A stretch of DNA of 64,000 nucleotides, from positions 1-64,000 of the forward strand of contig MEDY01000223.1 in the NCBI GenBank assembly GCA_001724265.1. The letters run 5' to 3'. Numbering within the stretch: the stretch's first letter is position 1; each line of letters begins with the position of its first letter. Source of the DNA: Rhizaria sp. SCN 62-66 (taxonomy: Eukaryota). Shown piece after piece: positions 1 through 64,000 of the stretch. The position numbers and the translations under genes are program-made. Under the pieces are notes generated by a model. The model saw nothing but the letters and a program-made list of their open reading frames with translations, ran no database searches and was not told where the DNA came from.

Positions 1-290
1 TGATGTTTATTGGGGATGGGGAGTCTGGCCGAGTGCCGCCACACCACAAACATGTGGGGGGAAGAGGCTCAATCGGCCCAATTTGTACCCCCCCTGTGAT
101 GGACAAGAAACGGACGAGCGAAACAGGAGATAAAACCAACCTTAAGAGCCATGGTTTTTCCGTCAAACGAACAGTGTGATGCATTACTAATATAATACGC
201 AACGTGGTATTACTTCCTTTAATTATCCCTCTCAAAACGTCATTTGACTCTCTATCTCGCAACTTTCAGCGAGTCCACTCGCTCAGCCCA

Positions 291-1760
291 ATGTCTGCGT
301 CTGCCGCCTCCGCCGACGCAGCCGCTGTCACCACCCCAAGCTTCACCACGGTCGTCAGCTCCCGTGCCCCGTTGACAGAGAGCTCCTACGAGTTCTGGCG
401 TTCAGCTGCCCCCATCGCGAGCCCATCATCGGTCCGTCTGGGCCGCACTCTGCATGGCAGCAGTACAAACACTGCGAGTGGTTACGCCGCAACTGGCGAC
501 GGCGCTCTGGCCGCCACTTGGGTCGGCAGCTCGAGCGTCTTCGCGCGCACCTACGGCGCCGGTGCCGGCGCTAGGCTTGTGGCCGCCGGGTGCACGACGA
601 AGCATGACCCGCGGCCAACGGGGCCCGCCGGCGCGGCCATCGTCAACACGGCGGCTTCCTCCAGCACTACAGCAGTGACGAACAGCGCTGGCGTTGTGTA
701 CGAGCCCGCCACGTACGGCAATGTGCGGAACAAGAACGGCAACAAGAACAGCAGCAGTATCGTTATTGGCCTTCCATTGGGAGCAACAACGTCAGCGAAC
801 GCCAAAGGCAGCAGCAGCAGCAGTGCCATGAACACGAGCTTCATTGCCACTTCTTCAACGACAACTGCTGGTAACAGCGGCATCTCCCGTGAGGCTTTCG
901 AGAAAGCTCGTCTGGCCACGCGCGTTGGCGGCTATGCACACTGGGACCCCGTCAATGATGCGGGCTCCCCTTTTGTGCCAGCGAACAACACGACTCTCTA
1001 CCAGGGCCCCGAGCAACAGGTACTTACTCATGACCCATCCAAACGTCAATGCGAGATATCTCAATCAAAGCTAGGCATATTTAACCCAAACTTAAAACTA
1101 GTGTGTTATCTTTGGTTATTTCTATGTTAACTAACTTTTTGTTTCATTTCGCGTTTATCTCGCCGTATATCTGCGCCCTGGCAGTTTTCCCCCGCGCCGG
1201 CCCTGTCGAGCCACACCCGCGCCGAGGCCGCCCTCCGCGACTCCCAGTGCGCGGCCACGGCGCACCGCCTCTCGCTGCTTGACGCGCGCCGCGCCGCCGC
1301 TCTGGAGCGCGAGCGCGGCCGCTGGGCGGCGCTGGAGGCCGCCGAGGCCGCCGAGAGTGCGCGCATCAGCGCTGAGAGGGAGCGGGGGGTCAAGGCTAAG
1401 AGGGGCGCCGGCTCGGTCCCGTTTGACCTTGTCACACACACCTACACGGACTCGGCTGCGGTACGTACCAAGAATCAAGGATATGTCCGTGCTATTGTAG
1501 TGCGATGTTTTATTGCTAATTCTGCTCTCGACTCGATTGTGATCACCTCTCACTTATTTTGTTCTTCTTTCATTTTTGTACTTTGCGCGCTCACTTATAC
1601 ATCTGGCTGGTACTGGCGACATGTTTGTCGACTATCAAAGGCGCGTTCAATGCGTGCCGCTGACGCCGACGCCGACGCCCGTGCCCACGCGCGCACGCGG
1701 GCGCTGGCTGCACAGCAAAATAAGCATGGGTACAACCCTATCACTGGCGCCCCCGTCTGA
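291..1760 (+). CDS. Uncharacterised protein (~374 aa), 3 exons: 291-1019, 1185-1460, 1641-1760; ends in GYNPITGAPV
   Basis: GC-rich exons with GT..AG introns (donors GTACTT 1020, GTACGT 1461). All junctions are phase 0 and give one continuous frame ending in TGA. No family recognised. Confidence 0.7.
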
Positions 1761-2669
1761 GTTTATTTCGCATAAATGCAAAACGCGTTTTAGCAGGTAG
1801 AACACATGGTGACGAGCGGAACACGCGGCCAAAGAGAAAGACAGAGGGCCTTGAGATAATATGTCGAAGGGAATACTTACATAGCGCTTCATTGATCACA
1901 GCACTCACAACTCCAATACAGATTGCATCTTTTGTTTCAGTGGACTCTGGGACTAGCAAACGATTTGTATTTGTATATGTTTTTCATGGATACACGTACG
2001 AACATTCGAAATCACAACACACACAAAACAACAAACAACAGACGGCGCATTTGCAGCCACACATGGGATGAATAACAACAACTCCGAGCATTAACACAAG
2101 TTTGTTCGCTTCGCGTTCTTGTTGATAGAAACCCATTCCCACGTGTGACTGTAAGTGTTTTGCGTGCTGCTATCGCGGGCGTCAAGTGTGAGTGCAATGT
2201 GAGGATAGCTGGGAATTTAGAGCAAGTATGATAAATATAGTTAGATGGAGTTGTTAGAAACATCGGGGAAGTGTGCAACGAACAAACAAAGAGAAAGCAG
2301 TAGCAAATATAGGGACCGAAAACAAGAGAAGACAAATAGGTAGCAACATGACGCTGCTTATATACAGCTGTACGACGAAGACATAAAAGAAGCGTGATTA
2401 TTTCAAAGCAAGCAAAATAAGATAAAACGTAATAAAAAACACCCCATTCTGAAAAAAATCAAGGGTCGTTAAAAAAAAAGAATAAAAAAAAACTATTGAT
2501 CTCGACAACAGCTTCACTGACAACAGGAAACTGTCAGGCATTCGTTGCGACCTGACTCTGCCTCTGCCTCTGAACTTACAGTCGGTGAACCACCCTTCGC
2601 CCACAGTCACACAGCCACGTGTCCCCACTCCACCATAGGTACCCCCATGTATACCCACGTGTTCCTGTC

Positions 2670-5463
2670 TCACGCGACGGGGCACACGTTGAGGATGCGG
2701 AGGGTGTACAGGTGGTGGACTCCGAAGTAGTGCGTCAGAGCCGCGGCGAACACGAACATGTGCCACCACTGGTGCGAGGAGCAGAAGATGTCAAAGCGAC
2801 CCGGGAAGCATCGCTCGGGCACCTGGGTGATGTAGATGCAGGCGCCGCCGATGTAGAGCCCCCCCATGGCGACGAGGTAGAGGAAGACACTGAGAGTGAA
2901 GCCGTCGAGGAGGGAGTAGTGGACGAAGGGGCCCGAGCCGAAGAGCCCCAATGTGATGAAGAGGAGCACGCGCGGGGTGCGGAACGCTGTGCCCGCGCAG
3001 CGTGGGTGAACCGTGACGACGAACGTGGCCAGACAGCCGAGCGAGATCAGGAGCATGTACAGCTGCTGCGGCCCTGGGTGGCAGTAAAGCATGTAGTAGA
3101 TCATGGGGATGTTGCTGCCACCAATGAGGAACGCAATACCCGCATAGTCAAGCCGCACGAGCTGCTCGGCCATCTTAGGCGACATGGAGTAGAAGAGGTG
3201 GAACACGGCGGAGCACGCGAAACAGGCCATTGCGGAGATGATGAAGACGACGATAGGCCAGATGGGCAGCTCGTCTAAGTACTCCTCGCCCAGGTCTAAG
3301 TACCGCAGCAGCGCCAGCGGCTCAGGACCCTCCCTGTGATGATGATGGTTGTTATCGCCCATCTCGTGACCGTGGCCATGACCCTGGTCGTGGCCGTGTG
3401 AGTGGCTGAGTCTATCGAGCTGTCTCCTCGCATCCCTCTGCTCCTCATGCTGGATATACTGCACGATCGGCGCCGCGACCTCGATCAATTGTTGGTACAC
3501 CTCGCCCGCAGCCTCGCGCACAGCCGCTGCGGCGGCACCCGCGCCGGTGCCGGTGGCGCTTTTGGCCAGCTGGATCGCGTCCATGGCGCGCTCGGCGGCG
3601 CGCTCGGCCTGGAGTCATTGAGAAAAATAGAACAGATGGAGGCATATATGCAAATTGTGTGAGTTAAAATTGGAATGCTCATATAAGCTTATATTATGTT
3701 GAATTTCATGATCATAGAGCAACATTACGAAGAGACATCTGATTTTTTTGCAATCACGCGCTTGCGTGTTGTTGAGTTTACTTGTTCCGTACCTGTCGTT
3801 CGAGGGCCTCGGTGAGCGCCTGCAGCGACGAGTGCTTGGCACCGGCGCCGCCCGCCCCCGCCTGCTTACTATTAGTGGACCACCAACGGCCGGCGCGCTT
3901 CGCGAGGATCGACGCAATGGTCCTCGGCGGCTGTTCCAGGGCCTCATTGTCACTATTGTTGTTACTATTGCCATTGTTGCTGCCCTCTGTAGACGCGGTG
4001 TCAATTTCGTCTGCGACGGTCTTGAGCAGTGCCCGGAATGACTCCTTGACGCTGCGGATGCGGTCCACAGTGGCGCCGGGCAGCGAGCGCAACAGTTCGC
4101 GGGAGCGGCGCGCGATGCTGGGGTCGAACCGGGCATTGCTACCAGTGCCAGCGCCAGTGCCAGCGCCAGTGCCAGTGCCAGTGCCAGCGCCAGTGCCAGC
4201 GCCAGTGCCAGCGCCAGCGCCAGTGGCGCTGCTGCTGCTGCCGCCCTGTTGCTGCTGCTGTTGCTGTTGCTGCTGCTGCTGCTGCTGCTGTTGGGATAGC
4301 AGAGCAGCGGCTTCGGCGTCAGAGACGCTCTCAAGCTCGAGCAGAGCCTTGTTCGCATCCATCCCAGTCGTTGTCGCAGTCGACGTCGCAGCGGCGGTGG
4401 CGGTTGCGCTGGCGTCTAAGGGGGCACTCGCGGTCATGAGTTCCCTGTACGCGTAGTGCTCGCCCTCGATCGGCATGAACAGACATACCGCGACCAGCAT
4501 GAAGATCATGAAGATGAACGCGGCAGCGTGGGTCCACACGTTGAACGTCTCGTTGTGGAGGTGGAACAGCGAGCGCAACGCCTCGCGCGCCGAGAGATTG
4601 TACCGGTAGCCACTGTGGATGAACGGGTTGTCGCGAACCCAGTCAGGCGCGTCCGCCAGTAGGCTGTAGCGTGCGTTGCTGCGGGGAGCGCCGTGGCCCG
4701 AGCAGACGTGAGCGCAGCGCGACTTGGGCTGAGCGTCCTCCTCCTCAGTGGCCGCAGGGGCAGTCGCAGTTGCAGCTTTGGCAGGCTCGGAGGCTGTCTC
4801 GGTGTTGAGGGGAGAAGAGGCGAGGGAGATCACAGAGCCTGTGTCGGTGGTATCGTTGCTGATGCTGCCGATCGCAGTCTCAACCACGGAAGCAGCGGCA
4901 GCAGCAGACTTGCGAGCGCTGGAGCGGGCAGAGCGAGAGCTCCCGGTCACAGTCGCAGTCGCCGTCGTCGTGTTCGCAGTGTTGGCGGTGTTCGCGGCGG
5001 TGACAGCAGCGCGAGAGCGTGAGCGTGGCCGGCTATCCGTCTTCGCCGCAGTGTCAGCGGCGGCGGTGACACGAGGGCTGCGGGGCTTGCTCGCCGACCG
5101 TGCCCGCGACTGAGAGCGCGACTGGGACCGCGAGCGTGATTGCAAAGGCAACTGCGACTGGGCATGGGCGTGGGCGCGGGCCCGGGAGCGGGAGCGGGAG
5201 CGGGATGAGCTCGATGCAGCTGCACCACTTGAGGCAGTGGCAGGGAAGGCGCCATTCTTGCCCGCAGAAGCGCTGGAGGTCGCCCTGGAGGCGCCAGCGC
5301 GGCGACGCAGCGTCGCGGCTTCGTCACGGGGCTCGGCGGCCGCGGCGGAGAGTTGTTGGGCCGCGTTCGAGCCACGGGCAGCGGCGGGGCCAGTCTGCGT
5401 CGCGGCAGCGGTGGCGCCGGGGGCGGCGGAGCGGGGGCGCGACGGGGCCCGGCGGGCGGACAT
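2670..5463 (-). CDS. PAQR / adiponectin-receptor-like (Hly-III family) 7-TM protein (~869 aa), exons 5463-3793 and 3608-2670
   Basis: Motifs NPFIHSGYR, HNETFNVWTH, SAVFHLF, DYAGIA, PERCFPGRFD, SHQWWH. Phase-0 intron GTACGG..CAG joins the two ORF-track ORFs. TGA stop. Start ATG inferred. Confidence 0.9.
4142..4224. repeat. Hexamer tandem repeat (CCAGTG/CCAGCG)n encoding Gly-Ala/Gly-Thr in the PAQR gene, next to a CAG/CAA poly-Gln tract (~4246-4293)
   Basis: Directly visible in the sequence. Confidence 0.9.
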
Positions 5464-6186
5464 GGCGCTGCGGGCAACGTGAAATCGCAAAAAATAAGGG
5501 TTAGTAGTAAGGTTTGGTGCGGGGGAGCGCTGGAATGAGCGAGAAAGGCCGCTTTCGTCACAGGCCAGTGGCACGGCCGAGTCAGCGAGCCGGAAACGGT
5601 TATTTCCACGCACACGTTCCGTCCATTGCGGTATTATATGGCACAAATATGAAAACAAACGTATAGTAGCGGAATAAACAATGGGATTCAATCTCATGCC
5701 GATCTGCCCGATATAAATCCCGGTTTGCGTTTTGACGACGCCCTCCACATTTCTGACCGTGGGCTTTCGCCGGCAGATCGGTGTAGGTCTCGGTCGGTGG
5801 CGGCAGAGGCAAGACTGTTTAGCCACCACACAAGGGAGGGAGAAGAGCTTGCGCAAAATCGCTATGGGGCGCGTCAGCTCGATCGTCAGCGTTGGCCGCG
5901 TTTTACCATGTGTATATATTCCACACACTGTGTTAACTGTGTTATTTTCGATCCGTCCCAAGGGCGCGTTTGTCCCCGCTCTAATCCGCATTCACACCCA
6001 CTGCGCCTCTCTCCAAGCTCGCTGTCCGCACGCCCGAACGCGTTATCGACATCCTTCCCGCCCACCTCTACTTATATAACTTCACCACACCAATCTATAC
6101 GAACTAACCTAACTTATCCCTCACTTTCACTTGATTATGCATCTATTACTTCTCGACTGGCCTGTCTTTTAGCTTGCGCCTCTGAT

Positions 6187-9100
6187 ATGGTGCGCAAAGC
6201 CATCGGCCATGCGCCCACCGGCATCGGCCGCGCGCTCGTCAAGAGCAACCACGACAACCGCGTGCGCGCCAAGCGTCAGGGCCGCAAGTCCACGGTGCAC
6301 CTGCACAACGTGGACGACGACTCGCTGGCGGCCGAGCAGAGCAAGCTCAAGTCCGTCATGGAGCGCAACGCGATGGATGAGTTCATGGCCGAGGCCATCA
6401 TGAAGGAGAAGTCATTCGCAGCGCAGCGTGCCAACGTGATCATGGTCGGCGGGTCGACCGTGGTGCAGGTGCAGTCGCGCGCCGTGACGGAGCAGCTCGA
6501 GTACGAGAATATCCGTATCCCGCGCCGGCCGCAGTGGAAGTTCGGCATGGATCCCGACGAGCTCATCCGCCAGGTGCGTCATCACAAATCGCGATATCTC
6601 CGCAACATGTTTACTTTCCGTCATAATATCATACTTCAACCTGTATTTCCATGTTATCTACCTTTATACTAAGTTTTTTTTTCTTAATGGTGTTATATCA
6701 TGCGTTTATTCACTTTTGTATACCTTATCCCGACTTTTTGTTTCCTAACGCTTTGTTCCACAGGAGCGCGAGGCGTTCGTCGACTGGCGCCGCGAGCTAG
6801 CCGTCTACGAGGAGGCCGCCTCGGATAAGCACGCCACGCCCTTTGAGAAGAACATCGAGGTTTGGAAGCAGCTCTGGCGCGTCTCCGAGAAGGCCCACGT
6901 GATCGCGCAGATCGTCGACGCCCGCAACCCTCTTCTCTTCTACTGCGCCGACCTGGTGGCGCTGGCCGGCGAGCTTGACCCGCGCAAGCGGTGCGTGCTC
7001 GTCGTCAACAAGTCCGACTTCCTCACGCGCGAAGCCCGCGCGCAGTGGGCCAAGTACTTCACCGCGAACAACATCGACTTCATCTTCTGGTCTGCCAAGC
7101 GCGAGACTGAGGCTCAGGTACGTTACTATAACAAACTTTAAAAGTGGCGTATATACCGCTCAACTAGCATGAAACTTCGAATTTAAGTATTATTTGATAT
7201 TTGATACCTATGTTTTATATTTTTATTTCATCAACATGCATATGTCATTCCTCCCATTTATCTCACTTTTCTGTTCTTCTCTACGAATCGATGCGACATA
7301 CCTTAGGTCGAGGAGACCGAGCTGGTCAAGGAGTTCGCCGCCCGGCGCGACGCGATGATCCAGCATGTCATCATGCGCCGCCGCGCTGCGCGCGCCGCCC
7401 GCGCCCTCGCCAGCCCCGAAGCCGCGGCGGCCGCCGACAAGGCCGCCCGGTCGGCCGCTCGCGCCGCTAAGGCCTCGGCGGCCAAGGCGGCCATCGCCGG
7501 CAGCAAGTTCAGTCTGATTGCCGGCTCCGACTCTGAGGACGATGAGGACAACGAGGAGGAGGACGGCGCTGCCCCCGTCAAGTCTGCCGCCGCTACTACT
7601 AAGGCTGATGCCGAGCCTGAGGCCGAGGAGGAGGACGCTGAGGACGAGGATGAAGACGACGAAGACAACACCAACGATGCCGACCTTGACGACGACGACG
7701 CGGCCGCTGACGGCGACTACGACGAGAGCGATATGGTCCACGCCGAGGCCGAGGTCGACGTCGAGCTCGCGTCCGAGGCCGCCGCGCTGCGCGCGCTCAT
7801 CAAGGCCCGTCGCGCCAACACCAACACCACCGCCCACGCCCACAAGGCCACTGAGAGCGCGACGGTGGTCCCCGCTGCGGCGGCCGCGGCTACGGTGCGT
7901 GACCCTCTGCAGGTGGCGAACCAGCAGGAGCTGACGGACTACCTCAAGTCGCGTGCGCACACCGGCTACGTCGCCGAGGGCCACCGCCGCACGGTCGCGG
8001 TGCAGCGCCGTCTCGCCGGGCTGCCGGAGACCGTGGTTAGCGAGGCAGAGGACCAGGCTCACTTGGACGCCGCGGCCGCGCTGGCGAGCGACGAGTTGGC
8101 GCTGGCTGACTCCATTGCACTGGGCAAGTACGCGCACGAGGACGACGAAAACGACCACTTGTTCAACCAGAGCAACAACACGGGGAACGAGGACGGCGGC
8201 GAGGACTCGAGCATTGTGGACGCGAGTTCGAACGAGCACGCGATCCGTCGCCGCGTGCGCGGGATCGTTATGCGCGCCAACGCCGTCAGGGCCACGCGCG
8301 CGGTGCCTAAAGTCACCATCGGCATGCTCGGCTTCCCCAACGTCGGCAAGTCGAGCACGATCAACGCGCTGCTGGGCGCCAAGAAGGTCTCGGTCGCGTC
8401 TACCCCCGGCAAGACGAAGCACTTCCAGACGCTGAACCTGGGCGACGACATCATGCTGTGCGACTGCCCCGGTCTTGTCTTCCCGACTTTCGTGCACTCG
8501 CGCTCGACGCTTATCATCAACGGTGTTATCCCCGTCGACACGCTGCGCGACTTCATCTCGCCCATGGAGGCCGTGTGCCAGCGCATCTCCCGCTCGCAGG
8601 TGACCCAGCTGTACGGGCTCGATCTCCCGGCCTGGAAGCCCCTCGACGCCCACACGCTGCTGCAGGGCTACTGCCGCGTGCGCGGCTTTTTCCGGTCCCA
8701 CGGCCAGCCCGACGAGGTGCGCGCGGCGCGCAAGATGCTCAAGGACTTCAACAACGGCGAGTTGCTCCACTGCCAGTGCCCGCCTGGGCTGACCAAGGAG
8801 CAGCGCCGCGCCTTTTACTCCTCGTTCGCTGAGGAGGCCGCCGCCGCGCTGGCTGCCGAGGCCGTGGCCGCGAGCCAGGAACGCGAGCTTCAGCGCGCCG
8901 AGGCCGGCTACAATATCCCGATGAACCGCCCGAAGCCCGCGGCCGGCCACGGGTCCTCGTCGTCGCTGGCGATCACGGCCGAGAGCACGCGCGCCGACAT
9001 CGCGCGGATTCGCGAGCTCCGCGCGCTCGCGCTACAGACGCAGACCAACGGCGCGCGCGGCGGCAACGCCAACGCCAAGGCCGCGGCCGCGGTGCGCGAG

Positions 9101-9598
9101 GCTGACCACGAGTTGGCATTCGAGACCGAGACGGAGGCCATGCTTGCACAGGCGCGCCGCGCCGCCGCCGCCGCTGCCGCCGCTACCAAGGCCGGCGGGA
9201 ACGCCTCCGACGCCTCTGCCGCCGCCGCTGCCGCTGCCGCTGGTGCTGTCCCGACGCTCGACGACGCTGGCAACGAGCTGGACGTGATCGACGTCTTGGT
9301 GAGCCGCGCTAAGATCACGGCTGTGGCGCCTAGCGACGGCGTCAAGGTGGCCGCCAACGCCGTCGACAAGGTGCAGAACAAGAAGAACCGGCTCCTGGCT
9401 CTCGAGGGCGCGGCGATGAGCAAGAAGCAGATCTACCGGATGCGTAACAACATGCTCAAGGGCCAGGGCCGCGGACGGGACCTGTTCGAGGACGACGTCA
9501 ACATGGTCGGCACGGGCGGCGGCCAGGCCGCGAAACACCTGAACAAGGCATACGACCAGTACGGCAACCGGCTCAAGGTCAAGGACATGGAGAATTGA
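6187..9598 (+). CDS. LSG1: Large subunit GTPase 1 (circularly permuted GTPase, 60S biogenesis), ~1010 aa; exons 6187-6573, 6764-7117, 7307-9598
   Basis: IPRRPQW, WRRELA, TPFEKNIEVWKQLWRV, QIVDARNPL, NKSD (G4), GFPNVGKSS (G1), TPGKTKHFQT (G2), DCPGLVFP (G3). Phase-0 introns, TGA stop. Confidence 0.95.
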
Positions 9599-10163
9599 AG
9601 CTGAGGAAAAATCATATCTGAGAGTAGCTTTGTTTAGTGTTCAAAACAGCGTGACTAGGGTCAGTCGGGCCAAAATACCAATAGTGTTGTCGTGGAGGTG
9701 AGGTGATGCGTACAGAGTGTGTTTAGATATAAAAAGCTAATAAACAAATAATTGTATAAAAATATACTATTTTTGTGTCCGGCTATTCATTTTTTCATTG
9801 AACGCCAATTCATTTGCATGGATGCCAGAGTTCTGTCCAAATGTGTTAGTAGCGTTATCTACACAAATCATTGAGATTCTCGGGATGCTGGACTTTGAAG
9901 TGGGGCGTATCAAAAATTAAAGTCTTCAGTTATTTAATCTTGTTTAGCATGGAACTTGGGCGAGTGCATTTAGGTTAATCTTGCATTATCATTCGCCGTT
10001 CACTGCGCACTCACCACCGTTCGCACACCAGACTGTCTTCCAGAACGCTCTCCGATTCTTTTCAAGTCTTGACTATTAAGTGAAACATTTATTTGCATTA
10101 ATTGCTGCATTGAAAAAACGAAGTGATGAACTTGCAAAACGCAACGTTCTACTCCACATAAAC

Positions 10164-13100
10164 TTACCTCACCTGAGCCTTGTTCTTTGTCCCCCGGTAG
10201 TTCTCAAGCAGCGGAAACGCATGCTCGCGCACAAACTGCATCATATCCGGCGACGCACCGGCCACCCGCGCGCATGCCAGCGCCGCGTTATGCGCTGCTG
10301 CCTCCCAGCGGGGGTTGTCCCGTCGCACCAACAGCATCACGCACGCGCCGATTGCGTGCAAAACGCCAACGCCCTCAAGAGGCCCCGACGGCTGCACAGT
10401 CGCGACTTTGGCAGTAGTCGCTCCGGCAGCCGTCGCGGCGTCTAGGACAGCGGCCAGCCCCGCTTGTTGCTCTTCGAGCTTGGCCTTCTTAGCTGCGCCA
10501 GCCAGGAATGCGCCGTTGATATTGAGCGCCGATAGCACCACGCGCGCCGACGACAGCACAGCGTTGCGCACGAGAACCGACGGCGCTGCTGAGAAGTACT
10601 TGTTCCAGTCAGCCTGCGGCACCAGAGTAGGCGGTAACTGGGCAATTTTTATGACGATTTGCGCAAAGTTGCCCGCCGTCTGCGGCGACCACGAGTTGAG
10701 CGCAAGCGACACAACGCCGGCCACGCCCGAGCCTGACGCAAGAGTCACGGCGTCGTGGAGGCTGTCCTCGCCGCGATCGCCCCAGATGCAGAACTCGACG
10801 ACTCGCGCGGCCGCCAGCGCGCGCGCAACACCGGTGGGCAGTGCGCCGGCCGGCTCTGGCAGCGTGGTGCCGCGAGGCAGCCTCGCGTGGTCCGCAGTGG
10901 GGATCGGGTCAGTCGCCCGCGCCCACTGCTCCATGAACTCTCGGTCTACGTGCACCGCCCTGCCGCCGTTTGCCTGCGCGGCCGCAGACGCAGCCTTGCG
11001 CGCAGCATGCTGCGCAGCGGACGCTGCAGCTTTTGCGGACACGGGTGCCGGATCCGGGAAGTAAGCCAGCTCGCGTGACGCCTGCTGCGGGTCATGCTGG
11101 CACATGATTGCAACAGCGCGGAAGCACGAGTCGCTGAGCTCGATAAGCTCAGCCAAGCGTGCAACGGCGCTGAGCTGTCGCGTGCGCCGCTAGTCGGCCA
11201 ATGCATCTGTCTTATTGTCCTCCTTGCCAGCGGGTGCGGCTGAGGAGTTGTCCGGCAGCGTTGCAGCGACCACCGCGGCGATCCCGGTGCCCAACATAAA
11301 CCCGATGCCGTTGCGCGCAAGCATGTCGTCGCGTGCGGCAAGGCTGCCGGCGAGAAGCCGGGTGAGCAGGGTCACGGCAAGCCGCATCAGCGTAATGTCG
11401 AGCCCAGAGCACTGGACGACTGGCGGGCTAAGTCCGGACGGCGGGGGCGCTACAAGCGCGAAGAGCGCCCAGGGTAGCGCAGGCGTGGCTGCGACAATGC
11501 GCTCCGCAGAGTGCACGCCTTCGGAGACTGCCAAGTCTAGCAGCAGATCAAGACTTCTGCGCAACAACTTCATGTAACTGATGATCGTCGCCATTCCAGA
11601 CGCGTCTCTGTGCAAGGTTGCTTCCTTGGATGCCGTTAAGCGGTCAAGCACTGATACATTTAGAATACACAACAACGCGCGCAGCGCAACGCAAGCGACT
11701 ACCTCCAAAGAGTCCCCCTGATCTTTGGCCTCCCCGTCCTCGTTATCCTCCTTAGCAGCTAAAGCAAGGGCAGCAACACGATCAGGGGCAGCAGCAGAAG
11801 TTGCAGTGGCGTCGGCTTCTGTGTTAGTGCTATTGTTGCTCACGGGCGCAGGCAGACTTGCACTCGCAAGTTTTTTCCTTGAGAGCTCCTGGAGCACAGT
11901 CAACGCGCTACTCAGAACCTCTGACGCGGATGCCAAGGCGGCAAAGTTGAGCTGCCTGCCGACAGACATGCCCATGCTGGAGTGCGCCTTGACGCCGCAG
12001 CGCTCCACGTGCGTCCGCACGTACGCACACCACGCGCCGTCGGCAAACGGCGCGGCAGCCATCGCGGCGTAGCTGTTTTCCCGACCGTGTGCAGCCTGGT
12101 TTGCAACGTCAAGTGTTTTCCGCGCAGCCTCGCTCGCACGTTGCGCGTCATCGACCTTGAGCGCCAGCTCTGCCACGGCCGCCGCATCCGGCTGCGCTGC
12201 CGCCGCTGACTTACCGCCCTTGCCGCTCTTGGCGCCACCCTTAGCCGCCGCGGACCCCTTGGCGCCCTTTGACTGCGTGGCCTCATTGAGCTTCTTGCGT
12301 TCCCGCGCAAGCTGCTCCTTAGCGGCCTCTAGCGCGCGCGTTGATTGAGAGGCGGCAAGGTATGCGCGTGCAACAGAGGGCACTGTTGGCATCATCTGAA
12401 ACTCCGACGACTTCGTTGGCACCAGGCTGGGGAAACCGACACCGAAACCAAACTCCGGTCCCGCAATGGAGTGCTCGCTCGACGCGTCATCGGCCGCGTC
12501 CCAAGCGACGCGCAGCGTGTTTTGCAGCTCAGATATTAGCGTAATCCCCGGTTGCCAGCCGCGCTGAACGAGCGCCTTGAACTGCGTGTCGCGAGCAAGG
12601 CCCTCGGTCATGCTGAGGAGGTTTTGCGTCGCGCTACGCCGCACTAACCGTTGCCCGCTTGGCAGCACTGATGCCGAGCCAAAGGGGCGCGGCGCGCTTG
12701 TCCAGGCACCCGTGGAATCTGTTGGGCTTGCGGAAGTCGCGATCGCGTCTCCAAAGGCCTGTAGCTCATGTTTAGTGTACGAATCAACCTGGAGTGCAAT
12801 GGCTGTAGCCATCACCAGCGTCTCTAGCACATCGTCACTCGGGGGCGCCGCGTTGGCGTCAGGGGCAGCAGCAGCGGCGGTGCTGGCATCAGCGCCCGCA
12901 CTCGCGCTTACCGACAATGCCGGTGTTGCGGGTGTGGCCCCGCTGACGATGAGTTGCGAACGTGCTGTTTCTGACTGCAGTACATTGAGCAGCAGCCCAG
13001 TCGCCGCCTCAAGCATGACTGCAATTCCGCTCAGCCACGACTCAGCGGGCGCAGCGAAAGCGGCGTCAGCTGCAAACATGAGAGCAACACGAGTCTCACC

Positions 13101-16100
13101 GGCTGAAAAGCGCCCGCAGTCGCAATCGTTGTAGCTCTCCAGTCCTCTGAGGTCGATCATGCCAGGATGGGCGGCGTCGCCATCGACAAGCACGTGTACG
13201 CCTTGCATGATTGCGCCCTCGAGTTGCAGCAGCTGGTGCACAAGCCGAGCAACGACGCGGACCGCGCCCGCGCGATAGATGTTCTCGCGGCCCGTCTCCG
13301 TCGAAGCCGCGTTGCGCAGCGCCGACAATGCGCGGACCACCGTTAGCCACTGAGAGTCGATGGTCTCTGCAATACGCTCCTCAGCTATGTACGCGCTGAC
13401 AAGCTCGCTTGCTGCAGCGCCGTGGTGCACGCGCTCAGACCGCGGTGACGGCGCCGTCCAGGTCTCTTCGGCTTCACGCGCGGCGGCACGCATTCGGCGG
13501 AGCACCAAGTGGGCGATGACGTGGATCCCGGGCAGCATCGTCACAAAAAATACGAGTGCGCGCGTAAGCATGCGCTCAACGCCGAACTCGGCAAACTGGA
13601 TGCAGTCCGGGTGCGGCGCCCTGGCAAAGAAGTTGAAAACCGCGGCTGAAAACGGCACTTGGGACACGTACCGACTCCAGAGCTGCGTTTGTAGCTCGCG
13701 AAGCGGACCGAGAGCAACGCGCGGGTTGTCTGTCAGGAGTGCCGCGGTGTACTCTAGCTCGGAAGCCACAAAATTCGCCGACGACAGGATTGCGGTAACG
13801 CGTTGACTTGATCCCGCTAATCCTTGCATTGGCACCCTTGTTGAATTGGCACACCGTATTAGAAAGTCCCGCGCAACAGCCAGATCACTCGAAACGCGCG
13901 CGTTGATGTCGGCGGTCACACCTGGGATGTACGCAATTGTCTTCCACAGAATTTCCAGCTCGTCCCGCGGCACACTAGCAAGCGCAGCCCGCGCGACCGC
14001 CACCGGTACCAGGGGCTTGGCCAGCGGATTATCCCCGCGTGCTCCAACGGCGTGAAGGTCTGTGCCGCCGCGGCCGCCGTTGCGGTTTGAACTCCACGTG
14101 TTAAGGCCTCGGAAATAGTCGGTTTCGGAAACTGACTCAATGCCGTTCACGTAAAGCATTGCATAAGCTTGCGCAGGCTGCGACAGAGCGCCGAGACGTC
14201 CTCTTGCCATCAAATGACAAACCGACCGACTGTAATCGCGGCTTTGCGCCCTTTTGTCGACGTCCGCACCGAGACAGCCGACGTACTTGCTGCGCCAAAG
14301 AAAGGCGGCGCTATTGCGCCCTGCCGCAACAGCGGCGCTCTGATATCCTCCGTCACCGTCGCCGTCATCGTCGACACCACTGTCATCGAACCCGCTGAAG
14401 TTGCCCAGGATGCTGGTGTCGTTGCTGGAAACGTTTTCCCGACCGTTGTTGCTGCTGCAGGTTTCGGACAACTCGTCACTGTGGAAATATCCGTCGCCGC
14501 GGCTAGGGCGGCGGCTGTGCGTCTCTTTGAAGTCGCAATTGATATCCTTGCTTTTAGAATCACAGCTGCCACTGACGGCACTCTCCTTGTGACCGGCATC
14601 ATCCGGGTCAAGCCAAACAACATCGTCGTTCTCAGGGTCTTCACTGCTGCTGCTGATGTTGTCAGCGTCAATGTCCACACAGGAACCAGGCGCCGCAAAC
14701 GCAGACTCGAGCGCAACGCGACATGTACCGTAAGGCTGTGTTGTGTTTCCGTTCAGGCTTGGACTCATGTTGCGCACACTCTCTTGATCGCCTTTGCTTG
14801 AACGCATTTGTTGCTGCTGGTGCTGCTGGTCCTGGCGCTGTTGTTGCTGCTGTCTGGCTACTGCCCACGCCTCTTCATGCATCAGACTGGCAACAGACGC
14901 ATCGCTGCTCTGCTGTTCTAACATATGCGCAATCTTGTCGATCTCGGGCGGTACGGAGATGTTGATGTGTTCGCACAGCGCGGTGCACTTGTTGCAGTCA
15001 GACAGCGCGTCACCAAAGCTGCCCAACGCCTGCAATGCCTCGATGCGACGGAGATACGCTTTGACCGGCACTGGAACGCCGCCCTTGTCCTTCGCGGCGA
15101 CGGGAGACAGCTCACCATCCTCCAAGTACTCGAAGATGTTGATTGCAGTCGATGCGTCCTTGACCGCGTCTTGGTACTGCTGTAGTTTGTTGTGGCACGC
15201 GGCGCGGTTTGCGTAGTACGTCTTGTTGTCTTTGCAAATGTCAATAGCGGCAGAGTAGTATTGCGCAGCAAGAGTGTACTGCTCCTGCTTAAACGCATTG
15301 TTTCCGAGCTCTTTAAGCAGGTCTGCCTCGCGCGGCCCTTCATCACACGCTGCCACAGCCGTTTCTAGCGCAGCGAATGCGGAACTGTTCAGGTCAGCGT
15401 CCAGGATAAGCTTGAAAAGCTTGTCGCAGGCGTTGTTGATGTTGTTTTCAGCATCTATCAAAGAGACATACAAATAAATGGATTGCGAATAAGTCGAATA
15501 TAAGACACGTGTACTGTGAGACAACGTCAGCAAACACTACTAGTTTATGATGCACTTTGACATATTGACGTGCGACTTTGTTGATGCAAAACACTTACCC
15601 AGGTCCCAGAAGTCCCAAACCGCGTGGTTTGGGCCCTAGATACCGTGGTTCGAGAGGCCCATAGGTCCTGCTTCCATATGTAGGGACGCCCAGCCCTCCT
15701 CATCGCTTAACAGCCCACGGTCCTCGAGCCACTGCTTGCGCCGCTGACGGCGCCGCAAGATGACTCCGAGTTGCGTCGCCCTCGCCACACACGCGCGCAG
15801 CAGCCGCTCACGACGGGCAGCGGCGCACACGGTGGGCTCTGCGCAGCGCTGGCATGTAAGATTCGAGCTGTTGTAGTACTCCCACTTGCATTGCTCGCAG
15901 TAGCGCTGGCAAGCCTCGAGCATACCGTCATCGGCACGGCCAGCCGCAGGCAGTGCCGCATCCATCGGGGCGCTTGTCGGCTTGGGAGACGTACCAGAGC
16001 TCTCAGGAATACTTGCAGTGAAGTACGCGGACACCTTGGTGTCGTAGTCAGCGTCGGGGTCAAACGTGCCGTTGCAGATGTCATTGATAAGGCGGTTGAG

Positions 16101-16151
16101 GGCTGAGACCCGAGCGACTGCAGAAGCTTTAGTCGAGGGTGGGGTCGACAT
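10164..16151 (-). CDS. TTC12-like TPR + armadillo-repeat protein, copy 1 (~1947 aa if TAG is read as sense); exons 16151-15599 and 15454-10164; in-frame TAG at 15636-15638 and 11190-11192
   Basis: TPR carboxylate-clamp pattern (LKELGNNAFK..YYANRAAC..KAYLRR). C-terminus NAALACARVAGASPDMMQFVRE resembles, from memory, the TTC12 C-terminus. Phase-1 intron GTAAGT..TAG is shared with copy 3. The 3' end could splice at ~10172/10167 instead of ending at TAA 10164. Confidence 0.75.
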
Positions 16152-16805
16152 TGGCGCTTAGCTACGCCTTTCTATCACAAGTCAGATTACAATACAACAT
16201 AATGAGATAATGTTAGTGCGCGATGTTTCCCAAAAGATTAATGATTTACCTCAAAAGCTCTGATGGTCGACGTCGCATTTTGAGGGGCTCCTTTCCCCAT
16301 CACATGAAAAAGGCAGATCTTGCAAGATATAACGAGGATTTTGATAGTTATATTTTAAATACGCTACATTTTAAGTTGTTCACTTTTTGTTTCTAAAACA
16401 ACATTTGATGGTCGTATGATTTAGCCTCTATCCTGCATTTATCACCTTCGCATGTGAGAGGACCCAAGGCAGGTCACAGTTACCACAGCTTGATTCGCAA
16501 TGTGTTGATCAAGACGTAAGATTTGTGAAAGGTAGAACTTGAAAAAATCCATAAGACATGTTTTAATGAATAGGTTCATTATGCTGTTGTAAAATAGTTT
16601 CGTTCAAAAGTCAATGTATTGAGAAACGTAAAAACAAAGGTGTGGTAAGTTTCGCTCCGTCGGCTGCAGTTGTTCGTAAGTATAGATTCATTTCGTGTCT
16701 CTCTAAAGTCAAAGACATGGAATATTTTTAACACCTAATATGCACAGGTCACACCATTATAAAACAGCTATGTAGCTTTAAGTTGCTTTTTTCAGCTTCG
16801 TTCGT

Positions 16806-21164
<4,359 letters not shown>

Positions 21165-21294
21165 TGGCACCAAACTAGAGTACGAACGCCTTTCCTACAA
21201 AACTAAATACACCACACAATGACGTATGAACGTGGTTATTTGACTTAAGCCATAAATGCGCGTGAATTCAGCCATCGTGTTTCGGTGGTGTTAA

Positions 21295-21362
21295 GGTCTC
21301 GCGTCACATGTTTTTAAGGACAGATTCTTCGAGGTACACAGGTGCTTTTAAAATAATATTTC
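21295..21362 (-). promoter_or_regulatory. Upstream element shared by the TTC12-like copies (similar stretch at ~28225-28282, weaker at ~16301-16330)
   Basis: + strand AAGGACAGATTCTTCGAGGTACAC vs AAGGACGGATTTCTCAAGGTATAC vs AAGGCAGATCTTGCAAGATAT, each ~130-180 bp upstream of the respective ATG. Confidence 0.5.
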
Positions 21363-21850
21363 AAAATATAACGAATAATTAATCTGATAAATCGTGCCAT
21401 AAGTTGACTATTCACGTTGACGATCAACGTATCTCTCTTTCAGTGGTTCTCATCACGATTCATTTTTCTTTGTTGAGTCGCACTCTCCAACTGGAGAGTG
21501 CGACTCTCCAGTCGGGAAAAGTCTGACCACGGTGACCATGGAAAACTGGTTATCTTTGTCATGCCACCATGTGTGATGTTATTTACGTTCCAAACAGACC
21601 AGTCGAAGAGAAGCTATCATGTTGTGAATGTGTTTTTATTTTTGGGATTTCGATTTCATTCCTGTTTTGAGGCATATCTCCAGCATCATCCCAATCTGTA
21701 CTGCTGTTCACCAAGTAGACTAAATAGTTGGAAGCTTAAGTTAAACGATACGTTGCATTGCTCACTAATAAAACGAAGCGTTTGTGCCACCACAGCGCGC
21801 TATGCCTGGCATTGACACCCTGCTGATCTGATATTGCATCTGTGGCCGTC

Positions 21851-24800
21851 TCAGGCTGACTGTGACTGGCTATTTGATGACGCAGCTTCCCTTGCGTCAG
21901 TCTTTCCCCGATAGTTCTCAAGCAGCGGGAACGCATGCTCACGCACAAACTGCATAATCTCCGGTGACGCGCCGGCCAGCCGCGCGCACGCCAACGCGGC
22001 ATTCTGCGCTGTCGGCCCCCAATAGAGGTTGTTACACCGCATCAACAACATCACACAAGCGCCCACTGCGTGCAAAACGCCAACGCCCTGCAGGGCAGCG
22101 GAGGCGGAGGTGGAGGCGGAGGCGGAGGCGGACTTGCCTGCCGGCGCAACGCCGCGAGCCGCGTCTGGCAGCTTTAGCAGCGCGGCAAGCTCTATCTGTT
22201 GCTCTTCGAGCTTGGCCTTCTCGGCGGCGCCGTCGAGGAAATTCGGGTTGACGTCGAGCGAGGCTGATACAATGCGTGTGGACGTAAGGACGGCGGTGCG
22301 CACTAGTGCTGACGGGGCCGTGAAGAAGTGCTTGCTCCACTCGGTCTGTGAAACCATTGATGGCGGCAACTGTGCGACTTTGACGACGATTTGCGCAAAG
22401 TTGCCCGCCGTCTGCGGCGACCACGAGTTAAGCGCGAGTGTAACGAAGCCAGCGATGCCGGAGCCCGACGCGAGCGTCACCGCATCGTGGAGGCTGCCTC
22501 CGCCGCGGCTGCTCAGGTCGCAGAGCTCCACAACGCGCGCAGCGGCCAGTGCGCGCGCGACACCGGTGGGCAGCGAGTCGACGGGGACAGGAAGTGGAGA
22601 GCCCGCGGGGAGCTTCATGTGCTCCGCTCCCGGATACGAGCCCGCCGCCCGCTTCCACTGCTCCATGAACTCCTTGTTGATTTGCACAGCCTTGCCGGCG
22701 TTCTCCTTTGCTGCCTTGGTGGCAGCCTCGCGCGCGTCGGGCAGCGCGGCCGCGGCGGCGGCCTTGGCGCTGACCGGCGCCGGGGCTGGGAACAGATCGA
22801 GCTCGCGCGAGGCCTGGTGCGGGTCATGCTGGCACAGGATCGCGACAGCGCGGAAGCAGTGGTCGCTGAGAGCTTTCAAATCGTCCGACAACTGCATAGT
22901 TTCATCAGACACAAGCGTTGTCCCGCTGATCGGCAGTGTCGCGGCTGCGACGGCGGCGATGCCCGTGCCGAGCATCAGCCCAATGCCGTTGCGCGCAAGC
23001 ATGTCGTCGCGCGCGGCCAAGCTGCCGGCGAGAAGCCGTGTGAGCGCGGCTGCGACGCGCACCAGCGTGGCAAGATCCAGCCCCGTCGCGGGGACGGCGG
23101 AGGAGCTCATCGCGCTCGGCGGCGGCGCAAGCAGCGCGAAGAGCGCCCAGGGCAGCGCGGGCGTGGCTGCGACAATGCGCTCTGTCGACCGGGGGCCCGC
23201 GGAGGCGGCCAGCTCCAGCAAGAGGACTAGGGACACCAGCAGCAGCGATGAGTTGCTCTGCAGAATGCTCATCGGCGTCGCGTTCGAGGCGTGAGTCTCT
23301 GCCGCCGCCTTAAAGCGGATGTGCAGCGGTGCGCTAAGTACGGCGGCAGCGGCGCGCAAAGCGACGCGCGCCACGAGCTCCAGACACGTTTCCTTGACGT
23401 TCGTCTCCGTGTCTGCGTCTGCGTCAGCGTCAGCGTCGGAGTCGTCGAAATCAGAGTCTAAGCCGGCCTCGGTGTCGTCTCGCTGGCGCCACCGGACGGG
23501 CTTGTTGGCGAGGTACAGACACACGGCCTCGTCGGCCACGAGGAAGGTCGTCGTCTGGAGGACAGTAAAGAGCCGTGCCGCGCTCGACGTCGCGGCCACG
23601 TTCTGCAGCGGTTGGTTCACGGGGACGTTCTTGGCCCCTGCAAGCCGGACACCGCTGGTCTCGAGGAGACGCTGCGCGTACTCGCTCCACACGGTGTCGG
23701 TGAAGGGCGCGGTGACGAGCGAGGCGTACTTGTTTTCCATCTCGACGGCTGTCTTGTGGGCGCCGTCAAGCTTCTCCTTTGCAGCGAGGGCCGAGAGACG
23801 CGCTAAGGCCGCCCTCTTAGCAAGCTCGATCGTCTCAACATTCTGCGCCAGTGACGACGACGATGATGATGAAGAAGAAGATGAGGAGGTCGACTTGCCA
23901 CCCTTGACAGTCGTTTTGCTGTTCTTTGACTGCTGCTGTTGCTGCTGCTGCGCCTGCGGCTGCTGTGCGGCCTCGTTTTTCTTATTATCGCGTGTGACCT
24001 GCTCCATCAGGGAGTCCGCCTCCCGCTGCAGCCGCGTGAAGTCATAGTACGCACGGGCGACGGCCGGCGCAGTGAACGGAAAGCGTGGCTCATGGGTATT
24101 CGCGCAGGGAACGCCGACACCGAAACCGAGCTCAGCCCCCGCGACCGAGTGCTCGCGCGCCGCGTCCCTACCGTCATCGCCGCCGCCGCGGATGGCCTTG
24201 ACGAGCTCGGACAGGAGCAGACGGCCCACAATCCACCCGCCGCGCACCAAAGCGCGGAGAGCCGGGTCACACGCAAACCTGGACGCCACGGTCAGCAGGC
24301 CCTGGGCAGCGCTGCGCCGCACGAGCCGTTGCGCCGTCGGCAGCACAGACACGCCCCCCACAGGCACGCCCACAACTACGCCCACAGCGACGGCTCCGGC
24401 TCCGGCTCCGGCTGCTGCAGACACTGTTGCTGTTAATGTTGTGGGAGTAGCGGAAGCGTCCTGTGCGCTTTGGAGCTCTGCATTGCGAGCCATGGCGTCG
24501 TAGGTGGCCTGGGTATACCGGTCGGCGCGGAGCGACAACATGGACGCCGTGATCAGTCGCCCCAGCAAGCAGTCGTCGTCGTCTGCGTTCCGCGGCTTGG
24601 CATCAGCCTCAGTCTCAGCATCTGCGTTGGTGTCGGCGTTAGTGTTGCCGTTGCCGTTAACGTCGCCGCCGCCCTTGTCTTTGCTGGCGGCGGTTACCGA
24701 CTGCACATACCTGGTGACGATCTCCGTGTGGACGTCATCCGACTTCAATGTCTCACACAGCAGCCCCGCTGCGGCGTCGAGCGCGACCCCGACCGCGCTA

Positions 24801-27800
24801 AGCCACGACTGCACGGGCGCCGCCAGCGCGGCGTCGGCAACAAACATCGCTGTCGTCCGGAGGGCCTGTTCGTCGCGTAACAGCGCGGTCGTCACGCCGT
24901 CATCGGGCGCGCCCAGGCCGCCGACGTCAACCGTCTCCGGCGTCGCCTCACCACCGCGCGCGCGAACGGCCACAGCCTGCATGAGGCACCGCTCCAGATG
25001 CAGCAACATGATCACAAGCCGTGTAACGACGCTGAGCACGCCCGAGTGCAACATGGCCTCCCGGCCGCCCTCGGCCGCAGCGACCGCGCGCAGGGCCAGC
25101 AGCACGCGCACGAGCGTCGTCCAGCGGCCGTCGACGCACTGCGCCAGCGCCTCGTCCTCGAGCGTCGCCTGGTCAAGCTGCCGCAAGCCCGCGCTGCCGC
25201 GCACCTGCCCCCGCAGCAACGGCGTCGACGCCTCTCGCGCGGCGGCGCGCGTGGCCGTCACGCGCTGCTGCACCACATCGGTGATAGTATGCAGTCCAGG
25301 CAGCATGGTTACGGCGACGAGCAGCGCGCGGGCCAAAACGCGCATCTTGGGCGCGCTGGCGGCGATGGCGGCGCGCTCGGCCAGCGGCAGCCGCGGAAAG
25401 CTGTTCAGCGCCGCCGGCACCAGAGGCAACTGGTCGACCGTCTTAGCCCACGCGAGCGTCTGGGCAGCGCGCAGGGCACCCGCGGCGACGCGCGGGATGA
25501 GGCCCGCTTTGACGGTGTGGTGAAACCGCGCCGCCTCGTCGCCAGCGATGGCAACAATCTGCCTCAGACGGGCGTGGAGTGCCGCCGCGCCTTCACCGCC
25601 GCCGAAGTCGACCCCGCCGGCGCTCTCGCCCAGCGGCACTTCGAGCGGACCGGTGTAGATCTGCAGAATGTTCAGCGCGGCATCCGGGTCGGTCGACACG
25701 CGCGCAGCCAGGTCCTCCGCCACGAACGGAATGTGTGCGAGCATCACGCTGAGGATATGAAGCTCTTGGTGAGGCACGCCAGCCAACGCGTGGCTGGCGA
25801 AGCTCTCGCGCACTTTGTCCGCCACCGCGACGTCAGCAGTGCCGCCGCTGCCGCCGCCGCTGCCACCGCCGGCGTTTGTGCGCAGCGACGTTGCGCCGGC
25901 CCTGCTGCCGCCGCGGCCGCCGCCGAAGCCGCCGGTGCCAGACGCGTTCATGACGCTGATGTAGCTCAGACGGACTTTGTCGAACTGCTGGGTGACTGAG
26001 GTTGCGTAGCCGCGGGCTTGCTCCGAGAGCTGATCCATCCGGGTGTAGATCATGTTGTTGTATATTGCACGCGCGCGCTCGCGGCTGCGGCCACGGGCGC
26101 CTACGTCCGCCCCTGAGGTGCCGGCAAAGGAGCGCAGCCACATGAAGCCATTTCTGTTATTAGTGCCCTCATTTTCGCCTTCGTTGCCGCCTTTGTTGTT
26201 GTGGTTGTTGCCGTTGTTGCTGCTGTTGCTGCTGTTGTTGTTGCTGTCGCCACTGTTGCGAGCCTTGTTGTAGCCGTGACTGTAGCCGTCATAAACGCCG
26301 TCAGAAAAACTCTCTGGGTCACTCGAACTGCTAGTAATGTTCTTGATATGATTACTGATCCGTTGAGCACTGTCAGTGTCGAATTCGGCAATGTCATTCT
26401 CTTTTTCAGGATTACCGTCAATATTGCCCTTACCATCGCCATTACCAGTGCTGCGGCCGTTAAGCTTGCCAGTCAAGCTCAAGTTTTTGCTGACCCGGCT
26501 GTTCGCAGCGCCAACGACAGCGTCGTTGTCAGCACCAGCGCCAGCGCCAGTGTCATTGCCGTTACTACTGCCCTTGGTGCAGTTGGCGTTCACCCGCCAC
26601 CCGTCGAGCGAGCCCCCCGCCGCAGCGCGCTCGCGGCCTGCGCGGTAGGCCTCGCAGCTCTGTGCGCGCACGGCCTCGGTCAGCCGCGCGAGCTCCGGGG
26701 GAGGCGCGAGCCCGTTGGCGCGGCACAGCGCGGCGCACTCGTCGCAGTCAACCAGCGCGTCGTCAAACCACCCCAATGCCTGGAGAGCTTCGATGCGGCG
26801 GATGTAGGCCTTGATCGGCACTGGCACGCCGCCACCGCCGCCGCCGCTGCTGCTGCTGCTGTTGCTAGACGCTGTTGCTGTGGCCGCTGCTGCTGGGGTG
26901 GTTGTGGCGGCACAGGCGGCGGTAGATAGCACGAGCTTACCGTCCTCCAAGTACTTAAAGATGTCGATAGCCGTCGAAGTGTCCTTGACAACATCCTGAT
27001 GGCGCATCAGCTTACTGTAGCACACCGCACGGTTTGCGTAATACACCTTGTTGTCCCGGCAGATGTTAATCGCGGCTGAGTAATTCCGCGCTGCAAAGTC
27101 GTACTGCTCTTTTTCAAACGCGACATTGCCCAGCGTCTTGAGCCTCTCAGCCTCGGCCGTGCGCCCAGCGCGATTCTCGCGTTCCAGGATCATGAGTTTC
27201 TCGACGCCGGAGAATTCTGCGCTGGCCAGGTCGCCCGACATAAACAGCTTGAAGAGCAACGAGTCTGCTTCAGAGATGTCGTGTGCCTCGTCTACCAAAA
27301 AGAGATATGATGCGCAGGTTAATGGGAAAGACAAATGATAATGATGTGGTGAGCTTACGGATGTCGGAATATGCTGCACTTTGCAACGCAATAATACACT
27401 ATGAAATATGAAACACGCAGTGAGCAGTGATCCAGCACACAGGTAAGAATATGCGTCAAAAGTTAAAGCTTTGTTGTTAGCTGTTCTGTCGCAAAACGTA
27501 CCCATCTATCCCCAAAAGTCCCACACTTCGTAGTTGATGCCAGAGGGCTAGCTCACAAGAGCCGCAGCAACCGGAGCCGTTTTTTTCTTCCCGCCGCCGC
27601 CGCTGCCGCTGTTACCCGCGCCCGCGCCGGTCGAGGAGTCCGTGGCCGTTGCGGAGCTCTTGTCACGCGCGTCCCGATCGGCCTGCCACTTGGTATGCTG
27701 CCGCTGCCGCATCTTGCAGACGCCGATGAACGTGGCTTTGTCCGCGCACACGCGCATCAACCGCTCGAGGCGCGCCAAGGCCGGGACGGTGGGGCCGGCG

Positions 27801-28114
27801 CAACGCTGGCAGGTGATGTCAGTGGGACGGTAGAACTCCCACTTGCAGTGCTCGCAGTAGCGCTGGCAAGCTGCAGCCATGCCGTTGCCAGCGCAGCCAG
27901 CCGCGGGCAAATCAGAGTCAGCAGTGGCTGAGGTTGAGCAATGTGTTGTCGGCGCTTCGGCGAACGAGGTAGGCGACTTTGCGTGGAAGTATTCCGGCAG
28001 CTTCGTGGCATAGTCCGCGTCGCGGTCGATGGTTCCGGCGATGATACCCTGGGTCAGCTTGTTGATCGCGGCACATCGGCCAAACGCACCATCGTCAGGT
28101 TCGGTGGTCGACAT
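21851..28114 (-). CDS. TTC12-like TPR + armadillo-repeat protein, copy 3 (~2017 aa); exons 28114-27502 and 27291-21851; in-frame TAG at 27548-27550 and 27506-27508
   Basis: Same architecture and same phase-1 intron as copy 1 (..VWDFW..|DEAHDIS vs ..VWDFW..|DAENNIN). TPR LKTLGNVAFEK..YYANRAVC..KAYIRR. TGA stop. Confidence 0.8.
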
Positions 28115-28876
28115 TTGCACCAAACGAAGGCAAACAACGCCCTTTCCACTGTGAGTTGGGGTCAATCAAAAGAAATAGAACGAGATTAGCCAATATCGTT
28201 CACATAGGTGCGAAAAATCGGTTTGTCTCCACTACGTGGTCTCAAGGACGGATTTCTCAAGGTATACGCATGATTTCAAAGTCAACCATGTCAGGATAGT
28301 GACAGTTTAAGTTATAAAATAGTGGAATAAGTACAGAATTTGCGGTGACGATTTGTTTATGCCTCTTTTCTCCGTTGTCATTAAGCTGGATTTTTGATGT
28401 GGATCGCGCCCTCTGGGCCCACAGTCACCGGTGTGCTCACCACAAATCACAATTGACACCATACTTGACATCATAAATCGGCCTGGATCTGCCGAGATCA
28501 CAATGAGACTCGAAAAAACTTGAAGGTCGGGAAAATAAAGGGGAAATATGTTGCTTTTAGCTCGAGGACGATTATCGCCGCATCTATAGGCACATGAAGT
28601 TGCAAGCACGTGGAGTTTTATCATGCTACGTGATTATTTATTGGAACTCGTGTTAGACCAGAAGGTTAACGCTACGCTATGAAATACATCTTTGTAAATC
28701 ACTAAATCTTATAATACAATCTCTCTTCAAGTAATATCTAAGTTGTCGTTCGTCTCACTGACCCAGATCAAGACAAATCAGTCAACTGAACAACCATCAC
28801 CGAGAGCTCTCAGTCAGTTACGTACTACGTAGTAACTACTCGGTCGGCCTGTCAGCTCAGCAGTCAGCAGTTCGCT

Positions 28877-30520
28877 TCACAGCGAGTACTCCGCCTGCTT
28901 CGCCGCTTCCGCCTTGGCTTTCTCGGCGGCCGCCTTCTTGCGCGCCACCTTGGCCAGCAGCTTGAGCTCCTTCTTCTTCTTCTTCTCCTCCTCGGCCACG
29001 TGTTGTGCCACCCCGTGCAGAAAGTCGCCGAAGATCAGCTTCCCGTCCTTGGTCCGGTTCCACCACTCGAAGTACTGTCTCGCCAGTGGCGGTGCAGGCT
29101 CCACACCGCCCGGCTCGCCCCGCAGCGTCTCGAGGAAGTGGCGGATCTCGGGGAACTCGATGTACCCTTTCTCGCGCTGGTCGATATCGTCGAAAACGCC
29201 ACGGTAGTAGCTGCGCATCGGCAAAGCGACGCGGATGATAGTCTTAAGCTCGACCAGCTCTTCAAAGCGCTCAAAGCACGTGTTGACGTAGTTTTGCATG
29301 ACGGCTTGCTCCTCTTTGACGTCGCTCACCATCTGGTACGGGTGCAGGTGCTCCCAGTTGTCCACCTAAGATGAGTGCAATAACAAGAATATAGACAACA
29401 CAAGATATGCTTGGTTAGTTACTAAATCAATATGATAGATGGTATGTCATAATAATCAGACGATTGCTCGATTGTCACGTTTCACCTTGATTTGATCAGA
29501 TCACGAGGTATAATGAGTCATTTTTTAAAGTAATCAAGAGGTCATTGCGTCGCAACACTACTTAGACCTATGTAAGTACCTGAATCTCAGCGCCGTAGAA
29601 AATGAGCTGGCGCAGCGCGCGGCGGTGGTTGAGCTGGCAGCCCAGGTGCATGGCCGTATTCTTCCTGTTGTTCTGCAAGTTCGGATTCGCCCCGTAATCA
29701 AGCAGCAAAGTGAGGATCGCGGTGCCAGTCGACTCGTAGAACACAGCCTGGTGAATGAGAGGGTTGCCCTCGGTGTCGTGCTGGTTGACAAAGTCCATGC
29801 GGTCGCGCACTGGGACCTTCTTAATGAGGTGCAGCACTTCGAGCAAGTCAACGCGGCGGATGGCCTCGATGATGGGGATCTGAGGGCCCTGGCCCATCGT
29901 GATCACGTGACCGGGGTTCTTTTCCTTCACCACGGGCCTGTAAAAACAGAAACAAAAACGAATAAAACATAATATATCTGCAGTTAGAAATAAATGTTGG
30001 CTAAAATATAGATATTTCACTCTCAGGTAATATTGTTGAGTCTTGCTTTCATTTGAATACATTTTGCGATATAGAAATATATGTTAGTGAATGTTAGTGG
30101 CTTTGCAATGTTTGCTTTTGTTTTCGCGACGTACTCCTCGACGATGCCAAAGCTGTTCAGCACGGCTTTGCCGGCCTTCTTGCGGCTTGACGGTGACATA
30201 AGTGCAAAGCTTCCCCCCGCCTTGGGCGTCGCACCGCCGGCCCCGGTGCCGGGGCGGCTCGCGGTCGGCGTGGCCCCCGTGCTGTTACTATGAGCGGCAG
30301 ACGGGGTGCTAACGTTGACCGAGACGGACACGCCCTTGGGGCCCGTGGGTGCGCGCGCGGGGGCGGCGCCGGCCGCGGGGGGCTTGAGCGGTGCCGGGGG
30401 CGGGGCGCCGGAGCGGCGGGCGTTTCCGGCACCTGCGTTCGCCGCGGAATTCGTGGCACTCGTGGGTTTGGCCCCGGTGGCGCGGGCGACAGGCACGGAA
30501 GCTGTGGCGGCGGACGACAT
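28877..30520 (-). CDS. Ankyrin-repeat + EF-hand protein (~410 aa); exons 30520-30135, 29937-29580, 29365-28877
   Basis: Ankyrin-like GNPLIHQAV..LLLDYGANPNLQNNRKNTAMHLG. EF-hand-like FDDIDQREKGYIEFPE and NRTKDGKLIFGDF. Splice phases consistent, TGA stop. Confidence 0.85.
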
Positions 30521-31658
30521 GATGTGTGGCCTCAAAGAATAGCGGAGTTATACCAACGTGCGGTCAGGAGCGAGCTTTTGCTGTGGGTAAAGCCTAAGAC
30601 GGCAGGTTGCGAGGTTCAAGCTGTTGAAGTTTCTGTAGGAAGAGTACGTTCGGAAACGAGCAAGTAAACCTTGCGTAGTTCGCAGATGTAGATCTGTTAC
30701 AGTTGTTGTGCAACCGATAAAGCTCTGACACGCAACCGAGAACCAGGAGCTCGCGCTTTAGTAAGGTTGGCTACTCTAAGAGTGAAGCGTAGTGTTGGAC
30801 TTCTCTTCACTTAGCAGGCTTAAGACAAAAACTAGAAGGACAACTGTTTGCACCTCAGAATAGCTGAAAGAGCAAATCTGGCGGTGAGAGTCTGTGGGCA
30901 CTATAAAGCAACAGTGAGGCCAGTAACAAGGGAGGTAAGATAGCATGGGAAGAGTGTGTGAGAAGTAAGTCAGTGTGGAAGCAATATGTAGAGCATAGAC
31001 CATCGACTCAGAGAGCAAATACAGCAAAGATACATGATAAATACAGATACACAACTAATAGAAGAGACATCATTCTAGATAACGGACACCTCATCGTTTT
31101 CTGACCTTGGAAACTTTCACGTCCGTTTCGTTTCTCGGAGCCGAACCGCAACGGGCGACAACAGTGGCCAGTCACGGCAAAAGAGCAACATTGCAGCGTG
31201 AGGTTGCATGATATCGAGTAGAATGTGATTGATTTGGGAAAAAATATTATTGTATTAGAGAAATATGTACTGAGAAATATGTACGTTAAACGCAAAGCTC
31301 AGCCGTGCGGTTTTCGAGTAAAGCGTCACCGTGTTAACAAACACAGCGACAGCAACAAACACAAAAGAGTGAGTTTGAGAGATCCATCAAGAGAGAGAAA
31401 GCAGAGACATCATGACTACCGTATCCACACAGGCGAACAAACCGCATCAACAGCTATTGTATACATTTTCGGGTGCCTTCGGGCGCTCTCACACGTCTTC
31501 CGTGTGAATAAACGCGCTCCTTCACCGCATTAATGCGCTGCGACGACAGCCCAAGTTGTTGTGACCGTCGTCCTCACCGTAGCCGTCGTTGTTGGTGTTG
31601 CTGCTTGTTGTGCCCGTAGTTGATTGAGCGGTAGTGCGAGCGATGACGGCCGGCGCAC

Positions 31659-33406
31659 TCAGAGGTCGTCCTCGCCGTCGGGGACGAAGGCGGCGTTGGC
31701 GGCCTCGAGCTCCTGGGCGTACTGGGCCATCTGGGCCTCGTCGACGGCGGCCTCCTGTAGATACACACAAAACGCAAACGAAAAAGCGCGCGATAGATTA
31801 AGGAGTATGCAAATGTGGGGGAAAGAAAGAGAAAGAAAAAGAAAAAGCAAGGGAAATTGGTCAGCGTGGGATCATAACAGGCGCAAAATGCGCGATAATA
31901 TGTTCATATAGATCCAGAAAGACCGCAAAAAGGCTAACTCAGGAGTGATTGTAGTCCTTAAATGCAACGAGAGTATAGAGAAAGCGTGGTTAGAGTGGTA
32001 ATAGTGCATACCTGGGGGACGAGGGCGATCTCCTTCTCGAACTTGAGGTCAGCCTTGCCGGTGAGCTTGTACAGCAGGTACCAGAAGGGCTTCTCGTAGT
32101 GGTAGTGGGACTTGGCGGAGATGTCGTAGTACTGGATAGTGCGCTTGCGGTGGAACGAAATGTCGTTGGGGAGCACTGTAGAATAGAGAGGAGTGAAGAA
32201 CATATGGTAAAAGATATAAGAGTGGATTTGACGCACAAGATAGAATCATATAGAAAAAAAAGTAAAATATAATAAAGATTAAGTAAAATTGGACCTAGAT
32301 ATGTGCGTTTTGTTGTTATTGCACGTACCCTCGCGGTTCTTGCAGTCAACCTTGTTGCCGCAGAGGACGATGGGGATGCCAGAGCACACGCGGTCGAGGT
32401 CCTTGTACCAGGTGAGGACATTCTTGTAGGTCACACGGGTGGTGACGTCGAACATGATGATAGCAGCCTCACCGCCGATGTAGTAGCCCTCGCGGAGGTG
32501 GCCGAAACGCTCCTGGCCGGCGGTGTCCCAGCAGTTGAAGGTGAGCTCACCATAGTTGGTGGGGAAAGTGAGGGAGCGAACCTAAAAGCCGTGGAAAAAA
32601 CATAACAGCAAAGTGTGGTGAGTTAAAATTTGAAACATCAAGAAACCATACAAGAATCTACAGTTTTCTAGATAAATTCGGTTTAGATGCAAAGATATAG
32701 AGGGAATTAAGAACGTACCTCGACACCGATGGTGGGGATGTAGCGCTTCTCGAACTCACCGAGACGGTGACGCTTGATGAAGGTGGTCTTGCCGACACCG
32801 CCGTCGCCGACGAGGACAAGCTTGAACTCAGGACGCTGCTGCTCAGTAGCCTGTGAGGTAGTAAAGCGCGCAGATCGTAACGAGAGCGAGGGAGAAAGGT
32901 GGATGGTTGGCAGCAATCGTGAGGCCAGAGAAAGGGCGGGAACAGTGACGAGGACCGTCAGGAGAGGAAAGATAGCGAGGTTGGAGAAAAGGTATAAAGC
33001 AAAGGGAGGGTAAAAATGTGAGACAATGCGTGTAGTGAATAAGATGAGACTGGTAGGGGTGAGATTCGTGGTCAGATTTGAACTTTGAGAAGCAAGGCAG
33101 AGGGACCAGTTCGAGAAGCCGGCGCTTAAGGTTGTATCACATGCCTTGATACAACCAACAAAGCGGAGCTATACAGACGGCAATAGGATCAAACAAGTCT
33201 TATCAGCGTCCTCAAGACATATGGACGGCAAAAGCGCGTTGCTGGAGATCGCTGAAAGTGTGATCAAGCAGTTCCGACCTGGAGGAGTCCGTTGGCACGG
33301 ACGTCGCATCGCAAACATCGGAATCGGCGTTCCTCACCGCACGATCACGGGAAATACATTTGTTACAAAACACACAACAAAGTCATGAAGCTATTAGACG
33401 TACCAT
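31659..33406 (-). CDS. RAN: GTP-binding nuclear protein Ran (215 aa); exons 33406-33404 (ATG only), 32850-32719, 32581-32329, 32175-32012, 31754-31659
   Basis: [52 protein letters not shown], acidic tail PDGEDDL. Spliced length is typical of Ran. The ATG exon is inferred. Confidence 0.95.
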
Positions 33407-33884
33407 TTTTCTTTGTAGTAAGCACGGTGACGAGAAATGGCTTTGCTCGTCATCGCGCGGTTGCGGCCGGGGCCCAGAGCCAGACCGGCAACGAAATTTA
33501 AGCCGTGGCCCACGGTCACATGGCCACCACCACGAACGGAAAGCCATTCAAACTTCGCATATGTCCTCTCTCTCTCCACCACGATTCGAAATCAGCACTT
33601 ATGACATCAAAACAAAATCGATTATATTTAACGAAGCGTGGTTTATGATTACAACCTACTTTTTTTCGGCCTGAAGCACTAGGTACGCGGTATCTCTTTC
33701 GTTCAGGACCCGCTTCAAGTGATTCAAATGGGGAACATGTGGGCTTAGAGTGAGTATAAAGCACACTAAACAAAGCCAACTAAAAGTCCCATTTTGAAAT
33801 AAAAGTTATTAATGCAGTATCTATCTGAAAATGCGGTACTATCTCCTCAACGTACAATATATACCGCGGATTCGTCCTGATTAT

Positions 33885-36126
33885 TCATCCGACGCGAGGG
33901 ATACCGATCCTGGCCGCCGAGGGCATCGTGACAGCCAGCGCCGCCGCCCCCGCCGCCTCGGCATCGGCCTCCGCCGCCGCCTTTGCCTCCGCCACCGCCT
34001 GGCCCACGCTGTGCGCGTCAGCCGCCTGCTGCTGACTCAGCTTCTCGTCCTCGGTCGCGATTTGCCCGAAGAGCGACTGCAAGCTGTTCAAGTTCTTCGC
34101 CGCCGCCGTCGTCATCGCAGTGAACTCCTGCACCGACAACCCGTCGAGCGCCTTGTACAGCTCCAGCTTCTTGTTCAGCGCGCGCACGCTCGTGTCCAGC
34201 GCGGCGGCCTGCTTCTTCGCCGCCGCCGCCTCGCCCCGGGCAGCGTCTCGCTCCCGGATCGTCTTGGCCGTAGTGGCTTCCAGCACCGCCTGCTGCGCCG
34301 CCAACGCCGTCTTATCGCTCACGGCGGCGTCCGCGCGCGACCGCTGCTGCGCCAGCGCGTCTTGGGCCTCCGTGGCGGCAGCCTCGGCGGCGTCCAGCGA
34401 GAGACGCAGCGTGGAGAGCTGCTCCTGGGCGTCGCGGAGCTCAGCCTCGGCCCGGGCCGCCACGTCCTCAGCAGCCCTAATGTTCGCAATTAAAAAGTCA
34501 GATATATCGCCATAGATATGAGCTAGTGAGATAACAACTTGATACAACAATATACTGTAGCATGATATGCATTCAAGTTAAATATATGTTCATGAAAATG
34601 CAATCAAGGCGAGATATAAGAGCACTTCAATTTAGTTGCTGTGCTATTCTTGCTGCAAGGATTATGTCTTTGCGACAACAACATACCTAGCACGCTGCAT
34701 TTGCGCAGCTGCAACCTTCTCGCTTTCGCCGGCCTTGGCCACCGCAGCCAGCATCTCCCTTTCGCGGTTGCGCCAGATGTTGTTTTCCCTCTCGGCCTCC
34801 TTCGCCCTCACTGCGACTGCCCTATGCTCTGCGATCGCTGTCTCAAGCGCCTCCTCGGCGTGAAGTTTAGCCGCCTCCGCGCGCCGCTCCCCGGCCAGCG
34901 CGCGCGCCGCCGCCGCCTCGGCCTCCGCAACGGCCTCCTGCAGCTCCTCCACGCGATCGCTCTCACTGCCCGCATGCCGCAGCGCCGCCGCCTCGGCCTC
35001 TGCGGCGGCGGCCTGCTTCCGCAGCTGCGCCAGCTCAGCGTCAGCTACGGCCCGCGCCGCCTCCACCGCCGCCAGCGCCCGCCCCGTCGCAGCCTGTCCG
35101 GCCTCCGCGCGCGCGGCCGCGGCAGTCAGAGTAGCCGCGGTAGCCGCGGCGGCGGCGGCGGCGCGCATAGAGTCGGACTGGGCACTCTCGGAGGCCTCGG
35201 CGGCGGTCGCGACGGCGAGGTTTAAGTTAAGCCGCGTCTGGGCCAGGAGGGTCGCCAAGACGATGGGGTCGCTCTCTTCGAGCAAGATAGCGTCTGCGTC
35301 GGTCGTCGTCGCGTCGTTGTCTTTGTCGTTGTTGTTGTTGAAGATGCTGATGCCACGGGTGGATGCCAACTGCTGATGCGTCTGAGACCGACGGGACGCC
35401 TGCTCCTGCTCTAACGTGGCCAGCGCGCGTTTGTGAGCCTCATTGTTGGCCTCGGCGGTTACGAGCAGCTCCTGCAGCTCCTTAACGCGGCGCTTGAAGT
35501 GGCTTTCCATCGTGTCGTACTTTAGGCGCAGCTGGCGGATCACCTCGTCCAGCGGGGCCTGGAGTAAAAAGCAAAGGATTCCAACACAAAGATTAATGAG
35601 CTCGATAATAAAACGTTGCTATAATATAAAAAGTTCATGTTTCTATCCGTAGACTAAAAGGTTATTATTATAAGTGCCAATATTGTGGAGATATATTCGT
35701 TGATGTGAGATGACGTACCTCGGGGACTAGTTCGAGCCCAGCAGCGGCGTTGGCACGGGGAGCGGCGGCCTTCTTGAGCAAATTGAGCTCTAGCTCAAGG
35801 AAGTAAATCTGCTGCTGCAGGTTGACGACATACTCGCGCTAGAGAGCCTTGTCACGCTTTTGCGCTGCCGTGACGGCAGCTATCGGTGGTGAGGACAAGA
35901 TTGAGGTCAGACAGAAAGACTGGTGTGAGTGGGCTATCACGAGTGACAGAAGCGTACAAAGCGTGATCCAAGGCATGAAAGCACAGATAAAGCATGATTA
36001 GGCTATTGACGTACAGTTTTGCGGGTTCGCAGAGCGTGAGCCCTGGAAGCTGGACCAGGAGCCCGTGGGCGTGGCCGCGCCGGCAGGCGTGCCAGAGCCA
36101 GCCGAGCCAGTGTTCCTGGGGGGCAT
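33885..36126 (-). CDS. Coiled-coil protein (~578 aa); exons 36126-36015, 35879-35719, 35558-34687, 34476-33885; in-frame TAG at 35839-35841
   Basis: Splice phases 1/0/2 are mutually consistent. Exon 2 reads SAVTAAQKRDKAL*REYVVNLQQQIYFLELELNLLKK. Later exons are Ala/Glu-rich helical sequence. TGA stop. Confidence 0.75.
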
Positions 36127-36378
36127 TGTTTATCAGGCTAGACGCACTCGACTGAGGAATTAATTAAAAGTTTGCCAACAGTAAACAAACAGTAGTTGTT
36201 ATGCCAAAGCTTTTGTCGACTTGACGAGTGTAGACGGCAAGAGACTCACGTTTTGTTCAAGTCACGACTCGCTTGCCAAAGTAGCCGTTTTTTTCTTTGG
36301 GGCGAGATCAGAGCAGATGGGCAGTAGACTAACTTTGAACGTCACGAACGCGTCAGTTTGATCGTGAATACTGGAGCA

Positions 36379-39300
36379 ATGTCTTCTGTAGACAAGCTTC
36401 TTGACGAAACTGACCCGTCACAGTTTCTCTCTGCGCAATTCAGCGCGTGGAATGAACCAGGGGTATCCCATGACTCGGCTCCCCGCGGTGCCCCCGCCGC
36501 CTCCGCCTCTGCCGCCGCCGCCGCTGCCGCAGGCAATGCGGGGGCTGCCTCCGCGCACCACGGCGACCACAGCGATGATGACGACCTGAGAGACCTATTT
36601 CCCGTGTCGCACCGCCGGAACAACGACTCTGGCCACGCTGGCGCTGGCGCTAACAGCAACACATACAACACTGCTGCTGCTGCTTCGATTAGTGCCCGGG
36701 GTCACGCGAATGTCAGTGTCTCAGTCTCAGCATCTGCCTCTATGTCGTCCCTGGCGCTCCCCCCATCAGAATCAGTCTCTCCCATGAGCAAGACCCCTGC
36801 CCACGGCACCAGCAGCAGCAGCAGCACAGCAACAGCAGCAGGGGCAGGGGCAGGGGCAGGAGCAGGAGCAAATGCTTCGATGTTGCAACATCCACACAGC
36901 AAAGCAGGTGGCGGTCTCACCTCATCCCGCCCCTTCGCCTCCACCGCAGCCCTTTCTGCGGCGTCGTCGCAGCTGTTCGACTCGTTCAACACCAACTCAC
37001 GGGTTAACCTAGCCATTATCGAGCCTGTGGCGACCGCCGCCTCAGCCGCCACCAGGGCCCCTCGGCCCCCTCCGCCGCGGTACGTGGCGCTAAACAGCAC
37101 TTTGCAAGAATTTATTACATGTCTTACTTGCGCAACACTGTATTTGATTACCTACTCAACTGTCATCTTTATTTGTGCTCAGGATTGTCATCATTTATCT
37201 CATTTTGTCTTCTGTGCTGTTTGCCTTGCTTTGTTTTTGTCCTCCATTTAGCCCGATCAAGCTGAGCTTGCCCGTGCCTGCCCCGGCCCCCCACAAAGAC
37301 GCCGCCGCCGCCGGCAACACCATTCAGTTACCGTCGCCGTCCCAGGCGCAGGCGCAGCGGGCAGCGTATTTCGCGCCCCCATCCGTGATCGCTGCCATCA
37401 CCCCCAGCAACTCTAGCGCTCATCCCGCCAGCAGCGGCAACACCAACACCGATAACAGCAGCGGCGGCGGCGGCAGCAATGGGAGTAGCAGCGCGAGCTC
37501 CGTTGGTGGCAATATCACGGTGATGTTCGACAGCTATGGCCAACTGCCGCCGTCGGCCCGCTACCAGTCGATGCCTGCGTTCAACGTCGCCAAATTCATG
37601 CGCTCTCAGTCAAATAACTCAACTAACAACAGTAGCAGCGGTAGCAACTCAGGGGTAGGGTACTTACACGTTGTGTCCCCCTCCACTTACACCCCGGGGA
37701 TGGCAGCGGGTAACAACCGCGTTCCCGGTAATGGCGGCGGCCTAGGTTCCGACGGCAGCGGCACTTACACGGATCTAAGTGGCGCGTACATGAGCGACAA
37801 CGAAACCACCGAAGTTAGCCACAGCTACCTCTACAACACCTATAACCACTATAATAATAATAATAACAACAACAACAACAACAACAACAGCAGCAGCAGC
37901 AGCAGTGTTGGTGGAGGCATTACGGTGGGCGGAATCGCGTATGACCCCCTCAGCCCTGCCGGCGACATCAGCGGCCCTCCTGGCTCCCACAGCAACGCCA
38001 ACAGTGGCCACAACGGGGGCAATAATGGCGGCAACAACAGCGTCAGCGGCGCCCCAGTGCTGACCCTAGAGGACCGGCAGGCCCTGGCCATCGCCACCGC
38101 GACCCCGCCCTCGCTGCGCTCGCAGCCACAAATTGCACTGCTCGCGGCATTCCTGCGGTCACTGCCGTTTTTCGCGACGTTCCCGGCCGAGCTGTGCACG
38201 GCCCTGACCATGGCGTGTTCAATCAGGCGGTACGAGGCGCGGGAGATCGTCATGGGGCCCCAGCAAGCGACCGTGGGCAGCGTGGGTACCACGGGTTCCA
38301 GCAATAACAACAACAAGGTCACTGTGAGCACCAGCTCGAGTTCGAGTGCGAGTGCTGCTGACGAGGACGCTGATGAGAACGCAGTTGTGTCTGAGAATAG
38401 CGGCGATCTGCTCGTGTTGCTGTGGGGCGGGGTTGGCAGCGCGCACGTGGCGAGTAATGACCCCATTTTGCTGTCAAAACAACATCAAAAGCAACAGCAG
38501 CAGCAACAGGGGCAGCAAGAACAACAACAGCAACAGCAACAGACGAGTAACGATCCTCGGCAGAGCAAGTTTGGCAACAAAGCCAAGTTTGACGCCATTG
38601 CCGCTGCCGTCGCAGCCAACAACCGCGGCTCTCTGATCGCTGGCCTGCCGGCGTCCGTCACGGCGGCACTCGCGCGGTCACCAGTCGTCGCCGCCGCCGC
38701 GGCCGGTGCTGACGCAGCCTCTGCTGCTCACGGTCATCCCCCCGCCCACGGTCACTCTCAAGGCGGCCAGGGTAAGAATGAGGGGACTGTATTGCCGCCG
38801 GTGCGCGGTGCCGCCGCCACTAACAGCATTAGCGCGAGTGCGCTCAAGACGGTCGGCAGCACGGATAGCCTGGCCAGTAATGACAGCAACAACAGCAGTG
38901 CTGCTGCTGCTGCGATCGCACCTGGCTCGACCATGAGGTACATTAGCGACCAACATTAAACTTGATATTTGTCTCCTATTTATCTGCTAATCACTATTAA
39001 AATTTAGAATTTACGTGAATGGTATATAGAGTTAACGTTCAACCACTTTCTCACTCACTAAGTATCTCAAAAACGCTTTTTCTCTGCTTTTTCTTCCGTG
39101 TTGTTAACCCGTCTGTGAAGGTTCTTGCCCTATCAAGGCGTTGTCCGCTCCGGTGGCTCCCTCGGCACCCTCGTCATGCCCACTGTTGACCTCACCTCGA
39201 CAGCCGCAACTACATCCGCCGCAACAGCAACAGCTGACGCTAATACCAGCAACAACAGCAGCAACACGAGTGACACGAATAATAACAAGAATAACGCTGT

Positions 39301-40407
39301 GGTTCCTAAAAAGTTGGCCGGCTCTGTTGCCAATGCAGCCAACACGGCTGCTACGGAGCCGGAGTCGGAGCCGATCTTGGTCCGCGTCGCCATCGAACCG
39401 ACCGCGGCTTTACTTATCTCCCGCTCCGTCTACACCTCCCTGCTCAAGGCCTCTGTTGCCAAGGATCTCGCGGAGAAGTTCGTGTTTTTGCAGTCTGTGC
39501 ACGTACTGGGCTGCTGCACGCTGCGGCAACTGCTGTCGATTGCGCAGAGGCTGGAGAAGATCGAAGCCTCTCGCCACGCCGTCGTCTGCCGGCAGGGGGA
39601 AGTGCCGAACGCGGTGTATTTCGTCAAGGAGGGGAGCGTGCGCGTGGTTCAACGCGTTGCACTCACTAGTAGTAACAACAAGAGCAGCGTTAATAACAGT
39701 GGCAACAGCGCGAGAGCGAAACCAAGTAGTTCCAACGCCCGTCGTGGCTCTAACAGCAGTTCAACTCCAACCACGCCTGCCGCATCTACAGTCGCCGACG
39801 GCGCTAACATCTCACAGCATCAGCAGCAGCAGCATCAGGGCCAGCTGGCGTTGGAGCCGGAGGAAGAGAAGCGTGGCAAGGACTTTGAGCTGGTGGACTT
39901 AGGTGAGGTGGGGGAAGGGTGGCATTTCGGTGAATTCGCGATCTTGCGCCAAACTGTACGTCATTGAACGCTATTTCAACAAAACAAAACAAAAGAACAA
40001 TATCCGATATCTCCGATGCAATTATTTGCATCATGTTTCAAAATGCGTTTATCTCTTTGACGTATCTCTCTTTAAAGTTACTTTTCGTATCCTGCCTGAC
40101 ACTTTACTCACACACTCTCTATGTATGTCTCATTTCTCTCTGTACTTTGCTATCGCCGATGTAATAATAACAATAACGACTACAGCTGCGCACCGCCAAC
40201 GTTTTCACAACCCGCGTCTCGGTGCTCTACCGCCTCCCCGTCGACGCTTTCCTCACTCTAGTGCCCTTCAACGCCAAGGTGACGATGCAAGCCTACGCCA
40301 CGCGCCAATACCCGACCGACGAGACCACGAAGGAGCAGGTGGCTTCGGACAAGAGGTGGCGAGTCTTCCGCAGGCGCCTCGTCAATCGGGTCAAGAACTC
40401 GACTTAA
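36379..40407 (+). CDS. Cyclic-nucleotide-binding domain protein (~1147 aa, two cNMP domains interrupted by low-complexity inserts); exons 36379-37079, 37252-38937, 39121-39955, 40186-40407
   Basis: FLRSLPFFATFP; FLQSVHVL..VVCRQGEVPNAVYFVKEGSVRVV. Splicing reconstitutes the phosphate-binding cassette GWHFGEFAILRQT|LRTANV. TAA stop. Confidence 0.85.
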
Positions 40408-41168
40408 ACCGCAGATGCTGGAGTTAGTCATGCATCTGTTAGTTCACGGCGACTGGTTGTTTCAGCCACAGCAATACGCATATCTTGTCCGTACATTACA
40501 TTGCCTTCGCATGTCTTTGTCTTAATACGAGTCAGTTGCGTCGTTGTTGACGGATTCCAAAAGTATACTAGAGATTTGATAAATAGTTTTGATACGATGT
40601 GTATTTAATTGCCAATTTAGGCTCAGAGAAAGTGAAGATACACATCCAGATATAATGATTCGTATTTAACATATAAATATGGGGAAATTAGGGAATTCAT
40701 TGGACAGTAAAGAACGCAAACAAAAATGCACTCGACGAAATGACAAAAAAACAAGTTTGATTGAAATCAGAAAGTTAAAGACAACCTGATTTTGGCAAAT
40801 AGGTAAAGTGATTAAAAGACAGAAAAAGAAGAAACTAAACTAAGGGACGTAATAATCAGATTAGTACTATACTTAGAGCAAGAGAGAGAGACAATCGCAA
40901 ACAGCCGGCATATACCCCAGCACATGCATATATCAGCATATTAACAATAAGCTTAGCATAAAAGAGAGACAGCAGCACATCACAATCAGGGAATCACAAC
41001 ACCACCATGATAAGTCGACGTCAACGCTAGACTTAATCTTATGGTTTAACTCGCTTACAGTATGGCAGCGACACTTGGCTGATCCGCTGTAAAGACACAC
41101 AACAAATGCACAACAAAGGTCTGATGAGTCGCCTTTACGCGGAAATAGACATAGGTAAACGTGCTCTC

Positions 41169-44100
41169 TTATGCAGCAACGCGGCGGCCCTGCTCCGTGA
41201 CATCATCCTCATCGTCATCGTCGTTACCGTTGCCATCCTGGCCCTCTCTATCGCTGTCGCACTCAAGTGGCAAGTCGGCCGCGTAAAGCACCCGCTGCCG
41301 GGCCAGGTCGTAGCGGGTCTTGCGGTAGCGGTTGAGCCTCAGGCCGAGGATAAGCAGGACGATTCCGGCGAGCACGTTCGGTACCATGACACCGAGGATG
41401 ATTCCTAGCCGCATGTCGCCGATGTAGTCGTCCAGCACACCGACAAAGAGTGGGCCGACGGAGCTGACGAGCCCGGAGACGGAGACGGCCAGCGCCATAG
41501 CCATGCCGCGCACGCGCGGGGTGATGTTGGCATGGTTGCTGATGATCACGAAGAGCGGGCCAAACCACGACTCGCCCAGCAAGTACGCCACAAACAGAGA
41601 GCCCATCGTCGAGTACAGAGAAGACGAAAACATGACTGAGCCCAGAGTGAAGGGCGCAGACAACAGACAGCTCAGAGCGGAGACCATAGCGAACGGCACT
41701 AGGTCCATGAGCAGAGTCAGGTCACGCTGGTAGATAGACTCGTTGATGTGGAGCTTGAACCGTTCAGACGAAGATGTGGAGGACTGTGAGGCCGAGGACG
41801 GGAAGTTAAGCCGCCCCTGAGACGCGTCGCCATTGTCAGTACCCTTAGACTTGGTGTAGACGTAAGGGGCCGGACTGGGTAAGGGCATCGCTCCAGCAGC
41901 CATTGCGGCCGCATGCTTGCCCTTAGACAGGCCACTTACACCGTTCTCACCCTGATCCTGCCCCTGCTGCTGCTGCTGCTGCTGGAGCTCAGTCGTGTTG
42001 AGCGTTAGCCCAGACACGGAGTTAATAAGCCCCCCTCTAGTCTTGTTTCCCTTACTGTTCTTGGGGGTGTTGCCGTTGATGTTGTCATGTGTGTAGTAAT
42101 CATCATCGTCAGCGTCAGACTCGATCAACAGCAGGCCAAACGTGTCGCTCTGAGTCCGGTGAGCCTTGTGGCCGTGGCCGTGACCGTGCTGATGCTGCTT
42201 CTTGTTAAGAGTATTGTTATTAACAGCATTACGACTTGCAATAGCACCATTCGCATCCTCAGCGGTGTCGGCACAGTTCCCAGCGGCAGAGTTCCCAGCG
42301 GCGTTGCTCATCGCGTTAGCGGGGGTGTTGGCAGCGTGCGTGAGCTTGAACGTCTCACGCTCAAGCAAAGCAGGTGTCAGCTTCACCACCTGAGCGCCGC
42401 CGTTAGAAACAGCGTTTGCATTGATAGTCGTGTTGTTAGACGCACGCGACGACTTGCCCCCCTTAGACTTGACACTTACATTGTTGCCATTATCGCTACC
42501 GCCAGAAGAAGCAGCCAACAGCGGATCATTCAGCGAGAAATTAGCACTCTTAACCTCCGTAGCCTTCCGACTCCGCTGCGCCTGCGACTGAGACAGCCGC
42601 TTGTGATACCGGCTATTGTTGCTCAGAGAGCGCGGCAGGCCCAGTAGCGGCGGCGGCAGCTTCTGCACCGCGTCCTCCCCGTCTGCATCCCCGCGCTCGA
42701 TCGCGCGGCGCAGCTCGTTGACGCTGTCGCGGGCGGCGGCGCTGGTGGCCCGCGACCACCAGTCGCAGATGCGGCCGCCAAGAATCGCGCTCACAGTGCC
42801 GCCAATGCACACGACGACGGCGTTGAGGATGGCGTACTCCTTGCGCTGGTCGGGAAACTCACGCTTCAGATAGACCGGTAAGAAGGAGCCGAAGACGAGG
42901 CCGCCGATGAGGCGCAGACAGGTGGCCAGCAGCAGCAGCTTCATCGTCGTCGTGTGCACGGCGACGCCAACGCTGCCGCAGCGGGAGGAGCGGGCCGCTA
43001 CCGTGTCCTCCCAGGCAAAGGACAACGCTGACCGCGTGATGCGGCCCGTTTCCAGCTCGCGCTGCGCGATGGCGCTGGGAACGGTGGGAAAACGGGCAAG
43101 CTTCGTGCCAGCATTGGCCTCACTTGCAGCGTCACTGCTAGCATCACTGCTAATGGTGCTACTAATAGTGCCAATATTGCTAGAGCTGCTAGTAAGGGTG
43201 TTGTTCGTCAGCAAAGGAGGCTGGTAACTCTTGCTATTGCCGCTTTCATGGCCGCTGTCGTCGGCGTCCATGTTAGCAATCTCGGGAGCAGGAGCAGCAG
43301 TGATAGAGTTATTATTAATGTTGTTTGACCGAGTAACGGCAGCGGCAGCGGCGGCGGGGGCGGGGGCGGCGGGCTTGGGGGGCCTGGGCGGTTCACGAAT
43401 GATCAGCGTAAGCGGCACCAACAGACAGGCCGAGATCGACCCGACTAAATAGCACGCCTCGCGCCACCCGATGACGGACATGAGCATGAGTGAAAGCGAC
43501 GCAAGCGAGTACCCGACATAAACACCGCTGGAGAGCACACCGTTGGCGACACCGCGCTCCGCCGTGGAGAAATACGAGGCCAGGAGAGAGTATGCCAGCG
43601 GCGGGCAGAAGCCCTGGCCGAGGGCCTGGACGCCACGGGCCAGCAACACGTGCCAGAACGACTGGGAGAAACCCATGATCGCAGTGCCTGTGCTCCAGAC
43701 CGAGAGGCCGAGCGCGATGGCCCATTTCCGGTTGTGGTTGTCAGCAACGTATCCGGCGAGGGTCGTGGCGGCGGCGAAGAGCGCCATAAACGCGGGGCCC
43801 GTTAGCGTGCCGTACTGCGCACCCGTGAGGCCAAGGTCATCCTTCATGCTTTCGTGGGCGGCTTGCTCCGGGGTGAGGCCGTCGGTCGGCACGGCGTAGA
43901 GGAAGACAATGAAGTAGCGGATCATGATATTAGAGCTAGAGATGCAAAAAAGGACGACGAGCATGAGCCAGCGCACCCAACCCCAGGACTGGGCCTCGGA
44001 GACGAACATCGCGGCCGGGGTTGTCGTTGCTCCGGGCTTTGCGGCCACGGTGGCAGTGGACACAACGGGGGGCGGGGGGGAGCAAGTCATCGCTTTGAAG

Positions 44101-44258
44101 CCATCGTCGGTGGGGGGCGGCGCGGCGAAGGACGCTGTAGCATTGGGGTCGGAAAGAGAGGAGTATGAGCGGGAGGAGGACGGCTCAGCCGCGACCGCTG
44201 TGGCGGCGGCGGCGGCGGCGGCAGCTGAGGCGGGCTCAGGCTTGCGCTGTTTGCCCAT
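41169..44258 (-). CDS. Spinster-like MFS transporter (1029 aa, single coding exon) with a large hydrophilic insertion
   Basis: DDLGLTGAQYGTLTG, MFS motif A GYVADNHNRK, LLARGVQALGQG, ERGVANGV, GGRICDWW, PRVRGMAMA, GPLFVGVLDD. Many hydrophobic segments; TAA stop. Confidence 0.88.
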   Translation of the reverse strand: MGKQRKPEPASAAAAAAAATAVAAEPSSSRSYSSLSDPNATASFAAPPPTDDGFKAMTCSPPPPVVSTATVAAKPGATTTPAAMFVSEAQSWGWVRWLMLVVLFCISSSNIMIRYFIVFLYAVPTDGLTPEQAAHESMKDDLGLTGAQYGTLTGPAFMALFAAATTLAGYVADNHNRKWAIALGLSVWSTGTAIMGFSQSFWHVLLARGVQALGQGFCPPLAYSLLASYFSTAERGVANGVLSSGVYVGYSLASLSLMLMSVIGWREACYLVGSISACLLVPLTLIIREPPRPPKPAAPAPAAAAAAVTRSNNINNNSITAAPAPEIANMDADDSGHESGNSKSYQPPLLTNNTLTSSSSNIGTISSTISSDASSDAASEANAGTKLARFPTVPSAIAQRELETGRITRSALSFAWEDTVAARSSRCGSVGVAVHTTTMKLLLLATCLRLIGGLVFGSFLPVYLKREFPDQRKEYAILNAVVVCIGGTVSAILGGRICDWWSRATSAAARDSVNELRRAIERGDADGEDAVQKLPPPLLGLPRSLSNNSRYHKRLSQSQAQRSRKATEVKSANFSLNDPLLAASSGGSDNGNNVSVKSKGGKSSRASNNTTINANAVSNGGAQVVKLTPALLERETFKLTHAANTPANAMSNAAGNSAAGNCADTAEDANGAIASRNAVNNNTLNKKQHQHGHGHGHKAHRTQSDTFGLLLIESDADDDDYYTHDNINGNTPKNSKGNKTRGGLINSVSGLTLNTTELQQQQQQQGQDQGENGVSGLSKGKHAAAMAAGAMPLPSPAPYVYTKSKGTDNGDASQGRLNFPSSASQSSTSSSERFKLHINESIYQRDLTLLMDLVPFAMVSALSCLLSAPFTLGSVMFSSSLYSTMGSLFVAYLLGESWFGPLFVIISNHANITPRVRGMAMALAVSVSGLVSSVGPLFVGVLDDYIGDMRLGIILGVMVPNVLAGIVLLILGLRLNRYRKTRYDLARQRVLYAADLPLECDSDREGQDGNGNDDDDEDDVTEQGRRVAA

Positions 44259-45000
44259 ATGGTCGACTTGCGCGCAGGTCTAGCAGAGCGTAACTGTTTA
44301 CCTATGATGTAACTCTGTTTGAAAAGGTGGTGAAGCGACTATAATATACGGTGGCAAAATTTGATAAAGAATACTGTTGGTTGTGAGGCAGAAGTGGAGG
44401 TAATGCAAAGCCGGGGGAAAATCGGCGTGGGTAGGGAGACCGAAGGCGCGGAATAAGGTAGGATGTCACCTAGACATGTGTAAAATGAAGAAAGAAATTG
44501 AACCGCAAATACAACCAACATAAAGACTACGGGAAACCAACTTTCACTTTTAAACACGGAAGTTGTACGGAGATATTGTGTTGCGGAATTTCTCGCTCGC
44601 AGTGACAGCGACACCACGTCGTCCTCGACCACGAGGCGGTCACGCCAGTCTGCTCGGCCCGACCACAGGCTGCAAACAGACGATTGGCCCAGACTGACTC
44701 CCTCTCACCACTCATCCACAGTCTGAAAGGGGGAAAGTTGGGTTTCGATTCGCCGGGTCGATAAATTTTATTCTGATTGGTCTTGCTATCGTCTGTTGGA
44801 GGTGAAATTGAAAATTCAAACACCCGGCGCATGTTTATCTCTTTGTGTTTTATTCGTGGTTGTTTCCGAAGCTATTTGGTCTCATAGGACTCTCGTCTTG
44901 TCTGCTTCCCGCCCCTCTCTTGTTCATTGCTCCGTTGCGACCCCGAAAACGTGTCCCTCTCATCGCCTGTTTTTCCCCCGCCCTCTGTCTCCAATCACAG

Positions 45001-48000
45001 ATGTACGGCCACACGGGCCGCGAGTCCCTCGAGAAGGTCTAGCTCATTCGGCTCGAAACCCAACGCAACATCGACCTGATAGCCCGCAACCTCCGCGGCT
45101 CATCCCCGGCCTACCACCAGCCCCCGCCGTCGCAGCCGCTGTACTCGCCCTCGCAGACCTACTCCCCGCACCACCTTCCCTACGGCGGCGGCGGTGCGGG
45201 CGGCCACCACGCGCTATTCGCCGCGACCTCGCCTTCCGCCGGCCTCGCAGCCTCACACGGCCACGGCCACGGTCACGGTTTCGCTGCTTATGGGGGCGGC
45301 AACGGAGGGCATCACCCGCATCACCCCAACGCGGCCGGCATCCACGACGGCGCCCTTGTCGTTGTCTCTCCTTCCAACTCCAACAACAGCGGTAACGCCT
45401 ACCCCCTGGTGTTGAGCTCCTCAGACGCCGCCGCCGCCGCCGCCACCGCCGCCGCCGCTGCCGACGGACAGATGCAGTTGCAACGCACTCTTGACCAGGT
45501 CCTCGACAGGCTCAGCAACGTCGAGCGCGCCACCATCGCCAACAACAACAACAACAATAGCATTAACAATGCGGCGAACGCGAGTGTTGGTGCCAGTAAC
45601 CGGAGCGTTGCCGGCGGGAACAATAGCCTCGCGCCTTCAGACTCAACCCTCTCTCTAAACAACAACAACAACGGGGGTAATGCTAACAGTGCTGACACTT
45701 CTGCCGTGAGTCTGTTGCTGCAGCAGCACGACTCCAAACTCTCGAGCCACGACACCGCCATTGCCGCCGTCGCCGATAAAGCCGCCTCTGCCGCCGCCAC
45801 CGCCGACAAGGCCCTCTCGGGCGCTGAGAAGGCAGCCACATCGGCTGACGCCGCCGCCGCCACCGCTGCCACCGCCGCCGCCGCTGCTGACAAGGCTACT
45901 GCGAGTGCTGAGAGGGCAGTGGCCGGCCTGGACCGTGTCACTGGCACCGCCGACCGGGCTCTGACCCTCGCACAAGACTCACGCGTCACCACGGAACGCG
46001 CGCAGATGACTGCTGAGGCCGCGAAGTCGACTGCGGAGTCCGCGAAATCGACTGCTGAGTCAGCAAAGAGCTCGGCAGTGACCGCAACTAGTGCCGCGGA
46101 CAAGCTGCAGCAGACGGCCGAGGCCGCGAAACAGACTGCCGAGTCAGCAAAGTCGGGCTCCGAGGCCGCGAGAGCGACCGCTGAGTCAGCCAAGCAGACT
46201 GCTGAGTCAGCAAAAAGCACCGCCGAGTCTGCCCGCGTCGGTCTCGACGCGGCACGGTCAGCGGCCGACGCCTTCAAGGCCAGCTGCGAGAGCGCTAAGA
46301 GCGCCGCGGACACTGCCAAGTCGACCAGCGAGGCCGCGCGGGCCGCCGCGGACCTCGCCAAGGTGACGGCGGACGCGGCGGCGGCGGCAGCGGCAGAGGC
46401 CGGCAAAGCGGCCACGGGGGCGGTGGCCAGGGTCGCGGCGGTCGAGGCCGCGTTGGCTCTCGCCCCGGCTCAGCTCTCGGTGCTGGCAAACAAGATGGAC
46501 AATGTCGAGCGTCGACTCAGCGGCAATGGTAATCTCAGTAGCTACAATGGCGGCTACAACAACAACGATCTTAACGCCTCTGGGTACAACAGCCACCCCC
46601 ATCTGCAACAACAGCAGAACCACAGTCACAGTCTCGGGCACAGTCACTTCTCCCCTTTTGCCGCTCCCCCCACTGCTGGCGCAATGGCTATGGGTGGCTC
46701 TGCGAGCGACATGGCCAGCATCAACGCCGCTGTCGCCGCCGCTGTGGCCGCCGCGCTGGCCTCCCGAGACGGCGAAGTCGCCGCACTCAAGTCCCACGTG
46801 ACTGCGCTGTCGGCGTCTGTCTCCGCGCTCACAGAGGCCTCGGCCGCCGCGCAAGTGACCGTGGGCGGCCTCAAGGCCACGGTGGGGGCGCTCGAGGAGA
46901 CGGTGGGCAGCGCGGAAGTCAAGGCCGCCGCCGCGGAGGCCAAGGCCGCCGAGGCTGCTGCTGCCGCCGCCGCTGCTGAGGCCAAGGCTGCTGATGCTGA
47001 GGCCAAGGCCGCCGAGGCTGAGGCCAAGGCCGAAGCTGGCGTTCAGAAGGCCCGGGAGCAAGAGAGAGCGTTGCGTAGTGCGTTAGCAGACGCCCTCCGT
47101 GGCATCGCTGCTAGCGGCGGCAACAACAATAGCAACAACAATGGTCATATTGCTGAGTCAGCAAAGCCGGGAATGATGGCTATGGCTGACATCACGACGA
47201 TCGACGACGAGGCTGCGACGGTTATGGCGAGCAACGAAGCCTTCGCTGTGGTCGTCGAGTCGGCGCCTGTCTTGGCGATCCCCAGCAGCGACACCGCTGA
47301 CTCTGCTGCTGCTGGTATGGCCGTCGCTGATGACGACGAGTACAATTACTCGTTCGACCAGTCTATGCCAGTCCCTCTGCCTTCGACTAACAGCTCTAAG
47401 CCCGCCGCGACCACTGCTGTTGCTGCTGAGGCTGGGACTGAGACTGCTGTTGCGTCGAGTAGTGAAGCTATGGCTGCTGAGCTGGCTACTCTCCGCTCGC
47501 AGCTCAATTCCGCCACAAACGACCTCACCGCCCTCAAAACGTCCATGGGCTCGGTTCAATCCACCGTCGACTCGGTCCAGACCACTGTGGGCGCCGTGCA
47601 AGCGACTGTAGGCGCCCTCCAAGTGACCGTGGGTGAGGTCCAGGTGACCGTGGGCGAGCTGCAGGCGACTGTGAGCAGCCAGGCGGAGGTCGTAGAGGAC
47701 GTGTACCAGCGCCAGGGCGGGCAGGAGGACGCGCTGGCTAGTCAGGTGATGCTCTTTAGCTCGGATTTGCATGATCTTTACAACCAAGTCGGCCGTTTCC
47801 CGCCCAAGTCTACCAGCAACAACAACAACGCCTCGAACGGTAACGGCACCTCTGAGACAGAGACTGCTGCTGCTAAGCCTGAGTCGGATGCCTCTGAGAC
47901 TGCGACTGGCAAGCCTGAGGCTGGTAAGACGGAGGCCGAGACTGTTGCTGTGTCCGCGCTGACTCAGCGCGTGTCGAGACTCGAGGGCCAGCTCGCTCGT

Positions 48001-51000
48001 CTGGCTGCCACTACGGCCGCCGCCTCGGCCGCCGCCAGCGAGGCAATCGCGGCCGGCACCGCGGCCACCGAGGTCATCGCTGCCAGCAACAGCAACAACA
48101 ACAACAACAGCAACAGCAACCACAGCGGAACACATGAGGGTAAGCATGACTCTGCGTCGAGTACTCATGACGACGCGAGCGCCGCGAGTGCCGCTGAGAT
48201 GGCCTCCGCGGTGGCCACGGTGAGTGCCGCCTACGACTCTGCGGCCGTCTCGGCGCTCTCAGCCTCGCTGTCGTCCCTCAGCAACGTCGTCTCGGACCTC
48301 AGCGCCACGCTACACGCCCGCACCACAGCGCTTGAGACGGCGGCCACCGAGCTCGACTCGCGCACCGCCAGCCTAGAACAACTCCAGACCGCCGCCAAGG
48401 CCGCGGCTGAGGCCGACAAGGCTGCTGCCGAGGCCGAGGCCAAGGCTGAGAGTGAGGCTGAGATTGCGGTCACCATGAGCGTCGTCAATAGCGTTCTCGA
48501 GAAGGCCGAGGCTGCGTTTGAGCTCGCTAGCACCACCGCGGTGACTGTGGGCAAGCTCGAGGACGGCTTAACTTCCGTCCAGGGCGACCTAACTTCCGTC
48601 CAGAGTGGCTTGGCTTCCGAGGTTGAGTCCCTCAAGAGCAGCGTAGCTTCCCTCGAATTCCAGCTCGACGACGGCTTAACTTCCGCGCACAGCGCCCTAA
48701 CTTCCGCCGAGGACGCGCTCTACGCCGCGATCGACACCGTGCAGAGCGAGGCCGACGCCGCGATCGCGAAGCTCGCGGCGCAGTCCCGCGCCAGTGACGA
48801 GGCCGCGCGCGCCCGCATCGCCGCCGTTGCTGATTCGGCAGCGGCGTCCGCCACTGAGGCAGCGACGGCGGCCGTGGCTGCCGTGAGCGAGGAGCTGATG
48901 GAGGAGCTCGGCAAGGCCAACGCTGGACTGATGCAGACCTCGACCGACGTGGACACCTACGTCGCGGTCATCAAGGACCTCGCGGGCCGTGTCACCAAGA
49001 CGGAGCGCGTCGTCGAGGCCGGCAACGCGGCCTTCACGCTGTACGCCGAGAACAGCACGGCTCGCCACGAGGCCGCCGTCGCCGCCGCCGCCGCCGCCAC
49101 GGGCGCCGTGGCCGCCGCTCTGGCCGCTGCCACCGCCGCCAACGAGACTGCCGCAGAGGCTGCCGCTGAAGCTGCCGCTGCGAACGCCGCCACCGCGGCT
49201 GCCGAGGCCACTGCCGCTGCCGAGGCCGCCTCTGCTGCAGTGGCAGCTCTCTCTGCCACTGTCAACGACAACAAGGTTGTGACTGAGCAAGCGCTCGCGG
49301 ACTCGGCGGTGCGGGTAAGTACCCTCGAGGAGGGTCTAAGTACCCTGCTCACGGTCACCGAGGCCATCCCCGCCCTCACGGCCACAGTCGCCACCGTCGA
49401 GACTGCGGTCACCGCAGCGCAACACGCTGCCGAGTCAGCACAGCTCATTGCTGAGACCGCTCAGGCGACTGCCGAGACCGCTCAGCAGACTGCCGAGTCG
49501 GCGCAACAACTCGCCGACTCTGCCCAGGCCTCTGCCGACACCGCCCAGGCGACTGCGGACACCGCGCAGCAGCTCGCCGAGTCCGCCCAGACCGCGGCCG
49601 AGACGGCGCAAGCGGCGGCCGACTCTGCGCAACACTCCGCCGAGGCGGCCGCTGTGACCGGGAGCAAGACCCGCGGCGAGCTCGACTTGGTGGTTGACTC
49701 GGTCGCCGCTGTTGAGGGCGACGTCGCCAATCATGGCGAGGCCATCACCGTGCTCAACGGCACTGTCACGGCCTTCACGGCCACCGTGCAGGCCAGCGTC
49801 GGCGCGCTCAACGCATCGGTCGCGCGTTCGGTCGCCGAGGTCGACGCTAAGGCCACCACCATCGAGGGGGCGTTCGCGGCGGCCAGCGCGCAGTACAAGG
49901 AGATGGAGCAGAAAGTGGAGGTGGTGACGCTGGAGCAGCAGATGACGCGGCAGGAGTACCTCAAGGTGTTGGTCAAGCTCCGCTCGCAGGAAGAAGGCGG
50001 CGACCTGTCTCGCCGTGTCGAGGAGCTTGAATCGTCGATCCACCTCAACAACACCATGACCAGCGCGAACATCAACGCCGACGCCGCTGTGCCGCCCCAT
50101 CCCCGTGTTAGTGCCGTTGGTGGCACGAGTGCAGGCCTGCTTGCGATGCGTTCAGGCTCCCCGTTCCGTCCCCCGGCCTCCGCCCTCGCCGCCGCCGCCG
50201 CCGCTGCGAATGCTAATAATGCAAACGCTCTGTCTCACGGCGACGGCGGCAGAGTCGCGGCCAGCGAGCACCACCAGCAGCAGTCGCTGTCTGACTTGTC
50301 GTTCGTCGACGGCATCGTGACCACGCACAACGAGCTCACCGCCAACGCCGCCGGAACCGGCAGCAACGCCTACAATATCAATGGCAGCGGCAGTGGCGGC
50401 AATGGTAGCGCCACCAGTAGCATGGTTGGGGACATGCCGCTCACGCCGCGCCAGCAGCAGCAGGCGCAGCACCTCATGCAGCTTCAGCAGCAGTCCCAGC
50501 AGCAGCAGCAGCAGCAGTCTCACGTGATGCGGTCCCCGCTGCGTGCAACCATCGCTGCTGCGCGCGCCAACAGCAGCAACAACAACAGCGCGGCGTCGTC
50601 GTTCGTGCACTTCCCCATCGCGACCGACGCCGCCAACACGCACAGTGTTAGCAATGGTGACGTGACGGTGACTGATGTGCTTGAGCTGGCCAGTGAGGCC
50701 CTCAATAGGGCCAACGAGGCCGAGATGGCGCTCACCGCGTTCCAGGTATGTCTCAATAACTAAAATCAACGACTTCACATTAAACACATAACGATTCTAC
50801 TGTATGCCACTATTTTTACTCTAAATGCTACCTCTACATTTTGACTTTCATACTCACAATATTCCGTGTTATATCTCTCTGTTTGTAATGCCTATGAAGG
50901 CCGACGTCGAGGCCACTCTGGCCAAGCTCGCGGCCCAGAGCAAGGAGACTGTGGAGGAGACGGTGGCCCGTGTCACCGTGCTTGAGAACCGCATTGAGTC

Positions 51001-51809
51001 GGCTGAGACCCGCAGTGACGAGCTCGAGGACAAGATCGAGGCGCTTGCGGAGGAAAGTCAAGCCGCCATGAGTACCATGGGTTCCGCGAACAAGTTTACC
51101 CCGAAGCCCAAGTCCAAGAAGGATAGTAGCAACCTCGACGACGAGGATGAGGAGCTTGACGAGAGCCTCCCTGGCGCTGGCGCTGGCGCGGACGATGTAA
51201 GTGCCCGTCTAAGTGCCCTCGAGGCCCAGCTTGCGGACTCAGCTGCCCAGATCTCTGACGCAGCGGCCGAGCAGGTTGATATCCTCTCTCGTCTCGACGC
51301 CTATGACGTGCGGCTTGACTTCCTGACCTCTAGCACCACCGGCAACAACAACGACAACAACGCCCACAGCAGCAGCAGCAGCAGCAGCGCCGAGAGCAAC
51401 GGCCACTCGATTGTGGCTGTGACGATGCACGCGGCGACCGAGGCCCGTTTCGCTGAGATCGCCGGTGACATCGAGGGCCTTATCTCGGGCCTCGACTCAG
51501 TGACCGACCGGGCAGATGTGGCCCACAGCAAGGCCGAGGCCGCGCTGGCCAAGGCGGACGCCGCCGCGGCCGCTATCGCCGTCCACAAACAGCAGCAGCA
51601 GCAGCAGCAGCAGTCTAACAATAACAACAGCGCGAACAACAACTCTGACGAGGCTAACAAGAGTGTCCATGGGGATGATGAGAGCGGTCACAGTAAGATC
51701 GACTCTCTGTCCGAGCGGCTTAACTTCCTCGAAGACGACTGTGAGCAGCTCGGCCGCCGCGCTGCCGCCGCCGCCGAGGCCGCCGCGCTGGCGCAGTCGG
51801 CTGCCGCGT

Positions 51810-51841
<32 letters not shown>

Positions 51842-52366
51842 GGTGTCGCCGCTGTTGTGGAGGGGCTCGGCGGCAATGCGGCAACTGTGCTGGTCCGGCT
51901 TGAGGAGGCTGAGGCGGCGGTGAGCAAGCTTGAGGCGACTGTGACGGTCAACGACACGCTTCTCAATACGAGCGTCAGCAACGTCAACACAACCAGTGAT
52001 TCCAACGCGAACGCTGCGGCGAGTGCGAGTGAAATTAGTGGCGTTAAGGCTGAGTTGGCTGCTTTGCAGTCGAGCGTCACTGCCCAGTTGTCTCAAAGTC
52101 AGGCCGTGCTCGAGAGCGAGATCGCCGGCGTAAAGGTGACTGTGGGCGAAGTGGCCGGCAATGTGGAGCTGGTTTACGAAGAGCTGATGGAGGCCAAGGG
52201 GCGGCTTGACTTTGTATTTGGGGAGGTTGACGGTGTGAAGGGACACACGGGGTATGTGGGTGGTACTTACGACGCCGCCGCTGCGAACTATGACAACAAC
52301 AACGCTGACAGCGCTGATGAGATCAGCAACGGTGCGGCGGTTGAGGCCAAGCAGCATGCTGAGTAA
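45001..52366 (+). CDS. Very large Ala-rich coiled-coil protein (~2403 aa); exons 45001-50745 and 50900-52366; in-frame TAG at 45040-45042
   Basis: Frame from ATG 45001 runs into the 45409 ORF with a single TAG at codon 14. Phase-0 intron GTATGT..AAG. Heptad repeats. TAA stop. 5' end uncertain because a CAG acceptor-like site directly precedes 45001. Confidence 0.75.
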
Positions 52367-53435
52367 AGCTCAAGCTCAAGCTGAAATTACCAACAGTAAT
52401 ATCAAAGCCAAAAGCTAATCTTATCTCAGCAACTTGAAGCGATTGCTCCTCTCAGTCGGCCAATCAGCAACAGTGTTGTTCTTGACGTCGATTGATTTTT
52501 GATACCTAACACATGCCCTAAGCCCTGACTTGTTTGTATTTTGTTTCTTTTGTTTGTTTCCAAGGAAAGAACGTGAAAAGAATTCTTTCTTTTGATTTGT
52601 TTTTTCATATGACTTAAAAAGTCTACATGTAAAATATGTTTTTGTATACTTTGTTTTTTTCAAATTCGTTTTAATGATAGTTTGATCTGAAAAATGGGGG
52701 GAATTATGAGAGAGCTTGCTCGCTTTTGCAAACCTGCGCATATCAATGGCTTTAACAAACTGTTGGGATAATAATATGCTATGACGCTGATGCTGATATC
52801 ACTGCCTGCGACTGCTGCTGCGACTCTGACTGGTGCAACGACTAGCAAATGGCTTTGTATGTGCTACTTTGACAATAAAATACGTATACTTTGATTCATA
52901 TGCAGTCCTTCTATGATGAGTTTGTTAGACTTGTTGGCATCTCTGCGTTTATGCATCTGAGATCTGCTATATATCGGCCTTGCACTGGCCTCTGCAACCT
53001 TGACTTGTCTTTTGGTCCCTCGACGAGGCCAGGGTGGACAAAAGCCAATGCAGAGCCGTGTAGTCCGCGCGCCAACGACTTGAGCTGCGTTGTCTGGAAC
53101 AGCGCGGCGATTTTGTGTATTAATTTATTCGTATAGATGCATGTATAGGCTTGCGCTTATCTAATGTGATGATTTAGTGCGTGTTCGCTTGGCGCCTGTC
53201 GAGACTCTCGGCGCCTGCCTTTCCTCAACTGTTACGCTCTCAAATTTCCGTCAACCAAGATATCGTCATTATCAAGAGAACAAAACATTCAATTCTATTT
53301 GTTTTTATAATATCATATTTAGTCTTCTAAATTACATGCTTAAATCATCATTTTTTTAATCGCCCTCTTCACTCACTCTCGCCCTCTTGCCTGCACTCTA
53401 ATGAACACCATCGGCCCAGAGACCAACGAAGGGCA

Positions 53436-54602
53436 ATGCCAGCGTGGTTTCTGCTATTGAGTTTCCTCGCGCTCGCTGTGCTTGGACGCGTTGCCCAGGT
53501 CGTTCTCGCCACAATGTCCCGCCGCAAGCGCCGCCAAACAGCTTTCGCCGCCTCTCAACAACGTTCCAATAACTCCAGCAACAACAGCTCCAACACCTCC
53601 AGCGCGAGCGTTAGCCAAACCAACAGCAACACGACTGGCGCTAAGACCTCATCTGCGTCTAAGAGCAAGTGGCGTGTGATGGCTGTGTTGGGCTCTGGAG
53701 GCCACACGTCTGAGCTCATGGCTGTGCTTTCCGCCGTGCCAAGGTGCGATTTCACACAATGTCGCCATATATTCGACATATATCACATGTATAATGTAAC
53801 TACGTTCTTTTTCTTGAGAAACATTGTCTAACTCTAGACGCCGTATTTGTCGCTCTTTTTGTTTGTTTTACTGTTTCTTTAGGTCCAAATTCGCCTCTCT
53901 CGAGTATATCCTTGCAGAGACTGACAAACTCTCCCGCACCCGCATCGAAGCCTACGAGGCCTCACTCGCACTCGCACACCCTCAACAGTCTCAGTCTGCT
54001 GTGAGATCTAAGAACGCTTCTGCGACTGCCGATGTGTCTGCGATCGCGGATGCACCGAAGATCAGTTTCACAACACTGCCCCGCAGCCGCGAAGTCGGGC
54101 AGTCTTTCCGCTCGAGCATCCTCACAACGGCCAAGGCGACATTATTCGCGATGAAACTCGTTTTTAGCAATGTACGTCTTTTCTTTACATCTCAAGACCC
54201 CAATCGTCACATAATCAAGTTCGCATGATGTCTCAATTGACTTTATAATCGCTACTATGAGCTTTAAACAATGAATACGCCTGAGATAACACAGAACAAC
54301 TCACTTTTGTTATATAATCTAAATCTTTGTGTTTCTGCGTGCTGTATTCCCCGCCAAAGACGCCCGACTTGCTCGTGGTCAACGGCCCCGGCACATGCGT
54401 CCCCCTATGTTGGTCTGCTTTTGCCCTCCGCCTCCTCGGCCTCCGGTCGCCGCGCGTCGTCTTTATTGAGTCCTTCGCGCGCGTCTCGCGACTCAGTCTC
54501 TCGGGGTATTTGCTGTACCCGATCGTGGACAGGTTCGTAGTGCAGTGGCCGCAGCAGGCCGAGAAGTTCGCTTACTCAGAGTATATCGGAACCATCTGCT
54601 AA
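53436..54602 (+). CDS. ALG14: UDP-GlcNAc transferase subunit ALG14 (~279 aa); exons 53436-53743, 53883-54171, 54360-54602
   Basis: N-terminal hydrophobic segment; VLGSGGHTSEL, PRSREVGQS, PDLLVVNGPGTCVP, FIESFARV..LSLSG, DRFVVQWP. TAA stop. Confidence 0.95.
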
Positions 54603-55325
54603 GAGAGACAAAACAATGACTTTACGCAATAATGCCGACATCAGAATATTTATCTTGTCTTTTTGGATACTTCATATTGTTTTTGGTTCAATTAGTGATT
54701 ATTACTGGTTGTTTCACGCTTGTTTTATGATGAGTTTTGGTTCAAGAGTTACTTAGCTTCACGTTGAATATGATACATAGCACACGTATACGTTGCCTTG
54801 TCCGAGTAACACATTTAAATAATGGAAACTTGTGTAATTTTGTGGAACATATTCGCATTCTGTTTTATTTTGTCTTTATTTACGTGAACTGGTGTGTTTT
54901 CAGTGTGCTGACGTGTTGGCGCGTGTGGGATCGAGGTGACCGTGAGCAGCAGTGACCGTGAGCACAGCCGAGCGCGAGCTTGAAGCAAGAGAGAAGGGTA
55001 GTCGTACTTAGCAGACGCCAGAAGATATCACCTTCGAAGGCTTCGCACGGCTGCCAGCATGGTTCTTTCGGTCCAGGATTACTAGGTTAGCGAGAGCAAG
55101 TGGTGTTGGTTTCGCGTATTTGATACTATGAGCGGGGGACGTTGTTGATAGGGTCTATTTTCGATTCCCAGTGTGGCCGCGACGTCACCTCTCGTCCCCT
55201 CCAGCGCTTGCTCTTTCCGCCTCTTTCTGCTCCCGGCATCCTTTTCTAGCTTAATTCCCCCCGACTACTAGGTAGCTCACTCTTTTTACTTCCTGCTTGT
55301 TTTGTTTTTTGCGTTTTCCAGAAGC

Positions 55326-57253
55326 ATGTCGAAGCGCACCATTGTCTGCGACAACGGCACGGGCTACTGCAAGGTCGGCTACGCCGGCTCCAACTTCCCC
55401 GAGCACATCTTCCCTTCGATCATCGGCCGCCCGATGATGCGCTTCGAGGAGGAGTTCAAGGACGTCCAGCTCAAGGAAATCATGTGCGGCGATGAGGCTG
55501 CCAAGTACCGCTCCATGCTCAAGACCAGCTACCCCGTCGAGAACGGCCAGGTACGACACTACCACCCTTCCTTTTATCTGCATCTTCGAGCAACGATATC
55601 TCCGCCCATCCGCACTCCCTCTTGATATCCCCACGCCAATTAAACGCAATATCGCCATGTAGATCTGTGTTTTCAGTTTTAGTTCTTCGATCTCACTTCT
55701 TGTGCTTCTATCTTCTCCTTCTTTGCGCTGTCTCGCCGCCTCGCGCCCCTTGTCTCGCTCCGCTGGCTTCTCTGTGATTACTCGCCCTCCCCAGGTTCGC
55801 GACTGGGATGGCATGCGCGCCCTCTGGGACTACACCTTCCACGAGCGCCTCAACATCGACCCCTCGGACCACAAGATCCTGCTGACGGAGCCCCCGCTCA
55901 ACCCGCTCGAGAACAAGAAGAAGATGCTCACCAACATGTTCGAGACCTACGGCTTCGCCGCCGCTAAGGTCGAGATCCAGGTACGTTCCCTTCCCATTAT
56001 ATAGCACCATCTTGCCATCGTCATGTTGCGGTCTAAGATAACTTAAAGATAGATGATCTCTTTTAACACCTGAAATATTATCTCTCTTCTCACCTCGATT
56101 TTATCTTGGCTCTCTATATCCTCCCGCTTTCTCGCTCCTTTTCCTCTTGCTCGACCACAGGCTCTTCTCGTGCTCTACGCCCAGGGCCTCATCAACGGTG
56201 TCGTTGTCGACTCCGGTGACGGTGTGACCCACATCGTGCCTGTCTGGGACAACACCTGCCCCACGCACCTCATCAAGCGCCTCGATGTCGCTGGCCGTCA
56301 CGTCACCCAGTACCTCATCAAGCTCCTCCAGGTACGCCTTCTACCCTCTTCACTTTCGCAAGAGATATATCGCCACGATAACATTCTTGTGACATTAATT
56401 CTGTATAACTTCATATATTTACTCAACATCTATCTATGAGTTTAAATTTATCGCTAACAAAATCTATCTTGTGCCTTTATATTCGCTTTTGTTCTGTTTC
56501 TGTGCTTTTCTTCTCACTCTTAGGCCCGCGGCTACAACTTCAACCGCACTGCCGACTTCGAGACTGTCCGCCAGATCAAGGAGAAGTGCTGCTACGTTGG
56601 CTACGACCTCGAGGTCGAGAAGCGCCTTGCTCTCGAGACCACGACCATGCTCGAGACCTTCGTGCTGCCCGATGACCGCGAGATCAAGGTCGGCATGGAG
56701 CGCTTTGAGGCGCCTGAGGTGCTGTTCAACCCCGCGCTCGTCGACTGCGAGCGCCCCGGTGTCCACAAGATGCTCTTCGACATGATCCAGGTCCGCATCT
56801 ATCTCCAATAACATCTACCAGCTCCTTATTTTTACTTTTATTAGACCTTTTTCTTCCTTTTACTCTTTTTACACTCTACTGACACTCACTCATCTTTGCC
56901 TCTATTTACTCGTCCTATTTGCGCTTCTACAGGAGGCCGACATCGACCTGCGTCCCGCCTTCTACAAGCACATCGTCCTCTCCGGCGGCACCACCATGTT
57001 CCCCGGTCTCCCGTCCCGCATGGAGAAGGAGATGCGTTCCCTGTACTCTGACCTCGTCAAGGGCAACCCCACGAGCATCAAGAAGTTCCAGCTCCGCATC
57101 GAGGACCCCCCGCGCCGCAAGCACATGGTCTTCCTGGGCGGCGCCGTGCTGGCCGACATCATGGACAAGAGCCCCGAGTTCTGGATCACCAAGCAGGAGT
57201 GGGATGAGAACGGTGCGTCCATCATCCAGCGCAAGTTCGGCGGTGCCATCTAA
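55326..57253 (+). CDS. ARP2: Actin-related protein 2 (389 aa); exons 55326-55550, 55795-55980, 56161-56331, 56524-56790, 56933-57253
   Basis: [50 protein letters not shown], Arp2-type [22 protein letters not shown]. All introns phase 0; TAA stop. Confidence 0.96.
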
Positions 57254-57920
57254 GAATCCCCTTAGACGGGACGGACGCAGCGGTTCGGCGGCGGCGGCGA
57301 CGGCGGCGGCAGCGGCGAAGAGCCTCCCCCGCACGTGTTGTGTGATCGCCGTGAGGATGTAATTGCTTGCTGGAAGGTGCTCAATGTAAAGTAGTTTTCA
57401 AAGTCGCTCTTGAACACGGCGCGGTAAAACCAACGTAAAAATATGTAGTATAGATCAAGGTCTAAGTTCAAAGTATTGTTGTTTTGTAAAAAAATGTATA
57501 TGTGTTTATCATTTCTTTTGTTCGATAAAAAGCGAATACAAATGATTTCGTTTCAAAAACGTCTGTTAAAGCCAACCGAGTTCGCCTGTGTGACAGTGAC
57601 GCGACAGCCAAAACTGCTGACAGTGATGATGGTCAGTCATACTAGCTCTGCGTGTAGATAAGTACAAGTCCGTTGTTTTGAAATGTGGCGGTGGTCTTTG
57701 AATAGATCGTTGTGGTTTTTACTATCCTTGTTAATTGTATCTCACCAGCCCCTACTTGTCGCGTGTATATCCTCTTTCCCCATCCCTACTTCCCCTCTCC
57801 GTGGTGCTCGGCCAAAGCTACCTTCCTTCGCTCACCAGGTCACACTGACCTCACTGAAACCTAGATAGGTCACGCTGCTCGTATAGCCCTTGCCTTCGAG
57901 TATCTGCAGACGACCGTCTG

Positions 57921-58035
57921 ATGCCTGTCACTGCCGCTCCAGGCACACACGGAGGCCCCCGCGCCCTCACGAGCTCAACAGCGACCGCACACTCCAACCC
58001 ACACGCTGCCAGCTCAAGCTCCACAGCAATGTCAG

Positions 58036-58067
<32 letters not shown>

Positions 58068-59367
58068 TCCACAGCCGCATCTTCCGCATATAGCCCCCCG
58101 GTGGCGTCGCCCACGTTTGTGTTTGACTCCGCAGCCTTCTTCAAGCCCCGCTTCAACGAAGACGCCTTTATCGCAACCTACCTCTCCAACGCAGCCAATG
58201 TCACCGCCACAAGCAACGCCAACGCCGCAACGGCGACATCTAGCGCCAGCGCGAACTCGGCCTACGTTAGCGGCGTTAAGGCCCGCTACGAGCGTCTGCT
58301 CTCCGACCTCAAGCGCTGCCACTCCCACTTCACAGCGCAGTTCAGCGCTCTGCTTAACACAGAGTACGCCGCCTTCATCGGCCTCTCACAGTCGCTCGAC
58401 GGCATCGCGCCGGCCGCCGCCGCGATCGCCGCGCGCGCCGACGCCCTGCTGCTGCGGCTTTCGCGCGCGCGCGCCGCGGTTGCGGTCGTGCTGGGCAAGG
58501 TTGCCGCAGCGGCGGAGGCGGCTGGCGCGGCGGCCGGGAAGGAGGAGACGCTGCGGCGGCTGGAGAGGGTCTGGGGCGAGTGCGACCAGCTGGAGGCCCT
58601 CCTGCTGCAGCGGGGCACGGGAACTGGAGAGGTGACCGTGACCAGCAGCGGTACCAGCGGTGCTCGTGATGCGAGCGGTGACTTGAAGGACGACAACGCA
58701 AGTAACCCAGCCAACAATGCAAACAATGCAAACACTGCGAGTGCGAGCGTGAGTGCATTGTTGTTCACGACCGCCGCTGCTGCAACTACTGCTACTTCTG
58801 ACAGTCGCAGCCGCGGTTACAGTTGCAGCAACAACACGCTTTCTGATGCTAACGACTGTGCTTCGAATGACGAGGACGAGGACGATGACGGCGACGACTC
58901 CGATTATGGTGATGTTGATGGTGATGAATGTGTGTATGAGGCTTACCTTAAAAACGCAGACCCTCAAAGTTATGCCCCGTCCGCTGCCCATTTGACCGCC
59001 AACCCGAACAAGACTCCTGCTGTTGCTGCTGTTGCAAACGCTGCTGCTGTCTGCTCTGTTTCTCGTGTAGATATTAACGTCAGTACTCCTCAGATGCTGA
59101 TGCGGGAAGCGTTGCTGCTGCTGGAGGCAGCGCAACACCTAGTGCAGGCGCACGCTACTCTAAGTACCCCCTTAGACGACGGCGGCGTCATAAGTGCGCA
59201 GGTGCAAAGCGCGGTGAAGTTGCAGTCCCAGCGGTACTTGAAGTTAAGCCGCCAGTTCCATGTAAGGGCCTCGAAGGCGCTGACGCAGACGCTGACTCTG
59301 CTCACGGAGACGTACATCTATAACCAAGACAGCAACAACACTAAGCACAACAGCAACAACAACAGCT

Positions 59368-59404
<37 letters not shown>

Positions 59405-61118
59405 CAACAGCGGTAACAGCGGTAGCAATCGCACCAATGCACTATTCATGCAATTTCTGCGCACTGCGCGCCTCATCCTGGCTGCTACCGCAACTGCTCC
59501 TAACACAAACACTAATGCGAACAACAGCTCGAACACTTTCAACATGTGGAGTACTAACTCTAGCACGACAGGCGCTAGTATTAGCTCTAGTGCGTCTGCG
59601 TTGGACTCAGATCCCGCCAGTGTCCGTGTGCTTGGCTGCGCAAGTGCTGAGACACTGTGCTCGAGTCTAAATACCTACTTACACAGCCTTGGCACAAACA
59701 GCATTCATGCCACCGCCTCTGCGTCTGTAGTTGCGGCCAATACGACTGCGGTTCGGAATGTAAGTAGCCCCTTGCTGGTGTCGGGCGACGGCACTTACAT
59801 CTCCGAAGGTACTGACACGGACGCGGCTTTAATTCGCCTTGTCGTAGCTTGTGTGCTCCGCAAGCAACTCAAGCGTGCTCTCAGCTCGAGTGCACACGCA
59901 AGTGTCAGTGGCAGTGCCAGTGTCGCTGCAAATGCGAGCACGAGCGCGAGCAGTGTGCTGGTTGAGTCACTGGCTATTGCAGCTGAAGCTACTCTTAACA
60001 ACAACAACACCAACAACAACGCCTCTAACGCTAACAGTGTGAGTGAGGTGGCCGCAAAGCTTGCGTCTGCGATGTGTCACACGGTCGTGGGCCTCCTGCC
60101 TTTGCTCGCACTCCTCTGCTCACAGTCACTCAGCTCACAGTCACTCAGCTCACAGTCCCCGAACTCGCAGCCGCAGTCGCTGTCACGGCTTAGCTCTCAG
60201 CCGCTCTGCTCAGAGTCTCAGGCGCAGTCGCCGCTGTCCCTGGTGTCATTGTGCATCCATGGAGTCTGGCCTGAGGTGCTGCTCGCCCTGCACAACGCCT
60301 CGGGTACGTGGCGCTCACAGTCATCAGCGGCACAAAATGTAAGTACCCCTGCTGGGCCACAGCCACGCAGCAGCAACAACAACAGCAGCTCGAAGGCCAA
60401 CAACACCACCACCACCACGATCACCTCCGACGGCAACGCCGCGAATGCAGGCGCAGTTGTTTTTCGGTCCTATTGGACGAACGCCGCCAACCATAAGCCG
60501 CATATCGTGCTTGCGCACTGCCACGCTCTGCAAGCCGTCGCACACGCCCTCGCGCGGTCACTTATTGGCGGCGAGGGCGCTGCTAGCCGTACTGACGCGG
60601 CTAAACTTCTCTCCGACGTGTTCCTGTCGCACAGCAGCACGGTCGCGCTCACGCAGAGCTGGGGTGTGAAGCTCGCGTTTAGCTTGCTGATGCAACAGCC
60701 GTTGACAGCGGTCACGACAACCGCGAGCAAAATCACATCCAATGCCGCTGCCATTGCTCGCTCGAGTCTTGTGAGCGTTAGCGACAAGAGGAGCTCTAGT
60801 TCTAGTGCATCGCAGTCGTCTAAGTGGGTGTCGGGGTCAGATCTAAGTACCTTGCTTTCACCTCTGAACAACAGCACGAACGTCAATGCCCCCGCTAGCG
60901 CCACGACTGGCGGCTACTTAGACTCGACCAAGGTACTTAGCGCGGTACTTACATCCGCCTTCTCAGCCCTTACACCGCACGAACTCGTGCCCGTCGCAGC
61001 TTCGACAATGGCAACTGCGCTAGCGCCTGCGTCCGTTGCGCTGGCGGCCGCCGTCTCGGCTTTGCCGTTACTCATGCCTACAGCAACAACAACAATTCTC
61101 ACTAACAATAACAATAGC

Positions 61119-61168
<50 letters not shown>

Positions 61169-62797
61169 CGCTGATGCTGGTCGTGATGCTGACGACAACG
61201 ACAGCGACGGCGACTTCGACAATGACACAGGCAGTGATGCTCCGGGTGATAACGACGCAGCCGCTGTTGTTCTGCTCGCCTCTGCGTTCGCTGCGACTGC
61301 CCCGGGGGCCAACCTAGCCACCGTCACTGCCGCCGCAGCCGCCGCAGCCGCCGCCCTCTCCAACGCCAACGCCACCTCCAACGCCAATGCCAATGTCAAT
61401 GTTAACGCGAACCTGATCACTGCTGGACTAGGTGTAGCTGGTGATGGTGGGTACTGCGGCATTCCGACCATCTTACCGCCGCTCAACGGCGCCGCTGCAG
61501 CCACGGGTACCCAGAACCCACAGCCCGCCCCCCTCACGGGTACACACACGGGTACCGGTGCCAGCGCGGCGGCGGCGGCGGCGGCGGGCGGCGGCGGTGG
61601 CGTGGGCGTGGGGCTCGGCCGGCGGCGGTGGCGCTCTGCGCTGCTGCTGGCGCTGGCATTGTGTCATGACGCGACCAAGCTCGCAGTGATGGTGCCGAAC
61701 GCGACGGCCGCCGCGACTGCGCGCATCCTCAACCTCCACACGGGCACGGTGAGCGTCAGCGCGGTGGTGGCCGCAGTGGCGCAGCTGACCGCGGCGGCGC
61801 GGCACAGGGCGGCCTCGGCAGCGTGGCGGGGCGGGTTGACGCTTGCGCTGGCTGCGGCGGCGACGGCAGCGCAACACATCAATGCGGGCATCTCGCAGCA
61901 AAAGATGGAGATGATGCTCGGCAATCTAAGTACCACTCCTGGAAGTAGAAGTACCGCCGCCGCTGCTGATTCTGCGAAAGTGAAGCCGCCGAGGTGGGTT
62001 CAGGGCGTGACGGCGCTGGTCCGTGACATCGCAGCTCTAAGTACTCCTTTAGACTTAGAAGATAACAGCATTCTAAGTACTGCGCGCGTGCCAGTGCCGC
62101 TGCCGCCCTATAACGCCCCCCGTGCGTCGCGTTTCACCGGAGTTGAGCTCGAAAATGCATTTGCGGCCTTTTTCGCGAACTGCGGCGCGGCGACAGGCTT
62201 GAACGCAACTGCAACCATGACAGCAATCTCCAACAACACCAACAACGGGATGAGTACTGCTGGCGCCGCTAGTAGTCCTAGAAGCAATATCACCGAGTTA
62301 TGCGACTTGACTGGCAGCACCAACACTCCGGCGACCGGCGTCTCTGGCTCTGTCTCTGGCTCAGCCTCAGCCACTAGCACGTCTGCGTCTGCGTCCGCTG
62401 GTCCGTTGATGTTGTCGCTGCTGCTCTGGGTGATTTCCCGCAGTGTGACGACGGCGCTTACGACGGCACTGTATGAGACGATCACGACGACGAAAGCGCT
62501 TGAAAACTCACTCTTATCCCTCAACTCTTCTCGTAACCCGATCAACACGAACATCGCTAGCGCAGCGAGCTCTAGCTCTGGTGTAAGTAGCGGCTCTGCT
62601 GCTGCGGCTGCGGTGAGTGCGCGGCTTCACTTAAAGGAGAATAGGCGGCTTAACTTGGCGCATTGGGCTGAAGGAGGGCTTGACGTCGTTTATGACACCA
62701 AAGTCGCCACTGCTGCCATGAGCTTTGCCAGCCATAGCCGTACGATTGCGCTTTCTCTTGCAAAGGCTCGCTCTGCCGTTGTATCACTGGAACAACA

Positions 62798-62840
<43 letters not shown>

Positions 62841-63536
62841 GTTGGCAGTGGCGGTGAACAGAAGCTGGAAGGGCTGGGCTTGGGTGGTGAGCTGTTGTCT
62901 CAGCTGACGAGTGAAAAGGACGTTACTACAAAGCCGTTCAGTCTGACTCGTCATAGTAGCACCGACCGCAGCAATAACGCCACCACTTCCGACGCAAGTG
63001 TTTTGTGGTCGTTACTGATTACTCCTGACCCTCCTCTGCTCCACAGCGTTTCCGCCAACACCAAGGCCGGATGGGTCGCTATTTGCGCTCACCCTCAGTA
63101 CTTCGCCACAGGAGCTGCCACCGCCACCAGTCCCTCGCTCGGTGGCGGCGGCTTAACTTCAGCCGCGGGGCGCGAGACGCGGCTTGTGTACTGCGTGGCC
63201 ACGACGGGCGCAGCGGGCAAGAAGAACAGTGTTGCCTTCCATGCTGACTCGGCTGTGACAAGCACGAAGTTTGCCTCGGTCGCGACAGCGAACCCGGCTT
63301 TACTGTTCACGGTGCCTCTCGATAAGTTCTCACTTGTGTATAGCAACGATGCGGGCGCAAGCAATGCCAACGCGAGCGCTGTAATGAACGCTGGTAGCAA
63401 CAGCAGCGCTAGCCGCAATTGGTTCGACTTAGTCCCTCTTTCTGCTGCTGGTGATGATAACGATGCTTCTGTAATGACTGTGGTTTGCCGTAGTAACACC
63501 GAAGCAAGTCAGTGGGTGCAGGCACTGTTGCGCTGA
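57921..63536 (+). CDS. COG2: COG2-like protein (1871 aa, intronless) with long low-complexity inserts and a C-terminal PH-like domain
   Basis: N-terminus FDSAAFFKPRFNEDAFI..LLSDLK..LLNTEYAAFIGLSQSLDGI fits the COG2 N-terminal pattern I recall (F.k..F....Fd.d.F..L..dL..liN.dYadFv.LS.nL.g). The rest is highly diverged. TGA stop. Confidence 0.65.
61119..61169. repeat. (AAC)n microsatellite encoding poly-Asn in the COG2-like gene
   Basis: Directly visible. Confidence 0.9.
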
Positions 63537-64000
63537 GTGCGACATAGTGCTACAGTAACACTTTTGCTGTGGGCTCTCGTCTCACAGCAAGGAAAGGCTC
63601 ACAGTCACTCCATGCATTGTTCCCGAACGAACTTGACACTTACATTGCAACACTACATTGAGGGTGATATACTCACGTAATAACGCCCGCCGCTATCTAT
63701 TTCTGTACATTTACACTTAATACATATCTTTTCTGTATTATTACTTTAAAACTACTCTTTTCAACGGAGATATAGCGAGGATAAGTGTGCTGGCCACAAT
63801 TGCATTCCGCGGCAGCGGGGCCGACCAACCGCGACGTCAATCAGTTCGGGAAGCGTTCCATTGTCGAAACCATATCAAACATTAAAACACGTGTTAATCT
63901 CCGACGGTAGTACTAAAACATGGTTAAATCGTGTTTTACTGATTGTATATTAATTATATTATTATATGACAGCATGAAACCTGCATATATGCACTATATC

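Follow-up and report, generated by a model that had tools for sequence, protein, structure and literature searches.

In-frame TAG codons in five genes of a probable rhizarian from wastewater suggest UAG-only reassignment of the nuclear genetic code

The window, by which we mean the whole 64,000-nucleotide stretch of DNA that was analysed, contains three old tandem paralogues (A, B, and C; ~46% identity), genes for Ran, ARP2, and LSG1, a gene for a coiled-coil protein (D), and a gene for a long repeat protein (E). The sequence-only reading had placed nine TAG triplets in frame inside five genes of three unrelated families; all nine were found at their coordinates and on their strands, and the spread over genes and families was borne out. 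Seven are located in the paralogues, while the remaining two lie in exon 2 of gene D and at codon 14 of gene E (Table 1). At 9 per ~16,000 codons, TAG is indeed a rare codon, as had been claimed, and it is absent from ARP2, Ran, and LSG1.

Table 1. Genes, introns, in-frame TAG codons, and selected true stops in the window.
Feature	Coordinates	Strand	Details
Paralogue A, gene	10164..16151	minus	~1947 codons, stop TAA
A, intron	15455-15598	minus	
A, TAG at codon 172	15636..15638	minus	next base G; between zinc-finger-like part and WDFW motif
A, TAG at ~codon 1606	11190..11192	minus	next base C
Paralogue B, gene	16806..21164	minus	1452 codons, stop TAA
B, TAG at codon 97	20874..20876	minus	next base A
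B, TAG at codon 259	20388..20390	minus	next base C
B, TAG at codon 1255	17400..17402	minus	next base C
Paralogue C, gene	21851..28114	minus	~2017 codons, stop TGA
C, intron	27292-27501	minus	place and phase identical to A intron
C, TAG at codon 189	27548..27550	minus	next base C; upstream of WDFW
C, TAG at codon 203	27506..27508	minus	next base A; two codons before GTACGT donor
Gene D, model	ATG 36126; intron 35880-36014; exon 2 35719-35879; intron 35559-35718	minus	coiled-coil
D, TAG at codon 51	35839..35841	minus	next base C; exon 2, spliced model
Gene E	ATG 45001, TAA ending at 50763	plus	
E, TAG at codon 14	45040..45042	plus	next base C
Ran, stop TGA	31659..31661	minus	directly after conserved ..GEDDL tail
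ARP2, stop TAA	57251..57253	plus	same final residue as P0127

Paralogue A consists of a zinc-finger-like N-terminus, a WDFW motif, a TPR part, and a long helical C-terminal region, while B, in which no intron was seen, retains the shared MST.. start and is without the zinc-finger and TPR part. When TAG is read through, A, B, and C each form a single open frame on the minus strand (10164-16157, 16806-21290, and 21851-28165, respectively) with no internal TAA or TGA, and the frames of A and C continue even through their conserved intron. The claim that the models contain no internal TAA, TGA, or frameshift held for A, B, and C, whose ~5,400 codons contained none, and alignments to P0004, P0258, P0127, P0010, and P0015 required no change of frame. 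The label "TTC12-like" did not stand up, as a TPR match is its sole support. In A and C, Pfam recognised only TPR_1, TPR_2, or TPR_11, and B gave no match; a phmmer search of 1.84 billion representatives returned 6 proteins, none of them named and 3 of them fragments from the organism itself; TTC12 homology beyond the TPR was not detected in either search.

Two homologues are intact. P0004 is located elsewhere, and P0258, a distant homologue of 1203 aa, is a single ORF with a zinc-finger-like part, a linker, WDFW, a TPR part, and the C-terminal domain, continuous over the region matching the 15636 TAG of A. As this is the same architecture without interruption, the TAGs of A and C appear to sit in translated sequence, and making the same protein from either gene would require passing them. 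The second TAG of A (11190) lies in a variable linker immediately before a conserved SDxCF..CQHDPQQ block. All three TAGs of B fall inside the ungapped paralogue alignment, the one at 17400 within a well-conserved stretch (..VELC-TAG-LSDRG..). The TAG at 35839 is out of frame in the longest local ORF and in frame in the spliced model of gene D, where the splice sites are canonical (GTACGT..AG) and the phases match. In gene E, ATG 45001 is the sole in-frame ATG upstream of the TAG, and the codons on either side almost all have G or C in third position. Downstream of their TAGs, the frames of D and E are open and coding-like. By codon-usage score, the in-frame reading was the best of three frames on both flanks at 8 of the 9 sites; the exception is 35839, where the upstream flank reaches into the intron and the scores tie. 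Upstream GC was likewise 0.57-0.77 at 8 of 9 flanks, which are in-frame coding.

Gene ends were tallied from 14 ORF ends and Ran, leaving out the row at 5653-6672, where LSG1 exon 1 runs into an intron. The 15 ends comprised 8 TGA, 7 TAA, and 0 TAG, in agreement with the earlier count, although with so small a sample TAG could still account for up to ~18% of terminators (95% upper bound). Three introns upstream of the Ran stop were confirmed by RNA contigs, and P0127, with which the ARP2 stop coincides, is a full-length ARP2 89% identical to that of the window. A and B (TAA) and C (TGA) end 8-20 residues past a conserved NYRG, while P0004 and P0258 end 2-3 residues beyond the matching position. 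Judged from these alignments, TAA and TGA terminate at the conserved C-termini of Ran, ARP2, and the paralogues. The TAGs, by comparison, are genuine in-frame codons with coding sequence on both sides, and none occurs at a gene end.

The base after the codon also sets the TAGs apart from the true stops. It is C at 6 of 9 TAGs, where a frequency of 0.21 is expected (P = 0.004), and the trinucleotide CTC follows directly (TAG-CTC) 3 times among the nine sites; a purine follows 15/15 real stops and only 3/9 TAGs (Fisher P = 0.0006). Such a skew would not arise from random nonsense mutations. In addition, 7 of 9 TAGs lie within the first 18% of the CDS (P = 0.00016; KS P = 0.0013; both post hoc), and the one family that holds 7 of 9 has ~34% of the codons (P = 0.009, also post hoc). 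These two forms of clustering are compatible with inefficient decoding and also with partial loss of function.

Taken as a whole, we consider it likely (probability roughly 0.7) that UAG is decoded as an amino acid in this organism. UAG-only reassignment, as proposed by the sequence-only reading, is the best-supported interpretation, with UAG as sense and UAA and UGA as stops, although it is drawn from 64 kb only. Three lines of support are new: the intact P0258, TAA and TGA at conserved C-termini, and the differing next base. Under this interpretation, ribosomes would add an amino acid on meeting UAG and terminate at UAA and UGA, and UAG would be tolerated chiefly where conservation is poor, near the start of long genes, and with C as the next base. 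Since C is the weakest termination context, this suggests that decoding still competes with the release factor eRF1. UAG would be read by a tRNA, either a dedicated one with a CUA anticodon or an efficient near-cognate, and the rule presumably holds genome-wide. The 64-kb window contained 0 tRNA genes, 0 Rfam matches, and no eRF1 gene.

Which amino acid would be inserted can be approached at six alignable sites, all of them variable, where the residues opposite TAG are Q/D/I, S/E/S/A, Y/R/D, G/N/T, L/P, and P. No TAG coincided with a conserved position, and the residues accordingly point to no consistent meaning. Summed BLOSUM62 scores were +2 for Ser, -3 for Glu, -4 for Gln, and -29 for Leu, which is third-lowest and tied with Ile, with Trp worst. 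Gln, the reading of UAG in NCBI table 15, stands opposite the 17400 TAG in P0004. UAG was not seen at conserved Leu positions, and Leu makes up 1 of 16 aligned residues (6 of 9 TAG sites), a weak test as no aligned site is conserved. A small or polar amino acid (Ser, Glu, or Gln) fits the aligned residues better than Leu, though on six variable sites, and the crude score that puts Ser ahead at these six is no evidence of what UAG means.

A standard code with leaky termination, in which UAG is a normal stop elsewhere and these are UAG-C readthrough sites yielding short and full-length products, would explain several of the same features: the C at 6/9 sites with its repeated TAG-CTC, the early positions, the concentration in one family, and the great rarity of UAG. 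A short isoform is even conceivable in A and C, where a TAG ends the zinc-finger-like part. Programmed stop-codon readthrough is known with a weak context after the stop, and the window resembles it in having C after most TAGs and purines after all 15 stops. It differs in that 5 of ~15 genes are involved, with up to 3 TAGs per gene, and that TAG terminates none of the 15 ends. Known readthrough frequencies are far below 5 of ~15 genes per 64 kb, and full-length B would take three readthrough events in a row and full-length C two, multiplying any inefficiency; we regard this explanation as unlikely. Somewhat more doubtful is that the three paralogues are recent pseudogenes carrying only TAG nonsense mutations, with the TAGs of D and E upstream of the true starts. 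The intact P0004 could then be the working copy, a single family does hold 7/9 TAGs, and no RNA supports the modelled 5' ends of D and E. Moreover, the weight implied earlier for finding TAG exclusively has to be reduced, because TAG accounts for ~60% of possible nonsense mutations (58-61% of single-base outcomes at this codon usage), and 7/7 TAG by nonsense mutation alone has P ~0.02-0.03. If frameshifts arise at 3-10% of the rate of substitutions, P drops to 1e-4 to 3e-7, as the ~5,400 codons contain no frameshift, TAA, or TGA; the lack of frameshifts and the base after the codon carry more weight than TAG exclusivity. The non-random context after the TAGs also speaks against decay, as does the absence of a rate excess in B (73 singleton changes in B, 69 in C, 48 in A, and 95 in P0004, over 1284 ungapped columns). 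No in-frame ATG follows the TAG within the exon of D or for ~170 codons of E. The genes are also found in polyA RNA contigs: those of X6 contain spliced Ran and touch gene C, and X7, which likewise splices Ran, has one on gene B (20048-20198).

None of the RNA contigs listed covers a TAG, and X6 depth is 0 across 26737-28070 and 35408-36074, which bears on the two remaining explanations at the RNA level. Editing of the mRNA could turn UAG into a sense codon before translation, for example by A-to-I conversion to UGG, and would account for frames interrupted by TAG and never by TAA or TGA. Such UAG editing occurs in the sexual stage of some fungi, with which this organism does not group. No T-to-C difference, the form expected for these minus-strand genes, is listed for the RNA runs in 19400-39399, where cover of the TAGs themselves is unproven. 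Trp, the outcome of such a conversion, has the lowest score where residues can be aligned, and editing would leave the lack of TAG terminators unexplained; we consider it very improbable. The chance that the TAGs are spliced out, as intron ends or within small introns, seems slighter still. Acceptors in the window are commonly TAG (32582 at the end of a Ran intron; 7304, 29366, 56521), and CTCTC precedes 35839, but confirmed introns are 137-257 nt long with a GC of 0.30-0.41, in contrast to the GC-rich coding flanks of 8 of the TAGs. The ungapped alignment across the three TAGs of B speaks against introns there, and 35839 used as an acceptor with a phase-1 donor leads to TGA after 14 codons. 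As no GT occurs between WDFW and the 27506 TAG, this codon could not be removed by splicing without losing WDFW or the donor. Sequencing or assembly errors, finally, are refuted for practical purposes. The 53-mers at 15636, 17400, 20388, and 20874 match exactly in other assemblies, L001 and L002; contigs of X4, from a second study, show 0 differing letters over 20874 and 27506; and X3 and X4 contigs agree, with 0 variants listed at the five TAGs within 19400-39399. ORF fragments from 5-7 contigs and three sources (JGI, Logan, and ENA) end at the same places, and P0255, a fragment variant with one different residue, terminates where the 20874 TAG lies. The same TAGs in independent assemblies argue against decay as well as error.

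The sequence-only reading held that whether this lineage is already reported could not be told from the window. The lineage question is partly answerable: the nearest named relatives are Rhizaria. The best named matches of LSG1 are Gymnochlora, Amorphochlora, Paulinella, and Bigelowiella, and that of ARP2 is the sainouroid Guttulinopsis vulgaris (70% over one exon). Based on the best named hits of these two proteins, the source is probably a rhizarian close to Sainouroidea. In the LSG1 tree, the window sits on a very long branch among environmental sequences, and its GC content is ~58%, compared with 37.7% in Rosculus vilicus. The organism, a GC-rich, intron-poor protist of wastewater reactors, is present in several public wastewater data sets.

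To our knowledge, UAG and UAA are nearly always reassigned together, and the nuclear lineages in which their meanings have parted are few. UAG-only reassignment has already been published for a sainouroid, the rhizarian exLh, in which UAG is described as encoding Leu while UAA and UGA terminate (Panek et al. 2017, PMC5304391). Its account gives 384 in-frame UAGs in 71 genes, with Leu at 82 of 86 hyperconserved sites, is based on transcripts only, and explicitly leaves the tRNA for UAG and the reach of the code among Sainouroidea as questions (PMC5304391). As described there, exLh is a rhizarian, as the source of the window probably is; it has UAG alone as sense with UAA and UGA terminating, and it avoids UAG in genes of the highest conservation or expression, as seen in the window. 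It differs in dwelling in an insect rather than in wastewater reactors, and in its 384 UAGs, where the window has 9 TAGs among ~16,000 codons and a conserved site at none of them. In Iotanema spirale, Protocruzia, and some phyllopharyngean ciliates, UAG is reported as Gln and UAA as a stop (PMC5304391; PMC11687900). They resemble the window in a change of UAG alone, with UAG a minor codon (~8% of Gln codons in Iotanema by that account), and the residues aligned in the window are polar; these lineages (Metamonada and Ciliophora) are unrelated, however, and Gln is no more than a candidate here. The report of UAG as Ser in Scotinosphaera (PMC11687900) likewise concerns UAG alone, and Ser comes first in the crude scoring of the six sites, but Scotinosphaera is a green alga. 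The context-dependent codes described for Condylostoma, Parduczia, karyorelictids, and Blastocrithidia also have a stop read as sense within genes, and in the window the frequent C as next base and the bias to 5' positions hint at a role of context; there, the codon also terminates, whereas 0/15 ends in the window are TAG.

Within the preferred reading of UAG as sense, we tentatively raise the possibility, which we consider rather doubtful, of an early or incomplete capture of UAG in a free-living wastewater rhizarian near Sainouroidea, representing either a second independent reassignment in the same clade or a living intermediate. UAG would then already have been lost from gene ends, would specify a small or polar amino acid and not Leu as in exLh, and would be kept only before C and early in long, fast-evolving genes. 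An intermediate of this kind would show stop codon capture while the release factor still competes.

For the organism itself, gene callers using the standard code split its genes at each TAG, as is visible in public protein collections. If the contig comes from a relative of exLh, it provides genomic DNA, and a metagenome-assembled genome could answer the questions of the tRNA and the extent of the code. The next-base difference and the 5' bias, if found genome-wide, would inform on stop codon capture.

All nine in-frame TAGs described in the sequence-only reading were found in place, 7 of them in the tandem paralogues A, B, and C, each of which is indeed one open frame, free of internal TAA and TGA, once TAG is read through. 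The TAGs were unchanged in 2 contigs of another assembly and in run contigs from 2 further studies. ORF fragments terminating at them are recorded from 5 to 7 contigs from 3 sources, and a strain variant differing in a single residue has the same fragment end at the TAG. Clusters of the TAG-flanking ORFs held the same organism only, with no variant in which a sense codon replaces TAG. Sequencing or assembly error is ruled out as their source.

Genes of the window bearing on the reading of TAG
Feature	Positions	Strand	In-frame TAGs	Intron common to A and C
Paralogue A	10164-16151	minus	15636, 11190	15455-15598
Paralogue B	16806-21164	minus	20874, 20388, 17400	
Paralogue C	21851-28114	minus	27548, 27506	27292-27501
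D (coiled-coil gene)		minus	35839	
E (long repeat protein gene)		plus	45040	
LSG1	6187-9598	plus		
ARP2	55326-57253	plus		

The window has a GC content of about 58% and is eukaryotic and gene-dense, with short, AT-rich GT..AG introns; neither tRNA genes nor Rfam matches were detected within its 64 kb. Near-identical DNA is present in runs from 6 studies of bioreactors, wastewater, activated sludge, and microbial fuel cells, including one polyA RNA library. A scan of metagenome contigs for further or related DNA gave 2 matches, both pieces of the window itself, while 2 scans of genome contigs yielded none and one 34% bacterial-like match, respectively, and 2 scans of viral contigs yielded none. 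RNA contigs from 2 runs confirmed 3 introns in Ran (257, 153, and 137 nt; GC 0.30-0.41), with donors GTATGC or GTACGT and acceptors CAG or TAG. Among the RNA contigs listed for 19400-39399, none was shown over a TAG, and the polyA run X6 had no depth over 26737-28070 and 35408-36074.

Paralogues A, B, and C are old duplicates with about 46% identity over 1284 ungapped columns and near-equal branch lengths; singleton changes numbered 73 in B, 69 in C, 48 in A, and 95 in the outside homologue P0004. Their family is very narrow: when the last 799 residues of C served as the query of an exhaustive phmmer search across 1.84 billion representatives, 6 proteins were returned, of which 3 were fragments of the window organism, leaving P0004, P0257, and P0258 as outside relatives. 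The earlier name "TTC12-like" had a single TPR match as its sole basis. In gene B, an (AAC)n tract at 19247-19379 codes for about 44 consecutive Asn residues, and probably accounts for the 12-base difference in length between the window and contig L001 of the other assembly. The ORF of P0257 (770 aa) starts midway through the family alignment and ends one or two residues ahead of the conserved SDHCF block, near the position of TAG 11190 in A; possible sources are a contig fragment and a relative with a gene likewise interrupted by a stop.

The 3 TAGs of gene B lie within ungapped paralogue alignment, and TAG 11190 of A in a variable linker immediately ahead of a strongly conserved block. The other 3 (15636, 27548, and 27506) are flanked by a zinc-finger-like part on the N-terminal side and by a conserved WDFW motif on the other, and WDFW directly precedes an intron common to A and C in identical place and phase. 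P0258 (1203 aa) encodes the zinc-finger-like part, the linker, ..YEAWDFWEP.., TPR, and the C-terminal domain in a single uninterrupted ORF, from which exactly the segments called introns in A and C are absent. As P0258 is continuous over this region, the TAG-bearing stretch of A and C is translated as part of a single protein. Exon 2 of A lacks its own ATG. Since no GT is present between WDFW and TAG 27506, splicing out this TAG would cost the conserved motif or the donor. A donor G|GTATCT skipping 15636 in gene A was rejected as well, as it would remove the WDFW conserved in P0258 and has no counterpart in gene C. The intron common to A and C has a length divisible by three in each gene (144 and 210 nt), and its reading frame is free of TAA and TGA, against 1 to 3 in the other frames; the chance of this was roughly estimated at a few in 10,000. 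Transcripts retaining it would still be translatable if TAG is sense.

In gene D, TAG 35839 is out of frame with the longest local ORF. The predicted model starts at ATG 36126 and uses a donor T|GTACGT and an acceptor ..CCGATAG|CT, followed by a second, GTACGT..CAG intron (135 and 160 nt); its exon 1 reads in frame into the coiled-coil body, with the TAG as codon 51. Use of 35839 itself as the acceptor was rejected, as a TGA is reached 14 codons later. For gene E, the predicted start is 45001; no other in-frame ATG precedes the open, coding-like stretch of about 170 codons, and counted from 45001 the TAG is codon 14. A 79-nt GC-rich intron excising 45040 was rejected, being unlike the confirmed introns. 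TAG 7304, though it shares the frame of the long LSG1 ORF from 7307, was rejected as a tenth case, as it is the acceptor of the second of two LSG1 introns. LSG1 starts at ATG 6187, not within that ORF, and two upstream exons (about 6187-6615 and 6761-7117) encode its conserved N-terminal half.

The reported gene ends (8 TGA, 7 TAA, and no TAG) gave the same tally over 15 ends, comprising 14 tabulated ORF or gene ends and Ran, after one row was dropped as an exon-intron boundary; 0 of 15 is still compatible with up to 18% TAG terminators. In Ran, the TGA comes immediately after ..GEDDL, and ARP2 ends in TAA at the precise final residue of P0127, the 89%-identical full-length ARP2 of a relative. 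The TAA of A and B and the TGA of C lie 8 to 20 residues past a conserved NYRG, and P0004 and P0258 end 2 to 3 residues past the matching position. It is these conserved gene ends that identify TAA as a stop, rather than the missing in-frame TAAs, which are weak evidence: with CAG:CAA at 293:69 in the training genes, a sense TAA would be expected to appear in frame only about twice for nine TAGs. The base after the terminator was A or G in all 15 cases (e.g., 2670, 9598, 10164, 31659, and 57253), an unusually strict strong-termination context.

That only TAG interrupts the frames holds true here, but it is a weaker argument than had been assumed: because codon usage is GC-rich, 58-61% of single-base nonsense outcomes are TAG, and 7 of 7 would arise by chance alone with P = 0.02-0.03. 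If frameshifts occur at 3-10% of the substitution rate, this falls to 1e-4 to 3e-7. Simple decay of the genes is rejected, since about 5,400 codons carry neither a frameshift nor another stop, and the lack of a rate excess in B likewise argues against it. A second, independent argument comes from the next base. C follows 6 of the 9 TAGs, whereas the composition of first codon positions predicts 21% (P = 0.004; post hoc, n = 9), and a purine follows 3 of 9 TAGs versus 15 of 15 real stops (Fisher P = 0.0006). Random nonsense would not be expected to avoid a strong termination context, so this non-random context argues against it and fits codons that are read through. Against decoding stand the clustering of 7 of the 9 TAGs in a single family with about 34% of codons (P = 0.009, post hoc), the presence of 7 of 9 in the first 18% of the CDS (P = 0.00016, post hoc), and the absence of TAG from Ran, ARP2, and LSG1, which had been noted before. 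So do the position of every TAG off conserved residues, and the RNA contigs listed, none of which was shown over a TAG.

All 6 alignable TAG sites are variable, so the alignments assign no amino acid to UAG: the opposing residues were Q/D/I, S/E/S/A, Y/R/D, G/N/T, L/P, and P, with no conserved residue at any of the six. A BLOSUM62 sum, crude over six variable sites, placed Ser, Asp, Glu, Asn, and Gln on top and Leu and Trp near the bottom.

The 4 best named matches of LSG1 (Gymnochlora, Amorphochlora, Paulinella, and Bigelowiella) are all Rhizaria. In a quick LSG1 tree, the window's branch was long and fell within a clade of environmental sequences with good support, adjoining the chlorarachniophytes, although the grouping with these is not firm. 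For the last ARP2 exon, 2 of the 120 matches listed carried an organism name, Guttulinopsis vulgaris (a sainouroid cercozoan), which scored higher, and a Pelomyxa transcriptome entry. P0127, which is 87-91% identical to the window's ARP2, comes from JGI data, in which a related species is present. ARP2 has four introns in the window, while P0127 is on record as a single 389-aa ORF; its source is either an intron-less relative or a transcript assembly. Sainouroids are described as active in wastewater plants (PMC8827150). The one sainouroid genome described, that of Rosculus vilicus, has a GC content of 37.7% (PMC10770858), so that the window species is not R. vilicus.

UAG-only reassignment has precedents. 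Panek and colleagues (2017) described the sainouroid exLh from an insect metatranscriptome, with UAG = Leu at 384 sites in 71 genes, stops UAA (56 cases) and UGA (15 cases), and the fewest UAGs in ribosomal-protein genes; as far as that account goes, it neither identified the tRNA nor settled how widely the code occurs among sainouroids (PMC5304391). Further cases listed are Iotanema (Gln), Protocruzia and phyllopharyngean ciliates (Gln, Leu), and Scotinosphaera (Ser) (PMC11687900). Among the papers searched, there was no later report on the nuclear codes of sainouroids or wastewater protists. The window resembles all of these in fitting UAG-only reassignment; compared with exLh, UAG is rarer and the aligned residues are non-Leu-like.

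Taken as a whole, UAG as a sense codon with UAA and UGA as stops is the best reading of the window, at a probability of roughly 0.7 and short of proof. Most likely, the window represents a further case of UAG-only reassignment rather than a new type of code. Which amino acid UAG would encode, which tRNA would read it, whether the rule holds genome-wide, and how the window relates to exLh can all be tested directly from public runs.

What the first reader, a model, noticed from the sequence alone, without database searches (positions are those of the whole stretch)
15599..15640. Exon 1 of TTC12-like copy 1 runs through a TAG into a conserved motif and a shared splice donor
Seen: the ORF track stops at TAG 15636-15638, but the frame continues GI*GPNHAVWDFWDL to a GTAAGT donor at 15598. 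Phase-1 splicing to 15454 restores the TPR exon frame. VWDFW after the TAG is identical in copy 3. Inference: sequence beyond the TAG is under protein-level constraint, which is hard to explain if TAG terminates.
Basis: partly seen in the sequence, partly recalled or inferred. Interest (0 to 1): 0.8.

Follow-up and report, generated by a model that had tools for sequence, protein, structure and literature searches.

The report
In-frame TAG codons that are translated
An uncultured wastewater eukaryote carries TAG "stop" codons inside clearly coding sequence in four genes and ends no gene with TAG, so it probably reads TAG as an amino acid, a rare kind of genetic-code change.

Summary
On the minus strand, exon 1 of copy 1 (ATG 16151) meets TAG at 15636-15638. 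It continues in frame as GPNHAVWDFWDL to a GTAAGT donor at 15598. A 144-nt intron ends at 15455, and the junction codon reads Asp. Two database relatives (P0007, P0008) run from the same N-terminal domain into an invariant WDFW with no stop, then into a donor-like G|GT at the same phase. The TAG is not isolated. I count 8 in-frame TAGs, and no TAA or TGA, in 7336 codons of four genes: three tandem paralogs and an unrelated coiled-coil gene. After the TAGs the frame stays open for 161-995 codons. It keeps coding codon usage, and in the paralogs' shared C-terminal domain dN/dS is 0.24-0.28. It reaches the family's shared C-terminus. No gene end I could place uses TAG. Best reading (0.62): TAG is translated in this organism, with TAA and TGA as the stops. 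Weak points: all evidence comes from one 64-kb contig. TAGs are sparse, unevenly spread and at variable positions. The amino acid is unknown, no tRNA(CUA) could be searched, and no RNA read crosses the intron. An in-frame upstream donor could skip the TAG in copy 1 only.

The parts
15599..16151 (-). Copy 1, exon 1: ATG 16151, Cys-rich N-terminal domain, in-frame TAG 15636-15638 (codon 172), tail GPNHAVWDFWDL, last base 15599 (phase 1)
   Evidence: coding score is positive in frame 0 only; relatives run uninterrupted through WDFW
15606..15620 (-). VWDFW motif of copy 1 (WDFW invariant in 4 of 4 family members)
15455..15598 (-). Putative intron of copy 1: 144 nt, GTAAGT...TTTGATAG, GC 0.37
   Evidence: resembles three Ran-gene introns that are fixed by protein homology; no RNA joint seen
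10164..15454 (-). Copy 1, exon 2: TPR, long middle part, in-frame TAG 11190-11192 (codon 1654), then 341 further codons of the most conserved C-terminal domain, true stop TAA 10164-10166
16806..21164 (-). Copy 2 (lacks the Cys-rich and TPR parts): one frame with in-frame TAGs at 20874-20876, 20388-20390 and 17400-17402; stop TAA 16806-16808
   Evidence: a polyA-RNA contig at 17340-17625 spans the third TAG unchanged
27502..28114 (-). Copy 3, exon 1: ATG 28114, TAG 27548-27550, PSGINYEVWDFWG, TAG 27506-27508, ATG, G (27502)
27292..27501 (-). Putative intron of copy 3: 210 nt, GTACGT...TTTGGTAG, GC 0.40
21851..27291 (-). Copy 3, exon 2: TPR to C-terminus, no in-frame stop, ends TGA 21851-21853
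45001..50763 (+). Unrelated Ala-rich coiled-coil gene: ATG 45001, in-frame TAG 45040-45042 (codon 14), stop TAA 50761-50763
   Evidence: coding score and GC3 (13 of 13 codons) begin at 45001; 45043-45471 scores as coding although it contains no ATG

Best explanation
This eukaryote, an uncultured organism known only from bioreactor and wastewater metagenomes, does not use TAG as a terminator. TAG is translated, and TAA and TGA end genes.

On that reading, copy 1 of the tandem family is one gene. Translation starts at ATG 16151 and passes TAG 15636-15638. It continues through the conserved WDFW tail to 15599, and the mRNA is spliced from GTAAGT (15598) to the acceptor at 15455/15454 in phase 1, with an Asp junction codon. 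Translation then runs through the TPR and the long ARM-like body, passes a second TAG at 11190-11192, and stops at TAA 10164-10166.

Shown here:
- The TAGs, the frames and the conservation on both sides of them.
- The absence of TAG at the gene ends I could place.

Inferred:
- That ribosomes insert an amino acid at TAG. Which one is unknown; Leu is only a weak lead.
- That the intron is removed.
For: 1. Coding sequence beyond the TAG of the finding. Two relatives have the Cys-rich domain, linker and WDFW in one uninterrupted frame, followed by G-T residues that fit G|GTAC at the same phase. WDFW is invariant in 4 of 4 members.

2. Count of in-frame stops. With the two introns removed there are 8 TAG, 0 TAA and 0 TGA in 7336 codons: copy 1 has 2, copy 2 has 3, copy 3 has 2, and the coiled-coil gene has 1.

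3. Homology across the TAGs. After copy 1's TAG at 11190 and copy 2's TAG at 17400, 341 and 197 codons align with copy 3 up to the shared end HAFPLL.NYRG. Identity there is 64-66%. A fourth homologue, P0005 (1591 aa, about 40% identical), has this domain contiguous with the rest.

4. Selection after the TAGs.
- dN/dS is 0.24-0.28 in the post-TAG segments, including the copy 1 vs copy 2 pair.
- Copy 1 has 15 lineage-specific residue changes after its TAG, against 17 for copy 3, which has no TAG there.
- Codon-usage score is positive in frame 0 only after the TAGs (0.30 and 0.25).
- It drops to non-coding values, with GC about 0.4, after the TAA and TGA ends.

5. Behaviour of the three stop codons. 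I took ORFs of at least 100 codons with coding-like usage.
- The 9 that end in TAA and the 8 that end in TGA are followed by at most 47 open codons with no coding signal.
- Copy 2's three TAGs are followed by 161, 995 and 197 open codons with positive scores.

6. Gene ends. None that I could place uses TAG. One search gives the TAA and TGA rows. Copy 1 ends in TAA, copy 2 in TAA and Ran in TGA.

7. The TAGs are real in the DNA. They are identical in contigs of other runs (X4 records 5 and 6) and in two JGI contigs (L001, L002).

8. The introns are credible. Three Ran introns fixed by protein homology are 137-257 nt, start GTACGT, GTACGT and GTATGC, end YAG, and have GC 0.30-0.41. The copy 1 and copy 3 introns look the same.
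Against: - All evidence comes from one 64-kb contig. No whole genome is held. No tRNA was found in the window, so a tRNA(CUA) and eRF1 could not be examined.
- TAG is sparse and uneven: 8 in 7336 codons of four genes, against 0 in 5375 codons of six other genes. By my own arithmetic the chance of that split is about 0.01.
- All 8 sites lie at variable positions. The aligned residues are R/Y/D, N/G/T, L/E, I/D/Q and L/V, so no amino acid can be assigned. In the published UAG-sense lineages the codon is frequent and sits at conserved Leu or Gln sites (PMC5304391, section 6 read).
- 'Only TAG' is weaker than it looks. Given these genes' codons, 62-64% of random nonsense substitutions would create TAG, so P(all 8 are TAG) is 0.02-0.03.
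- Copy 2 shows about twice as many lineage-specific changes after its last TAG (21, against 9 and 11). This may mean relaxed constraint.
- Three of the 8 TAGs lie in the short exon-1 tails of copies 1 and 3. The first one sits at nearly the same place in both. That fits a maintained leaky stop better than an ordinary sense codon.
- For copy 1, an upstream donor G|GTATCT (intron 15643-15455, 189 nt, phase 1) would remove the TAG in frame.
- No RNA contig crossed the intron or any joint there.
Confidence: 0.62

Rival explanations
1. TAG is still a stop codon in principle, but it is leaky. Near-cognate tRNAs or a weak suppressor read it at particular sites (programmed or tolerated readthrough). 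Each TAG-bearing gene then yields a short and a long product. In copies 1 and 3 the TAG before WDFW would set the ratio between a small Cys-rich protein and the full TPR-ARM protein.
For: - The first TAG sits 6 and 8 codons before VWDFW in copies 1 and 3, although the linker around it is otherwise unalignable.
- 5 of 8 TAGs are followed by C, three of them as TAG CTC. From general knowledge, not tested here, C at +4 is the leakiest context.
- A strong hairpin starts 7 nt after TAG 11190 (z -3.5, 0 of 200 shuffles fold as well).
- TAGs are rare, uneven and at variable positions.
Against: - 6 of the 7 regions folded show no unusual structure downstream of the TAG.
- Copy 2 would need three successive readthroughs, yet its C-terminal domain is still constrained (dN/dS 0.24-0.28).
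- Relatives P0007 and P0008 have no stop before WDFW, so the leaky stop is not a family feature.
- No gene end I could place uses TAG. That is unexpected if TAG were an ordinary stop.
Confidence: 0.18
2. The standard code applies. The TAG of the finding is removed by an alternative 5' splice site, or it truly ends a small exon-1 protein. The other TAGs are nonsense mutations in decaying tandem duplicates.
For: - Copy 1 has an in-frame upstream donor (G|GTATCT, exon would end at 15644).
- Copy 3 has CTT|GTGAGC at phase 0, which would be in frame with an AG five bases beyond the main acceptor.
- Copy 3 also has an ATG just before its donor, from which the 1884-codon ORF could start.
- Most random nonsense changes in these genes would be TAG (62-64%).
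- Copy 2 has lost two domains and evolves faster at its end.
Against: - The upstream donor of copy 1 lacks the G at +5 that all five donors examined have. Neither upstream donor is shared between the copies. The donor after WDFW is shared by 4 of 4 members.
- There is no frameshift and no TAA or TGA in 5416 paralogue codons. All three copies reach the same C-terminal end.
- Copy 1 is as conserved after its TAG as copy 3.
- The coiled-coil gene's TAG at codon 14 lies between a start with coding signal and 143 further coding-like codons with no ATG.
- The other TAGs lie in GC-rich sequence that aligns with the paralogues on both sides. I did not scan those sites for splice signals.
Confidence: 0.12
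3. The mRNA is edited at the TAGs, for example A-to-I editing turning UAG into UGG, as in the sexual stage of some filamentous fungi (recalled, not read here).
For: All interrupting stops are TAG, the only stop that one A-to-I change turns into a sense codon. This is my own inference.
Against: - A contig from a polyA RNA library (X8, 17340-17625) spans TAG 17400-17402 with no changed letter. Contigs drop rare variants, and DNA may be present in the library.
- None of the 8 sites aligns with Trp in any homologue.
Confidence: 0.04

Closest known systems
Nuclear codes with UAG as sense and UAA plus UGA as stops: Rhizaria sp. exLh (UAG = Leu) and Iotanema spirale (UAG = Gln). Source: Panek et al. 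2017, PMC5304391 (abstract and section 6 read).
   Same: Only UAG interrupts coding sequences. Genuine gene ends are UAA or UGA; in exLh these were 56 UAA and 15 UGA. UAG use differs strongly between gene groups in exLh. The organism is not a ciliate.
   Different: In exLh, 384 in-frame UAGs were found in 71 genes, mostly at conserved Leu positions. Here there are 8 in about 12,700 codons, all at variable positions, and the amino acid is undetermined. Leu aligns at 3 of the 8 sites in some homologue. The taxon of this contig is unknown, so kinship with either lineage was not tested.
UAG reassignments in phyllopharyngean ciliates (UAG = Leu or Gln, UAA the preferred stop). Source: McGowan et al. 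2024, PMC11687900 (abstract read).
   Same: UAG alone is reassigned. UAA is the commonest terminator here too.
   Different: In two of the three Leu-code genomes suppressor tRNA genes support the claim; none could be sought here. This contig is about 58% GC and has 137-257-nt GT-AG introns. I did not test whether it could be ciliate.
Programmed stop-codon readthrough that yields C-terminally extended isoforms (general knowledge; reviewed in PMC8310308, seen only as a search listing and abstract).
   Same: An in-frame stop separates an N-terminal module from a conserved continuation. C follows the stop at 5 of 8 sites.
   Different: There is no shared downstream structure. Several TAGs occur in series within one gene. 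TAG is absent from gene ends.

Membership tests
Nuclear genetic code with UAG sense, UAA/UGA stop | In-frame UAG, and only UAG, inside sequences shown to be coding on both sides | tested here: met
   8 TAG, 0 TAA and 0 TGA in 7336 codons of 4 genes. Homology, dN/dS, codon usage and open frame continue after the TAGs.
Nuclear genetic code with UAG sense, UAA/UGA stop | UAG absent from genuine gene ends | tested here: met
   The coding-like ORFs end in TAA (9) or TGA (8). Some of these rows are exon ends that run into introns. Copy 1 ends in TAA, copy 2 in TAA and Ran in TGA. The 5 TAG rows are copy 2's three internal TAGs, one Arp2 exon-intron boundary and one frame that I judge antisense. The sample is small.
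Nuclear genetic code with UAG sense, UAA/UGA stop | UAG falls at conserved positions of one amino acid | tested here: inconclusive
   All 8 sites are variable. Aligned residues are R/Y/D, N/G/T, L/E, I/D/Q and L/V. No TAG lies in the conserved Ran or Arp2 exons.
Nuclear genetic code with UAG sense, UAA/UGA stop | A cognate tRNA with anticodon CUA, and changes in eRF1 | not testable with these tools
   No tRNA in the window. No Rfam match. No genome held.
Programmed stop-codon readthrough | A shared stimulatory context or downstream RNA structure | tested here: inconclusive
   C at +4 at 5 of 8 sites, three of them TAG CTC. Only 1 of 7 folded downstream regions is unusually stable.
Spliceosomal GT-AG intron (15598-15455) | Consensus donor, pyrimidine-rich 3' end with YAG, size and composition like proven introns of the same genome, frame kept | tested here: met
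   GTAAGT...GATAG, 144 nt, GC 0.37, phase 1 with an Asp junction codon in both copies. The three Ran introns serve as the standard.
Spliceosomal GT-AG intron (15598-15455) | Spliced RNA observed | tested here: inconclusive
   No joint at this place in 4 runs. RNA cover there is next to nothing (X8 depth 0.16). Only contigs were available, not raw reads.
TTC12-like (TPR plus armadillo repeats) | TPR repeats N-terminal, ARM repeats C-terminal, orthology to TTC12 | tested here: inconclusive
   Pfam TPR_1 reaches its cut-off in copy 1 (32.9-34.3 bits against 27.8) and falls just under it in copy 3 (26.7-27.1). Pfam finds no ARM family. The Atlas gives only ARM-type leads by feature similarity, with low shared counts. 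Orthology to TTC12 was not tested.

The most novel reading that the evidence does not exclude
An undescribed, GC-rich, intron-poor wastewater protist has a nuclear code in which UAG is no longer a stop. UAG is so far used only sparingly (about 0.6 per 1000 codons) and only at tolerant positions. That would be a lineage caught early in codon capture, or in an ambiguous intermediate state. In it, a UAG kept just before the WDFW tail of this gene family might still act as a partial stop that sets the ratio of a short to a long protein.
Probability: 0.3. Interest if true: 0.85.

Novelty: new member of a known kind. Interest (0 to 1): 0.72.

Why it matters
Nuclear codes in which UAG alone changes meaning are known from very few eukaryotic lineages (PMC5304391, PMC11687900). 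Each new case bears on how a stop codon can be captured without killing the cell. A lineage where UAG is already absent from gene ends but still rare inside genes would show the stage the models predict but that is seldom seen.

There is also a practical consequence. Gene callers using the standard code split these genes. The database holds the pieces as separate 171-, 188- and 1884-residue 'proteins'. Proteomes predicted from such metagenomes would therefore be truncated in the same way wherever a gene carries an internal TAG.

My searches of the paper library for a wastewater protist with a UAG change and for Sainouroidea plus genetic code found no description of this organism.

Tried and rejected
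- RNA evidence. The window is held by bioreactor and wastewater runs. I laid 4 runs on 10000-19000: one polyA RNA run, two 'RNA?' runs that are probably DNA, and one of unknown kind. No joint appeared at 15599/15454, and RNA cover there was next to none, so the splice is neither supported nor refuted. I kept the stretch short of copy 2's long (AAC)n run.
- Loose ends at 15432 in X4 and X8. The foreign part is not in the window (0 matches with up to 3 mismatches), and there is no AG before 15432. I take it to be a contig switching to another paralogue, as at 15873 and 15914, where the loose letters look to me like copy 3's exon 1 (compared by eye, no search run).
- Open frame through both introns. 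Both lengths are multiples of 3 and neither has TAA or TGA in frame. This is not significant: 5 of 15 intron frames lack them, and Ran intron B is also a multiple of 3.
- A sliding 40-codon coding score around every stop was too noisy to use. It was replaced by the ORF-based table.
- Word-indexed protein searches with exon 1 found only the window's own ORF at similar length and nothing among longer proteins. The search without a word index was needed to find relatives.
- The metagenome scan with the C-terminal alignment returned only the same organism (L001 at 100%; L002 equals copy 2's end plus copy 1's start). It gave no orthologue with which to read the TAG positions.
- A search of Pfam with TAG read as X found no conserved domain spanning a TAG. 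It covered 37 of the 114 TAG-containing open frames listed; the other 77 were not scanned.
- The taxon of the organism was not determined.
Full report
**What is at the coordinates**

The gene lies on the minus strand. From ATG 16151 an open frame of 171 codons ends at TAG 15638-15636. The same frame goes on as GPNHAVWDFWDL. One further G (15599) is followed by GTAAGT (15598-15593).

A 144-nt AT-rich stretch (GC 0.37) ends TTTGATAG at 15455. Joining 15599 to 15454 makes GAT (Asp). The frame then continues into AENNINNACDKLF... and a Pfam TPR_1 match.

**Setting**

The window comes from a eukaryote. A Ran gene (about 31659-32900, minus strand) and an Arp2 gene (about 55300-57253, plus strand) are interrupted by GT-AG introns.

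The three Ran introns can be placed from protein homology. They are 137, 153 and 257 nt long, begin GTACGT, GTACGT and GTATGC, end YAG, and have GC 0.30-0.41. The candidate introns of copy 1 (144 nt) and copy 3 (210 nt, GTACGT...GGTAG, 27501-27292) look the same.

The contig is held almost completely by bioreactor and wastewater metagenome runs. No whole genome is available, and I did not determine the taxon.

**The gene family**

Three tandem paralogues lie on the minus strand: copy 1 (10164-16151), copy 2 (16806-21164) and copy 3 (21851-28114).

Copies 1 and 3 share four parts:
- A Cys-rich N-terminal exon, with no Pfam family.
- The WDFW tail and the intron.
- A TPR region.
- A long body ending in a well-conserved, possibly ARM-like, C-terminal domain.

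Copy 2 keeps the same start (MST...) and upstream region. It lacks the Cys-rich and TPR parts.

**The tail beyond the TAG is coding**

VWDFW occurs only twice in the six-frame translation, once in each tail. The two nucleotide differences inside it are synonymous.

More decisive is a profile of the two exon-1 ORFs, cut before the TAG, searched against 1.84 billion proteins. It gave 6 hits at E<=0.001:
- Two are the window's own ORFs.
- Two are relatives: P0007 (E 6e-48) and P0008 (E 5e-42).
- Two are weak hits I set aside. P0009 is a repeat protein and P0010 was not fetched.

In both relatives the frame runs from the Cys-rich domain through a variable linker into EVWDFWDWEL-GT... and AAWDFWEP-GT... 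with no stop. WDFW is invariant in 4 of 4 members. The G-T residues after it fit G|GTAC, the same donor at the same phase. These ORFs then run on into what looks like intron.

So exon 1 of this family ends just after WDFW. In copies 1 and 3 a TAG (two in copy 3) stands inside it.

**The TAG is one of eight**

If TAG is read through, each paralogue becomes a single frame of 1452-2087 codons.

With the introns removed, the three paralogues plus an unrelated coiled-coil gene hold 8 TAG, 0 TAA and 0 TGA in 7336 codons. The sites are:
- Copy 1: 15636 and 11190.
- Copy 2: 20874, 20388 and 17400.
- Copy 3: 27548 and 27506.
- Coiled-coil gene: 45040.

Evidence after the TAGs:
- After 11190 the frame stays open for 341 codons. 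After 17400 it stays open for 197. Both stretches align with copy 3 at 64-66% identity, to the common end HAFPLL.NYRG.
- dN/dS in these post-TAG segments is 0.24-0.28. That includes the copy 1 vs copy 2 comparison, in which both lineages would be untranslated if TAG terminated.
- Copy 1 has 15 lineage-specific residue changes after its TAG, against 17 in copy 3.
- Codon-usage score and GC3 remain coding after the TAGs. They collapse after the TAA and TGA ends.
- A homologue from another assembly (P0005, 1591 aa, about 40% identical) carries the TPR, body and C-terminal domain in one piece.

In the coiled-coil gene, the coding signal begins exactly at ATG 45001, where GC3 is 13 of 13 codons. 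TAG is codon 14. The next 143 codons score as coding and contain no ATG.

**How the three stop codons behave**

I took ORFs of at least 100 codons with coding-like usage. The 9 that end in TAA and the 8 that end in TGA are followed by at most 47 open codons without coding signal. Some of these rows are exon ends that run into introns.

Copy 2's TAGs are followed by 161, 995 and 197 open codons with positive scores. The other two TAG rows are an Arp2 exon running into its intron, and a frame I judge antisense to a coiled-coil ORF.

No gene end that I could place uses TAG. Copy 1 and copy 2 end in TAA and Ran in TGA.

**The TAGs are real in the DNA**

They are present, without differences, in contigs of other runs and in two JGI contigs of the same organism. 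These may not be independent of the window's source.

A contig from a polyA RNA library spans TAG 17400-17402 unchanged. This speaks, weakly, against editing.

**Interpretation**

The simplest account is that this organism translates TAG and terminates at TAA and TGA. That kind of code is known from a sainouroid rhizarian, from Iotanema and from some phyllopharyngean ciliates (PMC5304391, abstract and section 6 read; PMC11687900, abstract read).

The finding is then an ordinary exon end in an organism with an unusual code.

**What speaks against it, or limits it**

- Given these genes' codon content, 62-64% of random nonsense substitutions would give TAG. 'All eight are TAG' therefore has P of only 0.02-0.03 under a decay model.
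- TAG is rare and uneven. There are 8 in 7336 codons of four genes, and none in 5375 codons of six other genes. By my arithmetic that split has a chance of about 0.01.
- Every TAG lies at a variable position, so the amino acid cannot be read. Leu aligns at 3 of 8 sites in some homologue, which is not more than a lead. In exLh, by contrast, 384 UAGs in 71 genes sat mostly at conserved leucines.
- Copy 2 evolves about twice as fast as its sisters after its last TAG.
- Three of the eight TAGs lie in the two short exon-1 tails. The first stands 6 and 8 codons before VWDFW in copies 1 and 3, within an otherwise unalignable linker. This hints at a maintained, perhaps partly terminating, codon. The two relatives lack it, however.
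- Copy 1 has an in-frame upstream donor, G|GTATCT, giving an intron 15643-15455 of 189 nt that would skip the TAG. That donor lacks the +5 G of all five donors examined, and it is not shared. Copy 3's upstream GTGAGC is in phase 0 and would need a second, unusual acceptor.
- No RNA contig crossed the intron.
- No tRNA(CUA) or eRF1 could be examined.

**Downstream structures**

Only 1 of 7 regions folded after the TAGs is unusually stable: the one after 11190, with z -3.5. C follows 5 of the 8 TAGs. There is no common readthrough signal.

**Verdict**

The most likely mechanism is decoding of TAG as an amino acid throughout this organism (0.62). The rivals are:
- Site-tolerant leaky readthrough (0.18).
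- The standard code with an alternative donor plus decaying duplicates (0.12).
- RNA editing (0.04).

If the code change holds, this is a new member of a known but very small class. It may be at an unusually early stage.

Noticed in passing
window 16150-16185, 21165-21205, 28115-28155 (minus strand, upstream of the three ATGs): All three paralogues share a GGAAAGG(G)CGT-like box about 25-35 nt upstream of a conserved CAATGTCGACC start. Copy 2 has this too, although it has lost the following two domains. It may be a shared promoter or 5'UTR element.
   Followed up: no
window 11100-11185 (minus strand): A strong hairpin begins 7 nt after copy 1's second TAG (-47.9 kcal/mol, z -3.5, 0 of 200 shuffles fold as well). 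The regions after the other TAGs show nothing comparable.
   Followed up: partly
window 15432 (contigs of runs X4 and X8): Contigs match the window up to 15432 and then continue for up to 240 letters with sequence that is not in the window. Read in frame it would give an open, GC-richer alternative N-terminal continuation. It is probably a further paralogue or strain variant elsewhere in the genome.
   Followed up: partly
window about 19090-19250 (minus strand, copy 2): A run of about 50 Asn codons lies inside copy 2. Long poly-N, poly-Q and poly-S runs also occur in other genes of this GC-rich contig.
   Followed up: no
window 15850-15920 and 27790-27870 (minus strand): The exon-1 domain carries a conserved CQ.YC..CKWE.Y......C.RC pattern. 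It is shared with P0007 and P0008 and looks like a small zinc-binding module. The resemblance to RanBP2-type fingers is recalled, not tested. Pfam finds nothing.
   Followed up: no
window 31659-32900 (minus strand) and 55300-57253 (plus strand): A divergent Ran GTPase gene with three introns and an Arp2 gene with several introns. With the rest of the genome they could serve to place the organism taxonomically.
   Followed up: partly
window 3778-5991 (minus strand): A 737-codon ORF matches only the first 35 positions of the Pfam HlyIII (PAQR) family, followed by a Q-rich insert. The rest of the domain was not located.
   Followed up: no

Follow-up and report, generated by a model that had tools for sequence, protein, structure and literature searches.

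The locus

The window, meaning the whole 64,000-nucleotide stretch analyzed here, is part of contig C223 of a 34.9-Mb, intron-containing eukaryotic assembly. It carries three tandem genes that we describe as TTC12-like TPR/ARM genes from their predicted architecture (copies 1 to 3, minus strand), together with Pfam-supported neighbors. Features are listed in order along the window.

3778-5991, minus strand: exons of an HlyIII/PAQR-family protein (Pfam)
7307-9598, plus strand: exons of an MMR_HSR1 GTPase (Pfam)
10164..16151, minus strand: copy 1, with exon 1 at 16151-15599, intron at 15598-15455, and exon 2 to 10164; in-frame TAGs at 15638 and 11192; stop TAA
16806..21164, minus strand: copy 2, lacking the exon-1 domain and the TPR; in-frame TAGs at 20876, 20390, and 17402; stop TAA
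21851..27291, minus strand: copy 3 exon 2, TPR and then a long helical/ARM-like region, stop TGA (reading frame, Pfam, and Atlas look-alikes)
27292..27501, minus strand: predicted copy 3 intron, phase 1, 210 nt, GTACGT donor and pyrimidine-rich acceptor (from the sequence and copy 1)
27502..28114, minus strand: copy 3 exon 1 (start ATG 28114), N-terminal helix, Cys cluster (CxxC...CxxC), basic helix, and WDFW motif; aligned to the N termini of P0380, P0386, P0391, and others
27506..27508, minus strand: second TAG of copy 3, putatively Glu, at the start of an acidic stretch (alignments)
27512..27523, minus strand: WDFW motif of copy 3; the family form is W-D/E-x-W/Y-E-P and then an acidic stretch (9 of 9 motif matches among the 150 listed continue E-P)
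27548..27550, minus strand: first TAG of copy 3, putatively Glu, in a variable linker (column not conserved)
28877-29365, minus strand: exons of an EF-hand protein (Pfam)
41169-44279, minus strand: exons of an MFS transporter (Pfam)

The right-hand part of the window also holds long open frames on the plus strand: an Ala/Thr-rich frame of 1,906 codons with no Pfam match (45043-50763), a 513-codon frame of similar character (50825-52366), and a frame of 1,892 codons that matches COG2_N weakly and contains many low-complexity inserts (57858-63536). The TAG at 45040 may be exonic or intronic.

Gene model of copy 3

A minus-strand frame free of TAA and TGA extends from 28165 to 21851 and is interrupted by TAG at 27550 and 27508. 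A preliminary description of this DNA had reported two TAGs 14 codons apart around the WDFW motif, and this was confirmed: exon 1 reads LVS*PSGINYEVWDFWG*M-G, with the TAGs (asterisks) at 27550-27548 and 27508-27506, 42 nt apart. The second TAG is immediately followed by an ATG (27505) and then by the GTACGT donor at 27501. That donor had been described as sharing both phase and position with that of copy 1 (GTAAGT at 15598); the phase is indeed the same, and the position is one codon further from WDFW than in copy 1. The reported uninterrupted exon of about 1,800 codons is copy 3 exon 2 (27291-21851; about 1,813 codons, stop TGA). GTACGT donors were also found, by eye, at three introns of the pelota gene.

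Splicing was considered as an explanation for each TAG. For TAG 27550 as an acceptor, the one upstream donor-like GT weighed in detail (27615) would create a GC-rich, frame-shifting intron of 68 nt, which was rejected by inspection; the 9-nt GT..AG directly before the same TAG is too short to be an intron. The reading of TAG 27508 as the acceptor of a 4-nt exon was ruled out, given the conservation of WDFW in both copy 1 and the homologues. The best explanation of the locus is that exons 1 and 2 of copy 3 encode a single predicted protein of about 2,017 residues.

Homologues agree with a single chain. A search of 1.84 billion protein representatives returned three matches at an E value of <1e-30, and more distant matches (P0380, P0386, P0391, P0408, and P0464) carry exon 1 and the TPR within one chain; in other organisms, one chain combines the Cys cluster of exon 1, the W-D-x-W-E-P motif, and the TPR. 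At the start of exon 2, Pfam TPR_1 scored above the cutoff in copy 1 and just below it in copy 3. ESM Atlas look-alikes, which include TTC12 clusters, scored 0.95 to 0.96 for homologue P0391 and 0.93 for exon 2, for which the recognition value is low. TTC12 has a role in axonemal dynein assembly. Like TTC12, the window copies have a TPR followed by ARM-like helices; they differ in size (1,450 to 2,020 amino acids), long insertions, tandem expansion, and fast evolution. The alternative that exon 1 makes only a separate short protein, with a new start at ATG 27505 or in exon 2, is disfavored, since homologues are one-chain proteins and copy 1 lacks an ATG at the equivalent site, although copy 3 may make some use of ATG 27505.

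The public protein record of copy 1 (P0366; 99.9% identical) starts inside the intron and ends exactly at TAG 11192, and its ends are an artifact of standard-code annotation. P0367 and P0369 are called from the TPR onward, and copy 1 TAG 11192 aligns to Glu in P0367.

Comparison of the three copies

The copies are about 45% identical to one another (dS, about 1.0 to 1.3; overall dN/dS, about 0.4 to 0.5). Between copies 1 and 3, dN/dS is about 0.3 in the exon-1 part and 0.23 to 0.32 in the C-terminal part. In copy 2 the shared M-S-T start is retained, but neither the Cys cluster nor the intron nor the TPR is present; a poly-Asn tract lies near 19250-19380.

All seven internal in-frame stops across the copies are TAG (P = 0.02 to 0.03, given the nonsense-mutation spectrum of these genes), and the modeled coding sequences, 16 kb in all, contain no internal TAA, TGA, or frameshift. 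Under the standard code, these TAGs would mark decaying pseudogene copies, or copy 3 would stop at its TAGs and restart at ATG 27505. The position of that ATG directly after a TAG suits a restart, and the N terminus may be dispensable, as copy 2 lacks the N-terminal domain and P0367 and P0369 begin at the TPR. TAG would also account for about 60% of random nonsense changes here, and, at 7 among about 5,400 codons (about 1.3 per 1,000), it is roughly 10 times as frequent in the copies as on average in the genome sample described below. Against decay stand 16 kb at dS >1 free of frameshifts, TAA, and TGA, and a copy 2 TAG deep within the conserved C-terminal region. The standard code also leaves unexplained the TAGs in eRF1 and kinase genes, a tRNA with a CUA anticodon, and the missing TAG terminators, all described below; of the readings considered, we give it the least credence.

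Genome-wide stop codon usage

Stop usage was sampled in about 1 Mb of the 34.9-Mb assembly by collecting stops that follow coding-like sequence without a nearby donor and classing them by what comes after. Among 62 coding-to-noncoding gene ends, 38 were TAA, 24 were TGA, and none was TAG (P between 1e-3 and 1e-6, assuming that TAG makes up 10 to 20% of stops). By codon, TAA (n = 46) was terminating in 38 cases, borderline in 4, and continuing in 4, and TGA (n = 30) in 24, 4, and 2, respectively; 5 of these 6 continuing cases meet another stop within 50 codons. TAG (n = 7) was never terminating, continued as coding sequence in 5 cases, and was borderline in 2, both of which lie within known coding sequence (one in a kinase domain and one in copy 1). 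Other versions of the count agree. An earlier one classed two TAGs as terminating, one antisense to a window open reading frame and the other L050; in another, 5 of 21 TAGs were so classed, 4 of them with a donor upstream and 1 with coding sequence after it.

Conserved genes are interrupted by in-frame TAG as well: the only eRF1 gene found, UBE2J1, and six kinases. Among 142 kinase matches, a lone TAG occurred in 9, a lone TAA in 1, a lone TGA in none, and mixed stops in 4. Five of the nine lone TAGs are exonic (L061, L062, L065, L066, and L067) and two are splice acceptors; L064 and L069 could be either. A second kinase search gave one more exonic TAG (L206) and two acceptors. The lone TAGs of family matches L063, L068, L153, L207, and L208 were dropped as splice acceptors. 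In the sequence sampled, UAG did not serve as a terminator, and UAA and UGA are kept as stops.

tRNA with a CUA anticodon

A single tRNA gene whose anticodon is CUA was identified (G000:C84, about 76009-76081) on a contig that also bears kinase and kinesin genes. The tRNA reaches 58 bits with the Rfam tRNA model, and a run of T follows it. A pattern for such tRNAs matched 40 times; scanning covered 28 loci among the first 30 matches, and one more candidate was checked. A second CUA candidate, at C441, was not recognized as a tRNA, and a DNA search of the genome found no further copy.

Among the genome's own tRNAs seen, the closest is tRNA-Glu(CUC), at 47 of 73 bases (64%), with the acceptor stem and T arm in common. 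The tRNA matches tRNA-His and tRNA-Glu(UUC) at 40 of 73 bases and tRNA-Asp(GUC) and tRNA-Lys at 39 of 73, and it is not close to tRNA-Gln. It is 73 nt long, with U11-A24, U13-G22, and a short (4-nt) variable loop, which we take to be Glu features, though other tRNAs share them. Its G73 is shared with the genome's own tRNA-Asp and tRNA-Glu(UUC). tRNA-Pyl has no GG in the D loop, no TTC in the T loop, and six pairs in the anticodon stem. That identity was ruled out by the canonical cloverleaf with GG and TTC, and the "Pyl" label assigned by ARAGORN follows the anticodon only.

No tRNA with a UUA anticodon was present among those listed (63 of 506 candidates scored). An 85-nt tRNA that ARAGORN did not assign (L008:2709-2793, on G000:C704) is probably an intron-containing tRNA-Tyr.

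Release factor eRF1

The predicted eRF1 retains the NIKS and YxCxxxF motifs and differs from its homologues at almost invariant positions of stop recognition by T32S (Thr in 116 of 116), G57S (Gly in 116 of 116), and T58K (Thr in 115 of 116). According to the excerpted text of PMC5304391, a hydrogen bond links Thr32 to the G of UAG, and Iotanema has Gly at this position (T32G); excerpts of PMC4381064 report that T32A is lethal in yeast and that E107A lowers readthrough, and they make no mention of T58 or G57. From these positions, we infer that T32S, G57S, and T58K may remove recognition of UAG.

T58K, E54, E99, and N102 are also present in the eRF1 of a relative (JGI protein P0004; 84% identical), in which T32 and G57 are unchanged and position 107 is Val; this protein may represent an intermediate step.

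Amino acid specified by UAG

The TAG in eRF1 falls at human position 107, where homologues have Glu in 105 of 116, Asp in 10, and Val in 1, the Val being that of the nearest relative, P0004. At the TAG in the kinase hinge of L206, 33 of 42 paralogues carry Glu and another 6 carry Asp. The remaining columns are more variable: L067 (Glu 10 and Asp 8 of 43), L061 (Ala 11, Glu 9, and Asp 8 of 43), L062 and L066 (mostly Ile, Thr, Val, or Lys), and UBE2J1 (n = 120; Asp 48, Asn 37, His 20, and Glu 4). Summed over these seven columns (L065 falls in an insert and was left out), the log-odds were 6.0 for Glu, 5.5 for Asp, and at most -6.8 for every other residue, including -13.1 for Gln and -14.7 for Leu. 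Gln and Leu are each found in 0 of 116 and 0 of 42 sequences at the two best-conserved columns, which are the only highly conserved TAG columns found, and the assignment thus draws on few sites. The protein columns point to an acidic residue, and by themselves do not separate Glu from Asp; the tRNA was used to break the tie.

We consider it very unlikely that UAG specifies another residue, of which Asp and Gln are the most plausible. Asp draws support from its log-odds, from the mostly Asp/Asn column in UBE2J1, and from G73 of the tRNA. Against Asp, it occurs at the two conserved columns in 10 of 116 and 6 of 42 sequences, its tRNA is further from the CUA tRNA than tRNA-Glu is, and its GAY codons are two changes from TAG, which is one change from GAG. 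In favor of Gln is the placement of several TAGs within tracts rich in Gln or at a Gln site, contexts that CAG-to-TAG transitions account for; its absence from both conserved columns and the greater distance of its tRNA argue against it.

TAG 27508 of copy 3 lines up with an Asp of copy 1 when the three copies are aligned and with Glu of P0380 and P0386 in one four-sequence alignment, and the register shifts in a larger alignment. The local reading, WDFWG*MDE, compares with the family form W-D/E-x-W/Y-E-P plus acidic stretch in such a way that Glu fits with the register off by one, which gives weak support for Glu.

An open reading frame on another contig (L198; G000:C681:1512-4727) has a duplicated N-terminal region, a ubiquitin-like domain, and two in-frame TAGs, one of them in the ubiquitin-like domain at a position that is Gln in the organism's ubiquitins. 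Its C-terminal segment presumably resembles an intramolecular chaperone domain, and the frame is possibly a mobile or viral insert.

Rarity of UAG

Of 158,327 codons counted in coding-like sequence, 24 were TAG (0.15 per 1,000), about five of them doubtful. At about 0.1 to 0.15 per 1,000 it is the rarest codon counted, compared with 0.30 for ATA and 42 for GAG. By inspection, no exonic TAG was present in ten dynein genes (roughly 35,000 to 40,000 open-frame codons), where about five would be expected. The lack of TAG in the dyneins and its higher density in the window paralogues suggest that conserved genes avoid UAG and that it builds up in genes under relaxed constraint, such as these paralogues. 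Avoidance leaves room for inefficient or contested decoding.

Decoding could thus be ambiguous, with a divergent tRNA-Glu(CUA) competing against an eRF1 that partially recognizes UAG, so that each UAG cuts yield and the UAG in eRF1 acts as negative feedback. The single CUA tRNA found, the rarity of TAG with none in dyneins, and an eRF1 that keeps NIKS and YxCxxxF and itself carries a TAG all suit such competition. We nevertheless judge it improbable: none of the 62 gene ends is TAG, copies 2 and 3 tolerate three and two TAGs, and one TAG in eRF1 has a chance expectation of about 10% (31 Glu positions × 24/7,568; hand calculation), at a position that is Val in the nearest relative.

A related reading places the code early in codon capture, with UAG just freed and read as Glu by one divergent tRNA, eRF1 still contesting it, and eRF1 synthesis dependent on readthrough of UAG. 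The UAG in eRF1 is suggestive of such feedback, and bacterial RF2 autoregulation is an analogue of the proposed loop. A readthrough-based eRF1 circuit is reported for plants (PMC5397192). We hold this early-capture reading to be unlikely; if true, it would mean that a change of code in a eukaryote carries its own feedback loop.

RNA and independent sequence data

Among Logan contigs, an RNA-library contig of X1 covering 20758-20955 has the copy 2 TAG at 20876 unchanged. Parts of exon 2 and copy 2 are covered by the X1 RNA contigs, none of which lies over copy 3 exon 1 or its junction, an absence of cover that proves nothing. One X4 contig spans 26912-27538, including TAG 27508, with no differing letters, though X4 could itself be the source data; among the long pieces listed, none extends across TAG 27550. 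X2 and X3 gave small shares and may be DNA. A metagenome scan found a JGI contig (L209) that is 100% identical to the eRF1 locus, including its TAG, and possibly of the same source; the scan found no relatives.

Lineage

The best named match to an axonemal dynein region, setting aside one contamination-flagged record, was Mataza (Cercozoa). In a quick tree of the dynein heavy chain (38 rows from 120 matches), the query grouped with Mataza and environmental sequences in a clade of 11 rows (SH-aLRT, 99). The organism is likely a cercozoan, judged from one gene, one named cercozoan, and a quick tree. The eRF1 homologues did not place the lineage.

Several monomeric ubiquitin genes (L196, L199, L200, and L203; G000:C3, C168, and C182) begin M-S-MQIF and have Ala-Asn at the usual Thr9-Gly10. 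The M-S-MQIF start presumably resembles the cercozoan junction insertion, although no polyubiquitin junction was seen. Complete ubiquitin genes on C3 have a three-residue extension after GG, and two C3 copies have internal deletions.

Comparison with known codes

These comparisons draw on excerpts of the cited papers. Codes in which UAG alone is reassigned include Leu in exLh and three ciliate MAGs, Gln in Iotanema, two phyllopharyngeans, and Protocruzia, and Ser in Scotinosphaera (PMC11687900). Where UAG specifies Glu, as in peritrichs, Blastocrithidia, and PL0344, UAA is co-reassigned (PMC10553269, PMC5304391, PMC12153298). A search of mostly open-access literature gave no report of UAG as Glu with UAA and UGA as stops and none of a second rhizarian variant, and for UAG codes in Cercozoa or Sainouroidea it gave PMC5304391 only.

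The nearest by lineage is exLh (Sainouroidea, Cercozoa; UAG = Leu), likewise a rhizarian nuclear reassignment of UAG only, with genes ending in UAA or UGA only. It differs in its far commoner UAG (384 in 71 genes), in its eRF1 change (L69A), and in that the cognate tRNA is not identified there (PMC5304391), whereas here Leu is absent from the conserved columns (log-odds, -14.7) and the tRNA is 73 nt long with a short variable loop. Iotanema spirale (UAG = Gln) also keeps UAA as a stop and has a changed eRF1 Thr32 (T32G) (PMC5304391); here Gln is found in 0 of 116 and 0 of 42 sequences, the tRNA is not Gln-like, and the lineage is different. Phyllopharyngean ciliates (Leu or Gln) and Scotinosphaera (Ser) are alike in having UAG as sense and UAA as stop but differ in residue and lineage (PMC11687900).

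Oligohymenophorea sp. PL0344 (UAG = Glu, UAA = Lys) has a tRNA-Sup(CUA) derived from tRNA-Glu, as proposed here, but has ten CUA tRNAs, reads UAA as sense, and uses both codons in 95.9% of genes (PMC10553269), whereas the present genome most often ends genes with UAA, yielded one CUA tRNA, and uses UAG very sparingly. Peritrichs and Blastocrithidia share the reassignment of UAG to Glu but reassign UAA too, and Blastocrithidia also UGA (PMC10553269, PMC5304391, PMC12153298).

Interpretation

Judged on sequence evidence, the copy 3 TAGs are probably due to genome-wide reassignment of UAG. Our preferred reading, to which we give a probability of about 0.8, is a variant nuclear code in which UAG is a dedicated but rare sense codon for Glu and UAA and UGA are stops. 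The preliminary description had favored efficient sense decoding over recent pseudogenization or leaky readthrough. The CUA tRNA, the altered eRF1, and the lack of TAG terminators in the sample support sense decoding over pseudogenization and gene-specific leaky readthrough; "efficient" we would apply to it by inference.

In the proposed mechanism, tRNA-CUA would have arisen from tRNA-Glu(CUC) and would be charged by GluRS. T32S, G57S, and T58K would weaken the reading of the third-position G of UAG by eRF1, and decoding would be efficient enough to make eRF1 itself through its UAG. The two TAGs of copy 3 would be products of point mutation, tolerated in a fast-evolving TTC12-like paralogue.

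If confirmed, this would be a nuclear genetic code, with UAG as Glu and with UAA and UGA as stops, not found in the literature searched, and a second, different UAG reassignment in Rhizaria, with the tRNA and eRF1 changes both readable from the genome. It bears on the usual coupling of UAA and UAG and on how eRF1 loses UAG alone, and T32S, G57S, and T58K are of relevance to amber-suppression engineering. For this organism, annotation under the standard code cuts genes short, as in P0366, and the very low use of UAG would be a snapshot of early or stalled reassignment.

Follow-up and report, generated by a model that had tools for sequence, protein, structure and literature searches.

The window, the whole 64-kb stretch of DNA analysed, contains a four-exon coiled-coil gene on the minus strand. 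Exon 1 (36015..36126, 112 nt) begins with an ATG at 36126, the sole ATG between the divergent neighbour gene and the donor, and ends in phase 1 at a GTACGT donor at 36014; direct reading of its sequence found no phase-0 donor in exon 1. Intron 1 (35880..36014, 135 nt, GTACGT...GATAG, GC 0.47) is placed by reading frame and splice signals because no RNA contig spans its junction. Exon 2 (35719..35879, 161 nt) is bounded by canonical splice sites; next come intron 2 (35559..35718, 160 nt, GTACGT...CCAG, GC 0.32), exon 3 (34687..35558), intron 3 (34477..34686, 210 nt, GTATGT...TTAG) and exon 4 (33885..34476), which ends in a TGA at 33887..33885. Splicing gives a frame of 578 codons with a single in-frame stop, a TAG at 35841..35839 (codon 51, in exon 2), where the peptide reads ...AAQKRDKAL, TAG, REYVVNLQQQIYFLELELNLLKK. 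The exon 2 length and the peptide KRDKAL* given by an earlier sequence-only reading of this DNA both held when the gene model was recomputed.

That reading had also taken the frame of exon 2 to be fixed by its flanking introns, and its exon borders and phases proved correct. The predicted protein aligns colinearly with P0125, a homologue of 519 aa (81% identity in exon 2, 46-53% elsewhere), which confirms both the 2/3 and 3/4 junctions. A spliced cDNA contig (run X6, record 23) matches 35718-35875 with 0 differences, retains the TAG and omits precisely the 160 bases of intron 2. The proposed check against RNA junctions is thereby borne out for exons 2 and 3. The contig has a depth of 4.7 and ends 4 nt before the start of exon 2, so that no RNA contig spans exons 1 and 2. 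Contigs from a polyA library (run X7) match exon 3 (record 28, 34831-34982, 0 differences) and exon 4 (record 27, 34080-34446). The gene is spliced and transcribed. A DNA-like contig (run X4, record 7) matches 35811-36403 with 0 differences. Runs X4 and X6 come from two other studies, and the identical TAG in the DNA-like and spliced cDNA contigs shows that it is not a sequencing error.

If the gene model were wrong, the TAG could be intronic or lie in a 5' UTR and never enter a translated frame. We consider this barely credible. Many of the TAGs found ahead of open frames in the window are plain splice acceptors (for instance at LSG1, Ran and Arp2), and no RNA contig backs the exon 1/2 junction. 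However, using the TAG as acceptor breaks the frame: joined to the phase-1 donor, an exon starting at 35838 reaches a TGA. The sequence-only reading had dismissed this acceptor for the same reason but counted the TGA as 13 codons on; it is the 14th codon after the junction. The cDNA contig is colinear for 37 nt beyond the alternative acceptor, and the sequence of the locus offers no start codon from the TAG to the conserved motif downstream. The acceptor is also excluded because the stretch before the TAG is retained, without a change of frame, in homologues (QRRDKQL and QKRDRQL, against QKRDKAL in this gene). Across 19 homologues, coding sequence before and after the TAG is conserved in a single frame.

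These homologues belong to a eukaryotic coiled-coil family with the motif EY[IV]xNLQQQxYFLELELNLLK followed by PLDxV..L..KY, which is present and intact after the exon-2 TAG. The only named members are a 'coiled-coil protein' of Andalucia godoyi and a gene model of Chromosphaera perkinsii. Pfam searches with the four exons and with P0002 and P0003 produced no match above the curated cut-offs and thus no Pfam family for the gene. An Atlas search returned only generic coiled-coil look-alikes, among which CCDC57 scored 0.93 with 122 shared features and serves as a lead only. The exact pattern around the TAG, with the codon itself wild-carded, had no match in either genome_contigs or viral_contigs.

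The TAG column became readable only after an exhaustive homologue search, a word-indexed search having given 2 matches among 289 candidates, with E and A at the column. The sequence-only reading had singled out this TAG as the best site for identifying the encoded residue, and the column is informative: the 19 homologues have E in 11, Q in 3, A in 2 and H, R and T in 1 each, and all six of the closest have glutamate. None of the 19 has L, I, V or M. In the paralogous genes described below, the TAG columns are variable, with the pairs (R,Y), (N,G), (S,E) and (I,D); beyond the exon-2 site, D or E occurs at three paralog columns. Summed over the exon-2 column and four paralog columns, BLOSUM62 scores are 58 for E, 32 for Q, 14 for D, 7 for K and -64 for L. 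Judged from these alignments, the residue at a translated UAG would most likely be glutamate, with glutamine second; the assignment depends on one good column, that of the exon-2 TAG. Pyrrolysine and selenocysteine were considered and set aside on general grounds.

The same column bears on mRNA editing of UAG to a sense codon, either U-to-C, giving CAG, or A-to-I, giving UGG. Editing of this kind occurs in sexual-stage transcripts of some ascomycetes, with in-frame TAGs in some genes only, and the TAGs of the window are likewise limited to some genes. Glutamine, the CAG product, is found at the column in 3/19 homologues, but tryptophan is found in 0/19, and the sole cDNA contig over the site keeps the TAG with 0 differences, at a depth of 4.7 in an assembly that drops minority variants. 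We regard editing as very improbable.

In all, nine TAGs stand in frame in the window, spread over five genes of three unrelated families. Besides the TAG in exon 2, there are seven in a tandem family of three genes on the minus strand and one in an unrelated gene of 1906 codons. Paralog A (10164..16151; two exons, 1947 codons, ending in TAA) has TAGs at 15638..15636 and 11192..11190. Paralog B (16806..21164; a single exon, 1452 codons, ending in TAA) has three, at 20876..20874, 20390..20388 and 17402..17400. Paralog C (21851..28114; two exons, 2017 codons, ending in TGA) has TAGs at 27550..27548 and 27508..27506. The 1906-codon gene, of low complexity, begins on the plus strand at 45001..45042, where the ATG is at 45001 and the TAG (45040..45042) is codon 14. 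The 13 codons before this TAG all end in G or C, and the next in-frame ATG lies 144 codons further on. The earlier suggestion that the coiled-coil gene extends the TAG pattern beyond the duplicated family is thus upheld, and this third, unrelated gene extends it again. That 7/9 TAGs fall in one paralogous family was counted against our preferred interpretation of UAG as a sense codon.

In paralogs A and C, the exon-1 TAGs must be decoded to link the sole available ATG with the main frame. In paralog A, a region conserved with C precedes any other ATG; we label it TPR-like from our own reading of the sequence, outside the Pfam scans. Within the VWDFW segment after the TAG, A and C differ at third codon positions only. 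The two genes have their exon-1 TAG in almost the same place, and these may be one inherited site. Paralog B carries its three TAGs without a frameshift and without a TAA or TGA in 1452 codons, and metagenome contigs L001 and L002 carry all three unchanged. A metagenome scan with the C-terminal alignment of the paralogs recovered two fragments of the same organism only, and no relatives or new genes. Both fragments are identical to the window except for a 12-nt AAC-repeat indel.

Under the standard code, the TAGs could be nonsense mutations in dead or dying genes, with the exon-2 TAG a GAG-to-TAG change at a conserved glutamate. Random nonsense substitution yields TAG more often than either other stop, in 62-64% of the possible changes in the GC3-rich TAG genes; for this reason the probability that all nine are TAG is only about 0.016, and not far smaller. 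Paralog B is missing the N-terminal zinc-ribbon-like and TPR-like regions found in A and C. Glutamate in the nearest homologues is one transversion away from TAG, and a single such nonsense change at the exon-2 site would look no different. Against this, there would be premature stops in five genes per 64 kb, yet across 7914 modelled codons the same genes show neither a frameshift nor an in-frame TAA or TGA, and each model starts at an ATG and ends in TAA or TGA. The exon-2 TAG is followed by an intact conserved motif, the coiled-coil gene is spliced and transcribed, and the TAG is fixed across samples of different studies. Clustering of TAGs toward the 5' end is not expected of random events, and decay of genes would leave the lack of TAG at all 15 gene ends unexplained. 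We therefore consider nonsense mutation quite improbable.

The 15 gene ends in the window are TGA in 8 cases, TAA in 7 and TAG in none, a small sample; if TAG normally ended 20-30% of genes, zero TAG ends would have a chance of 0.044 to 0.007 for n=14. TAG is about as rare in frame as the rarest ordinary codon: it numbered 5 in 12,384 confident codons when counted, and ATA numbered 7. The conserved genes in the window (Ran, Arp2, LSG1, Alg14, an MFS transporter gene and a gene of 1892 codons) have no TAG, which speaks against UAG as a sense codon. We dropped a log-odds scan of codon usage for more in-frame stops as too noisy: antisense frames passed it and 5% of true coding windows scored at or below 0. 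Scans of the 64-kb window for tRNAs and Rfam families gave 0 matches, and the window lacks the eRF1 gene.

The position and context of the TAGs suggest a further alternative, a standard code in which UAG is generally a stop but programmed or leaky readthrough, specific to these genes, yields short and long products or attenuates expression. C after the stop is the weakest termination context in eukaryotes. It follows 6/9 TAGs, a post hoc observation, and a purine follows all 15 true stops. Seven of the nine TAGs lie within the first 260 codons of their genes (p about 8.5e-5 under uniform placement, also post hoc), and the exon-1 TAGs of A and C share almost one location. A very stable hairpin (z -3.5; 0/200 shuffles as good) lies downstream of the TAG at 11192. 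However, an unusual downstream fold was found at just this 1 of 8 tested sites (z -0.75 for the exon-2 TAG), and C is also common after CAG (41%), which brings the p-value for C after TAG to 0.11. Readthrough would need three successive events in paralog B, would give short products of 13 to 50 residues in two genes with no evident use, and does not account for TAG at 0/15 gene ends. We find readthrough unlikely, although it is the most probable of the standard-code readings considered here.

Because the TAGs occur within expressed genes that are otherwise intact, and no gene in the window ends in one, TAG most likely stands for an amino acid. We think it probable that UAG is translated in this organism, probably as glutamate and possibly as glutamine, and that UAA and UGA terminate. 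If the organism does translate UAG, the exon-2 TAG is an ordinary though rare sense codon in a conserved N-terminal segment. Decoding would be by a tRNA with anticodon CUA, one base from tRNA-Glu(CUC) or tRNA-Gln(CUG), presumably partnered by a release factor eRF1 that recognizes UAG poorly. Judging by the 5' bias of the TAGs and by how often C comes next, decoding may still compete with termination. Competition of this kind would point to a young or incomplete reassignment, with UAG kept largely to the opening tenth of long genes, where a decoding failure would be cheapest.

Nuclear genetic code changes are rare, and ciliates make up most known cases. UAG alone is reported as reassigned only to leucine and to glutamine (PMC5304391, PMC11687900), and is not known to have been reassigned to glutamate. 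The leucine cases described there are the uncultured rhizarian 'exLh' (PMC5304391) and three phyllopharyngean ciliates (PMC11687900). For exLh, the account gives 0 UAG among 71 true stops and UAG as rare in highly expressed genes (PMC5304391). As in exLh, only UAG is changed here and UAA and UGA still terminate, and the best named LSG1 matches of the window are also rhizarians. Unlike in exLh, leucine is a misfit (0/19 L, I, V or M at the exon-2 column; BLOSUM62 -64) and UAG is far rarer, with 9 sites in the window against 384 described in 71 exLh genes. The glutamine cases are described for Iotanema spirale (PMC5304391) and for Hartmannula and Trochilia (PMC11687900). The window resembles these in that only UAG is changed, glutamine is second-best (3/19), and C is as common after CAG as after the TAGs, but glutamate fits the well-conserved exon-2 column better (11/19). 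The 58% GC, the introns of 135-210 nt and the GTACGT and GTATGT donors suggest that the organism belongs to neither the ciliates nor the fornicates.

UAG means glutamate in peritrich ciliates (NCBI table 30) and Blastocrithidia (table 31; PMC12153298), and the ciliate PL0344, treated in PMC10553269, reportedly reads UAG as Glu and UAA as Lys. The probable meaning of UAG is the same here, but all three also reassign UAA, and TAA ends 7/15 genes in the window. Codes in which both UAA and UAG mean glutamine or glutamate (NCBI tables 6, 30 and 31) were rejected on the same count of TAA ends and on 0 in-frame TAA in 7914 codons. An Amoeboaphelidium-type code alters UAA as well (PMC11687900), and was rejected because TAA ends genes here. 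Condylostoma and karyorelict ciliates are described as having ambiguous, position-dependent stop/sense codes (bioRxiv 10.1101/2022.04.12.488043). The window is like these in the placement of in-frame stops by gene position and in its hints of competition with termination; unlike there, where one codon also ends genes, TAG ends 0/15.

The host can be placed only loosely. Its best named LSG1 matches are rhizarians, and a quick LSG1 tree groups the window with 9 metagenome sequences (SH-aLRT 98) in an unplaced clade with a very long branch for the window. A search with Arp2 found no named relatives among the 120 best matches, where names were limited to a JGI function label and EukProt gene ids. 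The organism's DNA is present in wastewater and bioreactor runs of several studies, so material for follow-up exists; run shares below 0.2 that were not aligned to the sequence were left out of this habitat evidence. Full-text literature searching turned up no published UAG-to-Glu code from a cercozoan or other rhizarian. It is possible, and we propose it tentatively, that the window reflects an undescribed nuclear code with UAG as glutamate and UAA and UGA as stops, in an uncultured and possibly rhizarian host from wastewater, maybe at an early ambiguous stage. If true, this would be a new code, in which only UAG changes and means glutamate, in a lineage known solely from metagenomes, and gene callers using the standard code would truncate or split the organism's proteins. 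The rarity of UAG, its 5' bias and its context bias would then offer a natural test of stop-codon capture, and such a system could separate ambiguous-intermediate from codon capture models.

The coiled-coil gene is modelled on the minus strand as four exons, at 36126..36015, 35879..35719, 35558..34687 and 34476..33885. Exon 1 lacks a phase-0 donor and contains the sole ATG in the 5' region; the splice sites of the model are canonical. The 578-codon frame contains one in-frame stop, the TAG at 35841..35839 (codon 51). It lies in exon 2, which is 161 nt long and reads ...KRDKAL*REYVVNLQQQIYFLELE, exactly the length and peptide given by the sequence-only reading, whose observation of an in-frame TAG is confirmed here. 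That reading had also held that the TAG cannot itself serve as the acceptor for a phase-1 donor. A TGA indeed terminates this alternative frame; counted from the junction it is codon 14 rather than 13. A spacer of about 250 bp (36127-36378) separates the coiled-coil gene from a divergently transcribed cNMP-binding gene with its ATG at 36379, an arrangement that suggests a common bidirectional promoter.

The window is nuclear DNA of a eukaryote, with a GC content of about 58%. Its exons are GC-rich compared with AT-rich introns of 135-210 nt (donors GTACGT or GTATGT, acceptors YAG). Matching DNA is present in Logan contigs from wastewater, bioreactor and activated-sludge runs. Among the matches listed, the query stretch is partly present in 13 of 15 runs, with at least half of its words in four, and the runs containing it span nine studies.

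Contigs from four of the runs were compared over 33600-36500. The cDNA library X6 yielded a 336-nt contig (depth 4.7) that joins 35557|35718, omitting precisely the 160 nt of intron 2 as modelled, and continues colinearly from 35718 to 35875 with no differences. Spliced RNA therefore carries the TAG, and in that molecule the acceptor-like site at 35838 was unused. The contig stops 4 nt before the modelled start of exon 2, so the exon 1/2 junction lies outside its RNA support. Contigs from the polyA metatranscriptome X7 fall inside exon 3 (34831-34982) and exon 4 (34080-34446), again with no differences. Run X4, from a different study, covers 35811-36403 without differences and is DNA-like, since introns are retained; its sole difference anywhere in the compared region, A>G at 35653, falls within intron 2.

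Querying a word index with the exon-2 peptide gave two relatives among 289 candidates; an exhaustive phmmer search of 1.84 billion representatives yielded 18 proteins with E <= 0.001. The motif NLQQQ.YFLELE is present in 17 of these 18; the exception, P0140, was excluded, giving a set of 19 with the two word-indexed matches. The family has no Pfam model, and its named members are only gene models from Andalucia godoyi and Chromosphaera perkinsii. The closest homologue, P0125, is 81% identical over exon 2, where it reads VQRRDKQLEREYVTNLQQQIYFLELELNLVKKATAPRAAGNGLELNPEAPLDGVIAQLRHKYDTMEAHYKRRVKELQE, and aligns unbroken over the exon 2/3 and 3/4 junctions through to the C-terminus. This colinear alignment confirms the gene model and places QKRDKAL, upstream of the TAG, in one coding frame with the downstream residues. 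Opposite the TAG, Glu is the commonest residue among the 19 homologues (E 11, Q 3, A 2, H 1, R 1, T 1), and all six sequences with the extended context RDxQL-E-[KRQ][ED]Y have Glu there. These results support the earlier interpretation of this TAG as a sense codon.

The window has eight other in-frame TAGs. The pattern does reach past the duplicated family, as the earlier reading suggested, since this TAG and one of the other eight lie outside it. The remaining seven belong to that family, three tandem paralogs on the minus strand (10164-28114) that are 45-46% identical as a whole, rising to 62-64% for the C-terminal domain. Paralog A (16151..10164) has two exons, 1947 codons and TAGs at 15638 and 11192; paralog B (21164..16806) has one exon, 1452 codons and TAGs at 20876, 20390 and 17402; paralog C (28114..21851) has two exons, 2017 codons and TAGs at 27550 and 27508. 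These genes are all free of in-frame TAA, TGA and frameshifts. The ninth TAG (45040..45042, plus strand) is in an unrelated gene that begins with ATG at 45001, runs through 13 codons each ending in G or C, and after the TAG stays open for 1906 codons; its following in-frame ATG comes only at codon 144. TAGs adjoining open frames in LSG1, Ran and Arp2 are ordinary splice acceptors, not sense codons.

In paralogs A and C a zinc-ribbon-like Cys-rich exon 1 is combined with a TPR-like region and with a long domain whose end reads QFVREHAFPLLENYRG; the TPR-like label, for the N-terminal region of A exon 2 conserved with C, is our own tentative reading. In both, the ATG is followed by a conserved Cys-rich segment (ACQRYCExCKWExY...TCQRCA), a TAG, a conserved VWDFW whose codons differ only at third positions, and a canonical donor with a phase-1 splice to the main frame. 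These TAGs (15636-15638 in A, 27548-27550 in C) lie a few codons 5' of VWDFW, offset by 6 nt. The conserved TPR-like region of A lies upstream of any other ATG, so decoding of the exon-1 TAG is required to make it. Paralog B keeps the MSTT start and lacks the zinc-ribbon-like and TPR-like parts. All three of its TAGs are identical in two JGI metagenome contigs, L001 and L002. Its (AAC)n tract, encoding about 40 Asn, is 12 nt shorter in L001 (at 19247-19258), the sole difference across 5.8 kb.

That nine of nine in-frame stops are TAG is a weaker argument for reassignment than it appears. Among single-base stop-creating changes in these GC3-rich genes, 62-64% yield TAG, so the probability is about 0.016, not (1/3)^9. 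The case rests on a combination: coding residues conserved on both sides of the TAG, five genes within 64 kb that are intact apart from their TAGs, a paralog B that has three TAGs and no frameshift, the decoding requirement in A and C, a TAG frequency resembling that of the rarest sense codon (5 in 12,384 codons versus 7 for ATA), and the absence of TAG from gene ends. The 15 gene ends in the window comprise eight TGA (a putative gene ending at 1760, PAQR-like, LSG1, paralog C, ankyrin/EF-hand, Ran, coiled-coil and a 1892-codon gene) and seven TAA (paralogs A and B, cNMP-binding, MFS transporter, the 1906/513-codon gene, Alg14 and Arp2). With 14 ends, the chance of no TAG is 0.044, 0.018 or 0.007 at a TAG share of 20, 25 or 30%, and by our own arithmetic slightly lower with 15. 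The Ran GTPase gene (31659-33170, minus strand) is split into four or more exons and carries no in-frame TAG; its C-terminal half is unusually divergent. Taken together, the sequence evidence makes translation of UAG as sense the most likely explanation, and a fairly probable one.

The likeliest residue is Glu, a claim we hold with about half that confidence. Glu is favoured by its 11 of 19 occurrences in a single well-conserved column. Summed BLOSUM62 scores, taken over this column and four from the paralogs, come to 58 for E, 32 for Q, 14 for D, 7 for K and -64 for L. Gln is a possible alternative. The MAFFT-aligned paralog residues at the TAGs are (R,Y), (N,G), (S,E) and (I,D), and the second TAG of C exon 1 aligns with D of A. 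Acidic residues make up three of nine at the first four sites versus a background of 10.4% (p 0.058).

In the uncultured rhizarian exLh UAG means Leu, a residue that does not fit here. PMC5304391 describes UAG-only reassignment to Leu in exLh and to Gln in Iotanema, and PMC11687900 describes UAG-only changes to Leu and Gln in phyllopharyngean ciliates. UAG = Glu is known from codes in which UAA is changed as well; PMC10553269 and PMC12153298 concern such codes. In full-text literature searches, no UAG-to-Glu code from a cercozoan or other rhizarian appeared among the papers listed. The best named matches of the LSG1 GTPase domain are rhizarian (an MMETSP chlorarachniophyte entry, Amorphochlora, Bigelowiella and Plasmodiophora; 46-56% identity), and metagenome proteins match better (62-74%). 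In a quick single-gene tree of LSG1 (7307-9598), the window clusters on a very long branch with nine metagenome proteins, P0005-P0013 (SH-aLRT 98), apparently an unsampled eukaryotic clade whose position among eukaryotes the tree does not fix. An Arp2 search found an 89%-identical relative and no named taxa among the matches listed. Taken together, there is a weak hint of rhizarian affinity.

The TAGs are unevenly placed. Seven of nine lie inside the first 260 codons (relative positions 0.01-0.18; the others are at 0.82 and 0.86), a 5' placement with a post hoc p of 8.5e-5 versus uniform. C follows TAG in six of nine, also noted post hoc (p 0.005 versus first-position C in general, 0.222; 0.018 versus after GAG; 0.11 versus after CAG). 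The base after the 15 true stops is always a purine (G 9, A 6). An unusually stable downstream fold was found at one of eight sites tested, TAG 11192, with a hairpin that starts 7 nt downstream (-47.9 kcal/mol, z -3.5, equalled by 0 of 200 shuffles); this TAG lies in an insertion specific to paralog A, in exon 2 (region 11100-11192, minus strand). The coiled-coil site has no such fold (z -0.75). The 5' bias and C context hint at decoding that competes with termination. UAG reassignment would then be young or incomplete, with early decoding failure costing little. The exon-1 TAGs of A and C may be a single ancestral TAG retained in both copies; if so, its retention is not what one would expect of a synonymous codon that can be replaced freely.
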